Shown here: one piece after another, positions 1 to 64,000 of the stretch
How positions within the stretch are numbered: the first letter of the stretch is position 1
Layout of the letters: the number at the start of each line of letters is the position of its first letter
Source: Leucoraja ocellata
Lineage: Eukaryota
Length of the DNA: 64,000 nt
Assembly: GCA_036785375.1 (NCBI GenBank)
Contig: JAWMAR010001270.1
Location: forward strand, 248,001 to 312,000
Direction: 5' to 3'
The notes under the pieces: generated by a model
The model's input: only the letters and a program-made list of their open reading frames with translations
What the model was told of the DNA's origin: nothing
Database searches by the model: none
Program-made: the position numbers and the translations under genes

Positions 1-2118
1 AACTTGACTGGGGCAGGTTATTTGATGGGGAGGGAACATCGGCCAAGTGGGATGTTTTAAACGTATGCTGTAGAGAGCTCAGGGTGTGTACGTCTCCGTT
101 AGAGTGAAAGGCAAAGCAGGCAAACGTAAAGAAGCTTGGCTGACGAGGGAAATTGAGACGTTAGTCAAAAACAAGAAGGGTGCATTGGACAGGTAAAGGC
201 AGTTGGGATAAGTGCATCACTGGAGGAGTTTTGGGAAATAAGGAGCAAACTAAAAAAGGAGATCAGAAGGGCAAAAATTGGCCAGGAGATAGCTCTGGCG
301 GGTACCATAAAAGACAATCCGAAAAGATTTTGTAAAAACATAAGGGGGCAAAGGATAACCAGAGAGAAAGTGGGACCTCTCAGGAATAAAAGCGGTCACC
401 TCTGTGTGGAGCTACAGGAGATGGGTAAGGTCCTCAAAGAGTATTTCTCCTCTGCATTTACCAAGGAGAAAACAGTAGGATGGAGGAAATTGGAGCAGTT
501 ACTGGAAGTGTCATGAGAGCATCGAGGAAGTACTGTCGAGGAAGTACTAAAGGTACTGTCGTGTTTGAAGGTAGTCAAATCTCTGGGGCCTGGTCGGATA
601 TATCAGAGGACATTGCGGGAAACAAGGGAGGAAATTGCGGAGGCCCTGGATTAAATGTATGTCGTCCTTAAATACAGGAGAGGTGCCAGAGGATTGGTGG
701 GTGGCAAATGTTGTGCCTCTTTTCAAGAAGGACTGCAGGGAAAATGCTGGGAACTATAGGCTGGAGAGCTTAACATTTGTAGTTGATAAGTTACTGTAGA
801 GTATTCTGAGGGATAGGTTATACATGCATTTGGATGGGCATGGGCTGATTAGGGACAGTCAGCATGGTTTTGTACGTGGGACGTCGTGTCTCACAATCTG
901 ATTGATTGTTTTTGAAAACGTGGGCAAAAAGGTTGATGATGGCAGAGGGGTAGATGTTGTGTGCATGGATTTTAATAAGGCATTCGACAAGGTGCCGCAT
1001 GGTTGGCTGTTTTGGAAGGTTAGATCTCGTGGGATCTAAGGAGAGATAGCTGAATGGATAGTAAATTAGCTCCATGGAAGAAAATAGAATGTTAGTGGAA
1101 GATTGCTTCTCAGAATGGAGGCCAGTGACTAGTGGTGTGCCACAGGGTTCGGTGCTGGGCCCGTTACTGTTTGGCATCTACATCAATGATTTGGATGAAA
1201 ACAAACAGGGCAAGATTAGCAAGATTGCTGATGATACAAAAGTTAGTGGTTTTGCAGATAGTGAAGATGGTTATGAACGATTGCAGCAGGAACTGGGTCG
1301 CTTGGCCACGTGGGCAGAGGAATGGTTGATGGAATTTAATACAGAGAAGTTTAAGGTGTTGCATTTTGGGAAGTCGAACAAGGGCATGACCTAAACAGTA
1401 AATGCTAGTGGTGTAGAGCAGAGGGGTCTAGGAGTACAAGTGCATGGTTCCTTGAAGGTCGAATCGCAGGTGGTCAAAACGGCTTTTGGCACTTTGGCCT
1501 TCATCATTCAGAGTATTGAGTATAGACGTTGGTAGGTCATGTTGCAGTGGTATAAGACGTTGCTGAGACCACATTTAGAATATAGTGTTCAGTTCTGGGC
1601 ACCATGTTATAGGAAAGATATTGTCAATCTTGAAATGGTTCAGAAAAGATTTACGATGATGTTGCCAGGTCTAGAGAGTGTGTGGGCTATAGGGAGACGT
1701 TAAGTAGGCTGGGTCTCTATTCCATGGAGCGTTGGAGGATGAGGGGAGATCTTATAGAAGTGTACACAATTATGAGGGGAATAGATCGGGTAGATGCGCA
1801 GATTCTACCCAGAGTAGGGGAATCGAGGACCAGAGGACATAGGTTCAAGGTGAAGGGGAAAAGATTTAATAGGAATCCGAGGGGTAACATTTTCACACAG
1901 AGGGTGGAGGGTGTATGTAACAAGCTGCCAGAGGAGGTTGGGACTATCCCATCGTTTAAGAAACAGTTGGACAGGTACATGGATATGAAATGTTTGGAGG
2001 GTTATGGACCAAGCACAGGCAAGTGGGACTAGGTTAGCAGGGACATTGTTGGCCGGTGTAGGCGAGTTGGGCCGAAGGGCCTGTTTCCACACTGTATCAT
2101 TCTGTGACTGTATGACTC
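1..2118 (+). mobile_element. CR1/HER1-type LINE, degenerate ORF2 (RT) and 3' end
   Basis: ORF fragments WRPVTSGVPQGSVLGPLLF..IADDTKV and RMRGDLIEVY..SRTRGHRFKVKG, interrupted by stops and frameshifts; short repeat tail near 2100-2118. Confidence 0.9.
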
Positions 2119-2531
2119 TTCTCAGAGATGAGTGAATCTTTGTAATTCCCTACCTCGAAGCGTTGCAGATGTTTGAAAAGTGAGGATTGACATTTATAGA
2201 TTTCTGGACAGGTTGGATCACCAACAAGGACAAGGGCACCAGGTGCATGTGAACACCACGGCCTGCAGGCTGCCTTCCAAATTGCACACTAGCTTGACTT
2301 GGAAATGTATCACTCGTTGACATATAATGCAATAACAATATTGTTCATATTGGAAGCAAGATCTCCCGTTTATTTTGTACAGTGTCCATTTGCCTAATAT
2401 TGCTATTTTATTTGGATATTTTTTGTAGTACAGTGACACTTGATAAAGCTCTTTACACAAATACAATTCTATAGTTTGTTCATTCACTTGTGATAATTGT
2501 CTTATTGCTCAATTACTTTTTACGTCTGCAG

Positions 2532-2636
2532 GTTCGGCCAGCGTTGTCCTTGTCCTTCGCAATTTAGGAGGTACATTGATCATTCTACTGGTGTTGGCTA
2601 CCTTGAGAATTGTTTTTGGATCAAGCTCTGCCAAAG
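2532..2636 (+). CDS. Receptor gene 1: transmembrane exon with a charged Arg (GSASVVLVLRNLGGTLIILLVLATLRIVFGSSSAK)
   Basis: Acceptor ttttttacgtctgcag ends at 2531; donor AG|gtgaat at 2637; 105 nt, phase 1-1, open; hydrophobic stretch containing Arg, comparable to the NKp30 TM (TVLLLRAGF). Confidence 0.72.
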
Positions 2637-3572
2637 GTGAATGAAGCTTAATTCTAGAGTTCATCTTCAAATTCCCTGTAAAATGGTGCTGCGGAGAATC
2701 AAATGACGCTACGCGAATTGATGCTATTTGGCCACATTGTTAATAACAAGATCGTGAGCCCCAAACGGTACAGAATTATATCAGTTCTCCATCCCCAGAC
2801 TCACAGAGGACAACAATTCCGTCAAGTCTCCGCTATCACCAGTGTTCCAAATTCACTTGTAAAAATCCAAAAACAAAAGAGGGCATTGAAAGAGCTTAAA
2901 AAAATAAATTGTTAATCATCGTTAATATCAAGGAATACAATACCGTCTTCTAATCGAACTGTTATAAAATAATTGTTCCAATGCTGAAACGCCACATGCA
3001 GAATTGGAAGATGAGAGCGGTTGTAATTTAGATGTCGCCACTTGGAGCGGTTTCCTTCCTCAAGTTACAGCTTTGTGCAACTGTTTATCTTGGGCCAATG
3101 CATGTTGGATAAATTGATTATTTCCCAATCCTTTGATTTAAAAGTTGTCGGCACGATTACCGTTCCTTCTTTCATTTTTGTGGTCAGTCGGGACTCCGCT
3201 GAATGTTGTGATTTCTGCATCTGCCCGAATTGGTCCCCATCCCATTGTTTTTGCTTCTGAAGGGTGGAGCCCAGCCGCGGCTGATCCCTGTAAGATGAAG
3301 CGTCGGGAATGTCTTCAAAACTGATGTTCAGATAATTATTCAAAGTATCATTTAGTGGTGACTCTCTCGCCTTGACCTCGAACCCATCTGGAGACAAAGG
3401 CGACAAATCGATTTTAGTCGGGAGCACAAATTGGGCAATAGGGAATCGGCGCCCGTTAGATGTCTTGTCGGCTCATAATAAGAGTGGTGTAAGAAAATAT
3501 GTCAACATTCAAAATAACTCACGATCGCCAAATCTGCACTATAGTACCCAATTAATTTGTCTTCCTGTCTAG

Positions 3573-3668
3573 GCTCCGTGGTAAAGGTTGACCGATTGGT
3601 CGAGACATCAGAGCAAACAATGAACAGAGAGGAACATGGAAAGACCTCCGGGTATGTGATAGAAACGG
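3573..3668 (+). CDS. Receptor gene 1: cytoplasmic exon (GSVVKVDRLVETSEQTMNREEHGKTSGYVIET)
   Basis: Acceptor tttgtcttcctgtctag; donor G|gtaag at 3669; 96 nt, phase 1-1, open in the frame continuing the TM exon. An alternative donor gtatgt exists at 3652. Confidence 0.62.
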
Positions 3669-3739
3669 GTAAGAACGCTAGGGGACTTATCACAATAATT
3701 CAGTTGATATAAACTTTAAATGTTTTGTTTCTTTAACAG

Positions 3740-3759
3740 ATCGTGCTAGAAACGGCTGA
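3740..3759 (+). CDS. Receptor gene 1: last coding exon (DRARNG*)
   Basis: Acceptor tgttttgtttctttaacag after a 71-nt intron; TGA at 3757-3759; AATAAA at 3896-3901. Confidence 0.55.
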
Positions 3760-4419
3760 CTGAATCTAAGCGTATTATACTGAAAATTGCACTATTTACT
3801 CAAAACCGGACCACCGTCTCAGTCTTAAAAGCTGCATTTGGCCGAGTAATTCCAGCTTTGTTCAGGGAGGCGAGTCTTGATTTTACAAAGATCTGAATAA
3901 AATTATGCATCCTGGTGTTGTTGTTGAAAGGCCAGATCCCAATTCCGAATTGATGTCCAGCTCTTCTGTATCCTTCATCAGAAAGAAAATCGCTTCCATC
4001 TGCCATTGAGAGCCTCTTTACATTGCGCGAGGGGCGGGCTCCACCTTGTGGCTTCATCGAAGTACTACAGACTTTGTCAATCCGTTCTGCAATTTAGCAT
4101 CATGTCCTTCTTCCATCTGGGCGGTGCCTCCAGCACCTGAATATTGCGCTCTCCCATCATTCCATAACCTCAGCATGCCTGAGGCTGATGAGTTAAGTCA
4201 CCATGACTCCGATGTCTGCAACCCGCCTGCCTGATAACCACAAACGTTGAATCCAAATTAATCAGTGCAGAATATTTCACAAAGGAAGCAAAGGTTATAA
4301 ACTTAATCCACTGCTCAAAACATATATTGGACAAGTTAATTCCGGACAAATCGTTGTCAATTAATTTTTTTATCAATATGCGAAATTAGATCTGATATAA
4401 AGATACTGGTAACTATTAG

Positions 4420-4787
4420 AAACATAGAAAATAGGTGCAGGAGTAGGCCATTCGACCCTTCGAGCCTGCACTGCCATTCAATATGATCATGACTGATCAT
4501 CCAACTCAGTATCCTGTACCTGCCTTCTCTCCATACCCCCTGATCCCTTTAGCCACAAGGGCCACATCTAACTCCCTCTTAAATATAGCCAATGAACTGG
4601 CCTCAAATACCTTCTGTGGCAGAGAATTCCAGAGATTCACCACTCTGTGTGAAAAATGTTTTTCTCATCTCGGTCCTAAAAGATTTCCCCCTTATCCTTA
4701 AACTGTGACCTCTTGTTCTGGACTTCCCCAACATCGGGAACAATCTTCCTGCATCTAGCCTGTCCAACCTCTTAAGAATTTTGTAAG
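4420..4787 (-). mobile_element. Young 5'-truncated CR1/HER1 3' fragment with 7-bp TSD
   Basis: CTATTAG duplicated at 4413-4419 and 4788-4794; near-identical to the copy at 48950-49371. Confidence 0.85.
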
Positions 4788-4925
4788 CTATTAGTTTGCA
4801 TCTATTTGAATTTGTATATTTTTTTCAGTCCCTTTCTTCCAGAAAGATATATAAATGCAAAACTGGCATAAACTTCAAATGTGGCATGAAATAAACTACG
4901 AGAGTAGAAAAAATAAACTGTCTAT

Positions 4926-5530
4926 ATATAACCATATAACAATTACAGCACAGAAACAGGCCATCTCGACCCTTCTAGTCCGGCTGAACACGTATTCTCC
5001 CCTAGTCCCATATACTTGTGCTCAGACTATAACCCTCCATTCCTTTCCCATCCATATAACTATCCAATTTATTTTTAAATGATAAAAACGAACCTGCCTC
5101 CACCACCTTCACTGGAAGCTCATTCCACACAGCCACCACTCTCTGAATAAAGAAGTTCCCCCTCATGTTACCCCTAAACTTCTGTCCCTTAATTCTCAAG
5201 TCATGCCCCCTTGTTTGAATCTTCCCTACTCTCAGTGGGAAAAGCTTATCCACGTCAACTCTGTCTATCCCTCTCATCATTTTAAAGACCTCTATCGTCC
5301 CCCCTTAACCTTCTGCGCTCCAAAGAATAAAGCCCTAACTTGTTCAACCTTTCTCTGTAACTTAGTTGCTGAAACCTAGGCAACATTCTAGTAAATCTCC
5401 TCTGTACTCTCTCTATTTTGTTGACATCCTTCCTAAAACTAGGCGACCAAAATTGTACACCATACTCCAGAATTGGCCTCACCAATGCCTTGTACAATTT
5501 TAACATTACATCCCAACTTCTATACTCTAT
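4926..5530 (-). mobile_element. CR1 LINE 3' fragment (second subfamily)
   Basis: ORFs LYKALVRPILEYGVQFWSP..KIERVQRRFTRMLP and TRGHDLRIKG..FFIQRVVAVWNELP; near-identical copy at about 38604-38884. Confidence 0.9.
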
Positions 5531-7599
5531 GATCTTGAGTGAAAAGAGTTATGCCTGAAATTTTTTTCAAGTTCAAAGGGTGTAATCTATTATTCACTGG
5601 TGTTTATTAGATCTAATTTTATGCCAGATTTAACTCATTCTAAATTTTAAATTTCTTCCACAAAATGATATCGGCAAGAAATTAATTCTTAGAATATAGT
5701 TTTGAGCAATTAATCGGTTTTAAAGATATTGAGTCTTTATTAAATATGCTCTATCAGTTTGTCTGAATTTATGACAATGATGTAACAGATAAGTTGTAAC
5801 TTAACCATGTTATGCATTGGCATCACTTTTGTAATAGAATCCCTTGATGTTGACCTTTTCAACTGCAAATTAAATGAAATTGGATGGAAATTGAAAACAT
5901 AAACAAGCCATAATCAAATGCAACAAAATGTTTGTAGTTCTCAATGTCAGATTTGTTTAAATCTAAAGGTAAATGAAGTAAAATTCAGGAATTAAATACA
6001 CTTACAAGAATGACCATTTAATAACTAATTAGTTTTTGATTTAGATAGGTATGAGGCGGTACTTTTTAAAAGAATACATAAATTGCTCAGGCAATTTGAA
6101 ATGACTCTCCTCCTGACAGCCTATCCACAATCTAAGAGCATGCCAAAGCTTAACCTACTTGCCTGGATAAATCAAACTCCAAAAACATTGAAGAAGTTCA
6201 ACACCATCCTTGATCAGTTTCCCATCTACCAACCTAATCTGCACCATGGCATCAGGGTCTGGCAACCATCCTAACTTAAAAATATGCTGTTTTTCATCAT
6301 CAGGTTTACTTCTAAATCTGAGTGCTTCCTTCCCAATTGCATTGGGGGAGTTCATTCACATGAAGGAATGCAGTAATTCAAGCCTGTGGATAATGTCCAT
6401 CTTCTCAGGGCAACGTGGTACGGACAATAAATGCTGGATTCGTTGATGTTGCCCACACTCCTGGAAAGATAAACACCAAATAATACCCAGTTATTGGATG
6501 AGTAAGATGTTTGGGAGCATTAATACACAAATCTATGAAGAGAGATTAACGGGGCCATATAAAAAGAACATGGCACCGTTCATTTTTACTCAGAATTGAA
6601 AAGCAGAAAAGAATAAGGTAAGTGGATTGAACTGCAGTACAGTGTACAAAATGAGGCAATTCTTATCCAGAAATAAAACATTGATTCGGGCTGGTCTGTA
6701 TGGATAAACAATGTAATTGAGTGGCCTAATAGAAGTTTTAAGGTTTGACAGAGTAGACGTTTACCCTATCTATTCCCTTCATGATCATATATCTGTATAA
6801 GATCACTCCTCATTCTCCTGCGCTCCAAGGAATAAAGTTCTAACCTGCTCAATCTCCCCAGTCTACTTCTGGCAACATCCTCGTAAATCGTCTCTGCACC
6901 AATAACATTCCCTACAATAGGATGACGAAAACTGAAGACAATATTCCAAATGTGGCCTCACTAATGTCTTGAGCAACTGCAACCTAACTAAGCAACTGTA
7001 ACTGAGGAATTATTTAATTACGGTGTAAAATTGGTAGGTCATCTTCCATGATTTCCCCTTCAAGTGAAAGATCACCACTCCTGGATAGGAAGTAGCTGAA
7101 GGAATTGCAATATATTTCCATCAACGTGGTCCACTGCAGCTATGATGCAACAGTAATGGAGACTATTTATTTTATGTTGGTGAATCGGTACCAATGAGAA
7201 GGGTTTCTTTATCCTGAATAATGTTGTGCTTCTTGAGTATTTTTTAGAGCTAAATGTATCCACGTAAATAATAAATATGCTCCACCGAGTGTCATGAACA
7301 AGAACATGGAAGGAAAAACATAAAATGCAGATAGGTTTTGCCTGGAAGACAGTGGGAGCATAAAGCACTGAAACATGTGAGTAAGCATGTGCTGTTTATG
7401 TGCGCCTTTGGTGTACAATGTACAGTTCTGATCACACCACATCATGATTTATAATTTGATCAGAAGCATAAATAGGACAATAGTCAGTCATTTTCCTTCA
7501 CCAGGAGAGTCTGGAATTAAAGAGCATTGTTTAAGCTGACACAGGATAAATTGAAAGGAGAAATGAGAGACAGTTTTATTTCCATGGTTGTGTGGAATT

Positions 7600-9000
7600 A
7601 ATTTCCAAGGCAGTCAGAAATGTAGCTTTCCACCACTACCACTGTCTACTTTCACCATGCCAATTTTAGATGCAATTAGCCAACAATGTAAGGTGTGTCC
7701 AGTATGTCTTAATCTTCTGAACCAGCCTGCGATGTGAAACCATGTCAAACGTCAAAAAAATGCCTACAATCCCGCCTTGATGAATCTGTTTAGTAGTTGC
7801 CTCATAAAGCTCAATCAAATTAGTGAGGCAGGATTTACCCCCGCACAAAGATCTACTGACTATCCCTAATAAATACCTGAATTATCAAATTTACATAAAT
7901 CATATCTCTTAAGACCTTCCTCATTAATTTCCCTCATTAATGAAGTAAGGCACAACAGTTGTAATTACTTGGCATATCTTTGGTGCTCTTCTTAAGTGAA
8001 AGAATAGTAGTTATCCTTCCCTGTTTTGGCATGTCACCTTTGAAGAATGAAGGTACTGAAACCTCTGCCTGGGCCACATGTATCTCCTGCCTTGCCATCT
8101 TTCCTTTCACCTTAATTGGAACTTGCTGAATCTGAAGTCTGGTTAATTGTCCCTTAAAAGACTTCCACTTGTCAGTTTTACCCACAAGCATCTGTGCCCA
8201 GTCTACATTCATCAATTTCTAGTTATGCTATTGAAACAAGCCTTTCTCAAATTTAAGGAACAGCCTGATCCCTTTGCATAAATAACTTGAACATTTCTGA
8301 ATTTTCACTGTTCTAAAAGTCTCGCTCCACCAACATTTCCACCACCTACCCAGTGCTTTCCTGATAATGTCGAGCATCGTACTGACTCATATCTGACAGG
8401 ACCAATAATATATTGGCTCTCAAAATGTGTGGTACAAACTTAACAAATTTCTCTCCATCTAAACCCGTGACAATCAGGACAATCCAGTTAAGATTGAGCA
8501 TATAAAAATGCCCACTATAACAAACTTTGGCGGCTTGCTTACATACCTGTTCCAGTCATTTTTCCTGACTACTGGGAAGTCTATCTTATAACTTTGGCAA
8601 AGTGATCGTTCCTCTCTTTTTCCCAAATTCGATCCATAAGGCCTCATTGGATGAACCCTCCAGGATACCCTTCCAAAGGGTTAATTATTTTCTGCCTAAC
8701 AGGCAATGCAAACGTACCCCCCTGCTCTTCTGCAGTACTCTTTCTCACACCTGAAGGTTGTATAACTTGGAACATTAAGTTGCCAGTCTTGTCCTTCCCT
8801 CTTCCCTCAACTATGTGATTGCAGTAAAGTCATCATTCCAAGTTCTGACACATGCTCTAATGTCAACTGACTTGTCAGTGAGACACCTTGCATTAAAGTA
8901 AATGCTGTTGAGCCTGCTAAGCCTCCTCGGCTTGCGAACCTGCCACCCTCTACTCTGCCCTTGGGACTTGCTTGATTTGTCCTGCACAAATTTCACCTCA
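7600..9000 (-). mobile_element. Old degenerate CR1 LINE fragments (endonuclease/RT)
   Basis: KSCLTNLIE..FDMVSHRRLVQKIK and LNSIYFNAR..AIT motifs; boundaries approximate. Confidence 0.7.
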
Positions 9001-11218
9001 GTTGTTGCATTGGTTCCATGCTTCCACCGATCTTCTCCCTTCCCATGTTTGTTTAAACACTTCTAAGTAGCTTGAATAATCCTCTCTTCTCTGATCTTCG
9101 TTCCCTTCCAGTTTAGATCAATCAATGTTTCCTATACAGATCCCACGCATGAATCCTGAGATAGGACTCATGAAGTAATTTTTTTTAAACATTTGTGGAA
9201 CTCCCTAAACTCACTTTGCAAGACCTTTATCTTCCCGTAAAGCACGTTCTGTGTATTTTCTTTAAATGGTTTGAAGATGTTGTGTCAATGAAAGTTGGTG
9301 TTTTCTGAGAAAACATCGCAGTAAAACGTATACGTTTAAATAAATGTGTGTATGTGTGTATCTAAATCTGTGCATGCGTGCGTGCTTATCAGCCTTCTTT
9401 TCAATTTATTCTCGTCCTTTGTAAATGTCTATTTTTGCTTCTTGTTCCATTGCGATTGGAAAGGGTACGTCCTCTGGAAGGAAATTTAAAAAAGACTAAC
9501 AGTGCTGGAGTAACTCTGTGGATCAGATGTGTAGGTGAAGTTTCGAGTCGAGACCTCTCTTCAAACTTCAGCTTTCTGTATGTAATTCGCTGTAGCCAGA
9601 GCACGCACATTTGCAACTTCTCTATAAAAAGATGATATAGCCAATGAACCCCCATAAATACATTCATAGCTCGAACTAAGAGTAAGTAACCCATAAGAAT
9701 AATGCACCTTGAATCTGCTGGTGACATCATGGAAACTCGTTGTGGTCAAAGTGTACGATGATCTGAAGTTGCAAACTGCTTGCGGTATCCAATTTGACGC
9801 TGAAGTGGAAGAAGTCTAATTTGAGTAATTTATTTGAGACCCTGTTTCTGATACCAAAATATTTGCTCTGCGAGTTTTATGTTTGGTAATTGCGCGCTGT
9901 GTACATTCTGGAAAAAAGAAATACGAAACAATTATCTTGATATCAATTCAAAACAAGTTTTAAAGTTGCCAATCTTTCTATTGCAACGTAGAAGGACAAA
10001 CCACTTATTGTTTCATTGGCAATCATTATAAAATTGATAACTGGATAAATATCATGCCATTCCCCTGTATTGTCGGTTACGACAAGAGAGGGGCATTTCA
10101 AAACACTGAAGTAATTTCAGCTGAAAACAAATCTGAAATAATTTGTTGGTTAATATGCTTGCAAGAAGAGATGAGCCGCTTAACAAAGAAAACAACTAGT
10201 GAAACACGAGGGAACACGTGTTTTAAATCTGCTTTTGGTCCCAGAGCACTTTATTGTTATCGAACATGTTGTCATTACTGTAAACAGTAGAGGGTTGAAT
10301 TAACAAGTTTACAAAGCTTCGCATCCAGATAGGGTAATAAAACGAAATGGAAAAAAAGCCAAATCTACATCTTCCCCTAAATAAGACAAAACGTTCATAT
10401 TTTTGACAGAATCAAGTCAGGTTTGACGGAATCAAGTGTATCCCTGGAAGAGTTTCGGGAACTAAGGAGTAAGCTAAAAAAATGAAATTGCAAGGGCAAA
10501 AAGGGGACAGGAATTATCCCTGGCAGATAGCATTAAGGATAATCCCAATAGATTTTATAAGTACATCAAGGGAAAAAGGGGGGACCAGAGCGTGTGGGAT
10601 CCATAAGGAATCAAAGGGTTAACTCTGGTAGAGCCACATGAGATGGGCAATGTCCTCAATGAGTATTTCTATTTTTTTAGCCATGGAGAAAGACAGGAGA
10701 ACTGAGGAACTTGGGACAGTCACTGGAAGTATCTTGAGAGCAGTCAATATTATGGTTGAAGAGGTGCTGGATATCGTGAAGCGTATGAAGGTAGACAAAT
10801 CTCCCAGGCCTGAGCACATATATCCGAGGACTCTGGGAAGCTAGAGAGAAAATTGCAGGACCCTGGCGGAGATTTATGAATCGTCAAGGTGTCCAAAGAC
10901 TAGAGGGTGGCAAATGTTGTGCTTTATTCAAGAAGGGTGGCAGGGAAAAGGCTGGGAACTACAGGCGAGTGAGCTTATCATCCGTGGTTGGTAAATTGCT
11001 GGAGATTATTCTGAGGGATAGGATAGAAATGCATCTAGATGGACGTGGGATGATTAGCGAAAGTCAACATTGTATAGGCAGTGAAGATGGTTATCAAAAA
11101 ATTACAGCAGGATCTTGATCAGTTGGTCAAGTGGGCTGAAAAATGGTTGATGGAATTTAATATAAATGCGGGGTGGTACATTTTGGGAAGACTAACATGG
11201 GCAAGACCTACATAGTGC

Positions 11219-11747
11219 AAGAGTAAGAGTAAGAGTAAGAGTATATTTAATTGTCATTTGGACCCCTGGAGGTCCAAATGAAATGCCGTTTCTGCAGCCA
11301 TACATTACACACAAATAGACCCCAGACACAACATAATTACATTTTACATAAACATCCATCACATAGCTGTGATGGAAGGCCAAATAAACTTATCTCTCCA
11401 CTGCACTCTCTCCCCCCCCGATGTCAGAGTCAAAGTCAAAGCCCCCGGCTGGCGATGGCGATTGTCCCGCGGCCATTAAAGCCACGCCGGGTGGTGCGAG
11501 GTCGCACACCGGGTCTTGATGTTGGAGCCCCCGGTGTGCGCTCGCAAAGTCCCGCATTCCAAGCCGCGCGGGGCAGTGGTGTTAGGCCCCGCTCCAGGAG
11601 CTCTTCGACCCCGCAACTCGGGCGGGAGAAGTCGCCGTTGCAGGAGCCCCGAAAAGCGGTCTCCCCCCAGGGAGCCACGGGCTCCCGGCGCCGCCGTCCG
11701 CAGGCATGCAGCAGCAGCCTCCGACTCAGCAGCAGCAGCAGCAGCGG

Positions 11748-11781
<34 letters not shown>

Positions 11782-12144
11782 GGCAGCGCTCCTCCACCGC
11801 TCCACCCGCTCCGGTCTCGGCCAGCTCCGCGACGGTGAGGTGAGTCGGCACCTGAGTCCCCGGCTTCTTCCTGTTGGAGGCCGCGCCTCGTTGCGGCCCC
11901 AACGACAGCTGAGACCCGACGAGAAAAGGTCGGGTCTCCAGTGCAGGGAGAGATTCAAAAGTTTCCCCCCCCCTCCCACCCCACCCCCACCCCCCCCCCA
12001 CACACACACCCCAACATAAAATAACAAAAACTACATATAAACATAGACAAAAAATAATAAAAACGCGGACAGGCTGCAGAGGCCGCTGCTGACCAGAGTC
12101 GCGCCGCCTACCAAATGACATAGTTTTAAGGTGAGGGGGGAAAG
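11219..12144 (-). mobile_element. GC-rich non-autonomous retroposon (SINE-like) with (ACTCTT)n tail, internal CAG/CTG tract and 7-bp TSD
   Basis: (AAGAGT)x4 at 11219-11242; TSD ATAGTGC at 11212-11218 and 12145-12151; splits a CR1. Confidence 0.75.
11708..11787. repeat. Imperfect (CAG)n trinucleotide tract
   Basis: gcagcagcag... directly visible; explains the poly-S/A/L/C ORFs. Confidence 0.95.
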
Positions 12145-13850
12145 ATAGTGCTCTGGGGAGTGCAGGTACATAGTTCTTTGAAAGTGGCACCACAGGTAGG
12201 TAGAGTGGTCAAAAATGCTTTTGGCACATATGCCTTAATCAGACAGCGTAGTGAGTATAGACGTTGTGAGGTTATGTTGCAGTGATATGTGATATGCAGC
12301 GGTAAGGCCGTATTTAGAGTATTGTGTTCAGTTCTGGGCACTGTGTTTTCGGAAAGATGTTGTCAAGCTGGAAAGGGTGCAGAGAAGATTTACGAGGATG
12401 TTGCCTGGACACGAGTGCCTGAGCTATAGTGAGAGGTTGAGCAGCCTTGGACTCTATTCCTCGTTGCGCAATAGGATGAGAGGTGATCATATTGAGGTGT
12501 ACAAAATCATGAGATGAATAGATTGGATAGACGAACAGAGCCAGTAGCCCAGAGTAGGGGAATCAAGAACCAAATGACATAGTTTTAAGGTGAGGGGGGA
12601 AAGATTTAATAGAAACCTAAGGGGTAGCTTTTTCACACAGAGGGGGGTGCATGCATGGAACGAGCTGCTGGAGGAAGTATTTGAGGCAGGTACTATCCCA
12701 ATAGCTGACAGATCTTCCCGAGAACTGCATATTCGTTGATGCAGTGAGATCCCATCTTCGGAAATAAGAAACATTTAGACAGGTACATGGATAGGGCAGA
12801 GATATGGGCCAAACGCAGACATTTGGAAGAAGTGTACTTGGGACATGTTGGTCGGTGTGGGCAAGTTGGGCCGAAAGGCCTGTTTCCACGTTGTATGACT
12901 CTATACGACTGAAAATTCTGGACCTGTGAATTTTGCTGTTGCGACTTCCAGAAAACACTTGGCAAGAGTGTACTGCAGAGTCTCTCAACAAGAGTAAGGT
13001 CGTTATGCTTCAAGGGAGAAAATAGGAACAATGAACATTTATCGAAATGTGAAATCCTTTTCGCTGTGCTTTAAAGTAATAGATTTTGCATTAAGGATAA
13101 TCCCAATAGATTTTATAAGTAATTCTGATTGACTATTTTTTGGTGAATCTCACTTTTTTGGGTGAATCTCAACACAATAGCTGACAGATCTTCCCAAGAA
13201 CCCGTTGATGGAGTGAGATCCCAACGTCGGAAATAGTACATTGTATACGGATGCTGATCTGCATTGGTGATTGAGACAATAGTAGGAATAGGGACCACAA
13301 GCATCTCTTGGCACTCGGCCATTTTTCTTGAGAGAACCGCGGGAGATCGAGAGAGAAAAACTAACTGGGAAGGGAGGGAGGAGAAGAAGCGGTGAAGGAG
13401 GCGGGAAGAACTTGTTCGGGGATGCTGAAATCTGAAGCAAATATAAAATAGGGAGGGGATCCAAAATAGAAGGGGGGGGGGCGGGTAATTCGTAGCGATT
13501 AATGATGACGGCCATGACAGTGTGAGCTACTTTTTGAGAAATCAGCCTGATTTCCCCTTAACAATGTCATGTATGAATCTGGTATTACTTTTCTAAATTG
13601 GCACAATTCATTAATGTGCAATTCTCTATAAAATATTAGTTTAGTTAGAGCTATAATGAATTTATTGAATCTGGAGGCTTTGAGCAATGAGAATTGGCTT
13701 GATCATTTTCCCGAGAGAGTCGGAGATCTATCTGGCCTTTTAGAGGTTCTATATATGAAATCACAACGAGCATAGATAAGGTGAACAGCACAGACTTTTC
13801 ATCAGGGTAGGGGAGTCAGAAAAACTAGAGAGCACCGTTTTAATGTAAGA

Positions 13851-15249
13851 CCAGACCAAGTGCAGACCCATTGGGTCTACTACCCCAATGCAAGATTCCA
13901 CCACTCACCTGTTCCCCCAACACAAGCCATTCCCCCAATGCAAGATTCAACCACTCACACACAGTCCCCAACTGCGCAGGCGCGGCTCATTTCTACTCAT
14001 CCCCCAGCACTCCCTCCTACTTCTCTTCACCCTCCCTCTTCAACCTCTAGAGAGGGAGGGGGTAGAGAGGGAGGGGTGGTAGAAAGGGAGGGGGTAGAGA
14101 GGGTGGGGGGTATAGAGGGAGGGGTGGGGGGGCAAAGAGGGACGGGGTAGAGGAAGGGGGCTAGAGAGGAAAAGGGGTAGAGGGAGGGGGAGGGGAGGGG
14201 GAGGGGGTAGAGAGGGAAAGGGTAGGGGAGTAGAGAGGGAGGGTAGTGGAGGGGGGTTGTGGGGGACGGGGCTGGAGAGGGAGAGGGGCAGAGATGGAGG
14301 GGGTAGAGAGAGAGAGAGAGAGAGAGAGGGGGGGATGGAGGAAGAGAGAGGTGGAAGAGAGGGTGAGGGAGGGAGAGGGAGGGGGTAGAGAGGGAGGGGG
14401 TAGAGAGGGTGGGAGTGAGGGTAGAAAGGGAGGGGCATCTCCCTCCTCCATCCCTGCCCATCTCCCTCCTGCACACACTCCCATCTCCCTCTACCACCCC
14501 ACTCCCCACCACATGTCCCTCCTCCTCATTTCCCGCATCATCCTCCCCTCACTCCCATTCCCTGCTCCAGCACCTACCCAGGTCATAGAGCAGTGCGAGG
14601 GCCTGGAACTCATACTTGGGCCGGCCCTTGCTGTAGACTCCAGCTGTCAGCTCGGCCACTGCCTGGGTTCCAGTGAAGGCCCCGACTTCATCTCCAGACT
14701 CCATCCGTCAGCTCGGCCGCTGCCTGGGCTCCAGTGCAGGTCCTGACTTCATCTCAGGGCTCATCCCTGACGCCGGACCCAGGCTTGTCCTTGTTTCCAG
14801 CGGCAGCTTCTTTCACGGCCCCGGTAAGCGCCCCATCCCCAGCCCCGAGCTCAGCTCTCACTCCAGCTCCAGCACCACACTCCCCACCAGGTTTGGGCAT
14901 CGGGCGCAAGCAGCCACCACCACTCCTCGTTCACTGCGAGCATTGGAGTGCCCCTCCCCCCTGGAGTGTCCCGTCCTGCCTTGCAAGTGCATTGTGACGT
15001 CACTCTGGTTCTTTTTTCCGAAATGGGCGTGTTTTGGGGGCTGTTTTTAAAATTTAAAGGATTAATAACTTCGGAAATATAGGGGGGAATGTGACGAGAA
15101 TATGTTTATCGCCTCGACGGGGAAAATGTGAGTAGGATATGTGAAAATTGGAAGGCTGTGGCCTCGCGTTTGGAAGAAGATAGGAAAAGCAGATAGAAAC
15201 ATCGTCAGCACAAACACAAACAATAGGAAGAGTTTTAGTATTATAGAGA
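13851..15249 (-). mobile_element. Non-autonomous Helitron
   Basis: On the - strand: 5' TC end at 15249, 3' CTGG (CTRR) end at 13851, subterminal hairpin AGACCCAATGGGTCT (13864-13878). Inserted between A and T of a CR1 fragment with no TSD. Confidence 0.78.
14048..14435. repeat. Purine/G-rich low-complexity tract (GGGG/AG repeats)
   Basis: Repeated gagggggtagaga-like units and (AG)n. Confidence 0.95.
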
Positions 15250-16679
15250 TGGAAAATATTTAATGGAACCTGAGGGCCACACAAAGCGTGGTGCATACAT
15301 GTAAGAGCTGTGGGAGGAGGTTGCTGAGGCAGACATAATTTAGTCAGTTAAAGGACAGGCAGGTACAGTGAGAGGAAATATTTTTTTGGGACATGAAACA
15401 GGTGCTGGCAAGTGGGACTGGCAAATCATCCATGTTTCGTAATCCATCTCCTCATATTAAGTAAATACAACCAAATATTTCATTCTGGTTTTGATGATAT
15501 TAAGAATCACAAAGTAAATGGAAAAACGTTTGCAAAAAATGGCAGATTGATGAGCTCAGTTAATGGAACGTACAGAATAGTGAAAGTTGGATACCGTGGA
15601 TGTGGAGAGGACGTTTCCACTAGTGGAAGTGTCTGGGACTAGAGGTCACAGACTCAGAATTAAAGGACATTCTTTTAGGAAGGAGATGAGACTATTATTT
15701 TTTAGTCAGAGGCTGGTGAATCTGTGGATTTCTTTGCTATAAAAGGTTGTAGGGGCCAAGCAGTGGATATTTTTAAGGCAGAGATGGATAGATTTTTGAT
15801 TAGTACAGGTGACAGTTATGGGTAGAACGCAGGAGAATGGGGATTGGAGGGAGAGATAGATCAGCCAAGATTGAGTGGCATAATTCTACTCCCATCACTT
15901 ATGACCTTATGAACTATCCAGGTTTTATTTAATTGTCATAATGATACCCGTTTCTGCCAATTCTCTTGGCAGCTCGTTATATTCATTGATTTGCAAAGCA
16001 ACCGGAGGTACCTGAAATCCGGAAGTGACTGACAATCTATCTCCGTCCTGCAGTTACCAAATCATTGAACAGGCCATGTTGGGTGGCAGTGTGAGCGGCA
16101 CCATTGAAGGATTATTTCTTCCTAATTTGGGTCAACTAATCTGGTAGAGAAGACTTTTCGGCAAATCTTGATTTTGCAAATTTATTGCAAAAAACGGAAT
16201 ACATTTGAATTAATAGCAACATATTAGAACATAGAAAAGTACAGCACAGGAACAGGCCCTGAACCCATGCCTGATGTCCATGCCGAACATGGTGCCAAGT
16301 TGAATTAAACGCGATTTCCTGACTTTTCTATTCAATGCTCTGATTGATGCAAGCAAGCATATCAGATGCTTTCTTTATTACTTTATCTTTATCTTTCCGA
16401 AAATTATAACTACTCTTAATTCAAATTCACACATGCACTGACTTCACAGCCCAACACCCGGACTTCCATCTGTATATATGTATATATGTATATAGCACCG
16501 CAGAATTGAGCACCTATTTCCCCCCCCCCCCCCCCCCCCCCCTTCTCCCTTCTGTTTTGTTTTTCTGTTTCTTGTTTTTTGTACTAAATTATATGCATGC
16601 ACTGAGTACGAGCAGCTTTCAATTTCACTATACATGTATAGTGACAATAAATGGCATATCTATCTATCAGGGAGCTGTG

Positions 16680-18700
16680 AACAAGGTGCCCGAGAGCTCG
16701 CTGTATAGCGATGCTGCTGAGGTACTTTCTATTGAGTGTATACTTTCCCCTTACATTTGACCTCCCAAAGTGCACCACACTTGCACACTCATTCTGCCAT
16801 TTCTCCGTCCATTTCTGCAACTGATTATAATCCCTCTTATATAACTTGACTGCCAACCTCTTTTCCACAAGTTTCCCAATTTTGGTATTATTTGATAACT
16901 ACTAACCAACCCATTTATTTGCAAATCATTTTTATATATTGCTGATGACAGAGGTCCCAGTGCAGATCCTTGAGAAACTTTATTAGTCACAGACATCCAG
17001 CCAAAATAACTCACTTCCATCACAGCACTCAGTCTGCTCTGAGTAAGTCAGTTCTGAATTCCAACAACCACATCACTTTGGATTCCAAACACTTTCATCT
17101 TTTGGATTACCTACCATGAGGGATTTTATCAAATGTCTAGCCAAAAATAAACGTAGACAGCATCCACTGCCCCACCCAGATCAATCACCTTCATCTCCTG
17201 CTCAAAAACACCAATCAGGGTCATAATACATGGCCTTCCATGTACAAAGCCATGCTGACTGTCTTTAATTAGCCCATTTTCTTCCAAACACAAATAAAGC
17301 CTCTCCCAAATAATCCACTCCAATAGCTGTTCTATCACTGATGTGAGGCCCAGTCCTATAATTTCCTTGATCATCTCTAGTTTCCTTCTTAAACAAAGGA
17401 ACAATATTGGCTGTTCTCCAGTCCTCTGGTGTGTTGCCCTTCAGCTAAAGAAATTATTAAGTGTAGGAAGGAACTGCAGATGCTGATTTACACCAAAGAA
17501 AAACACAAAATGTTGGAGTAACTCAGCAGGTCAGGCAGCAACCCTAGATAGAAGGAATGGGTGACATTTCAGGTTGGGACCCTTCTGCAGACTGAGAGTC
17601 AGTGGAGAGGGAGACACAAAGATATGGATGGGTAGGGTGTGAAAACAAGATATCAAAGGGGACGGAGTACAACAAAAATGTACAATAGATCATCCAGACC
17701 TCCAGCCTGAATATCGTTCTTCCACCACTACCCACTGCCTTCTATTAGTAAGCCATTTATGAATCCATACAATCAAATCATTGTTAATCCTCTGTTAATA
17801 CACAAGATCCTGATCTTTTGGATCAGCCTACATCAAATGCATCCCTAAAATCTATGTAGATGCCATCCACCATTCTACTGTCATGGATCACCTTTGCTCC
17901 TTCTTCAAAAAATCTGGAGCATTAGTAAAAAATGACCTGTCATGTACAAAGCCATGCTGACTGTCTAAATGAAACCATTCTCTTCCAAATGGGAATAAAT
18001 CCTATCCAAATGAATCATATCCAATAGCCTCCCTAATATTGACGTGTGGTGCACCAGGCCCATATTAGTTAAATTCCCTCTATTTCCCTTTTTAAACAAT
18101 GGAACAACATTAGCTACTCTGCAGTCTTCCAGATCATTGCATGTAGCCAGAAAAAATGCTAAAATCTTTGTCAAGGTTCTTGCAATTTCCGCTCTTGCCT
18201 CTCTCAAGAAATATATCGCGTTAGGCCCTGTGGATTTATCCACGTTAATGTTTGTTAAAAACCCTGTATCTTAATCAAAAATCTGTCCTTGAAAATTAAT
18301 ATTCTCAACACTGAACTCACCGTCTTCCATGCCCTTCTCCTCAGTCAATACAGATGCAATACACTTTAGTACTTGCCTCAACCCGACTCCATGCACAAAT
18401 TTGCTATTTTACATTGAGTGACCCCCTCCCCTCTCTTCGTTACCCTCTTGTTTTAATGTAGGTTTTAATGTAGGTATTGTAATGTAGGTATTTTTTTAAA
18501 GGGATTGTATGTAAACATTTTGTGGCACCTTTTATACTGGAGTCATTCAGTGGGACAGGCAGCATCTCTGGAGACAAGGAATGGGTGACGTTTCGGGACC
18601 CTTCTTCAAGCACCTCGTGGCAACTTTTGGTCCTTCTAATCGTCCATTTCAGTTCATCCTTCCTTGCTTTATATTCCAATTAAAATCAGGCTGGGTTGAA
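16680..18700 (-). mobile_element. Degenerate CR1 LINE fragments with interspersed Penelope-derived short repeats
   Basis: LIKDSQHGFVHGRPC, ANVVPLFKKGNR and VSQGSALGP motifs; boundaries approximate. Confidence 0.75.
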
Positions 18701-19054
18701 GCAAAAGAAATAAAGAAAGAAATATCTGGGTTAGTTACTCCTGTTGTTTTTTCCAGTGGGCTTCAAGCCCTGGGACATGGAACATAAGAGAGATTAGAAA
18801 GACATCAAACCCGAAGTGGGGTGACGAAATAAATTCATAAGCTCATAAATCAAAGCAGAATTAGACCATTCAGCCCATCGAGTCTTCTCCGCCATCCTAT
18901 CATGACTGATTAACCCTTCGCTCTCAACCGCATTCTCCTTCCTTCCCCCTGTAATTTTTTTTTTAAAGTTCATATTAGATTGTAAGTCCCTTGCGTCGAA
19001 TGAGAAAATCTGCGATTCTCTTCTGAATGGTCAGTCAATCATTTGAACATGGAT

Positions 19055-19299
19055 CCAGGGAAGTCTGAGAGAGAATTGTACCCCGATAGAAACTGTTCAG
19101 TTCGCAGTGGGGGCGGACCCTCGCTCATACTAGCACTCCACCAACACCGAACCAAATGTGAAACCCACTTTACCGTCATGTGACATCCTATGTCATGGTC
19201 ACAAGCGGAAAATATTTATTCACCAGCAACTCTTTCTTGCAAGGATCTTTTAGGAAACTTCTCTCATTTGCAACAAGCGGCCAACAACTATCTTATAAT
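19055..19299 (+). promoter_or_regulatory. Putative proximal promoter of receptor gene 2
   Basis: Non-repeat DNA directly 5' of the leader ATG, with GGGAAGT (ETS-like, near 19058), GGGGCGG GC box (near 19110) and GCGGAAA (near 19205); motif matches only. Confidence 0.4.
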
Positions 19300-19354
19300 A
19301 TGACAGTGGAAGCATCATTTCGGTACATGGCCCTTCTGGTGACAGTTTGGCAAG
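19300..19354 (+). CDS. Receptor gene 2 exon 1: leader peptide (MTVEASFRYMALLVTVWQ)
   Basis: ATG at 19300; donor AAG|gtact; 55 nt, phase 1, typical IgSF leader exon about 200 nt before the V exon. Confidence 0.72.
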
Positions 19355-19555
19355 GTACTTTTAGATATATGTGCCGGTCCATCATATTTAATTCTGTTTT
19401 AGAATACTCCATTTAGTTGCCCACTGTGAATTTAGTTACAGTGCTTCTCCAGCTCGCTTGTCGCTAATTCTAATTTACTTTTGTAATTTTCAACTCTTGA
19501 TTAATTTTCCTTGTCCAGTTTGTGCAACTGTTTTCCGTGTTTTCCTTAATTTCAG

Positions 19556-19864
19556 CAGCCAACGAAGTAACTACGACCAAAGTGGACCAATTCCCGAAAG
19601 AGCTGACAGTCCACAGAGGAGGCAATGCGTCCATGTTCTGCACGTTCTCAATACAACAAGTTACTCCTGATGTTTCCTGGTGGAGATGGGGAGAGAAGAC
19701 ACTTATAGAACCAGACAGCAGAAAAATAATTTCTACCAGAAAGGGCATTGGGGATTTTGTTCTCCTGAATGCAAATATAGCGGACTCCGGGGTTTATTAT
19801 TGTAAAGTGAAAGGTCAGCAGCAATCTATCGGAGCTGGAGCTGGCTCCAGGCTGACTGTAATTG
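19556..19864 (+). CDS. Receptor gene 2 exon 2: VJ-type Ig V domain (NCR3/NKp30- or SIRP-like)
   Basis: VDQFP..GGNASMFC..VSWWR..DSGVYYC..GAGAGSRLTV; acceptor ttcag (NAGNAG), donor G|gtaagt; 309 nt, phase 1-1. Confidence 0.93.
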
Positions 19865-22025
19865 GTAAGTATCCCATGACGGAGAGAACGTAAGCTCTCT
19901 ATAGTATAAATTATGCTCTCTAATGTGAATAACATCACATTTTATCACTGGGTTAAAACTGGATGATTACTAATAACTATTTTTTGTTATGAAATCAAAC
20001 CACTCTGCTGACTTGAAATCTGAAATGTCTGGAAATAATTAGCTGATCGGGCAGCATGTGTGTGGCGAGGGAGGGTTGTTCTCGTTTTTCGTGCTTCCAG
20101 AGGGCCTTTTCCTTTGTCCTTCTGTAGAGTCGCGCTGCTATCGCCCACGATTCAGATTCACTCTTCATCATTCCCACGGTGCTCAGTGACCACATTGTTT
20201 TTCAGTGAAGATGCTCAAGCCACTTGGATATTTAATCTGGACTGTGGGAAGTATGGCGGCTTTTTCCTCACGGGAATCGTTTTAACACACTGAGTCTGGG
20301 TCTGCTCTTGTGTATAATGAAAAGTCACCATTCCAGGCCAACTGTGGCTGCAACCTCCTCAGAACTGTGTCCACCCACAGTCCACACACAATCTTATTCT
20401 TTTTGACGCAACCGCTACAAGATGTCTACCCAGTATTTGTTATAACTAATTTTCCGAAATCTATTAGTTGTATCCTTAAAGTCAGGAAACGTGTGAATAA
20501 AGGGAGCTCTCATGATTTGGATGTATTAAAGATAGACAAAAAATGCTGAATTTACTCGGCGGGACAGGCAGCATCTCTAATAGTGATGATTCAAACTGAA
20601 GAAGGGTCTCGGCCCGAAACGTCACCCAATTCTTCTTTCTAGAGATGCTGCCTGTCCCGCTGAGTTACGGTTTTTGTGTATTCGAGCATTTTTATTTAAC
20701 CGCCAAATATTTGTAAAGCACGAACAGAATGTAAAGGTCTTTTGAAGAACCACTAGTGCTCCTGTCCTTGCAAATCGTGGTTTCCATTTACACGACCCTC
20801 GGTTGAAATGCCTACAAGTAAAACGGCGCTGTCACTCAACATCGCAACAAATATTTATTCCACATAAAATAATCTGTTTTTGTGCCATGGAGAAACTTTG
20901 AGTTTTAGCTGGTAGTGCACTCGCTGAGGTTGAGAATAAACACAGAACTCTCTCCCGAAGGCAATAATGATCCTGATTCAATAACTTGTTAGTACAAAAA
21001 CGGAATGTAAGAACATTTAAAAGTTAGGTGTTCAACAGATTGCTTGTAATGACTCCCAATACACCTGTCCTTCCAGCTAAACATTGACTGTAGATTTAAC
21101 TGAGAAAGATCAGTGTTCGTAAATGACAAATATGGAGTTCGGTTCAATAGAATCTTACTTACATGGAATGCGTTCAATATATCGAGCAAATTTAGAAAAG
21201 GCCAGAGATATAGATAAAATGTGTTGCCACATTGGAAGTCACTTTCACGTTCTATCACCTTTATTTGTTATTATCAACCAATTGTCAGTATAACTCAATC
21301 ATACCGTGTACAATCATACCGTATATCGCGGCCTGGAAAAGGTTTTCCTTGTGAAAGTTACTTCATCTGAACTCTCAACCCCAGTCTGGCACATGTGACA
21401 ATTGTACCTTGTACCTTGTATCTTGTATCTTGAACTATTATGGGGCCAAACCTCAGATCGATAGATGTAGCCAAACCCTGCCCCTCGACCATATGCATTG
21501 GCGAGATGTGAATATATACAGGGCTGGATTCGTTAGGATTCGTTAGTCTGTGTGCAGTTTAACAATCTCCTCGTAAATTCGTGGTTTTTCTTCCGTTGCT
21601 ACGCTAACTTACCCATTGCCAACTTTTCGCTGGTTGGTAGGGTAGCCAGCGGTAAATTATCCCTTGATAATTGATTGTGGTGGGGAAGAATGAGGACAGT
21701 TGATATGGATGCGACAGGAAAATTGGATAAATTAATAGGAGTTTAATAGTCAGCGTGAAGGCGACACCGGGCCTGTATCATTCTTTGCAACATTCTCCGC
21801 ATATTACTTAAATCGAAAATCACATCCCTATGTGTTCCTTGAATGTATTTTACTGTCCATGGTAAGACGAACTATAAATCAGTGACAAATCCACGAGTTT
21901 CAAAGTGAACGTACCGATAACCCATGTGGTCATGATACTGCAATGTCTTCCCAAGCCGTACGACAGAGTATTCATTGACATGGAAAGAAGACATCCAACA
22001 TAACTTTTTTTCCCTTCTGTTACAG

Positions 22026-22316
22026 CTCCGCCAACTCCCCTGAGCATTAGCCAAGTTAATGGCAGTTCGCCGCCAAAACTTGTGTGTCAAACGGCTGCCT
22101 TTTCCCCGAAGGAAGTCAAAATATCCTGGCAAAGAAATGGTGTAACAATTTCCACCGGGGAGGAACCTGTGAACATCAGTAGCGTGGGGGGGTTGTATGT
22201 GGCTTCCAGTTTTCTCGAAGTAACAAAGCCTACCTGGCGCGTTGATATTTACACCTGCAAAGTGTCACATGTCTCCCTTGCGGTCCCCGCCAGAGTCGAC
22301 TACACCGTCAAGCCAG
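22026..22316 (+). CDS. Receptor gene 2 exon 3: Ig C1-set domain
   Basis: APPTPLSI..KLVCQTAAFSPKEVKISWQRNG..YVASSFLEV..YTCKVSHVSL; acceptor ttctgttacag, donor AG|gtaaga; 291 nt, phase 1-1. Confidence 0.93.
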
Positions 22317-24322
22317 GTAAGACTGGCAAACAGAACTGGGAACAGAGGGAGACCTCCGATCCGATTTAGAAATTATATCTGGCCGAATACTGTACGTGGA
22401 GTAGTAAATGTTAACCTATTTATTCACAGTAGAATATCGATGTGCAAGCCACCTAATGCATCATTTAGCGCTATATTTTCTCAATTAGAACTGCGACGAT
22501 TAATTGATACGTTTAATGTATATTGTGCGTGTGAAACAGCAAACTTTCAGGCACTTGACAGTGGTGTAGCAAGCACACATTCAACTCTCGACTACAAAGT
22601 GACATAATATGACGAATGGGGAAGGAGAATGCTCTGAACAAGGCATATTTTCTTTAAGACAGGAAGTCGGCTTTTAACGTTTGTATTGAGGCGATAAATT
22701 TCACTTCCCAGAGATGCGTGAATCTTTGTAATTCCGTACCTCGGAACATCGCAGATCCATAATGTTGTATTTCAGAGCTGAGATAAATAGTTTTTGAAAA
22801 TGATGATCAAGGGCAACAGGTGCATAGGAACGCGCCATCTCCTGCAAATTCCCTTCCGAGTCACAAACCATCATGACTTGTAAATAAATCGGCCGTATCG
22901 TCGCTTGGATTTGATCCTGGAACTCCCTACCCAATAACACTGTGGAATTATCTTCGAGAGGACTGCAGTGATTCACAAAGGCTGCTCACTGCCACATTGT
23001 GAAGGACAAGTATGAATTGGGAATACTGTATGTGCTGGCCTTGTCAGTTTTACCCGGATCATTTGTGTTTTAAAATCAAAAGGTATGAACAATGGGCAAG
23101 AAATGGATTCTAATTGAGGAACGACCACAATCGTGCACCCGGAGAGGTCATCTGGCCTTATTCTCTAGTCCTTATAAGTTTACCAACATGAAATGTCACT
23201 GTATTCGTCTAGTTGTATTCAAATGTAATTATTCTATCCGTTTACTGCCCATGATGCCACCAACTACCCACACTATGCCCCTCCATGCCCTTCTGGCTTA
23301 TAATCTCACCTTAAATGTTCTACCATTTCTACCAAGTATCATGTCACCTCCATATGGACGGGAACGGTTTGAATAGATATGTGCCAGGAGCAGGTAAGTA
23401 GGAGGCAAAGGAGATTGCTTTTTAAATGTTTCCAGCATCTGCAAAGTTCTGGAGATACTTAGCATCTCAGGTAGCTTGTGCGGAGGGTATCTGAAGAAGG
23501 GTCACTACTCGAAACGTAATTTCCCTCCAGCAATGCAACTAAGCCTGTTGGGTTCCTACGGCAGGCAGCTGGGACTACCTCGGTTGGGCAACGTGCTCGG
23601 CATGGGTGAGTGGCGGAATGACCGGTTTTCGTGCTATGACTCTCCTAATTTCTCATAATCTGCGATTTGGAGGCAAATCTTGTTGGAAGGCCTGCCTGTT
23701 TCTTGAAATATTTGAACACGTTAAAGGCTTGCAATCCCGCATGTAAAGGTAAATTGCTTTTGTTACACCTTAAAAGCTGTAGAATCAGGTGCTATATGCC
23801 GTCCTAAAATATGGAATCTGCTAAGAAAAAAGCAAGTCTCACTTTATATTTCATAAGTAACTTTCATGCACAGAGAGAAGCTCACTGGATCATTATGTGA
23901 CACGGTTTACGTGTTTACCATACATCTGTGTTGGAAGGAACTGCAAATGATGGTTTACACCGAAAATGGGCATGAAATGCTGGTGTAACAGCAGGTCAAG
24001 CAGCATCATCGAAGAGAAGGAATGGGTGACGTTTCCTGTCAAGACACCTCTTCAGACTGAGAGTCAGTGGAGAGGGAAACTAGAGATATGGAAGGTTACA
24101 AAGAGATGTCAGATCTGAAAATGACAGATCAAAGCAGACGATATATATTTATTCGCTAACTTGCAAATAATGCAATTCGTTCCATTCGGTATATATTGGA
24201 ATGCTTGTACACCAAGGATAAAAAGACACATTCGGAGTGCTCTGCCTTCCTGACTCCTAATTTCTCACCAGTTTCTTAGTTTATCTGTTTTACAGTTTTA
24301 AATGTATCTGCTTCTCCTGCAG

Positions 24323-24421
24323 ACTCTAATCTCGCACTGATTCCCGGATGTGTAGTGGGCGTATTGGCAATTTTAATCCCGATTATAATTTTGATAGTAC
24401 TCAGAATAAAGGCAACAAATG
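24323..24421 (+). CDS. Receptor gene 2 exon 4: uncharged TM (DSNLALIPGCVVGVLAILIPIIILIVLRIKATN)
   Basis: Acceptor cttctcctgcag, donor G|gtaaga; 99 nt, phase 1-1; hydrophobic run followed by RIK stop-transfer. Confidence 0.88.
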
Positions 24422-24527
24422 GTAAGACCGTTATTTATTTTTGCCAATTGCTTTAATATCCTAACAGTATTTCAGAAAACAGGAACAGTAAATTAATAAA
24501 TGTTGAGTGCAGAAGAAGAAACATTGC

Positions 24528-24571
24528 AGGTGATCATTAGGTGATCATTAGGTGATCATTAGGTCATCATT
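24528..24571. repeat. 11-bp tandem repeat (AGGTGATCATT)x4
   Basis: Three exact copies and one with a single mismatch. Confidence 0.9.
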
Positions 24572-25041
24572 CACATAACAAAAACATTATGACAGTTAAC
24601 TATTGAAATGTGCTGGAACATTTTTTTTTTCAAAGTTCGAATTAGTCGCTCATCGACTGCGTCTTTATTTCACAATCAAGAGGAATTGTTCATACATTGC
24701 ATTTTATTCTTTAAAAATATTGAATCTTAAGAAATTTGATATGGACCTTGACTTTGTTTGTGATCAACCTGCTCTAACTTGCCACACTTTTAATTTTCAT
24801 TGTAATTTTGGAATGCGACACAGCTGCTGACACGCTATCACCATTTGATAATTTAATTCAAAGTCATGTTCGATTACGTATTACCGACTATGCGAAGTTA
24901 ATACACTAACACAAGATTGCAAAAACCGCTATTGCTAAACGGTTTCAAATACAACGGCGCCATCAGGAGTTCTTACTTTAGCCAATACATTTAATTATCT
25001 TCAAAGACACAATATTCATTTTGTTGTCTTGTTTTCTTTAG

Positions 25042-25085
25042 ATGCTAATAAAAATTCGATGGAATCAAGTCGAAGTGCAGAAACG
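25042..25085 (+). CDS. Receptor gene 2 exon 5: cytoplasmic spacer (DANKNSMESSRSAET)
   Basis: Strong polypyrimidine acceptor ttgttttctttag; donor ACG|gtaggg; phase 1-0, matching the phase-0 last exon. Confidence 0.75.
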
Positions 25086-25617
25086 GTAGGGTGCAATGTT
25101 CTTAGTATTGCAATTTTTTTTTCAAAAATGTTTTTTAGCAAAGATTTTAATTTCGTTGAGTAAAATCTAGAATTATTGTGGTACAGTGGAAGCTGTCCTG
25201 TTTATATCAACCTTGCATTTTCGAGTAATTACCAATCCTTATTTTCAATTTCAAAGAATGATCTCCAAATCATTAACGTTAAGCAGCTGTCACAGTGTGA
25301 AATTCTGGTTATTCTGTAGGAATGTTAAAAAAAACTTGTATGGTGAGAAAGTAGTAATTATTATGCAGCTGGACAGTTGCGCACAGAACAGGAATGTATC
25401 AAGCACTTAAGGGGCAGGCTATGTTGAAATATCATAATCATACTTTATTAGCCAAGTATGTTTTACAACATACGAGGAATTTGATTTGCCACACAGTCAT
25501 ATCAATAAAAAGCACCAAACACACAAAATACATCTACCACAGTGACTCCCCCACATTCCTCACTGTGATGGAAGGCAAAACTTACATATTGCAAGGGAAG
25601 AGTACAAATGTGTAGGA

Positions 25618-26435
25618 TCAAAGTCTGCGAGCGGGGCCACAACCTCTGCCATGCGACATGAATGAATGGTTTGCTCTAGTCAGTTCAGCTTTCCGAAACA
25701 GTTCAGCTCTTAGCTTGCGGTCGCTCATTCCCCCCACAATCTTGTCGCGTACTAACTCATTAGTCAACTCACCGAAGCGGCACCGTGTAGCCATATGTCG
25801 CAAGTCACTGATGAAGCGTTTGTCAGGTTCATCGATCTGCTGCTGTCGGGCAAAAAAACCTTGTTTTCTCAAGGATGCGATTCGAGGGCAGGTAACATAA
25901 CTCTAAAATTTTCTGAGTAGGACGGTTGGATTGTCGATAGATTCTGCTGGCACAAGGACCTGGCCATTATCGTTGGGGAAAACTCGAAGTTGGCTGCACG
26001 AAGCATTGCTTCTGGACCCGCTACATTGAGCAGTAGCGATGCCTTCAGATCATCGGGGTCATGTAGTGAGCATAATCACGTTCAAACATGCGCCATCGTT
26101 CATCTATGTCAGTAAAACACAATGGGACTCGGTTTTCGACAGGAGTTGGCCATAACGTTGAAAAATCACGAAATAAAACTGATAAAGAAAATAAACAGCG
26201 GTAAACGAACGTAGTGGGTTAGACCCAATAACCATGTAATTACCCGACTCGCACTCAGATAAAGGTATAAGCATCTTTAATATCCATTCCAGTATCACAT
26301 ATGCAGTACATTGTACATTCATTCTGCTGCAACTACTGAATACAGTAAGCGAGTTCTTACACCATAAAGCATGCACTAGGCAGAGTTATTATTACTAAGC
26401 ATTCTGATTGGCTAACATCCAATAGTCAATCTACA
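25618..26435 (-). mobile_element. Gypsy LTR retrotransposon 5' part: LTR (26235-26435), PBS-like TGG, degenerate gag
   Basis: On the - strand TGTAG...ATTAAA...TTACA is followed by TGGTTATTGG; gag-like FFARQQ..FISDLRHMATRCRFGELTNELVRDKIVGG. Confidence 0.78.
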
Positions 26436-27149
26436 ACCCCCATTGCCCAATCTACACCATATCCCTTATACCTATCTCCATTCCCCACCAGGAAGGTCTC
26501 AGGCCATTCCCAATCTTTTTATGGAGATCCAATCAGTTCCCCTCAACTAACACTTTCCTCCATCTGGCAGAATACGGCTTCAGCTTTAACAACTACTCTT
26601 GACTCCTCTCACTTTCTTTAAGTCAAAGGTATAGCCTTGTATCTTTGTTTATATTTAGAATTGACACCCTGTGCAAGTGTACAAACAGCATGGGTGCGAT
26701 TCCCCCGTTGATGGATTGCTTTCACAATTTGTCACCACGGACACCTTTCCATTTCTAGGCCTGGTTTTCAAAGTGATTGTTCTCAAACATGACTTACAAA
26801 TTAGATTTTTGGATTCAAGTTTCTTGGTGCGGTGGATCACTTCTGAGGCAGAGGTGACCTGTGCAATAGGGATGGTTGCACCTGAACTGGTTGGAACCAA
26901 TATCGAGGCAGTTCCCGAGGCAGGTTCTGTCCTGGGCCTCCTCCTAGCTTCCAGACCCCCCTCTCTACAATCAGTCTGAAGAAGGGTCCTGGACCGAAAC
27001 GGCACCTATCCGTTTTCTGCTAAAATGCTGCCTGTCCCACTGAGATACTGCAGCATTTTGTGTCTGTCTCAGGTTGTGCTAATACTACATGGGTGGATTT
27101 AAGTTAGATTGGCGGGGGGGGGGGGGGGGGGGGGAGGGAGATCCAATAC

Positions 27150-29460
27150 AGGACTGAGGCAGGTGAGAAACAGATGCTGAGAGAATGTTTAGAGGAGAGA
27201 ATAGGCAGGAGCATGGCAAGGAGTGAGGAAAGACTATTGGATTGAATTGCATTTATTTTAATGCGAGAGGTCTATAGGTAATGTGTAGCGGGTACGTGTG
27301 ACTGGGACATTGTAGCCATTACAGAAACCTGGCTAAGAAAGGGACAGGGTACAGATGTTATAAGAGAGAGAGGTAGGAGTAAGAGGAAGTAGTGTTGCTT
27401 TATTTAAGGAGAACTTCATGGAAGTAGTCCGAGATGACATTACTGATCGTCGTTCAGTGAGGTTATATGGGTGGAAATATGAAATTGTTGTTGGGAGCGT
27501 TCTTTAGACCTCCAAATAATCAACAGGAATTTAGAAGAGCAAATATGCCAGGAGATTGCAGGCATCTTCAAGACTAATGTTGTCAAATCTGGGATTTTCA
27601 TATTCTCAATATAGACTGGGATCGTCATAACACCTAGAGCTTAGACGGAATGGAAATTGTCAAATATGGTCAGGAAAGTTACCTTAGACAATATGTAGGA
27701 GAGGGCAAAGCTTGATCTACCCAAAGGCAATTGGAAAGGAAAGTGACTGATGTGTTCATAGATTACCCTTTTGGGACCAGTGCTCTGTTCTATTAACTTT
27801 AAAATAGTTATGGATAAAGACAGGGTGGACCCATTAGTTCAAATTCTGAATTTGGGCAAGGCCAACTTTTAAGGTGTTAGACAGGAATTTGCTAAATTTA
27901 ATTCAAGTAGGTTGTTTGTGGGCAAAGGAACATTCAGAAAGTGAGGAAAAATTTAAAAATTAAGAAAAGTTCAGGGCATGCATGTCCTGTTAAAGTGAAG
28001 TCAAGGCAGATGACCGTAAAAAAATCTTGGACTAGAGAAATTGACATTCTGGTCTGGTCAGGAAAAAGGTCAGGTCTAGGCAGATGTAAGTGTATCAGGA
28101 ACTAATTTTCAGGAACATACTTAGAAAGGAAATCAGGAGGCCAACAGGTGGTCAAGAGGAAACGCTTGCAAATAATATTAAGGTAAATCCAGATTTTATA
28201 AAATATTAGGCAAAAGAAGGTAACTAGAGAGTATAGGGCCCCACAGAAACCAAAGTGGTCATCTCTGCGTGGAGCGGCAGGAGATGGGCAAGGTACTCAA
28301 CGAGTATTTCTCCTCTGTTTTTAACATGGAGGCAGACATGAAGACTGGGAACTTGGGACAGTTAATGAAAATGTCTTGACAGCCCACATTACGATCGAGG
28401 AGGTGCTGAATGTCCTGAGGTGTATGAATGTAGAATAATCTACCAGACCTGATCAGATATATCAGAGGACACTGTGGGAAGTTAGAGAAGAAATAGCATC
28501 TGGGCTGAGGTAAACAAATCATCATTAAACAGGTCTGAGCTGCAGAAAATGTTTGGATTTATTTCCCGACATGCAATACCTCACACTTATCTGCACATGC
28601 CTAACTGATCAAGATCCTGCTGTAATATTTGATGACCATCTTCATTATCTACTTTACCACTGACTTAATGTCATCTGCAAGCTTACCAAAAAAATCTTCT
28701 ATATTCTGGCCCTAATCATTGACATGCAACACAAACGGCAATGAATCCAGCACCAATCCCCGAGGCACACCCTTACTCCCAGGCCTCCAGACATTCCTTG
28801 CTGGAGACAGAGGAACTTGGAACAATAATAGAAATCTCGAGGACAGTATGTATTATGTAAGAGGAGCATACACAAAAAGCTGGAGTAACTCAGTGGGACA
28901 GGCATCATCTCTGGAGAAAAGGAATGGGTGCCGTTTCGGGGTCGAGACACTTCTTTAGACCCTTCTTCCTCATGGTTGAGGAGGTACTGAATGTCATTGC
29001 AAAGAAAATCTTAGGAACTATAGATCAGTGAGCCAAATATCTGTGGTAGGCAAATTACTGGAGAGAAACATTAGATTGCATAGGATCCAGGGAGTACTGG
29101 AAAGAATTGGCTTCATGGAAGGAAGCAGAGGTGATGGCGAAAGGTTGTTTGTCTGACTGGAGGCCCGTGACTAGTGTTATGCCTCAGGGATCAGTGCTGG
29201 GCCCATTGCTATTTGTGGTTTGTATCAATGATTTGAATGAGAATGTACAAGGCATGGTTAATAAGTTTGCAGGTGACACTAAAGTGGGTGGTATCGTAGA
29301 TAACGCAGATATTTGATCAGTTGGGGAAATGGGCTGAGAGATTGTTAATGTTAAATGCAGATAAGCACAAGGTGTTGCATTTTGGGAAATCAAACCAGGA
29401 CAAGACCCACACAGTGAAAGGCAGGGTCCTGGGAAGTGTTGTGGAGCAAAGGGATCTAAT
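27150..29460 (+). mobile_element. Degenerate CR1 LINE pieces, with an inverted piece at about 28560-28800
   Basis: Endonuclease-like start (VAITETWL) and WRPVTSVMPQGSVLGPLLF..FAGDTKVGG; boundaries approximate. Confidence 0.8.
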
Positions 29461-31862
29461 ATTGTAGGTACCCAAAATTGCTGGAGAAACTTAGCGGGTG
29501 CAGCAGCATCTATGGAGCTAAGGAAATAGGCGACGTTTCGGGCCGAAACCCTTCTTCAGATTGATGGGGGGTGGGGGGAGAAGGAAGGAAAAAGGGAGGA
29601 GGAGGAGCCCGAGGGCAGGGGGGGGGGGGGGGGGGGGGGGGGGGAGATGGGAGGAGACAACTTGAGGGTTAAGGAAGGGGAGGAGACAGGAAGGGCTAGC
29701 AAAATTGGGAGAATTCCTTGAAAGTGGTGTCACAGATAGAGTGGTCAGATGACTTTTGGTATGTTGGCCTTCATCAGTCAGGGAATGAGTCCACATGCAG
29801 CTTAGATTATTCACCAACTGACTCTTTCCATGGTAAAGGTCCATGGTGCAAGGACATCGCCCTCACTTTTGATCCCAGTTTCAATCTAACAAATACTCTT
29901 AGCTGTGTGGGCTGATTTCTGCCAAGGTGCAACCAAATTGTCCTCGCCCCGATCCGCAATATGACCAAGGCTGCAAATTTTTTTTAGTTTAGTGATGCAG
30001 TGCTGAAACAAGCTCGTCGGCCAACTGAGTCGCACAGACCAGCGATCCCCGTACATTAACATTATTCTGCACACACTAGGGACAATTTACATTTTACCAA
30101 GCCGATTAACCTACAAACTAATACGTCTTGAGTGTGGGATGAAACCGAAATTCTAGGAGAAAACCCACACGTCACGTGGAGAACGTACAAACTCCAGACA
30201 GGCAAGCACCCAGGGTCCAAGGTCAGGATCCAACCCGGGTCTCTGGCACTAAGGCAGCACCAATCTTTGGGCAGCACCTCTATTGCTGCACCACTGTGTG
30301 AATAGGGTAAATATTAGTCAAACCCTCAATCAGTGATCAGAAACAAATATCTCAACAGGGGACTTTGCATAATCTTGTACCCTGATGTTTGAGCACTACT
30401 CGAATTTATCAACCATTCTTAGTCTTAGAATCCAAAAACTCAGACCAATTAGATTTCTTTATATAAAAAAGGATATTCATCTGGTTGGCCTATACTCTAC
30501 CGCTACATCAGAGAATCTGGTGCTTCTGTACCTATGAACTTGCGACTGCATTGTCACAGGACAATGAGTACTGTAGAAGCTGTACTTTGTCCAGGCGCAG
30601 CCACTCAACACTGAGATGCGGGGATCATGAATGCATCCTGCAACGAATGGGCTCAACAGCTGAAAATGGGGCTGCTTCATTGGTTGAGAGGGGCCCCGTC
30701 TCATCAGCACATCTAAGATCACAAAAGAATCTTGATGAACTGGGACAATGGGCCGAGGAATGGCACATGGAGTTTAATGCAGAAGTTTTACATTGGCAAG
30801 CCAAACTTGGACAGGGCTAATACAATAAATGGTAGGCCCTGGGGAGTGCTGTAGAACAGAAAGACCTAGAAGTACATAGTTCCATGAATATGGTGATGCA
30901 GGTAGACAGGGTGCTGAAGAAAATATTTGGCATGCATGTCTTCATGAGTCAGGTTGAGTACAGGAGTTGGGGCATGTTATTGCTGGCTAAGATGTTGGTA
31001 CGGTCACATTGAGTACTGTGTACAGTTCTGGGGTGAAAATACAGCTATTCACCAGGATAGGGAGAATGGGGTTAAGGTGAGAGAGGGATATTAAAGGGGC
31101 CTTTGGAGCAACTTTTTCACCAAAAGGGTGATTCGCGAGCAGCCAGAGGAAGTGCGAGGCAAGTACAATTACAATATACAAGACACTTGGACAGGTTCAC
31201 GGCTCGATAAGGTATGATACATACATACTTGGGCCACAAAGCGACTTCCATCACAATTAGCAGGAGGTGAGGGAGGATTTGTAGGGCGCCCGCCCAGCTG
31301 CTTTTCTGTAGCAATGACCTGCACTCACTGGATGTCTCACTGTATCTTGCATAACAGCACACTGTATGACACTCGCCTCCCTGTTCGCCCCATCCCACCC
31401 GATAGCAGCACACAGACAGCCATCGAATATTTAAAATGGCTCCTTCCACATGGGCTAGTCTGCTACTGGGTCACTGACTTTTGCATCGCCTGGTGTGCCA
31501 GAGGCGAGTCGTGTCCATAACCAGGAACCCGGCCCTGCAAGCCTGGTTGTAACAGGCCATGTATAAACACAACTTGCTTTCTGGGAAGGAACACCGAACG
31601 CTAGTTGAACGCCGAACTAATGTATTAGCATACTGAAAAAGTAGTACTTTAAACCTTTACCTACACTTCCTAGGAGATTACACTAGCAATAACCTAGTAT
31701 GAACATTAAGTGCAAAAATAAATATTGCTTTATAAATACAATTAAAAATTGGAGTAAGAAAAAATACTTAAAGTAGCTATCTTATACTAATCAATGATCG
31801 ATATTTGAAAACAAAATCTATTCATGTATTTACTAACATCCGATATTTAATGACTTTCACAG

Positions 31863-31988
31863 ACTAAAGGAAGCGAAGCTGACAAGCCTACTTACGCTGC
31901 TCTGCAGTTTTCCAAATCAATTAAATCAGCACCTAAACCCAAGAACGAACACCCAGTCTACGCAGATATAAATATTTCAAAGGGGTAA
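31863..31988 (+). CDS. Receptor gene 2 exon 6: tail with two ITIM-like motifs (TKGSEADKPTYAALQFSKSIKSAPKPKNEHPVYADINISKG*)
   Basis: TACTAAC branch point at 31831-31837; acceptor ctttcacag; phase 0; TAA at 31986-31988. Spliced CDS totals 924 nt = 307 aa. Confidence 0.82.
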   Translation, partial: TKGSEADKPTYAALQFSKSIKSAPKPKNEHPVYADINISKG

Positions 31989-32328
31989 CGGGTACTGTGA
32001 ATGAGTGAAGATGCAAGACCTTATCACTTGCCATTTATTGCCTGTCCAATTGAAAGGAACCACATCGCAGATCAGGGAAGAGGATCGCTATCATTTGCAA
32101 CAGAGGAAATACCTTGACAGAATCGGAAGCCGACGTGTTAATAACCAGTGCTTTCCAAGACGAAAGCAAGAACAGTAATGCCAGTGTCATACAGGTGCAA
32201 ACATAAAAACCTATCCTCCCTCATTTATGCTGCTGTACTGTACATTTGGTGCAATGTTATCAAAATTTCACAAAGTGAGCTTACGTTCTATAAGAAAATG
32301 CCCGTTACTTCAATTTTATAAAAATAAT

Positions 32329-32348
32329 TTTATTTTCACTTAATTAAA
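32329..32348. terminator. Opposed poly(A) signals: AATAAA on - (32329-32334, NUDT21) and ATTAAA on + (32343-32348, receptor 2)
   Basis: Hexamers seen directly; assignment to the genes is inferred. Confidence 0.45.
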
Positions 32349-34478
32349 ACTGTCTTTTCAAATTCATCCACGGCTTGAAGATTATCAGTTGTTGTGACTG
32401 CCATCTGTATTGATACAAAACAGAAAAAATTGCCAACCAACAAACCAGGAGAGAAATGCATTGTTCCCCAAAGTGATTAGGGCAGTGCGGAACCACAAGA
32501 TGCACTCCAAGTCCTTGCAAGAAGTGACTTTTGCACCTGTTCAAATATTTGGATGAAAAGACTTGGATACTTATAGATCGAGTTGAGAAGATCTATAATC
32601 TCATTGAATGGCTGAATTTAGAGAACAGCATTTTAAAGAATTATTTCTGGGAGTAAGAACAGATTGGTGCATTTAACATTGGCTTAAATGCAGGCCACAC
32701 ATATCTAGGCAGTCCTATTCCACATTTTTCTACATCTTTTTTCTCTCATGCCCATCAACGTCTCCTACTCAGCTAACCCAGGGTCAATTTACGGTAAAGA
32801 GTAAGGAAAGTGAAGGAAACCCACATTGGCATAACATGTTCACATTGCAGAGCATTAGAAGTACAAGTCAGGATAATCTACCACCATTAACTGGTGATTA
32901 AAGTACTATTATATATTATGGGATTGGTATAGTGATAGGCTGCCGAGGGCAATAGATGGGGAGAAAAGGAAATCCACTGCCCGACTCTTAACCTACAGTA
33001 CCCCACAATACATTGGGAGCCCAGAGTCACCCATTATGGATATACAAGCAGCAGTTGTTCATCTCTCCCTTACCAAGGCACAATACCCCACCTCTGCAAT
33101 AAATTCACCCCAACATGCTTTTGTTCAATTTCGGCAAAACAGTTAGCATTGAATGTAGTTTAAACAAGCAAATCTAATAATTCTGCAAACGTATTTCTTC
33201 ATTTAGTTCAGCATCTTACAAAGCTGAGGCTGTAATACATTTGGCAGAATGAAAAACAATCAGACAACATAATAGAAAACTGCTCAGGACCTCTAAAGTG
33301 TTAATGATATTGTAACAATGGAAGAAAAGTTATTTTGAACATTTCATCTATCTGAAACATTCAAGGACATCTGTTACTGAAGTCAGGGTATTAGTTTTGA
33401 GAATGCCAACTCTTTTTGATGACCAACTTCTGGAATTGTTGAAAAGGAAATCAAGTAATTTGAAATACACCAAGAAAGGAATTAAAATCCTCCAAACTGA
33501 AGTTTAGAATTGTGCAGCATAAACTAGGATTCTTCACGTGAGAACTTCCAAATTCGTTTTTTGCCCCAAAATTGAACCAAACACCAACTAACTGGAAAGA
33601 CACACTAAGGTCTAGGTCATTAAACTTAAAAGCAAGCAAGACCCACATCAAGAATGGATTTTCATGTTCGCTCGATCAAATTACAACCATTGTACATTTC
33701 AGTTTTGCACCGATTTGTGATTTGAAGTATCCCTAACCAATCTGTAATTCGAATACATAATGACAGAATTTTTGAAGATCCACATATACCCAAGATCACC
33801 ACTTTGCTGCTGATGTAACAATTCACGTTCGAATATATTCAAGTATTTAATGCCTCGACACACTCCTTATAACAGCTGCATAGAATCACTTGTTTATATA
33901 CCTCAATGGTCCAAAGCATAACACTTAACTGCAAAACATGCAGTTAACATCCCAGGTTACAAAACAGCCCTGAAAAGTTCACCGTGAAATTGGAGGAAAG
34001 AATGATTAATCAGAAGATTTGCTTCAAAATCACTTCTACTATATAAACCAAAGCAGAATAAATCAGGTCAGTTTTGTCTTTAATCAATATACATCGACTA
34101 GGTTTCTCTCATATCCAATTACAATAGGTCCAAATAAATGGTGAAATACAAAATACACAAACTACAGCTAATTAAAACCCTCAAAAATAAAGGTATTTGT
34201 CCATTTAATAAAGTAGAAAACTCAAACAATTACATAAGCAGAAAACATTTCTTAAAAAAAAAGCACCAGTTAAAACTCCTCGGCTTCATAGTTGGTGTAC
34301 AGTTGAACAAAATCTCACAGGAGCATCAGCTGAGCAGGTCAGGTGCTGCATGCTGTTGGATTTGGTTTGTAGAACCGATTTACTCTCTGGCTGAGAAGCC
34401 AGACTACTGGCTTGGAGATGTTCACAAGAAATTGTAGTTGTACATCCATCAGGATCTTGAGCAATGCATCCATACACT

Positions 34479-34500
34479 TCAGTTATAAATAAAATTAAAC
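34479..34500 (-). CDS. NUDT21: NUDT21 exon 7 (FNFIYN*)
   Basis: Matches the vertebrate CFIm25 C-terminus; canonical acceptor. Confidence 0.93.
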
Positions 34501-35199
34501 CTAAAAGTTAAAGAAGAAACTTCAGGTACATTTAAAAACAAGTGCATACACTGCAGAGGAAAAAAAAAAAACAGATGAGCCAAATCGCTTCATATAGAAA
34601 AAGCATTGGATGAATCAGGCCACATAACTTGAAGCAGACCAAATCAGCGATTTCAGAGTCTCACGATCAGCCAGTTTATGCAGGTAATATTTAGAACAAT
34701 TCAAAGGTTTCAAAAGCCTTTTATCGTCATGTGTATCAATTAAAGTACAGTGATATTCGAATTATTGTGCTTCAAGAATTCTGTCTTACAGCACTTTGTC
34801 AGCTTGTTACAAGGAAAAAAAAAAGAGCTGAAGGGTTTAGAAACCCACATTAATCAGAACTCGAGCATATATGGCCTAGTGCAAATGTAGATGATCCATG
34901 GGGAAAGGAAATCTTTTAAAAAAACAAACATCAGACGTTGGTTTTCAGTTTGTACTGAAAATTAGTTTATTGATAATGGAAGTGCCCAATATAGAAATAG
35001 AAAGTGGACCATGCAAAACAATTGTCAGATGGTTGGGAAGATACCTTTAAAATATTAGTGACTGCATTTAATTTTTAATATGTAAACTAGTGAGGCAAAC
35101 ATGACAGAAAGTAATAAATCCAAGGAGTCATATTCCCAGAAGCATGACTTGACCATTTCAAAAGAAAATTGCTTAAGCTGTTAGTACATTTTTTCATTA

Positions 35200-35382
<183 letters not shown>

Positions 35383-36048
35383 CTATTTAACATAATATAA
35401 CCAACACAACACCTGGACCCCAACCAACACAATCCAAAATACAAGACAGTGCAGCACAGGAAGAGGCCAATGGGCCTATAACGTTGCGGCACACACAATG
35501 CCAAGATAAATTAATTGAAGTGAAGCAGTTAATTTTGTCGATGGGGTTAATGTGATTAATAATCTGTGAACATTTATGTGGCGTGTGGCTAGCGCGTGGC
35601 GTTTTAACGAAGGTAGAAAAGACACATACACACAAATACAAGATGACTTTTATAGGTATAGAGATTGTTGGGGTGTGGTGAAGCATCCATAATATCAGCC
35701 AACTTATTACACTTTTTTTGCATCACAAACATCAGCCATCACTTTTTGTCAACATCTAAATCAAAGATAGAGGTGAAATTCAAGTCTATAAGTAATTGAA
35801 GTAGCATTGCATCAGAGTTGCCCTTCATACAAGCCACTGACTAACCAAACTCCTATACATTTGCTATGCAGATGCCAAAATTCCAATGTTACAGTCAAAC
35901 AACATAATCCAAGCAACAGTCTAACATATCAATCATATATGCAACTGATGTTCATTGGATCTTGCAGTATATGAACTGTTTGCGCCGCTTTCCTTTTCAC
36001 TCATTTACCAAAGCACTTGAGACAATGCAACAAATCAAATGGTATCTA

Positions 36049-36225
<177 letters not shown>

Positions 36226-36599
36226 TTATCTTAATATAAAATATGATGTTTCAGGGCACTTAGATGTATTATTCACCAGCTGTTAAAAAAGATATTGGAA
36301 CTAATCACCATCATTGGATGAAAACCGAACAGCAAATCAAGATATCCAAGCAAGTCACTGATATACTAGTCAAGACTATAGTAGCTCAGAATAATAGCTT
36401 ATTTTTCCAATATAATGAATGGTTCCCAAAGCAGTTTTGTTGTGAGTTGACAGGAATGCCAGAATTAGTCTCTGGAAATACTTTGACTCCATACCAGTGA
36501 CATAACATATAACAAGGAATAAGATTAAATAGTACAATTATTCCTGCAAGATTATTTCCATTCCAAAAAAAATCACATTTCAGCCAAAGGAGATCTTTT

Positions 36600-39010
36600 A
36601 AACCAGATAAAGACAAGGAAGGCCTACAGATTAAAATTCTGAATGTGGGCAAGGAAAATTTTGAAGGCATTAGAAAGAAACTCAAGGTGATTGGAGTAGG
36701 TTGTTTGCAGGCAAAGGATTATCTGGAAAGTGGGATGCTTTTAAAAATGTGATGACTAGAGTTCAGGGCTTGAGTGTTCCTGCCAGGGTGAAGCCAGGAC
36801 AGATGGACGCGAGGAAGCTTGGATGATGAGAGAAATTGAGGCTCTGGTCAGGAAAAAGGAGGTTTTGCGAGGTGTGATCAAGTGTATCCCTGGAGAAGTT
36901 TCAGGAACTGAGCAACATACTTAAGGAGGAAATCAGGGGGGTAAAAAGAGCTTTGGAGATAACTCCAGCAGATAATGTTAAGGAAAGTCCAAAGAGATTT
37001 TAAGTGTGTTAAGGGGAAAAGGGCAACTAGAGGGAGAACATGACCCCTCAGAACCCAAAGCTGTCATCTGTGTGGAGCCCCAGGTGATGAGCAAGGTCTT
37101 CAATGAGTATTTCTCCTGTTTTTACCATGGAGAAAGATGAATGAGGAACTTGGGGTTGTCAATGGCAGGGTTTTGGTGACAGTCAGTATTACAGTTGATG
37201 AGGTGCTGACATCCCAAGGCGCATGAAGATAGACAAATATTTCAGGCATGATCAGATATGTCCGTGGATACTGTGGGACATAAGAGAAGTAATTGCAGGC
37301 GTCCTGGCTGAAATATGCAAATCTTCATTAAATAAGACTGGATGGAAATGTTGGCTAATGTTGTGCCTCCATTGAAGGAAGGTTGCAAGGAAAGGTTTGG
37401 GATTTACAGACCAATGAGCCTAACATATGCAGCAGGCAAGTTACTGGAGAGTATTCCAAGGGCAAGATAAATATGGACATTTTGATAGGGTCTGATTAGG
37501 GATAGTCAGCATGGTTTTGTACATGGACGATTGTATCTTACCAACCAGATTACGTTTTTTGGAGATATAACCAAAAAGGTTGATGAGTGCAGAGCTGTAG
37601 ACATTGTCTATATGGATATCAGCAAGGTATTTGTTACAGTCTGCTGGAAGGCTGCTCTAGAAAGTTAGATTGCATGGAATCCAAGGAGAGCTAGCTGACT
37701 GGATAGAAAGGTGGTTCAATGGAAAGAAGCATAGGGGGATGGCAGAAGGCTGTGTTTCAAACTAGTGGCCTGTGACTAGTGGGGTGTCTCAGGGCTCACT
37801 GCTGGGCCCTTCATAATTTGCAGTTTGGATCAACGATTTGAATGAGAATGTACAAGGCAGAATTGGTAAGTTTGCAGATGACACTAAAGGGATGGTATTG
37901 TAGATAGCAAAGATGACCATCAAAGATTACACAACAGTATTGATCAGTTGGTCAAGTGAGCTAAGGAATGGTTAATGGAGTTCATTGCAGGTAAATGAGA
38001 GGAGTTTCATTTTGGGACCTCAAACCAGGGCAGGACCTTCACTGTGAATACCTGGGTCCTGGGGAGTGCAGCAAAGTGTAAAGATCCAGGAGTGCAGGTA
38101 TATAATTCTTGAAAGTAGCGTCACAAGCAGATAACGTGGTCAAGAAGCCTTTTGACATAGTGGCCTTTATCAGTCAGGGTACAGAGTATACAAGTTAGGA
38201 TATTATGTTACAGTTTTACAAGACATCAGTAAGGCTACATTTGGAGTATTTGGTTTAGTTATGGTCACCCCACTAATGGAAAGATGTTGTCAAGCTGGAA
38301 AGAGTGCAAAGAAGATTTACGAGGGTGTTGCTAGAACTTGAGGCCCGAGCTATGGGGAGAGGTTGGGCAGACTGGTACTTTATTTCTAGGAGCCCAAGAG
38401 GATGAGGTTATCAAGCTGTATGAGATCATACGTACATGCACAGGGTCATTTACCTAGAAAAGGGGAATCCAGAACCAGAGGACATTTGTTTAGGTGAGAG
38501 GGGAAAGATTTAATAGCAATCTGAGAGTCAACTTTTTCCAGAGGGTGGTGGGTATATGCATGAGCTGCCAGAAGAGATAGTTTCAGCAGATATAAGCATA
38601 CAACATATAACCATATAACAATTACAGCACGGAAACAGGCCATCTCGGCCCTTCTAGTCCGTGCCAAACACTTATTCTCCCCTAGTCCCATCTACCTGCA
38701 CTCAGACCATAACCCTCCATTCCTTTCCAGTCCATATACCTATCCAATTTATTTTTAAATGATAAAATCGAACCTGCCTCCACCACTTCCATTGGAAGCT
38801 CATTCCACAGCTACCGCTCTCCGAGTAAAGAAGATCCCCCTCATGTTACCTCTAAACTTCTGTCCCTTAATTCTCAAATCATGTACTAGAATAGCATTTA
38901 AAAGACATTTGGACAGGTACATGGACAGGAATGGCTGAGTGATTTGGGCAGGTGGGACTAGTGCAGATGTGGTAGCTTGGTCAGCATGTTACATATTGGC
39001 GTTATACAAC
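36600..39010 (+). mobile_element. Degenerate CR1 LINE in NUDT21 intron 4, with a nested younger antisense CR1 3' piece (about 38604-38884)
   Basis: Collinear with the CR1 at 1-2118; nested piece matches the copy starting at 4926. Confidence 0.85.
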
Positions 39011-39176
39011 TCTAAGTGAAGCCATTTTCTTTAAGTTTTAATAATAAATAGCCCTCGGGAACAGCGAGACAGTCGCAAACCTTCGGAAGCACTGTTCTTT
39101 ACATTGTGTTTAGCATTGAACTAGATCTAATCTTTCTATAAAGCATCAACCATGTTTCAAGAACTTATAGTTATCA

Positions 39177-39344
<168 letters not shown>

Positions 39345-39780
39345 TTACAGTTGTATCAGTTCGTCTTCAACATCAAACAGATGTGAACTTCTCCGTCTTG
39401 GGGGTAAGGACCATCAAACCCTTGGGGCTTGTCTGATAGGTGCTGGCTTTAATCAGGTTGTTATCACACCCCGCCCCCCCTACACCTTATTTGGCTGATA
39501 CTTTGACAGCTTATTTAAAAGGTGGGGAAATCAGTGGAAACATAATGGTAAATGGAGCACAAATCACAAGGAATTTCCTGAAAGGCAAGAAAAGCAAAAT
39601 TGCTGAGACTAGATGAAGAGACGAGAAGTAGGATTGCAGTTTGTGGAAACCTAAATGATCTTTATGATTCCACTAGTCTTTCCATACTTGCATCAACCCT
39701 CAGAAAATTTGCAAGATTCAAATCAGGCCTGCTAGTAAAAAAATGACATCCAAACCAGAATCAAACCAGCTGATCTTTTA

Positions 39781-39888
<108 letters not shown>

Positions 39889-41179
39889 TTAACATAGCAA
39901 AAACTGTTACAATGCAAAAAAAAAAAAATGCACTCTAGATCACATCTAAATATGTTAGAGCTCAGAATCACAAAAACAGACCCTTCAGCCTACCTTACCC
40001 AAGCTGGCATACTGGGCAAATCTGATTTGCCTACAATTGGCCCTTAGCTCGCTATATGTTTCCTATCCATACATCTTTTGAAATGCCTTTTACAAGGCAT
40101 TTTTATCTGCCTCTATTGCTTCCTTTGGCAGTTCATTTCAGATGCAGACTACCTCAATTGCCTGGGGTCCTTCCGAAATCTTTTCCCTCATCTTAAGCCA
40201 ACGCCCACTAGTTTTAGAATCTTCTATCCTAGGGAAAAGGGCATGAACATTCATTTTTGCCACACCCCTCATGTCCAGTTCACTGCATAGATCATTAACA
40301 CTTTGTTCACAAACACCAAATCTAGCTGTGTCCATCACAGTCAGTTATTAAAATTATTCTCATTAGCTCTTGGCTGTGGAGATAGATAGGGCTCTCAATC
40401 ATTAACTAACAACTGCTGCCAATACCATGTATATTAAGCACACAAGATTTGTATTCTGTTGTTAAGAAGACTAGTGTTCAGAAATAGTCTGCTCTGTAAC
40501 CATTGCACCAGTTACATTGGTATACACTGATACATCTGTTAACAGCACTGGATTGGAAGTCAATGGTTTTGGGACAGGAAGCACACCAAGATGAAATAAA
40601 TTACATGAGATCTGTTTCATAGCATTGAAGTATTCTGAAACAGATTGGTGAGTTTAGATCAGTCTATATCCTCTCAATTAAACACTATATAGCAAATCTT
40701 CTACTGCAGGGAATACCTATCTACATTTTCTCACTAGACATCCCCAGACCAAGTTCATCCTGTGAACCAAAGTGTATTGAATTCAAACGTGACAAGAAAT
40801 TGCAGTTACTAGAACCTGGAGCGTTGGAGGAACTCAAAAGGTTAGGCAGCATCTATGGAGGGAATTGACAGATGATGTTTTGAGTTGGGACCCTTCTTCA
40901 GACTGCTCCATTCCCTCCACAGATGCTGCGTGACCGATTGAGTTCCTCCAGTACTGTTGAATTCAATACACTGAAAGTACCTTAGAAAACATATGATCTG
41001 CCCACAAAATTCATTTTCCAATATTCTCCAAAAATGCAGTTTAAAATGAAAATATAGGTTAAACTATGACTTCAAGTCAATGTCCTCAACTAAAACAGTT
41101 TGATGTTTTTGACATGTCCCCAGTGAATAGAGATGTGAAAGCAAGTCATCCTGAACCCCTTATTTATAAAATGACTATT

Positions 41180-41880
41180 TTCTATTATGGCGAGAGAATT
41201 GAGAAATTGGAGGGGCAAAGCAATTGGGGAGTGCTGGTACAGGATGCCCCAAAACATTAATTTGCAAGTTGAATCGGTAGTAATGACGGCAAATGCAACG
41301 CTAGCATTAATTTTAGAGAGGACTAGAATATAAAAACAGGGGTGTAATACTGAGGCATTATAAATGCACTAGTCGGACTGCATTTGGTGAATTGTGAGCA
41401 GTTTTGGGTCCATATCTGAAGGATGTGCTGGCTTTGGAAAGGGTCCAGATGAGGTTTATTAGAATGATCCCAGGAATGATTAGGTCAACATATGATGAGC
41501 ATTTAATGGCACTGGGCCTCTAACCACTGGAGTTTAAAAGGATTGGGGGGGGACTAAATTGAAACTTACTAAACAGTGAAAGGCTTGGATAGAGTGAAGA
41601 GGATGCTTCCACTAGAGGGAGAGTACAGGTCCAGAGGCAATAGCCTCAGAATAAAGAGAGATGATGAATTTTCTTTTGTCACAGGGTAGCGAATCTTTGG
41701 AATTCATTGCCACAGACGGCTGTGGAGACAAAGACAATGGATATGTTTAAGGCAGAGATTGACAGATTCTTGATTAGTACAAGTGTCAGGGGTTAAGGCG
41801 AGAAGGCAAGAGAATGGGGTTGAGAAGGAAAGATAGATCAGCCATGACTGAATAGTGGAGTAGACATGATGGACCACATG
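41180..41880 (+). mobile_element. Degenerate CR1 LINE 3' fragment
   Basis: Resembles the CR1 3' ORF2/UTR seen elsewhere in the window; boundaries approximate. Confidence 0.7.
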
Positions 41881-42168
41881 GAATTTAAGACCTACTAGCT
41901 GCACACTATTCATACATATTCATAGAAAATGATCAATGCCTTTTTGTGTCTAACCATCTCATGTCCATCATATGGAAAACGTTTACAACATTTGGCTACA
42001 GTCACCATCTGAAACATGACATTAGTAAGATTGATGGACACCAAAAGATACACCAACTCCAGTACACACCACTGATCAGCCACCAAATGTACTTAAAATG
42101 TTTCTCAAGGACTTGATTCATACTCCCAACCTTTTAGATGTTATTGATCTCATTGACATATGGACTCA

Positions 42169-42429
<261 letters not shown>

Positions 42430-45130
42430 CTAACATACTTAGGGTTCTAGGATAAGGGTAAATCAAGCTAGACGGTAGAGAGATTGCTGTCAATTAGTGA
42501 GAAGCCACATTTCTAGAATGCTGTTACTTTTCAATTTTCACATTGAAACAGTGTTAGGTGAAAAGCCACATTAATTCTATTTGCCTTTCCACTGATCAAA
42601 ACTCATTTAAAAAGATTAAACCCTTTTTTTTGTTTCATCATTACCCAAAACAGTAAATGTTTATCACAAAAATCAAGAGCTGCTGGAAGAATTCAGTAAG
42701 TCAGGTAGTATCAGTGGAGAGAAGAGTGGACAGCTGAATTTTGGATTGATATCCTTCATTTAAAGTCTAGGTGAAGCGGCTTGGCCCGAAACATCAACTA
42801 TCCAATTCCCACCACAGTTGCTGTTGAATTGTTCCAGCAGCTCCCTTTATTTTGCTACAGATTCCAGCAGCTGCAGTCTCTTGAGCCCCCAAATGTTTAT
42901 ATAAGATGTAAAATGTAGAGAAATAAAGAGATTAACAGTTGTTTCAATGTTGCACTTTGGAAGTCATGCAGTTCTTTTACTTTGCTCAACTTGCATACTT
43001 TCAAAGGATTTCAGGAACCACACTAAACACTTCAAAGGAAAAACATTCTAGAAATGCAGAGAATATTAATTCAGAATACTAGTGGTTTCCCAGTTATGCC
43101 AAGCGAAAACAAGGCTACATTCAGATAAAAGGATTTATTGACAGATTTCACAAAGGTATTAAACAGGTCTGGTGGATTTCAGCAGAAATATAGAGCACCT
43201 TTTAGCAGTAATCCGAGAGCACAGGTTTAAAATAAAGATGCGAATAAGCACAATATTTTTTTTAAAGTATAGAAACAAGAGAGAAGCAAATTCAAGGAGG
43301 ATATATTTGCAGGAAATTGAATAGCTCATAAAAGAGATAACAGAAGAAATGTCTAATCCCACGAGAAGCCCACTAATAGTGTTCACAATTCAGCATTGTC
43401 TTCTGCTACATTGTCAGTTAAAACTTCAAATGTAAGGCAATAATCCTAAGAGACAAAAGAATGTCTGAACCATTACATATCAATATGAACAAATTGTTTG
43501 TACTCCTTTCTCAACAGCACAGATAAATCAGTTAATCCATGGCCATTTACCAGCACCCCACATAAATGACCATGCCTCACATGAGAACCAAAAGTGATTT
43601 AACCATCGAGGCTGCTTACATCTCCCAAATGAAATCAATTATATTTGTCAAAACTGCAGATTATCTTATCTTGTTGTTCTCAAATACCCTATTCTCCTAA
43701 CACAGCCAAGCAGCAGGTGTATTTCAAAAAGACTAGAAGTGCATGCAATAGAGCTGAATGTTTTTCTTCAATAGTTTAGCAATGAAATACTTTGTATTTG
43801 CAGAATTAGGGAGGAAGGAAAAAACCATAACGTTTCACTCACAATTAATAGCAAGATATCAAGGTTTTAGATATTGCACTAAATGCAAGGTAACACTATC
43901 AGTTGTGGAATACCATCAAAAATGGGCAATTAAACAAGGAATAGGGACCAGGTACTATCATGGAATTGTCACTATAATGAGTTAAGAGATAAATGAGAAT
44001 AACACAGCCCATGTGTTGTATAAAAGGGATGTCAACATTAAACACAATTTAGTACTTAAAAAGGCTTCTAAAACTAGATTTAGAGTATTAATATTTTCAA
44101 TTACATACAACATCCTTTATATCCTGAACAGAGAAGCATAAAGAACATTCACAGATATTGCATACTGGAAAGGCTAGTATTTAATGCCCATTTCTAATTG
44201 CTCTTGAACGAAGTGGCTTGCTGGATCAGTGAATCAACTGTATTATAAGGATCCTGGAGTCCACTTACATAGGAGACTAGTCAAAACATCAGTCATCTAT
44301 CAAGATTAATTAAATTAATAAAGATAAAACATTTGTGCCCAATGTAGTTCAATTTGAACTGATGCCTGGTTCATTACTCCAGCGGACTTGGATTACTAAC
44401 CATACTAAAGCAATTTCAGAAGTTTATAAAATTGAGAAGTATGGATAGGATAAACAGTCAGAATTGTTTTCCCCCAGGGTGGAAATGTCAAATACTTGAG
44501 GGCATGGCTTTAAGGTAAGAGGGGAAATTTAAAGATTGCAAACCAAGTTTTTTTTTGTTTTTTTTTTTTGCAAAGACAAAATTGAAACATATATGAATGA
44601 ATTTGCAAGGAATGAAGGGACTGGGGATCGTGCAAAGGCAGAAGGATTTGGTTTAATTTGATGTGTTCAGCATAGACATCGTGAGCCAAAAGACATGCAC
44701 CCAGGCTAATGATTATGTTAAATAGCACAGTAGAATTGAACAAAGCATTAAAGTTTAAAAAAAACTAGAGATTTATAAACACATCGTATCGACAAGTCCG
44801 CAAGTAATATTAAGCCCCCTCCAAACTACAAAAGATAACAGTTTTACATTCAACCAACCGTCGGCAAATTCTTCAGATCAGGGACTACATTTGCAGGTAC
44901 CAACACTTGAAATACACAGTGGGTGGTGCAGCCGACGGTGAATAAATAATTTGAACATCACCCAAACTACACACCACACAATGGACCCCAGACGACACAT
45001 TACTGTTCAATGTTAGGAACAGTCAGTTACTGCTTGCTACACGAGTCCTGTCACACAGAAGGGCGTTTGGAAGCTTGGCGGTTCTTAGCGAGATACAGAC
45101 CACCTATTACCATCCACTACGGTTACTCAC

Positions 45131-45243
45131 AGGTTAATGGTCCTTTCCAGGGTCAGGGGCTTGGCCTGCAGATATTTGTTCCCATACTGAGAGACACCTC
45201 GAGGCCAGCCAGCCTGCGAGCGGCTCGGTGGAACCACAGACAT
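45131..45243 (-). CDS. NUDT21: NUDT21 (CPSF5/CFIm25) exon 1
   Basis: [38 protein letters not shown]; donor gtgagt; all 7 exons sum to 681 nt = 226 aa. Confidence 0.97.
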
Positions 45244-45339
45244 GGCAGCAGATCTCCGTCTGCGGGAGTAGACTCTAGGACACGGCGAAGCCACGGGAAC
45301 AGACAAAAGTCTACAACGCTAAGAACTCGAATCTACGAA

Positions 45340-45500
45340 TGAACCTGTCTTGGCGCTTTAACCGAAGAGATTCGCTTCCGGGTGAGCACAGCACTTCCGG
45401 GTGAGAGAACGGCGCCAGAAGGGATGTGCACGTGATTGGCCGGTCCGTGCCGCCGCCGCCGCCATGTGGGGGCTGCTGCTGCTGCTGCTGGAGTGCGGGC
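45340..45500 (-). promoter_or_regulatory. NUDT21 CpG-rich promoter
   Basis: Duplicated CTTCCGGGTGAG (ETS/GABP-type) at 45375-45386 and 45394-45405; CACGTG at 45429-45434; adjacent CCAAT box (attgg); GCCGCCAT (YY1-like). Confidence 0.7.
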
Positions 45501-46529
45501 AATTGTCGAGACCAGCAGAGGGAGCTTTTACTTCAGCTGCAAATAAAAACAATATAAAGCAGAAAGACAGTTCTTTGAAGTGAGAATTAAAATCTGGAAA
45601 TACTCGAAAGGTCAGCGCCTGTGAGAGAGAAGCAGTTATCTTTCTTTTTCTTCAGATATCAGCAGTTGTCTGAACTGTTCAGCGTTTCCGGTATATAATT
45701 ATATTTTATTTCACAATCCCAGCATATGCAGTATTTTGCTTTTGACTTCTTATAGAGGGGGAGCCTATGCAACCTTTTTCAGACAGAAATGTCAAGTGGA
45801 TCACCATTTCCTATTATTGAGGTCTCCACCATCAGAAAGGCAGTTTTCAGTGAATTTGTTTCACAGCATATGATGCCAAGTCTGGATAAATTGTATTCGG
45901 TATAGGATCTAGGGATCGAGAATATCCCAGTGGTTTGGCTGAAGACGTGCTCCAGAACTGCACGCAGCTCTGAGCAAGCTGTTAAGTACATAAATCTATT
46001 TGGAAAATTGCCGAGGTAAGAACCAAAGATGATAGAGCGGTGCAAGATACTCCACTCCTACGTAATCCAACGCACTGAGGTGTTGTACGTAACGGAGCGT
46101 CACGGCCGCCATCTCTCAATGCAAAACGTGACTTCCGTTGTGCCTCTCGCAGTGTAATCCGCTCCATCATCTTTGGTGTAATCAGTGTTGTAGGGGAACA
46201 GTGTGTGATATAGCTCATTTATTACTTCACATATTTTAATTAATTTTATTGTAAATGTTTCCCCCCTGTTCCTGCCTATTTCCCTCCCATCCTTCCTCCC
46301 CAGCCCCCTCCTTTGTACAGTTTTCCTTGCATTGTATTGTGCAGTTCCCCTTGTATTGTTTTAACACGCACTGTGCACAAAATTAAATTTAACATAGATG
46401 TAAATATATATATTTATATATATGAATGTGTGTTTGTGTGTGTGTGAGAGGCAAGTTAGAGATAAATAGATAAAGTTCCGTCTCATGGATCAGAAGCAAC
46501 TTTGATTACACTGATGCAATTATAAAGAA

Positions 46530-46870
46530 AGCACATCATCGCCTCTACTTCCTGAGATTACGGAGAGTCGGTATGTCAAGGAGGACTCTCTCTAACTTCT
46601 ACAGGTGCACAGTAGAGAGTAGGCTTGGTTCGGCACCTTGAGCGCCCAGGCGCGCAAAAGACTACAAAAAGTAGTAAACACTGCCCAGTCCTTCATCGGC
46701 TCTGACCTCCCTACCATCGAGGAGATCTATTGCTGCCTCAAAAAGGCTGGCACCACACCATCCTGGCCACACGCTACCTTCAGGTAGAAGGTACAGGAGC
46801 CTGAAGACTGCAACGTCCAGGTTCAGGAATAGCTGCTTCCCCACAGCCATCAGGCTATTAAACTCAAATG
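46530..46870 (+). mobile_element. Rex1/Babar-like LINE 3' fragment
   Basis: Resembles the 3' ORF end of the element at 61688-62559 (..GRRYRSLKTATSRFRNS..). Confidence 0.6.
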
Positions 46871-47097
46871 AAACAAAACTCTGAACATTAATAGACCATT
46901 ATCTGTTTATTTGCACCTTATCTGTTTATTTATTCATGTGTGTATATATTTATATAATGGTATATTGACCCACTGATCTGTTCTGTTAAGAATTTCATTG
47001 TACTATCTGGGATGTACATAAACCATGAAGGCAATTATATATTTAAATATACACATGTAAATATATGGATATATATGTTGTGAGGTTAATTAAATTT

Positions 47098-47676
47098 TTA
47101 CGCTGCTTGTAATTTACTAGGGGATGATGGGAGTGTTGAAGGAAGTTCTCGATTTATATTATCAAGGAGTGATGGAGCTGATGGAGAAGACGGACATGGT
47201 GCAAGGTCACGAAGTGAGACAGTTGACTGATGTCCATCCTGATACTTGATAGTTGCATAAGAAGAGTTGACATCAGTCAGTTCAACTTCATCAACAAAAG
47301 GCTCATTCTTATTTGATCGGACATATCGACAAAGCAACAGGCCCAGTGCTGGTCAACCATGATGGCAGAGAAGTACCACTCGAAGAACGGTGTTTCAAGT
47401 TAAAGAACCGCTCGTGTGGAGTAGTATTGGTAGCAGTTGACAGTAGAGATCTGATGTAATGTGTAAATAAGCAGACTGTACAATCTGGTGTTCAAGATCA
47501 TCTTTAATCAGTACCCATAATGTAGCGGTACAGTAGGTTATTAGTTGTTAGTTCATTGTTACTGCTTCCAAGACTGACCAGTATAGGAAGTGGGTGTTAG
47601 TATGAATCATACAGTAAGGTGGAGTTAGTGATGTTATTTCTACTATGATTGGTTCACATACAATAACCAATCTACA
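47098..47676 (-). mobile_element. Gypsy remnant: LTR-like segment (47462-47676) joined to an integrase C-terminal fragment
   Basis: TGTAGATTG...ATTAAA...TTTACA ends like the 26235-26435 LTR; IRSLLSTATNTTPHERFF..QSTVSLRDLAP. Confidence 0.65.
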
Positions 47677-47799
47677 GAGTGCAATGCATCTGGTAGAACA
47701 CATTCCCACTGCTGATCTGATATGTCATTTGACTTTAAAGCCAGCTTCACTGCTTTCCAAATGATTCTGTTATACCTCTCAACATGATTATCATGCTAC

Positions 47800-49960
47800 C
47801 CGTCGCTTCCCGAGGCCCCTATCTGTCAAGGGCCTGCTGGGGTTTATCGGGATGGTTAATATCTACCACCAATTCGTCCCGTCAGCAGCCACCTTCTTGC
47901 GGCCGTTGTTCCAATGCCTGGCCGGTATGCCAGGTCTGGTCCAAGGAGGCAGAGAAGGCATTCGAGGGGGCTAAGACTGCATTGGCCAACGCCACTATGC
48001 TGGAACGCCCAAACGGCCCTCACCGTGGACGCTTCCGACGTCGTGGTAGGCGCCGTCCTCGAGCAACGAGCATGTAGTCGCTGGGTGCTGCTGGCATTTT
48101 TCAGCAGGCAGCTGTGAGCCCCCGAAATTAAGTATAGCGCTTTCGACCGGAAACATATTGCGCTCTACCTAGCGATCTGCCATTTCCGTTATTTCCTGGA
48201 GGGGCTTGCATTCACCGCATTCACGGACCACAAGCCACTCACGGTTGCGTAGACCAAGGTATCCGATCCCTGGTCTGCCAGACAGCAGCGGCACCTCGCC
48301 TACATTACCGTATTCACATCTGATATTCGGCATGTGGCGGGGAAGCTGAACGTTGTGGCTGACGCGCTGTCCCGCCCAGCACCGCCCGCAGTTTCAGCGT
48401 TAAGTTTAGGCGTGGATTATGCGGAGCTGGCCGCTGCCCAACAGACAGATGCCGGCATGGAGGTTTACAGCAATGCTGAATCATATCTCAAGCTGGCTAA
48501 GGTGCCCTGCAGCGCCGCCGGCGTGCGAGTCCTTTGCGATATCTCCACGGGCAAAGCCCGTCCCATTGTCCCGGTTGCTTAGAGGCGTATGATTTTCGAC
48601 TATCCACAGCCTAATGCACCCGTCCATTTGCGCCACCTCTGCCTTGGTCGCGGCCAAGATCGTCTGGCATGGGTTGAGAAAGCAGGTCGCAGCATGGGCC
48701 CGTTCCTGCATCCCGTGCCAGAATTCCAAGGTGCAGAGACATGTGCAGGATTTCGCTGTCCCGGACAGCAGGTTCCTGCACATCCATGTTGACCTGGTGG
48801 GTCCCTTGCCATGTTCGCGTGGGGCTACTCACCAACTGACTATCGTGGACAGGTTTACCAGGTGGGCGGAGGCGATACCGTTAACGGATACCTCCACTGA
48901 GGCGTGCGCGAGGGCCATCGTCTCGAATTGGATTGCTCGTTTCGGGGTTAGAAACATAGAAATTAGGTGCAGGAATAGGCCATTCGGCCCTTCGAGCCTG
49001 CACCGCCATTCAATATGATCATGGCTGATCATCCAACTCAGTATCCCGTACCTGCCTTCTCTCCATACCCCCTGATCCCCTTAGCCACAAGGGCCACATC
49101 TAACTCCCTCTTAAATATAGCCAATGAACTGGCCTCAACTACCCTCTGTGGCAGAGAGTTCCAGAGATTCACCACTCTCTGTGTGAAAAAAGTTCTTCTC
49201 ATCTCGGTTTTAAAGGATTTCCCCCTTATCCTTAAGCTGTGACCCCTTGTCCTGGACATCCCTAACATCGGGAACAATCTTCCTGCATCTAGCCTGTCCA
49301 ACCCCTTAAGAATTTTGTAAGTTTCTATAAGATCCCCTCTCAATCTCCTAAATTCTAGAGAGTATTCTAGAGGTTCCCTCTGATATCACTACTGATCATG
49401 GGGCCACGTCATCCCTGTGGAGTGGTATGGTGCAGCTGTATGGTGCGAAGCTGCACCAGACCACCGCGTATCACCCAGAGTCCAACGGTTTGGTTGAGCG
49501 TTTCTACAGGCTCAAGTCGGCGTTGAAAGCTTGGCTCACCGGCCCCAATTGGGTCGACCAGTTGCTTGGGTCCTCCTAGGCATCAGAACCACTCCTAAGG
49601 AGGACCTCAACAGCTCCTCTGCCGAGTTGGTTTACAGCTCGGTTTTGCGAGTACCTGGGGATTTCCTGCCCGTCTCCCGGGATCAGGAGATCCCGGCTTC
49701 GGCGGTGTTAGCTGACCTTCGCGAGCGGGCGCACGCTTTGGTCCCGGTTCCCACTTCCCGGCATGGTTTGGCTGCGGTGCATATACCTACTATGTTACGG
49801 GATTGTGCTTATGTTTTCCTTTGTAGGGATGCTCACTGCTCACCGTTACAGCGGGTGTACGAGGATCCGTACAGGGTGCTGAGGACTGGTGCCTCGACGT
49901 TTACGTTGGACATGGGTGGCAAGGAGTTCGTCTCTGTGAGCCACCTTAAGCCAGCGCAAG
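47800..49960 (+). mobile_element. Gypsy/Ty3 pol remnant (RT end, RNase H, integrase), frameshifted
   Basis: LTVDASDVVVGAVLEQ, FTDHKPL, NVVADALSR, HIHVDLVGPLP..LTIVDRFTRWAEAIP, TTAYHPESNGLVERF. Confidence 0.92.
48950..49371 (-). mobile_element. Young CR1/HER1 3' fragment nested in the Gypsy integrase
   Basis: Interrupts WIARFGV|PSDITTD; GGTT duplicated at 48946-48949 and 49372-49375; ORF MRGDLIETYKILKGLDRLDAGRLFP. Confidence 0.9.
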
Positions 49961-50290
49961 GGGGGGGGGGGGCATGTAGCGGCGCCTGCGGGTATCGAAC
50001 AGGTTTGGAAGCCGCGGTCACGTGACTCGGGAGGGGCTGCTTGATTTTGCATGGTTTTGTTTTCGCGCGGCAGGTCAGCACTGACCACCATTGTAGCCAG
50101 ACGTGTCAAGAAAGCCTGTAAACTGAAGAGTGAATTTCCGAATAAAAATTATTTTAAAAATTCAGTTGTCGTTCTTGCAACCGCCAAAGTATGTTATTTA
50201 ACGCATGCGTGCCATCCAGGAGCAGTTCAGACAGGGAGTACTGAACGGAATGCAGGGGCTTTGTCAATAGTTTGGTTGCTTCGTGGTCAA

Positions 50291-51122
50291 TAGGGTAATT
50301 TCACGAAAGGTCACTGGAGCGTAGATCTGCACCCACGTGACCGAAAATTTCAACTGGAGTACATGTTATACATCGGTACATGTTAGTGAATGGGAAAACA
50401 CGCACTTTCCCACCCGTTAAAAACATGGAAAACGGCCGATATTTGAGCTGAAATTTTCTGTGCTAGTCGGGGTGACCGTGAAGCACAGCGACCTAAATTT
50501 TCAGGCAAAAAAAAAGATAGAAAGTAAGGTAATTACAAGAGGGAACTGAAGGTGGAAAAACAGCGGAAGTGCTTAGCAGACATTTGCCGTGGAGATTTAA
50601 AGATCCAAAATATCAGGAATTATCGCGTTTGCTTACTGAATTTCATCAAAAATAAGTTAATAATGCCTGCCCAAGATTGCAAGATATTGCAGAGAGTTGT
50701 GGATGCAGCTCAGTCCACCACACAGACCAGACTCGCCAACATTGACACCATTTACATATCACGCTGCTTTGGGAAAGCAGCCAACATAATCAAGGACCAT
50801 TCCTACCCCGGTCATTTCTGCTTCCCACTGTCCTCATAGGGCAGAAGAAACAGAAGCTTGAGAGCACACACCACCAGACTCAGCCACAGCTTCTTCCCCC
50901 GTTATTATGCTTCTGAATGGTCCTTCCATAAACTAAGGCATAGTCCTGAGTTTCCATCCTGCCTTGTTGTGGACATTGACATTTCGATGTTTTTAACGGG
51001 TGGGAAAGTGCGTGTTTTCCCAATCACTAACATGCACCGATGTATTACATGTACTCCAGTTGAGATTTTCGGTCACGTGGGTGCGGATCTACGCTCCAGT
51101 GACCTTTCGTGAAATCACCCTA
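50291..51122. mobile_element. Non-autonomous DNA transposon with about 140-bp TIRs, containing a Rex1-like fragment (about 50660-50980)
   Basis: TAGGGTAATTTCACGAAAGGTCACTGGAGCG... at 50291 is the reverse complement of ...CGCTCCAGTGACCTTTCGTGAAATCACCCTA ending at 51122. Confidence 0.82.
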
Positions 51123-51479
51123 TAAACTTATGAAGTTAAACTACTTGTCGTTATTTCTACAACTTCATAATATGTACTTTAGGGATGTCATCTAACCCGC
51201 CGAATTATTCCAGCGCCAAGTGTTCCTAACGTACCAGTCAACAAAATGCTGGAGTAGCTCAGCGGGACACGCAGCATCTCTGGATGGAAGGAATGGGTGA
51301 CATTTCAGCTTGAGACCTGTCTTCAAACTGAGTCAGGGGAGAGGGAGACACAGAGATAAACTCCCACCCCTAAGTGTAAGGTGTGAAAACTAGACATGAA
51401 AGAGAAATATAAGATATAATTTCTTCAATTTTCCACGGCGATTTATAGCAAGATTATCACATGATTATAATTACATTGA

Positions 51480-51773
51480 CCGCAGATGAGAATAATGTCG
51501 CGCCTGCTGCAGTGACCCCGGAGATTATAACCATGGCAACGTGACCTCACCCCTTTCAGGATGTTCCCTGAACTGTGCTGACGTCTCACACATTTCATTT
51601 CCGGGTGCTTTCAACAGATCACCAGCCGCCCCGCTTGTTGGCGACGTCGCCCACTGCTACTCGCCACAAACTCGGGAGGAGCAGGGGAGACAGCGGTTCG
51701 CGCCCGCGCTTCGTCACTGGCTAACGGCAGCGCCGCTCTCACCCTCACCCGCAAGTCGAGCCTCGGCCCGATC
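51480..51773 (+). promoter_or_regulatory. AMFR CpG island promoter / 5' UTR
   Basis: CpG-rich; CCATGGCAAC (X-box-like), TGACGT, TTTCCGG and GCCCCGC motifs. Confidence 0.6.
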
Positions 51774-52166
51774 ATGCCGCTGCTTTTCCTCGAACGCTTC
51801 CCTTGGCCCAGTCTGAGGTTGTACACAGCCCTCAGCGCGGTACTGCTCGCCGCCAGCCTCTTCAGCGCCTACTCTCACCTCAGCCTGCCCCCGGGCCAAG
51901 CTCCGATCTCTGTCCCTCGTTACCATCCCAACCTCGGCACTCCCATCCCTATTGACGCCATAAGCGGCGATCTACCGGCCGCCGAAGCCAACAGCGACGG
52001 GGATACCGGAGCAGACCGCGAGCAGCGCGTCCACCCTGGCGCAGGGATCTACGTTGACCATGGTGAGCCCGATTTGGGACTCTCGGGCAGACCGGAGTGG
52101 GCTCAAGGCCACGGATTCGCCCTGGAAATAGCCTGGTACCTGGTATCAGACGGCTGGTGTATTTGG
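51774..52166 (+). CDS. AMFR: AMFR (gp78) E3 ubiquitin ligase exon 1; later exons not found in the window
   Basis: MPLLFLERFPWPSLR..YLVSDGWCIW, the diagnostic AMFR N-terminus; donor TGG|gtgagt, phase 0. Confidence 0.93.
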
Positions 52167-54532
52167 GTGAGTGTTTGGGTTTCTCCCTTCACCCCGCCCC
52201 CTTCCTGTCGCCGGAAATCTAAAAATCGAGAGGACTTTCTGTCCAAGCTTCATACTTTCAAGAGGCAAAATAGTTAAGGCATTGACTTGCTTCAGATTTT
52301 TCTAAATGTGCGAAATGTTGAAAGTAAAATTGCAACTCCCCCAAAGTGTTTTAAAAATATAGGAGATGTGAATTTTCTGGTGATAATGCGATGTAGTTGA
52401 ATTATCGCTAAAAACTCCGATGGTCAGATAATATTTCCTTAATTTCCCGTGATTTTCTCTGTTGGAAGGAATCGAATATTCTGCAGAACTTTTATTTTGC
52501 GTTATTTTAAAATTGGATACTTTGTATTTTTAAACATCTACATCAAAATCTTCAAACAATTTACTGAACTGAAAGATATGTTTCACTTGGGATAAATATT
52601 TAGAACATACAAAATAACATTGTAAATTAGTCAAATAAACGTTGTGAATCTGATTATTTGCCACTGGCATTGGATTCTTGTTGTGATGTGTTAGGAAATA
52701 CCTTTTATTCGTCATTGTATTTAGTTGAAATGTTTGTCCAAAGTTTTAAAGCATCTTGTAAATATTTTGGAAATTATTCTGTTAAATTCAAAATATCGCA
52801 AACTTGGTAAAACATGATATTTTATAATAGCCATAATGTTGTTCTGCAGTGAGTTAATAAACATGAAATTCCCTTTAAGCTACTCATGAATCTACATGAA
52901 TATGAATTGCAAACTTTTTGAACTTTGAAGATGAAATCGGAACTTGAAACAATTTCAGCTTGGATGCACATTTCATAGGCAAGATGGTGCCCAACAAATA
53001 TTTATAGTGTTTTAGTTAGTGGAATTTAAAGTCTTCAGACAGTTTCTACAACAGCTGTATCCAAATCTGAGCACAAAAAAAGAATCAAATTTTTCCCATC
53101 CTACTTAAATATTGCCATTTTGTGAATATTATATCTGTCCAAAGTGCTCGGTCTATCTAAACCTAGGCAAGGAAAGCAGGTCAAAGGACTTGGATCACAA
53201 TTGGATTTAACTGTCATATACTCATACCCATGTATATTAACACTCAGTAGAGATTCATGTGGTCAGAAGTCTCATTTGCTTTTTTATTCTTGCCTTAACC
53301 TGTGTGTTTGTATGCAAATGTTAATGCTTTTGCCATTTATCCATACCCATGTATGTTTACACTTGTTATCGAGTCGCTGAATAGTGGTCAGAAGCCTCCC
53401 ATGCTTTCTCCCCCCCCCCCCCCATGCAAATGTTAATGCTTCCCTACTCAAGGTTTATTTTTATGTTTCTGCAAACTTTTTCCCATTGCGTAATTTTGTA
53501 AAGCTAACTACTTTCAAAATTATATTTTGGGGATGAGTTAGAAGGGGTGGAGATTGTTGGACGTTTTGTACAATAAACAGAAGATTGATAGTTATGCTCA
53601 ATTAATAAAAGAAAATGGAGCCACATAATGGCAATCTAAATGTCAGGAGGCGCTTTTTGTCTGACAGTATAATCTGAAACATCACCCATTCCTTCTCTCC
53701 AGAGATGCTGCCTGTCCTGCTGAGTTACTCCAGTGTTTAGTGTCTACAGTATAACATTGGTGGTTGTTGTTTTGACTTTCACATGCAAGATAAAGCCTTC
53801 TCACTTCTATACGGTTTATGGATTATCTAGAAATCTGTGTATATAAGCTATCAAAGAGCTCTCATAAAGAACAGCCATAAATTTAAATATTCATTGTACA
53901 AGATGTAGAAGTGAATTTATGAGACAATACAAATAGTAAGAGCATACAAAAGAAACAATTTGGTCAAGTGCTGTCATGATAAGATAAATTTCCATTGAAT
54001 GTACTAGATTGTCAATTAAATGTATACAGTTACTTTAGCTAGATTGGGAAATTGGTTTAAAAAAAATGCTCGAAAGACAAATATTTAAATAAATATTTCA
54101 GTATAATGTATGTTTATTGAAAATTATAACACTTCTTTGGGAGAAATAATTTGGCCTAGAGAGAAAGTATAGAGTTGGATTAAGAGGTTTATAATGTTGC
54201 CGGATGTCTGGGGGCTGGTAGAATTTTAGTAACAAACAAAGAGATGTCAGTAATTGCCAGAGAAAATATAAGAAATAAAATTGGGCAAGAAAGGAATGTG
54301 TCTTATTTCTCAGAGGAAATGTAATCTAGGTCCCATTGGATTCAGAAGAAATTAGATTTCAGAATGAGGAAGTACACCAACATTTTTTTTGTCTCAACAT
54401 CATTTTAGAAAATGGGAATAAAGTCTGTAATGGAGCAACGACAAGGGAAAGAGTGAAAGTTGAAGTGAATGTATGGAACTTGGGGATGTGAAATGAGTGT
54501 GTGAAGGGCAGGACAGGGGCAAGTTACAGTTC

Positions 54533-54815
54533 TTACAGTTTGTGTGTGGCCTCACTCTGGCAATGTATGAGGCCAAGGCCAGAAAGATCGGTATGAGAAG
54601 GGGAGTTCACATGGTTAGCTACCGGGGTGTTCCAGCAGACCTTAGCAAATAGAGCACAAGTGATCAGTGTGAAGATCTGCTTTTCTACACTTGTTCTCGT
54701 TGATATAAAAGTGGCCAAAGTAAGGCCACATGGACTTTGGAAGAACAGCACCTTGTATTCCCTTAGGCAGCTTAGACCTCAAGGTATGGATATTGAATTC
54801 TCCAACTGCAAGTAA
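54533..54815. mobile_element. Penelope-like element GIY-YIG C-terminal fragments in both orientations (others at about 6255-6320 and 58430-59030)
   Basis: PVANHVNSPSHTDLS..HCQSEATHKL and LRQLRPQGMDIEFSN. Confidence 0.65.
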
Positions 54816-55369
54816 CCCCACCTATCCTACTCTCATTTCCCTATGTTGCACTGTGAAAACTACTCCATGAAGAGTGGATTTTTTCCAACTGAAGTTGCTC
54901 ATTGCTTGATTTAGTGAATTGGTAACATTGGGTGTAAGCCACGCTTTTTGGTGCCCAAGTATTAATTTTATGTTTTGGTCAAGAACTGAATATGCACTGC
55001 TGCTGTGTTTTTATCCTGTTTACAGTCTGTCTGGTAGAAATGGTTTTCCTTGGGAACCATTATTCAGTTTGACATGTTGTATAAAAGCATAGTATTGCAA
55101 ACTCGCTAACTTTAATAATTTAATAACTTTTTTTTACTTGTGTAAACAGTAGCAGCTGCTTTTGTTTTTATACCAGGTACTGATGGTCAGTTTCTGGATC
55201 ACTTATTTGCAAGTGGTAATTTTTTGAATAAGAGGGAATATTTTATGCTCACTTTGAGCAGAGGGTCAATAGAGGAACATCACCTGCCCTTTAGTCTCAG
55301 AGGCGCCTACATCAATGATCACTGTGGCAGTTGCAAGATCGGCCTTCCTGAGAGGGAATCTGTGGAATC

Positions 55370-56800
55370 CTACAATACATGAAACATGAAATTAAAGTGA
55401 CAAGTTGAAAGCCCAGGATTGGGGATGTGCAAAGGGGGGGGGGGGGATTGTACAGTTTGGTAGCCACAGGGGAAAAGGGCTCTCGTGGCGTTCTGTGCTG
55501 AATGTTGGTGGAACCAGTCTGTTGCTGAAGGTGCTCCTCAGGGTTGATCAGTGTGTCATGGAGGGGGTGAGCGGTATTGTCCAAGATGCTCTGCAGTTTG
55601 AGGAGTATCATCACCTCCAACACCACCTCCAGTGAATCCAACCTCACCCCCAGGACGGAGCCAGTCTTTCTGATGAGCTTGTTAATTCTGTTGGCCTCTG
55701 TGGCCGTCGTCTATTTTATGATGATCACTATTATCCTAGTGCCAAAGAAAACTAAGGTGGCATGCTGTAACTATTGTCCAATGGCTCTAACATTCACTAT
55801 CATGAAAGTGCGTGGAGAGACTGGTAATGGTGCAAATTAACTCCAGCCTCCCAGACACTTGATCCACTGCAGTTTGTCTCTCGTCACAATATGTTCCAGC
55901 GGATGTCATCTCACGAGCCAAGGTTCGCCTTTGGAACACCTACACAACAAGGACACTTATAATCTCATCCAAAATGATCTCCAAATTCGTGGACATTGGA
56001 GCCCGCACTGCCATCTGCCATTGGTTCCTCAACATTCTGATCCATAGACCACATTCAGTGAGGATAGGGGACAACACATTGTCCACAATAATTCCTAATA
56101 CCAGTACCCTGCAAGGATGCGTTTTCAGTCCCTTATGATATTCCCTGGACACTCGCAACTGTGTGGACAAATTAAACTCTAACTGCATCTACAAGTTTGC
56201 AGACGATACCTCTGTGATGGACTGGATGACAACGACAAGGCTGAGTCCAGAAAATAATGGAGAACCTAGTAACATAATGTCAGGCTAGTGATCTCTCCCT
56301 TAATGTTAGCAAGATGAAGGAGCTAGTTATCTACTTCATGAAGAGTGGTGGAGTAAGTACATGCCCCAATTAGCATCAATGCTACTGCAGTAGAATTGAT
56401 TGAGAAGTTTAAATTCCCTGGCTGTGGCTTCAACTGAATTGAAGCCACAGCCAATAAGGCACACTGACATTTCTACTTCCTCAGGTGACTGAAGGAAATG
56501 TGGCATGTCTCCAATGACTCTTACAATCTTTTACTATTGCCCCATAGAAAGCATATTGTTGGGTTGCATCACAGCTTTATTTGGTAACAGCTCTGCCCCA
56601 GATCACAAGAAATTGCAGATTTGTGGATGTAGCCTAGTTCATCATGCAGAGTACCTCCACCAGATACTTCCTGGTGCTTCGGAAAAGCAGCCAACATTAT
56701 CAAAGCCCTTCCCACCTCTGTCAAGCCCAGAAGATACAGAAGCTTGAAAGAGCACACCACCAAATTCCCCTCTGAATAGTTCTTCCATAAGATAGGGTAC
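55370..56800. mobile_element. Two degenerate Rex1-like LINE pieces (- strand about 55370-55700; + strand about 55720-56800)
   Basis: LQSILDNTAHPLH; KFADDT-like; IESILLGCITALFGN. Confidence 0.7.
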
Positions 56801-59800
56801 AGTCAGATTCTCCTCTACCTCAGATACACACAAAAAGCTGGAGTAACTCAGCGGAACAGGCAGCATCACTGGAGAGAAGGAATGGGTGACGTTTCAGGTC
56901 GAGACCCTTTCTTCAGAAACGTAGCAGGTCAGGCAGCATTTGTGTAAATAGAAACAGTTAACATTTTCAGGTCAAAGATGCTTTGTCAGAACTCAAATGG
57001 AGCAAAATATAGTTAGTTAAAAATTATAGAGAAGGCTATGGAAGCAATGGAGTAATAAAATAAATATATTTAATCGAGTTGCTCAGTGGGTAAATAGTAA
57101 TGGCAATAGATAGTGATAATGTAGACAACATCATGCAAAATATAGGACATGCCCGCTAAGAGGGATTGAAAAGCTGAATCAATTCCCAGATGGATGGCTT
57201 GCAGCAGAAGTGACAGTTCTACAGTCTCTTACTCAGATTGTAAACTATATCTTCCCCTTTTTCCCCTTCCACCCATATCCCACTTTCCAGCTTTACATTT
57301 CACTCTTCTATTTTCCTTATCTGATGCCTTTGTCTCCTTCTCAAGCCTAGCCGTTGTCACTTGCCAATGAAACATCCACACACACCACCGGGCACCTGTA
57401 TCCACATTACTAGCCAGGCTTTGTTGAACCCCCACCTTTCTTTTCCAGCTTTCTTCCCCCTACTCCAGTCATTCTGAAATGTTCCGACCCAAAATGTTGT
57501 TTGACCATTGCTTCAACAGATCCTTCCTGACCTGTGGGTTTCCTCCAGTACTTTGTTGGTATTATTTGCTCAAGATCCTGGGTTTATTTTCTCACCAATG
57601 CTGAATTACCTGATTTTACTCCGATTGGTAGAAAACTAGGCAGACTTCAATTCCTTAGGGTTTTTTTTTTTTTAAATCTCTTCCTTTTACCCACCACTGC
57701 CAATTTGAGTTTTGCAAGTGGAATGGGTAATTTGGATGAGATACAAGAGGGTGCATTGTCTGGAAAGAGTCACAACTATTTTTAGTTCCATTGAGACCTG
57801 TCAACAAAAACACAGTGCAAAAAAAAAAAAAAAAAAAAAAAAATCTTCTGAAGTTTGTTTTGATTATCTGTACACTAGGGAGTATTTCACACAAAATAAA
57901 CTGAGGTGGCATTTACTGCATGGTGCATAATTGATTTTTTAAATACACTCACATGTCTGATTTATTTTGCATAACACTGCAATCCCTGAGGTATGCCCCA
58001 CGTACACTGAGGCCAACTGAAAAGCATTTGGAAAGTTTGTAGGAGTCACCGTTGATCTTAAAAGAGGCAAATTAATTATTTTTAGTATATGAGCATGAGT
58101 TTTACGCTGCTTGTCATGTTGATATTCTGTCAATTTGTCCATGGCAATCCATTGAGAATGCCAAAAGACTATTCCCAAAGTTTATATCCAATTGATGTAC
58201 CGTGTGGCTAAACACTGTTCTAGTTGCAGTGCTGAAGAAAGCAATTATTAGTTTGGGCCTGAAGTGGGTTACTACCTTTTGATAATTGCTCCTGACCTTG
58301 AGAAGCTTCTGATGATAATTCTCTAAATGCAACAGGTTTAGCTGTCTCTGCAGCTGATCAAGTCACAGGTTTTATCTTGTGAGCATTCTGTTCTTGGCTT
58401 GGAATTTCAAGTACTGATGGTTTGCCGGTTTGGCTACACTTGGTCCGCCAAAGCCTACTGAATCTCCTGGTTGCTGACCATTTTAAACCCCCTTCTTATT
58501 CCCATACTGACCTTTCTGTTCTGAGCCGCCTCCATCGTCAGAGTGAGGCCATACATAAACTGGGGGACAACACTTCGTATTCTGCTTCAGTATCTTACAA
58601 CCCAACGGTATGAAAGTTGAATTCTCCTGTTTTAGGTAATTTCTAACCTAGTTTTCAGACTGATCCACCAATACTTTTTTGTACAATATTCCAGCATCCC
58701 CAATGTCCTGTAATTTTAATTTTATAGGTTCATATTGACAGCTTTTGGCACACAGCACTGTTCCTGACGTACCTCAACATTGAACTAGGGTTTTCCTTTT
58801 GTTCTGATTAGTTGTGTCAGAATCGGGCATATAGTGGTTTATGAAGTTACACTGTGTAATTCTGTTGCTGTTCATGGCTGATAGTGGATCCCAGCTGTTA
58901 TCTTCCCATTCCAATTCTGACCTTTCATTCCTGGTCCTCCATTGCCAGAATTAGACCTCGAGCAAACTGGAGGAGCTCCCCCTTGTATTCCGCTTGGGTA
59001 GCTTACAACCTAACTAATTTTAGGTAGCTAACCTACAAACAAACCTCCCCCTCTCAACCACTACCCCCTCCCCATCGCTTTTCTGTACCTACTTGGACTT
59101 ATCCCCCCCCCCCAATCCTGCAAGCTGCAAACGCAAATCTCGTTGCACTTATGTGCAATGACAATAAAATACATTATTATTATTATTATCCTCCTCCCCT
59201 TCCACCTAGTCTTCGTCTGGTTCACAATTTGCACTTCTAATCTCGCACCTGCTATCTTTTCATCTGTCCTTTGTTCAACCATCTGCCTATCAAACCTCCT
59301 GCATCCCCAGCCCACCCTTATCCACATACCACTTGCCAGGCTTTGTCTTGCTCCTCCGCTCTTCCAGCTTTCCTTTCTTCCCCATCACAATCACTCTGAA
59401 GAAGGGCCCAGACCTTGGGTTGCCACCACTTTGAAAATACTAGCAGCTAGAAAACTATCACTTTAAGTATTTATTAATTGAAATTTGTCAAGGGTGGAAA
59501 TAGGCACAAAATGCTGGAGTGACTCAGTGGGACAGGCAGCATATCTGGAGAGAAGGAATGGATGACTTTTCGGGTCGAGACCCTTCTTCAGACTGAAAGT
59601 CACGGGGTGTAGACGATAATGTAGAGAGACATAGAACAAATGAATGAAAATGTGCAAAAAAGTAACAATGATAAAGGAAACAGGCCTTTATTGTTAGCTG
59701 TTTGCAAGATGAGAAAACGTGGTCTGAGAGCAGGAGGAATCACAGAGGGGGAGCAGCGAGAGAGGATGCTGCTGAACACTCGTTGGAGGGAGGAGGAGAA

Positions 59801-61687
59801 CTTCTTCAAAATAGATATACCTTGAGATTTAGCAGTGGAGCAGATAAAATGTGTAAGAAGGAACAGCAGATGCTGTTTTAAACCGAAGATAGACACAATG
59901 CTGGAGTAACTCAAGCAGCATCTCTCGAGTACAGGAAATGACTAGAGCTATCTTAAAGATTTCATGTCGTACTGTTTTGTTTACCTTCACCACTTCTACA
60001 GTGAATAAGGTTTGTAAAACATAAATGTAACACTTACATCTCTGTAGACAACTTAGGTGAGATAGATCCCTTGAATTTATTTTGGTGAATACATTATCTG
60101 CTTTATCGTTTCTCTTTGAATTAGTTATCACATGTCTGCGTATCACAGTTGGTGAAGCTGATATAAATAAATTGAGCCATTCAATATCAAATATATGCGT
60201 GGACTGCGACAATACTGCATGCTGTTAAATAGTACCTTACTGAGACGTGTCACAGGAGTGTTGCAAAAGAGAATTTCACAGAGGTGCAATGAGAGGGAAG
60301 GCCAAATGACTCGATACTTGATCAGAGATTGGCATTGAGAACTATCCTGAAACTAAAATATCTGGTTAGAGGGATGCAGACAGGCATTGGCAATTATGCC
60401 AATGGGACAATTAAAAGCTAGGATGCTCACGATGCGAACTGGACGTGTGCTGGTACCTTATTCTATTGTAGGGGTGGAGAAGATAACTTTGGAGATAGGT
60501 GATAGGAAGGAGTGAGGCATGAACAATATGACAACCAGGAAGAGTATTTTAAAATTGAGACAATGCTTAATTGCGCGCTGCTTTGCCCAGGATTGATGGG
60601 CAAATTGGATTTTTTTCAACTTGGGTCACAGTTGCAGCGTCCGGAATGATCTCGAGCTTGTATGGGGCACAACGCTGAGAGGATATGTACATGTTGGAAA
60701 GGTCAAATCTAAAAATAACTAAGTATATGGGTTTTTGCCAGCAGGCACTGAGGCAGCAAAGTAGTCAGTCAGAAGTGCAAATAATGGTTTTCAAAGCACA
60801 ATTTGCGGTAGCTGTTCCAAGGGTCAAATATGAAACTATGTCATGATGTATCTGCTAATGAATCAGTTGCCAGGAAGAGGTAGGAATTTGTAACCAAGTA
60901 ATAGTTTGCATGCTGGATGGCAAATTGCGTAATGAATTGATATGGATTGATTTCACAACTTTGGAAAAATGTCAACCCAGTGCAAAGGCTAAATGAAGAT
61001 ATTGCAAGGTAAATGGTGCACTGTGCTAAATGTGATGGAATATAACAATTTTAGAGTGGAACACTGGGTCACACACAGGTGAACACCAGAGGACTTGGGA
61101 TAGATCAAAGTATGAATTTATGCTTAACTACTGTTGACAGCAATTGGAGCAAGCACTGTAGAAATATGTGCAGTCTAGTTGGGGAAGTAATTTTGGGGTA
61201 ATAGACTAAAATATTGGTCAGATTCCTTTCAAGACTATGTCACAATCGTCCATAATTTAATAATGGAAAGGATCTTGTATAAAAGTGAGCATAGTTTATT
61301 TAATTAGAGAGCGTGTTCAGTTATAAATGGGGTGGCAATAGTACAGTGATATGATTCCTGGATTAATAGTCTAAATGTCCAGGGCAAAGTCTTTGGGACC
61401 TAGATTCAAATCCCATGGCAGACCATGATAAATTTGAAATCCGGGATTTAAAAAATAATGATGATTCTGAAAACAAGTTAATTAGTCCATTATAAAAGAT
61501 GAGGTTTCTGAGTACCCCACATCCGCACACGATAAAATAGGTTTTGTGAAAGGAAGATGTTGCCTGACAAACCTGCTGGAACTTTTTGAGGAAGTAAATA
61601 GCAGGATAAACAAAGGGGAGTCCATGGATATGTTTTACTTGGATTTTCAGAACACCTATGATAAGCTGCCACACAGGAGGCTGCTAA

Positions 61688-62559
61688 AGGTGGTGGGCCT
61701 GATCTCAGACAACGATGAGAAGGCCTACCGGGAGGAGGTGGCTGATCTAGCACTGGTGCCAGGACAACAGCCTCCTCTTGAACATCAAAAAAACTAAGGA
61801 GCTGATCGTGGACTTTAGGAGGGCACATCATCAGAGGACGTACACACCATTGAGGATAAATGGGGATACTGTGGATAGGGTGAGCTGTTTTACATATCTG
61901 GGAGTCCACATCTCTGAGGATATGACATGGACATCACACGCCGCTGCACTCGTGAGTAAGGCAAGGCAGCGCCTTTACCACCTCAGGCAATTGAGGAAAT
62001 TCAGATTGTCTCAGAGGATCCTCCAGTGCTTCTACTCAGCGGCTGTGGAAAGCATCTTGTCTGGAAATATTACCATCTGGTTTGAGAATTGCTCTGCCCA
62101 GGACAAGAAGGCTCTGCAGAGAGCAGTGCGTTCGGCCGAACGCACTATGGGAACTTCACTCGCCCCTCCTCCCCCCCCCCCCCCCTGCAGGAACTATACA
62201 TCAGAAGGTGCAACTCCAGAGCCAATAAAATCATGGGAGACCCCTTCCACCCATACAACGGACTGTTCCAGCTGCTACGGTTAGGCAAACGCCTCAGTTG
62301 CCATGCTGTGAGAACGGAGAAGGAGCTTCTTCCCAGAGGCCATTCGGACTGTAAACTCCTATCTCACCAGGGACTAACTTTACTGAACGTTTTTCCTTCT
62401 AATATTTAATATGTAAAAGAATATGTGTGTGTTTATGATTGTGTTTATAGTTTGTTGTTTGTTTGTCTTTTTGCACAAAGTCCGCGAGCATTGCCACTTT
62501 CATTTCACTGCACATCTCGTATGTGTATGTGACAAATAAACTTGACTTGACTTGACTTG
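61688..62559 (+). mobile_element. Rex1/Babar-clade LINE 3' part with (GACTT)n tail, following a CR1 fragment
   Basis: KTKELIVDFRR..FTYLGVHISEDMTW..KARQRLYHLRQLRKF..VESILSGNITIWF; AATAAA then cttgacttgacttgactt. Confidence 0.9.
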
Positions 62560-62710
62560 GGGAAGGCAGCTCACCATTGTAGTTAGATTCCAGGTATTCC
62601 ATTCAGTTTAGTTTCTTAGTTCCTTACAACTAAATGGCTTGCTAGGCCAGTCGACGACATGTCATCTGCACAGACCTTCGCGTGTTACATGGACAGCGGA
62701 TGAAAGGCAC

Positions 62711-62762
62711 GGAGAATTATGCCTACCTAAGGGATCGATCTCTTAGGTAGGCATTATTCTCC
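62711..62762. repeat. 52-bp near-perfect palindrome, probably part of a small DNA-transposon remnant ending at about 62856
   Basis: ggagaattatgcctacctaagggatc|gatctcttaggtaggcattattctcc (2 mismatches). Confidence 0.85.
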
Positions 62763-64000
62763 CATGCCTTTACTATTTATATTTAATAATTACCATTTTA
62801 TTCCTTTAGTCAGGGTAGGCAGTGCCTACCTTGGCTACCCTGACTGCACGTGCCTGGTGTGGTCGATCGATGGAGCTTAAGGTTTTCCAGGCGAGTGCCC
62901 TCTAAGTAACTCCAGCATTCTGTGTCTATCTTTGGTTTCAACCAGCATCTGCAGTTTTTTCCTACACATTTGTAATTGTATTGCTGCTTGTGCAGATTCT
63001 TTCCAAGGAGTTGGCATTGGTTACTCCATGATGATCATTTTGCTGGGTTTTTCTAATGCCTGGGGACTTATGGACTTTTCTCAGACCCGGCCTGACTTTA
63101 TTAATCCTGGAGGCCTAAACTAAGATTTTTTTTCTGTAGAAGGGTCTCAACCTGAAATGTCACCCATTCCCTCTCTCCAGAGATGCTGCCTGTCCAACTG
63201 AGTTACTCCAGGATTTTGTGTCTGTCTACGGTTTAAACCAGCATCTGCAGTTCCTTCCTAAACATCTTTCACTTGCGGTTCTTGCAGGTGGTTGGCTCAA
63301 CAACGTTGGAATAGATTGGAAATAAATTTGCCTTTGAAAATCAGATGCTTCAGTAGCTATGATGTGAGGATCATAGTTTCAGGGCATTATGGTGTACAAA
63401 TGACTAAGGAATACTTTCACAAGTAAACTCTCTAGTTCCTTGAAGTTCTGTTTTGTTCATTGATTCATTTCAATGATACTTTATTGTCACTTGTATCTAG
63501 GTACAATGAAATTCTTTGTTTTTGCATACAATCCGGTAATATACACCAGACCTCACCTCGGCAGTACACAAAGAGTTGTCACATTACTGGTGCTGACAAA
63601 GTTACAAAAGTCAATCCAACAGTCTTCTTGCAGCGGCGAACAAAGTCTCCCGTCCCCCTCCCCCACCGCATCTTGGGAGTCTTCTGCTGCATCTCTGGAG
63701 ACTTGTATTGCATATTGTGATTTTGTGCTATGAGAAAGCTTTGAAATTCCTTGCATTTGAATGAAGCAACTCGATTACTATATTTTGCAACTGTTATTTT
63801 GAAGTCACGCTTTTTGAGTTTAAGGCACCATTTCAGACTAGCCCGATTACATACTGAATATTAATTTTCTGCTGCTGACATTGCTACTGTAAAAGCTAGA
63901 CCAAGCATAAACAGGTCGACTGCTTCACTGAACACACGAGTTTTGTCCACCAAGGTGTGCTGGATCCCCCAGTTGCTAACTATTTTAACACCCCTTCCCA

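What the first reader, a model, noticed from the sequence alone, without database searches (positions are those of the whole stretch)
2532..31988. Candidate paired activating/inhibitory immunoreceptor locus hidden in small exons
Seen: two tandem, same-strand type I membrane receptor genes. The upstream one has an Arg at the N-terminal end of its TM (VVLVLRNLGG) and a short tail lacking YxxL/I. The downstream one has an uncharged TM and a tail with two ITIM-like motifs. Established: that contrast is the signature of paired receptor families (SIRPa/SIRPb, KIR, LILR, teleost NITR). Inference: this is the edge of a paired-receptor cluster in a cartilaginous fish. The ectodomain of gene 1 lies outside the window, so paralogy between the two genes is not shown here.
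Basis: partly seen in the sequence, partly recalled or inferred. Interest (0 to 1): 0.85.

Follow-up and report, generated by a model that had tools for sequence, protein, structure and literature searches.

The report
Cartilaginous-fish SIRP-like receptor gene locus
A real gene for an antibody-like cell-surface receptor of cartilaginous fish lies here, from a family that exists in 'brake' and 'accelerator' versions, but the proposed 'accelerator' partner beside it rests on one small unproven exon.

Summary
Gene 2 is real. It has six + strand exons (19300-31988): leader, V with a J-like motif, one C1, TM and two tail exons. All have canonical splice sites, and the Ig and TM exons are phase 1. 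They match a multigene family annotated in at least 12 chondrichthyan species as SIRP-alpha-like, B7-H6-like or tapasin-related.

The tail carries the family's terminal two-tyrosine module. Both tyrosines have Pro at Y-2; 21 of 22 relatives have Leu at the first and none has Pro. It is therefore not a canonical ITIM.

The family does include Arg-in-TM, short-tail forms. In Mobula birostris such a form and an ITIM form share 205 of 218 leader-plus-ectodomain residues.

Gene 1 is one exon-like TM ORF (2532-2636). Its size, phase, splice sites and Arg position fit. It has no significant homology, no RNA support and no excess conservation in a related species. Its ectodomain lies outside the window.

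Verdict: observation partly confirmed, interpretation partly supported. This is a new member of a known kind. The scan noted similar VJ-C1/ITIM genes on other pieces of this genome.

The parts
19300..19354 (+). gene 2 leader exon (ATG at 19300; donor GT at 19355; phase 1)
   Evidence: DNA read. The peptide resembles family leaders (alignment). 2 of the 53 family queries hit it by tblastn.
19556..19864 (+). gene 2 V exon with an in-frame J-like G-x-G...LTV motif; Cys-to-Cys span only 55 residues; phase 1-1
   Evidence: Pfam I-set 8.6e-9 and V-set 6.5e-8. Up to 60% identity to family V domains. 49 tblastn hits from 53 family queries. The two J-motif Gly are kept in at least 90% of 22 rows.
22026..22316 (+). 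gene 2 C1 exon, the only C-type exon between V and TM; phase 1-1
   Evidence: Pfam C1-set 2e-14. Up to 58% identity to family C1 domains. 53 tblastn hits from 53 queries. Best PDB matches are Ig heavy-chain C domains, with UrIg2 at 4.4e-17.
24296..24421 (+). gene 2 TM exon, uncharged TM with a conserved Cys; a second in-frame acceptor at 24323 would give a 99-nt exon; ends in phase 1 with G
   Evidence: DNA. HMM built from the TM regions of 49 relatives: E 1.1e-7, rank 1 of 2164 six-frame segments.
25042..25085 (+). gene 2 short cytoplasmic exon (44 nt)
   Evidence: DNA. The frame is continuous with the TM exon and the last exon. 1 family tblastn hit. Same position and size as the short exon implied by Mobula birostris P0162.
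31863..31988 (+). gene 2 last coding exon with two tyrosine motifs (both Pro at Y-2), 16 residues apart; stop at 31986-31988
   Evidence: DNA. 49-57% identity to family tails, E down to 5e-10. 10 tblastn hits. Motif comparison.
2532..2636 (+). candidate TM exon of 'gene 1' (105 nt, phase 1-1, Arg at TM position 6); unproven
   Evidence: DNA. One of 3 exon-like TM windows among 16. Family TM HMM gives E 14. No RNA evidence. Three substitutions in the related organism B, all amino-acid changing, with the ORF and splice sites kept.
   Evidence: AG/GT borders seen. No homology found. One amino-acid-changing substitution in organism B. If the donor at 2636 is not used, the ORF stops two codons later.
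42169..42429 (-). NUDT21 (CPSF5) exon; the gene that bounds the receptor locus downstream
   Evidence: Pfam NUDIX_2 2.6e-23. PDB CPSF5 at 8.6e-40, residues 19-86.

Best explanation
The window holds one solid gene (gene 2, 19300-31988, + strand). It encodes a non-rearranging, type I Ig-superfamily receptor built as leader, short V domain with a germline J-like motif, one C1 domain, an uncharged TM and a short tail ending in a two-tyrosine module. It belongs to a multigene family of cartilaginous fishes that public pipelines label SIRP-alpha-like, B7-H6-like or tapasin-related. In relatives the module is a canonical ITIM followed 15-17 residues later, in all but one mis-registered tail, by a second YxxV/L/I motif, often ITSM-like. 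By inference, phosphorylation by Src-family kinases would recruit SH2 phosphatases and damp cell activation. The family also has forms with an Arg in the outer part of the TM and a short tail. By analogy with FcR-gamma- or DAP12-coupled receptors these would signal through an acidic-TM ITAM adaptor. The family is therefore a paired inhibitory/activating system. In this copy both tyrosines have Pro at Y-2, so its inhibitory strength is uncertain. The exon at 2532-2636 is most likely, at roughly even odds, the TM exon of an Arg-TM paralogue whose Ig exons lie upstream of the window. Gene 2 is the last family member before NUDT21. Shown: gene 2's structure, its family membership, and the paired forms in relatives. 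Inferred: all signalling steps and the reality of gene 1.
For: Gene 2: exon borders and phases come from the DNA. Pfam confirms the V/I-set and C1-set domains. Exhaustive phmmer with the V exon found single-domain relatives of 39-60% identity among 1.84 billion representatives. The 10 I looked up are all chondrichthyan V-C1 proteins. A profile search gave 48 proteins at E<=1e-10; 46 are named and all of those are chondrichthyan. tblastn with 53 family proteins hit the C1 exon 53 times, the V exon 49 times, the last exon 10 times, the leader twice and the short tail exon once. The family TM HMM hits gene 2's TM at E 1.1e-7. Paired nature: 8 Arg-TM rows of 53 are scattered over the C1 tree, needing 7 changes. 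Mobula birostris P0165 (Arg-TM) and P0162 (ITIM) lie on one contig and share 205 of 218 residues before the TM. Gene 1: the splice sites, phase 1-1 and 105-nt size match the roughly 99-nt TM exon implied for gene 2 and its relatives. MAFFT put its Arg in the same column as the Arg of P0153, P0128 and P0137. It is one of only 3 exon-like TM windows in six frames. Its score against the Arg-TM set was reached by 20 (maximum) and 6 (mean) of 2000 shuffles.
Against: Gene 1: the family TM HMM gives E 14. Without the composition correction it gives E 0.11, in a different register. The Arg-TM-only HMM ranks it 10th. Against 24 random TM-like ORFs of the same window it ranks second or third and is not separated from them (43 against 42 and 41). 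The exon-like filter was designed after seeing the exon. No listed run is on record as RNA, and the two small possible-RNA runs laid nothing. In related organism B the exon changed at about the flank rate (3 of 105 against 37 of 1362 listed). Those three changes, in two codons, are all amino-acid changing: L to N and L to V. No V, C1 or tail exon lies in 1-19300. Gene 2: Pro at both Y-2 positions, against 0 of 22 relatives' tails. Its C1 sits on a long branch, 0.69 against a median of 0.12. It lacks the extra tyrosine exons that many relatives have. These points are compatible with relaxed constraint.
Confidence: 0.55

Rival explanations
1. Only gene 2 is real. The 2532-2636 ORF is a chance hydrophobic ORF with fortuitous AG and GT borders, and the window contains no activating partner.
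For: No significant homology. Scores are no better than the best random TM-like ORFs. There is no RNA evidence. The substitution rate in organism B equals that of the flanks, and all changes alter the amino acid. A poly-Leu low-complexity ORF also passes the same exon-like filter. The 2 kb upstream of the exon is LINE-derived, with no Ig exon.
Against: Only 3 of 16 TM-like windows pass the splice and phase filter, and one of them is the true TM exon. The exon's size, its phase, its terminal split Gly codon and its Arg position fit the family. It lies on the same strand 17 kb upstream of a family member, and the family is multi-copy on single contigs in other species.
Confidence: 0.3
2. The 2532-2636 exon is real but belongs to an unrelated type I membrane gene, or is a decayed relic of a former family member, so the two genes are not a functional pair.
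For: Homology to family TMs is not demonstrable. There is no DNA-level similarity between 2300-4000 and gene 2's TM region. The exon lacks the Asp-His that follows the TM in 4 shark Arg-TM forms. Evolution against organism B looks neutral.
Against: Phase 1-1 exons of about 100 nt ending in a split Gly codon are the family's TM-exon format. The batoid Arg-TM forms P0165 and P0172 also lack Asp-His, and they share the Arg...LGG...RI pattern with one gap.
Confidence: 0.15
3. Gene 2 is itself a degenerating or functionally shifted copy: an intact reading frame that no longer works as an SHP-recruiting inhibitory receptor. This can be true alongside any of the other readings.
For: Pro stands at Y-2 of both motifs, where 21 of 22 relatives have Leu at the first and none has Pro at either. 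The family's FYP in C1 is FSP here. The C1 branch is long. There are no middle tyrosine exons.
Against: All six exons are open with canonical splice sites. The canonical Cys, Trp and Cys residues are kept. The long branch may only reflect the lack of a close species in the database. Mobula birostris P0162 has the same short exon set.
Confidence: 0.25

Closest known systems
Unnamed chondrichthyan V-C1 receptor family, auto-annotated as 'tyrosine-protein phosphatase non-receptor type substrate 1-like', 'NCR3LG1-like' or 'tapasin-related protein-like' (for example Mobula birostris XP_ entries behind P0162 and P0165, and Heterodontus francisci P0151)
   Same: Same exon set and order. The V domain has the J-like GxG, and C1 starts with PPTPL. 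The TM has a conserved Cys and a GG. The terminal module is xTYAAL, then 15-17 residues, then xxYADV/I in all but one mis-registered tail.
   Different: Identity is only up to 60% in V and up to 58% in C1. Pro stands at both Y-2 positions. C1 has FSP where the family has FYP. No protein from the window's own species turned up in the searches.
SIRP family (SIRP-alpha inhibitory, SIRP-beta activating through DAP12)
   Same: A V domain with a J-like motif is followed by a C1-set domain. There are ITIM-tailed and basic-TM paired forms. The family profile hits SIRP-alpha 2wng at 8.2e-26 and SIRP-gamma 4i2x at 5.4e-21. SIRP clusters are the nearest named clusters in the ESM Atlas for relative P0151, at 0.96.
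   Different: There is one C1 domain where SIRP has two. The basic residue is an Arg near the outer end of the TM; by recall, SIRP-beta has a central Lys. The tail has a single two-tyrosine module; by recall, SIRP-alpha has four tyrosines. The C1 exon alone puts Ig heavy-chain C domains and UrIg2 ahead, and no SIRP is in its best 60.
UrIg2 / UrIg, non-rearranging antigen-receptor-like genes of elasmobranchs (PMC12227049; abstract, section 7 and term searches read)
   Same: UrIg2 is the best solved-structure match of the family profile: 9dmx_A, 1.7e-33, one alignment across V and C1. Both have a single-exon VJ and a split leader, and neither rearranges.
   Different: Per section 7 of the paper, UrIg2 has 9-11 C domains and UrIg has no TM. 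The words ITIM, SIRP, inhibitory and tyrosine do not occur in the paper's text. The genomic context also differs: UrIg2 lies in the IgH/TCR complex and UrIg in the MHC, whereas this gene lies next to NUDT21.
PRARP genes of birds, reptiles, amphibians and bony fish (Fu et al. 2019, J Immunol; known to me only from recall and from its citation in PMC10751288)
   Same: By recall: non-rearranging VJ plus one C1 plus a TM plus an ITIM-bearing tail, which is the same architecture.
   Different: Not testable here. Neither the paper nor any PRARP sequence was available.

Membership tests
Chondrichthyan V-C1 'SIRP-alpha-like' multigene family | Leader, V (J-like GxG), one C1, TM and tail exon order, with sequence similarity in every exon | tested here: met
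   Identity is V up to 60%, C1 up to 58% and last exon up to 57%. The TM HMM gives E 1.1e-7.
Chondrichthyan V-C1 'SIRP-alpha-like' multigene family | Terminal module: LTYAAL-type ITIM, then 15-17 residues, then a second YxxV/L/I | tested here: inconclusive
   The module and its spacing (16 residues) are present. Y-2 is Pro at both motifs, whereas 21 of 22 relatives have Leu at the first and 0 of 22 have Pro.
Paired activating/inhibitory Ig-like receptors (as a kind) | Two linked genes with closely similar ectodomains and opposite signalling parts | not testable with these tools
   Gene 1's ectodomain is outside the window, and 1-2531 holds no Ig exon. The feature is met in a relative: P0165 and P0162 share 205 of 218 residues.
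Paired activating/inhibitory Ig-like receptors (as a kind) | The inhibitory member carries a consensus ITIM (S/I/V/L)xYxx(I/V/L) | tested here: not met
   The motifs have Pro at Y-2.
Paired activating/inhibitory Ig-like receptors (as a kind) | The activating member has a basic TM residue and a short tail without tyrosine motifs | tested here: inconclusive
   The ORF 2532-2636 has Arg at TM position 6, and no Tyr motif follows in either tail model. That the exon is real is unproven.
Paired activating/inhibitory Ig-like receptors (as a kind) | Association with an ITAM adaptor (activating form) and with SHP-1/2 (inhibitory form) | not testable with these tools
   This needs co-expression and binding experiments.
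SIRP family | V-C1-C1 ectodomain | tested here: not met
   There is one C1 exon between V and TM and no other C-type exon in the window.
SIRP family | Closest sequence relatives are SIRPs | tested here: inconclusive
   With the profile, UrIg2 (1.7e-33), IgA1 heavy chain, titin, CT3 and a Fab fragment all rank ahead of SIRP-alpha (8.2e-26). The C1 exon alone has no SIRP in its best 60. The Atlas features of P0151 point to SIRP clusters.
UrIg/UrIg2 | VJ followed by several C1-type domains (9-11 in UrIg2) | tested here: not met
   There is a single C1 exon. The feature is taken from PMC12227049, section 7.
NITR (teleost) | V domain followed by an I/C2-type domain or none (recalled definition) | tested here: not met
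   The second domain is C1-set at 2e-14.
PRARP | Orthology to chicken PRARP-A/B | not testable with these tools
   The paper is not held, and no PRARP sequence was returned by any tool.

The most novel reading that the evidence does not exclude
Cartilaginous fishes carry a large, so far undescribed family of non-rearranging VJ-C1 receptors that are wired as inhibitory (ITIM/ITSM) and Arg-TM activating pairs. Their nearest solved relative is UrIg2. If so, signalling-competent relatives of the antigen-receptor precursor survive as an innate paired-receptor system, and this locus next to NUDT21 is one inhibitory/activating gene pair of it.
Probability: 0.3. Interest if true: 0.75.

Novelty: new member of a known kind. 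Interest (0 to 1): 0.5.

Why it matters
Paired Ig-like receptors are well studied in mammals, birds and teleosts. I found no paper describing a V-C1 paired family in cartilaginous fishes, the oldest jawed vertebrates with adaptive immunity (searches, over a library that lacks most subscription journals). The family's best solved-structure match is UrIg2, a gene discussed as a relic of the antigen-receptor precursor. A signalling, single-C1 relative with inhibitory and Arg-TM forms would therefore bear on what such precursors did before RAG invasion. For this window the practical result is smaller: one un-annotated but well supported receptor gene, with unusual Pro-substituted tyrosine motifs, and one candidate partner exon that needs upstream sequence or RNA to settle.

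Tried and rejected
1. Paralogy inside the window. blastn of 2300-4000 and tblastn of each exon peptide against the whole window found no second V, C1, TM or tail copy. tblastn with 53 family proteins found nothing convincing outside gene 2. The only low E-values came from a LINE-derived, mis-annotated N-terminus of P0128.

2. Minus-strand 135-aa ORF at 3068-3472, inside gene 1's putative intron. It has no Pfam family. Organism B has a 2-nt insertion at 3139, which breaks the frame. Rejected as coding.

3. Extra tyrosine-bearing tail exons between 25085 and 31863. tblastn with nine relatives' tails found only the last exon.

4. A weak V-like match at 37500-37577 is flanked by stops. Rejected.

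5. RNA test. No listed run is on record as RNA. Two tiny possible-RNA runs laid no contig.

The name rests on recall only.

9. PRARP and UrIg (2023) papers: not held.

10. The statement that all hits are chondrichthyan is limited. One search scored only the 8000 candidates that share the most words, and one search scored 973. Absence from other vertebrates is therefore not shown.

11. Supplements of papers were not asked for. Tables S1 and S3 and fig. S1 of PMC12227049 might list related VJ-C1 genes.
Full report
**What is in the sequence: gene 2**

Reading the DNA gives six + strand exons with canonical AG/GT borders:
- leader, 19300-19354
- V, 19556-19864
- C1, 22026-22316
- TM, 24296-24421, with a second in-frame acceptor at 24323
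- a 44-nt tail exon, 25042-25085
- last exon, 31863-31988, including the stop

The leader ends in phase 1, and the V, C1 and TM exons are all phase 1, as is usual for Ig-superfamily genes. The frame runs through all joins.

Pfam scores the V exon as I-set 8.6e-9 and V-set 6.5e-8, and the C1 exon as C1-set 2e-14. The V domain is short, with 55 residues from Cys to Cys, and ends in a J-like G-x-G...LTV motif.

Against solved structures the V exon mostly hits I-set domains. A shark VNAR is the only V-type match (2.2e-5). The C1 exon hits Ig heavy-chain constant domains first, and UrIg2 at 4.4e-17.

A crude Cys-Trp-Cys scan listed 15 matches in six frames. I tested only the two at 19639 and 22085 with Pfam. 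tblastn found no other Ig exon.

**The family**

An exhaustive phmmer search with the V exon against 1.84 billion cluster representatives gave 513 proteins at E<=0.001. Giant multi-Ig proteins head the list because their scores sum over domains. The single-stretch matches of 39-60% identity are proteins of 130-420 residues.

I looked up 10 of them. All are chondrichthyan V-C1 proteins, from Heterodontus, Mobula, Narcine, Scyliorhinus, Chiloscyllium, Mustelus and Heptranchias. They are auto-named SIRP-alpha-like, NCR3LG1-like, tapasin-related or uncharacterized.

A profile of 11 relatives plus the five window exon rows found 48 proteins at E<=1e-10. Of these, 46 are named and all are chondrichthyan, including Callorhinchus, Hypanus, Hemitrygon and Pristis. 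Many lie on one chromosome-size contig per species. That search scored only the 8000 candidates sharing the most words, so absence from other vertebrates is not shown.

The window's exons reach at most 60% (V), 58% (C1) and 57% (last exon) identity to these proteins. No protein of the window's own species turned up.

In a C1-domain tree of 54 rows, the window's C1 sits inside a well supported clade (SH-aLRT 98). All named rows of that clade are batoid (Pristis, Mobula, Hypanus, Hemitrygon). It lies there on a long branch, 0.69 against a median of 0.12. I infer that the source is a batoid or a lineage near them.

**The tail**

The last exon aligns with the family's terminal module. Among 22 distinct relatives' tails:
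- The first motif has Leu at Y-2 in 21; the remaining one is a mis-registered match.
- The spacing between the motifs is 17 residues in 19 tails, 15 or 16 in two, and 24 in the mis-registered one.
- The second motif has Thr (10), Ala (8), Leu (2), Val (1) or Ser (1) at Y-2.
- None has Pro at either position.

The window has Pro at both positions and a spacing of 16. "ITIM-like" is fair, but the consensus is not met.

Many relatives have further tyrosine exons between the TM and the last exon. The window has none. Its exon set matches the short Mobula birostris form P0162.

**Is the family paired?**

Yes, in relatives. Of the 53 family rows in the C1 tree, 8 have an Arg in the outer part of the TM and a short tail:
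- P0153 (Scyliorhinus)
- P0137 (Chiloscyllium)
- P0128 and P0196 (Heterodontus)
- P0176 (Heptranchias)
- P0165 and P0172 (Mobula)
- P0185 (Mustelus)

Four shark forms also have Asp-His at the inner end of the TM. P0137 ends in a YDAL motif, so not every Arg-TM form is free of tyrosine motifs.

The Arg-TM label needs 7 changes on the tree, no fewer than shuffled labels need. The forms therefore arose or switched repeatedly, or some are isoforms.

In Mobula birostris, P0165 (Arg-TM) and P0162 (ITIM tail) are encoded on the same 86.2-Mb contig. They are identical at 205 of 218 residues up to the end of C1, and then diverge. This is the classic paired-receptor signature.

**Gene 1**

It has a good acceptor and donor and is phase 1-1 and 105 nt long, ending in a split Gly codon like the family's TM exons.

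Points in its favour:
- MAFFT placed its Arg in the column of the Arg of P0153, P0128 and P0137.
- A Smith-Waterman alignment to Mobula P0165 matches Arg...LGG...Arg-Ile with one gap, scoring 43.
- Of 16 strongly hydrophobic 21-residue windows in six frames, only 3 have a phase-1 acceptor with a pyrimidine tract and a phase-1 donor nearby. These are gene 2's TM, this exon and a poly-Leu repeat. I designed that filter after seeing the exon.
- Shuffles of the peptide reached its maximum score against the Arg-TM set in 20 of 2000 and its mean score in 6 of 2000.

Points against:
- An HMM of 49 relatives' TM regions scores it E 14, against 1.1e-7 for gene 2's TM.
- Without the composition correction it ranks second of 2164 segments, but at E 0.11 and in another register. 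An Arg-TM-only HMM ranks it 10th.
- Compared with 24 random TM-like ORFs of the same window, it ranks second or third with no gap to the next: 43 against 42 and 41.

Homology is therefore not demonstrable.

**RNA and conservation for gene 1**

No listed run is on record as RNA. The two small possible-RNA runs of the species laid nothing.

A related organism B, which holds about 30% of the sampled words, has one contig across 2207-4400. Within the exon it differs at 2549, 2550 and 2564, giving L to N and L to V. The ORF and both splice sites are kept.

That is 3 changes in 105 bases, against 37 listed in the other 1362 bases of 2328-3794, so the exon shows no excess conservation. The table showed 40 of 90 differing places, so the counts may be incomplete.

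The proposed next exon (3573-3651) has no support of any kind. If the donor at 2636 is not used, the ORF ends two codons later. Either way the tail would be short and free of tyrosine motifs.

No V, C1 or tail exon lies in 1-19300, and 1-2030 is LINE-derived.

I put the chance that this is the TM exon of an Arg-TM family member at about one half.

**Context**

Downstream of gene 2, on the minus strand, lies NUDT21/CPSF5. Its exon at 42169-42429 scores NUDIX_2 2.6e-23 and PDB CPSF5 8.6e-40.

A + strand ORF starting at 51774 looks to me like the first exon of AMFR. That rests on recall only, since searches gave nothing.

Gene 2 is thus the last receptor gene on this side, which fits "edge of a cluster" if there is a cluster. 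The rest of the window is LINE and retroelement debris and low-complexity GC-rich tracts.

Other first-stage notes report similar VJ-C1/ITIM genes on other pieces of this genome. I did not test them.

**Comparison with known families**

The family profile's best solved match is UrIg2 V-C1-C2-C3 (9dmx_A, 1.7e-33). SIRP-alpha (2wng, 8.2e-26) and SIRP-gamma (4i2x, 5.4e-21) rank lower. ESM Atlas features of relative P0151 point to SIRP clusters at 0.96.

By its defining features the gene is not a SIRP, because it has one C1 where SIRP has two. It is not UrIg/UrIg2 either, because it lacks their several C domains (section 7 of PMC12227049). That paper does not use the words ITIM, SIRP, inhibitory or tyrosine.

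From recall, the PRARP genes of birds to bony fish have the same VJ-C1-TM-ITIM architecture. PMC10751288 cites them as MHC-linked VJ genes. Neither the PRARP paper nor any PRARP sequence was available, so this is the main untested candidate for the same family.

Five literature searches found no description of this chondrichthyan family. For those searches I saw listings and abstracts only. The library lacks most subscription journals.

**How it most likely works**

Everything in this section is inferred from what is established for ITIM receptors and for basic-TM receptors.
- Family members with LTYAAL-type tails would be phosphorylated on ligand engagement and recruit SH2-domain phosphatases.
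- Arg-TM members would pair through the TM charge with an acidic-TM ITAM adaptor. An Arg near the outer leaflet is, by recall, the position typical of FcR-gamma-coupled receptors.
- Near-identical ectodomains would let the two forms compete for one ligand.
- For this copy, the Pro substitutions make weak or altered SH2 recruitment a real possibility.

**Limits**

No RNA data exist for the species in the runs served. I did not build or search a joined spliced protein; exons were handled one by one.

Noticed in passing
window 3068-3472 (- strand): A 135-aa open reading frame lies inside gene 1's putative intron. It has no Pfam family. Related organism B has a 2-nt insertion at 3139 that breaks it, so it is probably not coding.
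   Followed up: yes
window 42169-42429 (- strand): An exon of NUDT21/CPSF5 (residues about 19-86) lies here, tail to tail with gene 2. The receptor gene therefore sits next to a conserved housekeeping gene. No known immune gene cluster was recognised in the window.
   Followed up: partly
window 51774-52043 (+ strand): An ORF starting with Met in a GC-rich island looks, from recall only, like the first exon of AMFR (gp78), head to head with NUDT21. There was no PDB hit, and the Atlas was closed to new sequences.
   Followed up: partly
window 24296 and 24323: There are two good, in-frame 3' splice sites 27 nt apart in front of gene 2's TM exon. The downstream one gives the 99-nt exon size seen in relatives. 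They may be used alternatively.
   Followed up: no
window 24525-24565: A short tandem repeat (an 11-nt unit, about three copies) lies in the intron after the TM exon.
   Followed up: no
window 1-2030, 5005-5548 (-), 10600-12500, 16600-18300 (-), 28900-31000, 47700-50000, 61400-62400: These stretches hold LINE-type reverse-transcriptase fragments and an integrase-like retroelement ORF (48593-49015). One LINE fragment fills the 2 kb directly upstream of gene 1's candidate exon.
   Followed up: no
window 11250-12100 and 13800-15050: These are GC-rich, low-complexity tracts with long ORFs in several frames on both strands (poly-Ala, Gln, Pro, Gly and Arg). One poly-Leu frame passes the exon-like TM filter by chance.
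   Followed up: no
proteins P0137, P0153, P0176, P0128 (relatives, not the window): The shark Arg-TM forms carry both an Arg near the outer end of the TM and Asp-His at its inner end. P0137 also ends in a YDAL motif. This mix of features does not fit a simple activating form.
   Followed up: no
protein P0157 (Chiloscyllium plagiosum) and P0163 (Callorhinchus milii): Some family members have duplicated C1, or duplicated V-C1 units, so domain number varies within the family.
   Followed up: no

Follow-up and report, generated by a model that had tools for sequence, protein, structure and literature searches.

A likely inhibitory-type member of an apparently unnamed SIRP-like paired-receptor family in the skate Leucoraja ocellata

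V domains with a G-x-G motif are common to CD79, NITR, SIRP, CD8, NKp30, PRARP and CD28 members (PMC11599192). The tyrosine motifs of signalling tails follow the consensus (S/I/V/L)xYxx(I/V/L) for the ITIM and TxYxx(V/I) for the ITSM, the SH2 domains of SHP-2 favouring Ala at +1 and Leu or Ile at +3 (PMC12151841), and in LILRA a transmembrane arginine recruits FcR-gamma (PMC10679719). UrIg and UrIg2 have been put forward as candidate targets of RAG, a case built on the fact that they are linked to the MHC and to the Ig/TCR complex (PMC12227049; PMC10751288), and NCR3 is described as MHC-linked (PMC12227049). NITR homologs are reported to be missing from cartilaginous fish (bioRxiv 10.1101/2021.06.11.448072). 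For sharks and rays, little mapping has been done of receptors that come in inhibitory and activating pairs.

Here we describe a gene from the skate Leucoraja ocellata that is best read as a likely inhibitory-type receptor, belonging to a paired family which resembles SIRP and apparently has no name. The window that we analysed is a stretch of 64,000 nucleotides within a 3.44 Gb assembly (contig JAWMAR010001270.1, hereafter C1270; C1270:248001-312000), and coordinates without a contig prefix count from its first letter. Splice sites and homology predict a six-exon frame (leader-V-C1-transmembrane-two cytoplasmic exons) that reaches 31988 and codes for 316 amino acids:

19300 to 19354, plus strand: leader exon (ATG, split leader, phase 1 donor), resembling the leaders of relatives
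19556 to 19864, plus strand: compact V domain in a single exon with a J-like G-x-G strand and 54 residues between the cysteines
22026 to 22316, plus strand: C1-set exon, supported by Pfam and by the fold of a horn shark relative
24296 to 24421, plus strand: predicted exon for the stalk and an uncharged transmembrane helix (19 residues with a hydropathy of 3.2)
25042 to 25085, plus strand: predicted first cytoplasmic exon, 97-100% conserved in 5 copies
31863 to 31988, plus strand: last exon, with the tyrosine motifs YAAL and YADI and then a stop, homologous to the ITIM exon of relatives

The leader, V and C1 exons are open, bounded by GT-AG and in phase 1. Pfam matches the V exon at 36.8 bits (I-set) and 34.5 bits (V-set) and the following exon at 54.7 bits (C1-set, cut-off 21), the latter in agreement with a preliminary description of this DNA, made from its letters alone, which had put one C1-set domain after the V domain. 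That description took the gene for a VJ-C1 ectodomain; its exons are real, but the gene goes on through a transmembrane and two cytoplasmic exons to 31988. An alternative in-frame acceptor lies at 24323, within the transmembrane exon, and one family exon of the skate genome is almost identical to a protein of Leucoraja erinacea (P0036). The two tail motifs are spaced 22 residues apart and both carry Pro at -2, a feature fixed in all 5 copies seen; neither fits the ITIM or ITSM consensus, and both retain Ala at +1 and Leu or Ile at +3.

The V domain is trimmed to the size of a VNAR, with 54 residues between its cysteines (54-60 across the family) against 68-73 in Ig/TCR V, 61-63 in NCR3-like exons and 50-52 in I-set domains of the same genome. 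The claim that one exon holds a V domain with a J-like G strand and diglycine bulge is borne out as regards the G-x-G, which 33 of the 36 V rows of the family preserve, though without the Phe or Trp of a J segment. This residue is found ahead of the G-x-G in 0 of the 36 rows (9 of them read by eye), compared with a Phe in 4 of 4 germline-joined IgL, and its place is taken by Asn in 25 of the 36, mostly as a glycosylation sequon. The J Phe/Trp serves V-V pairing, and we infer that the V domain of the window-gene protein is monomeric. The letters GAGAG that had been given for the J-like strand belong to one allele; on the other haplotype, 3 residues of this copy are different, and each of them falls in the FG loop or G strand.

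No site resembling a recombination signal sequence (RSS) was found in a scan of 100 nt before and 300 nt after the V exon and of the V-C1 intron, while a heptamer-23-nonamer was detected directly 3' of 7 of 7 TCR/IgH V segments of the same genome used as controls. Across the 14 V exons of C1270, 11 have no RSS match at all and 3 have degenerate ones only. A rearranging antigen receptor (Ig/TCR) is rejected on this contrast, and the earlier statements that no RSS stands beside the V exon and that the product is a non-rearranging, germline-joined V(J-like)-C1 protein both hold.

In the AlphaFold2 model of the V domain (pLDDT 89.4, 32 sequences), strands A, A', B, C, D, E and F are present together with a split G, and nothing between C and D reaches a strand length of 3 residues. 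The fold search puts a skate VNAR first (Z 14.8, rmsd 2.0, 96 aligned), level with NCAM2 (Z 14.7) and basigin (14.2) and close to CD79b (13.8), with NKp30 at 12.9; SIRP is not on the VIA fold-match lists, an absence that excludes nothing. Foldseek returned E-values of 3e-9 to 6e-8 across 50 ranks, the Z scores of the fold search ran from 14.8 to 12.6, and a V profile searched against the PDB returned mostly multi-I-set proteins. In a horn shark relative, the C1 domain matches MHC class II beta2 (Z 15.4, rmsd 1.5, 98 aligned), and a two-domain model matches MHC class II C1 (Z 15.4), NCAM2 (15.4) and VNAR (15.1) alike. At the level of these predicted models, fold searches do not rank receptor families.

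What gives the tyrosine-bearing tail its context is the next gene upstream, whose V (C1270:244511) and C1 (C1270:247356) exons lie just 5' of the window and of which a transmembrane exon and a candidate tail exon fall within it:

2532 to 2636, plus strand: transmembrane exon of the upstream paralog bearing an arginine, of a type found after 4 paralogs
3573 to 3712, plus strand: candidate exon for a short tail in the upstream paralog, lacking an ITIM-like motif and conserved in 4 copies

This paralog is 79-80% identical to the window gene in V and 92% in C1, and its arginine lies near the outer end of the transmembrane helix. Counting both haplotypes, the arginine-type exon follows 4 paralogs, and the uncharged transmembrane exon with the same tyrosine exon follows 5. 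The gene at C1270:3271 has V and C1 exons that are identical in protein to those of the arginine-type gene at C578:1070, yet carries the inhibitory tail, as recombination between paired genes would give. The division recurs in database relatives, 36 of 49 of which have a transmembrane segment: 19 of these 36 models combine it with a long tail and a consensus ITIM, 5 have an arginine-type helix and a short tail, none has both, and 12 belong to neither class, many of them looking truncated. Linked genes with like ectodomains, the one with an uncharged helix and a tyrosine tail and the other with a charged helix and a short tail, are the arrangement by which paired receptors are recognised, and the window gene and its upstream neighbour likely form such a system. 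The skate arginine exon was detected by a splice-and-hydropathy scan. A genome search with a shark arginine-type transmembrane segment and tail gave 0 candidates, and a profile of 5 shark arginine-type tails run over 883 kb of family DNA gave weak matches only (best E 0.025), leaving the skate arginine exon unmatched; because the shark profile misses it, the activating forms may have more than one origin.

A search of the genome with the V exon of the window gene gave 81 matches, of which 48 reach E<1e-6; these V exons are spread over both haplotypes, 14 on C1270, 11 on contig C578, 22 on C26 and 1 on C105, with four more on C26, and nearly all V exons of the family are paired with a C1 exon. 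The genes form a tandem array, at whose end the window gene stands. We take C578 to be the other haplotype of C1270 because it bears the same NUDT21 exons, and between the two A-type gene pairs there are 8 V exons on C1270 and 5 on C578. Among close copies, V exons are about twice as variable as C1 exons, at silent as well as replacement sites; positive selection was not seen over whole V exons, with pN/pS of 0.45 and 0.76 in two subfamilies. On the far side, the array is bordered by two flanking genes:

35200 to 42369, minus strand: exons of NUDT21 (Pfam NUDIX_2)
51768 to 52100, plus strand: probable first coding exon of AMFR, judged by its N-terminus

NUDT21 begins 3 kb past the last exon of the window gene. 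The second exon, which has no Pfam or PDB match, presumably encodes the N-terminus of AMFR, and on the other haplotype the exon for the G2BR of AMFR lies about 39 kb downstream of it on the same strand. OGFOD1 sits among the family copies on C26, a contig separate from C1270. All three genes adjoin copies of the family, and they neighbour one another at human 16q13.

Sharks, rays and chimaera are the sources of the database relatives. A word-index search gave 45 matches, of which 40 have E-values of 8e-28 or better, 38 of them from named chondrichthyans and 2 without a species name, and the remaining 5 are weak multi-Ig proteins, the next best at 5e-11; no relatives appeared outside cartilaginous fish in this search, which is insensitive and does not establish absence from bony vertebrates. 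Automatic annotation has given the relatives at least six names (SIRP-like, tapasin-, NCR3LG1-, IgL-, TCR- and MHC-like). Within each species their contigs are of a single length, which points to one chromosome, and in one bamboo shark model (P0005) the C1 domain is duplicated into near-identical copies.

To place the family, we computed trees for each domain separately (LG+G4, about 100 columns) from a hand-picked set of 15 genome copies and 21 or 19 database proteins, with outgroup labels assigned by the analyst and with row sets that leave aside TCR C, VNAR, SIRP, B7-H6, PRARP, NITR and CD8/CD79. In the C1 tree, built from 62 rows and 99 columns, a branch (99/93) has all 34 rows of the family on one side, apart from IgL, IgH, UrIg-like, MHC, three tapasin-like and multi-C1 rows, the multi-C1 proteins being weakly the sister (72/77). 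In the V tree (60 rows, 103 columns), the 36 family rows come together (97/93), and the Ig and TCR V domains form a group of their own (96/91), whose partners (95/84) are CD28-, nectin- and TIM-like rows and not the family. The V exons of the same genome that we label NCR3-like make up a separate group. The family thus lies outside every one of the germline-joined IgL, NCR3-like, tapasin-like, MHC and Ig groups included. In both trees the window gene is one of 9 rows that make up a batoid group (support 99/98 and 99/91), and it is, as far as the sequences tell, a young batoid tip of the family.

From the observed anatomy and pairing of these genes, we consider it probable that the window gene is an inhibitory-type leukocyte receptor of a tandem paired family of cartilaginous fish. 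Its expression, ligand and signalling would follow the analogy of SIRP, LILR and NITR: the compact V domain, as a monomer, would bind a cell-surface or microbial ligand, Src kinases would phosphorylate both tail tyrosines, and SHP-1 or SHP-2 would then bind the tail and damp activation, while the arginine partner would signal through an ITAM adaptor of the FcR-gamma type. The brake is probably weaker or retuned in the subfamily of the window gene, because both of its tyrosine motifs carry Pro at -2.

Where the family comes from is a different matter, and here a descent from the SIRP lineage deserves some credence, well short of an even chance. The family would then be the SIRP of cartilaginous fish, either a moved ortholog or a whole-genome-duplication paralog (ohnolog), with V and one C1 replacing V-C1-C1; such an origin is compatible with the inhibitory paired-receptor mechanism. 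SIRP-alpha V-C1 is the best non-antibody match of the family V-C1 profile in the PDB (72.3 bits), but the same profile gives an equal score to kappa V-C (75.3) and lambda (71.1). Taken by itself, the membrane-proximal C1 of SIRP-alpha (its third domain) reaches 49.7 bits, where IgG-type C domains have 24-31 and UrIg2 C2/C3 27-38, and it opens with the same VPPT-L start as the family. With a full-length relative, two SIRP-alpha clusters rank first in the ESM Atlas (0.96), and with the ectodomain alone unnamed V-C1, CD200- and B7-like clusters appear and named SIRP is no longer first by features. Many relatives bear the automatic name 'SIRP-like', but others are called NCR3LG1-, tapasin-, IgL-, TCR- or MHC-like. 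A single paralogy group takes in human 16q13 and the part of chromosome 20 that holds SIRP. In the skate, no Ig exon was found within 100 kb around each of two SEP-domain genes (NSFL1C/UBXN2-type, a label that does not fix their identity), and the family is on other contigs than these. Against the descent stand the single C1 of most family models, the trimmed V and the arginine-type activating helix, the activating helix of SIRP-beta using Lys and DAP12. The layout V-C1-transmembrane would suit a B7-type ligand (NCR3LG1/B7-H6-like) shown to another receptor. For the two-domain model, B7-H6 shares the top of the fold matches (Z 15.0, rmsd 3.9, 188 aligned), the Atlas matches of the ectodomain include B7-like clusters, and several of the automatic names point the same way. 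We find this improbable, since paired ITIM and arginine forms and tandem turnover suit receptors, and the C1 domain stands apart from the tapasin/B7-like rows of the same genome in a tree without B7-H6.

The preliminary description went further and suggested a possible relative of the pre-RAG receptor, that is, a family that is sister to Ig/TCR and derives from the unsplit VJ-C1 gene into which the RAG transposon inserted itself. The VJ-like and C1 layout, the split leader and the lack of RSS agree with this, as do VNAR as the top fold match of V and the high scores of UrIg2 and IgL chains with the family profile, and AU tests on thinned sequence sets reject neither the family with all antigen-receptor V (p-AU 0.256) nor, for the C domain, the family with IgL C (0.261) or with all Ig C (0.43). 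However, the best V tree places Ig/TCR V with CD28-, nectin- and TIM-like domains, none of the 36 V rows has the J Phe/Trp, and as a fold match VNAR ties with NCAM2, basigin and CD79b. UrIg2 scores 61.8 bits, below SIRP-alpha, G-x-G V domains are widespread from CD79 to CD28 members (PMC11599192), and the locus adjoins NUDT21, OGFOD1 and AMFR and is not evidently linked to the MHC or Ig/TCR. The window gene itself is a recent tip of a fast-duplicating array, with a tyrosine tail and a trimmed V. A special pre-RAG link is, on the sequences, not supported and not rejected, and we hold the sister relationship to be very unlikely. There is, correspondingly, very little probability that the family, dating at least from the divergence of chimaera and sharks, would be the surviving innate sister of the RAG-split gene, and the pre-RAG receptor a monomeric on/off receptor of leukocytes; if so, that receptor would have diversified by gene duplication and ectodomain swapping. 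We give scarcely any credence to an Ig light chain or TCR gene that was once rearranged and then fixed, joined, in the germline. Such genes exist in the skate genome and IgL chains dominate the Foldseek matches of the two-domain model, at low TM-scores, but the family with IgL V is rejected (p-AU 0.010), the J Phe is missing, a transmembrane segment and tyrosine tail are present, V is 14-19 residues shorter between the cysteines, and the family is common to cartilaginous fish from chimaera through rays. An identity as germline-joined IgL is rejected by these points together with the V and C1 trees.

With the inhibitory-type paired receptor as the preferred reading, the family becomes a candidate for the role of KIR, LILR and NITR in the oldest jawed lineage with adaptive immunity, on the strength of dozens of VJ-C1 genes, ITIM and arginine forms, copy-number variation between haplotypes and ectodomain swaps. 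Trees on the origins of antigen receptors and SIRP should add it as a C1-bearing, non-rearranging family, which on present evidence does not identify the RAG target. We found no description of it in the literature searched, although earlier papers or supplements may already name it; a supplement file to the elephant shark genome paper (PMC3964593) holds no match to SIRP, NKp30 or ITIM. Receptors of this kind are known (SIRP, LILR, NITR), and the combination of a trimmed J-like V, a single C1, an arginine partner and this locus was not found in the literature searched.

Among the systems described, NITR of teleosts and holosteans share with the family a non-rearranging V-J exon, multigene clusters and a majority of ITIM forms (bioRxiv 10.1101/2021.06.11.448072; PMC2442602), but their second domain is I-type with a J-like end of its own, where that of the window gene is C1-set. 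NCR3/NKp30 of cartilaginous fish likewise has a VJ-like V in a single exon that is fairly short (61-63) and lacks the Phe before the G-x-G, and an AU test does not reject the family with NCR3-like V (0.397); the window gene differs by its C1 domain and tyrosine-motif tail, and the NCR3-like exons of the same genome are on other contigs. UrIg and UrIg2 are also non-rearranging VJ and C1 proteins of cartilaginous fish with a split leader, but they have at least three C1 domains, form disulfide-linked dimers and are single genes linked to the MHC or Ig/TCR, expressed in liver and gill (PMC12227049), whereas the family is a multigene one of V-C1 proteins with signalling tails, the window gene having one C1 followed by the transmembrane segment. 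VNAR, the V domain of IgNAR, resembles the V of the window gene in being compact and without a C'' strand, but it rearranges, and the fold match, at about 21% identity, is tied with I-set domains. SIRP, finally, is the best functional model for the family and not a demonstrated ortholog: it shares the single-exon G-x-G V followed by a C1-set domain, the paired forms, the tandem cluster and the two-tyrosine tail, and the family departs from it in having one C1 in most models instead of V-C1-C1, a V with 54-60 residues between the cysteines, an arginine-type activating helix and a locus at NUDT21/OGFOD1/AMFR.

The last exon of the window gene, a probable inhibitory-type member of the tandem V-C1 paired-receptor family of cartilaginous fish, encodes a signalling tail with a distinctive feature:

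31863-31988, + strand: last exon with two tyrosine motifs, Pro at position -2 in both

This proline precedes both motifs in all last-exon copies of the gene's subfamily (5/5), position -2 being occupied by Leu and Thr/Ala in the tyrosine motifs of relatives, and on these sequences we regard it as a fixed change of the subfamily's tail.

Elsewhere on the window contig (C1270), one gene (L011 and L012, C1270:3271-18054) has an inhibitory transmembrane (TM) segment and tail attached to an activating-type ectodomain and is probably a recombinant of paired genes. Within C1270:24734-234600, two TM-like exons and last-exon fragments often trail B- and C-type genes, and broken copies occur (a C1 at 79049 and a V with a stop at 120644); the pattern possibly reflects alternative TM use or duplication debris. 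A single member lies off the main array contigs (L069, C105:6079366-6087600), with a strongly diverged C1 and an intact V that clusters with horn shark P0006 (97/98 in the V tree).

Large genes built of many C1-like exons on C424 (L104, L125, L126) and C40 (L111-L113) come out, with weak support (72/77), as closest to the family in their C1 domains. A row of three C1 exons (L100, C367:151700-154700), which groups firmly with no Ig isotype, is possibly UrIg. A further non-rearranging V-C1 gene is present in two copies (L075:985-2931 and C175:1202039), each with a CD28H-like V exon carrying EIPPP in its FG loop and followed directly by a C1-set exon. Germline-joined V exons in tandem on C76 and C5 (L081, L083, L130) cluster with a sigma-type IgL V (98/84) but lack the J Phe and have G-N-G-T at their ends.

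NUDT21 and AMFR are arranged head-to-head at 35200-51768 of the window, and OGFOD1 lies amid family copies on another contig (C26:12085362). As this differs from the human order of the three genes, it suggests an inversion with breakpoints inside the family array.
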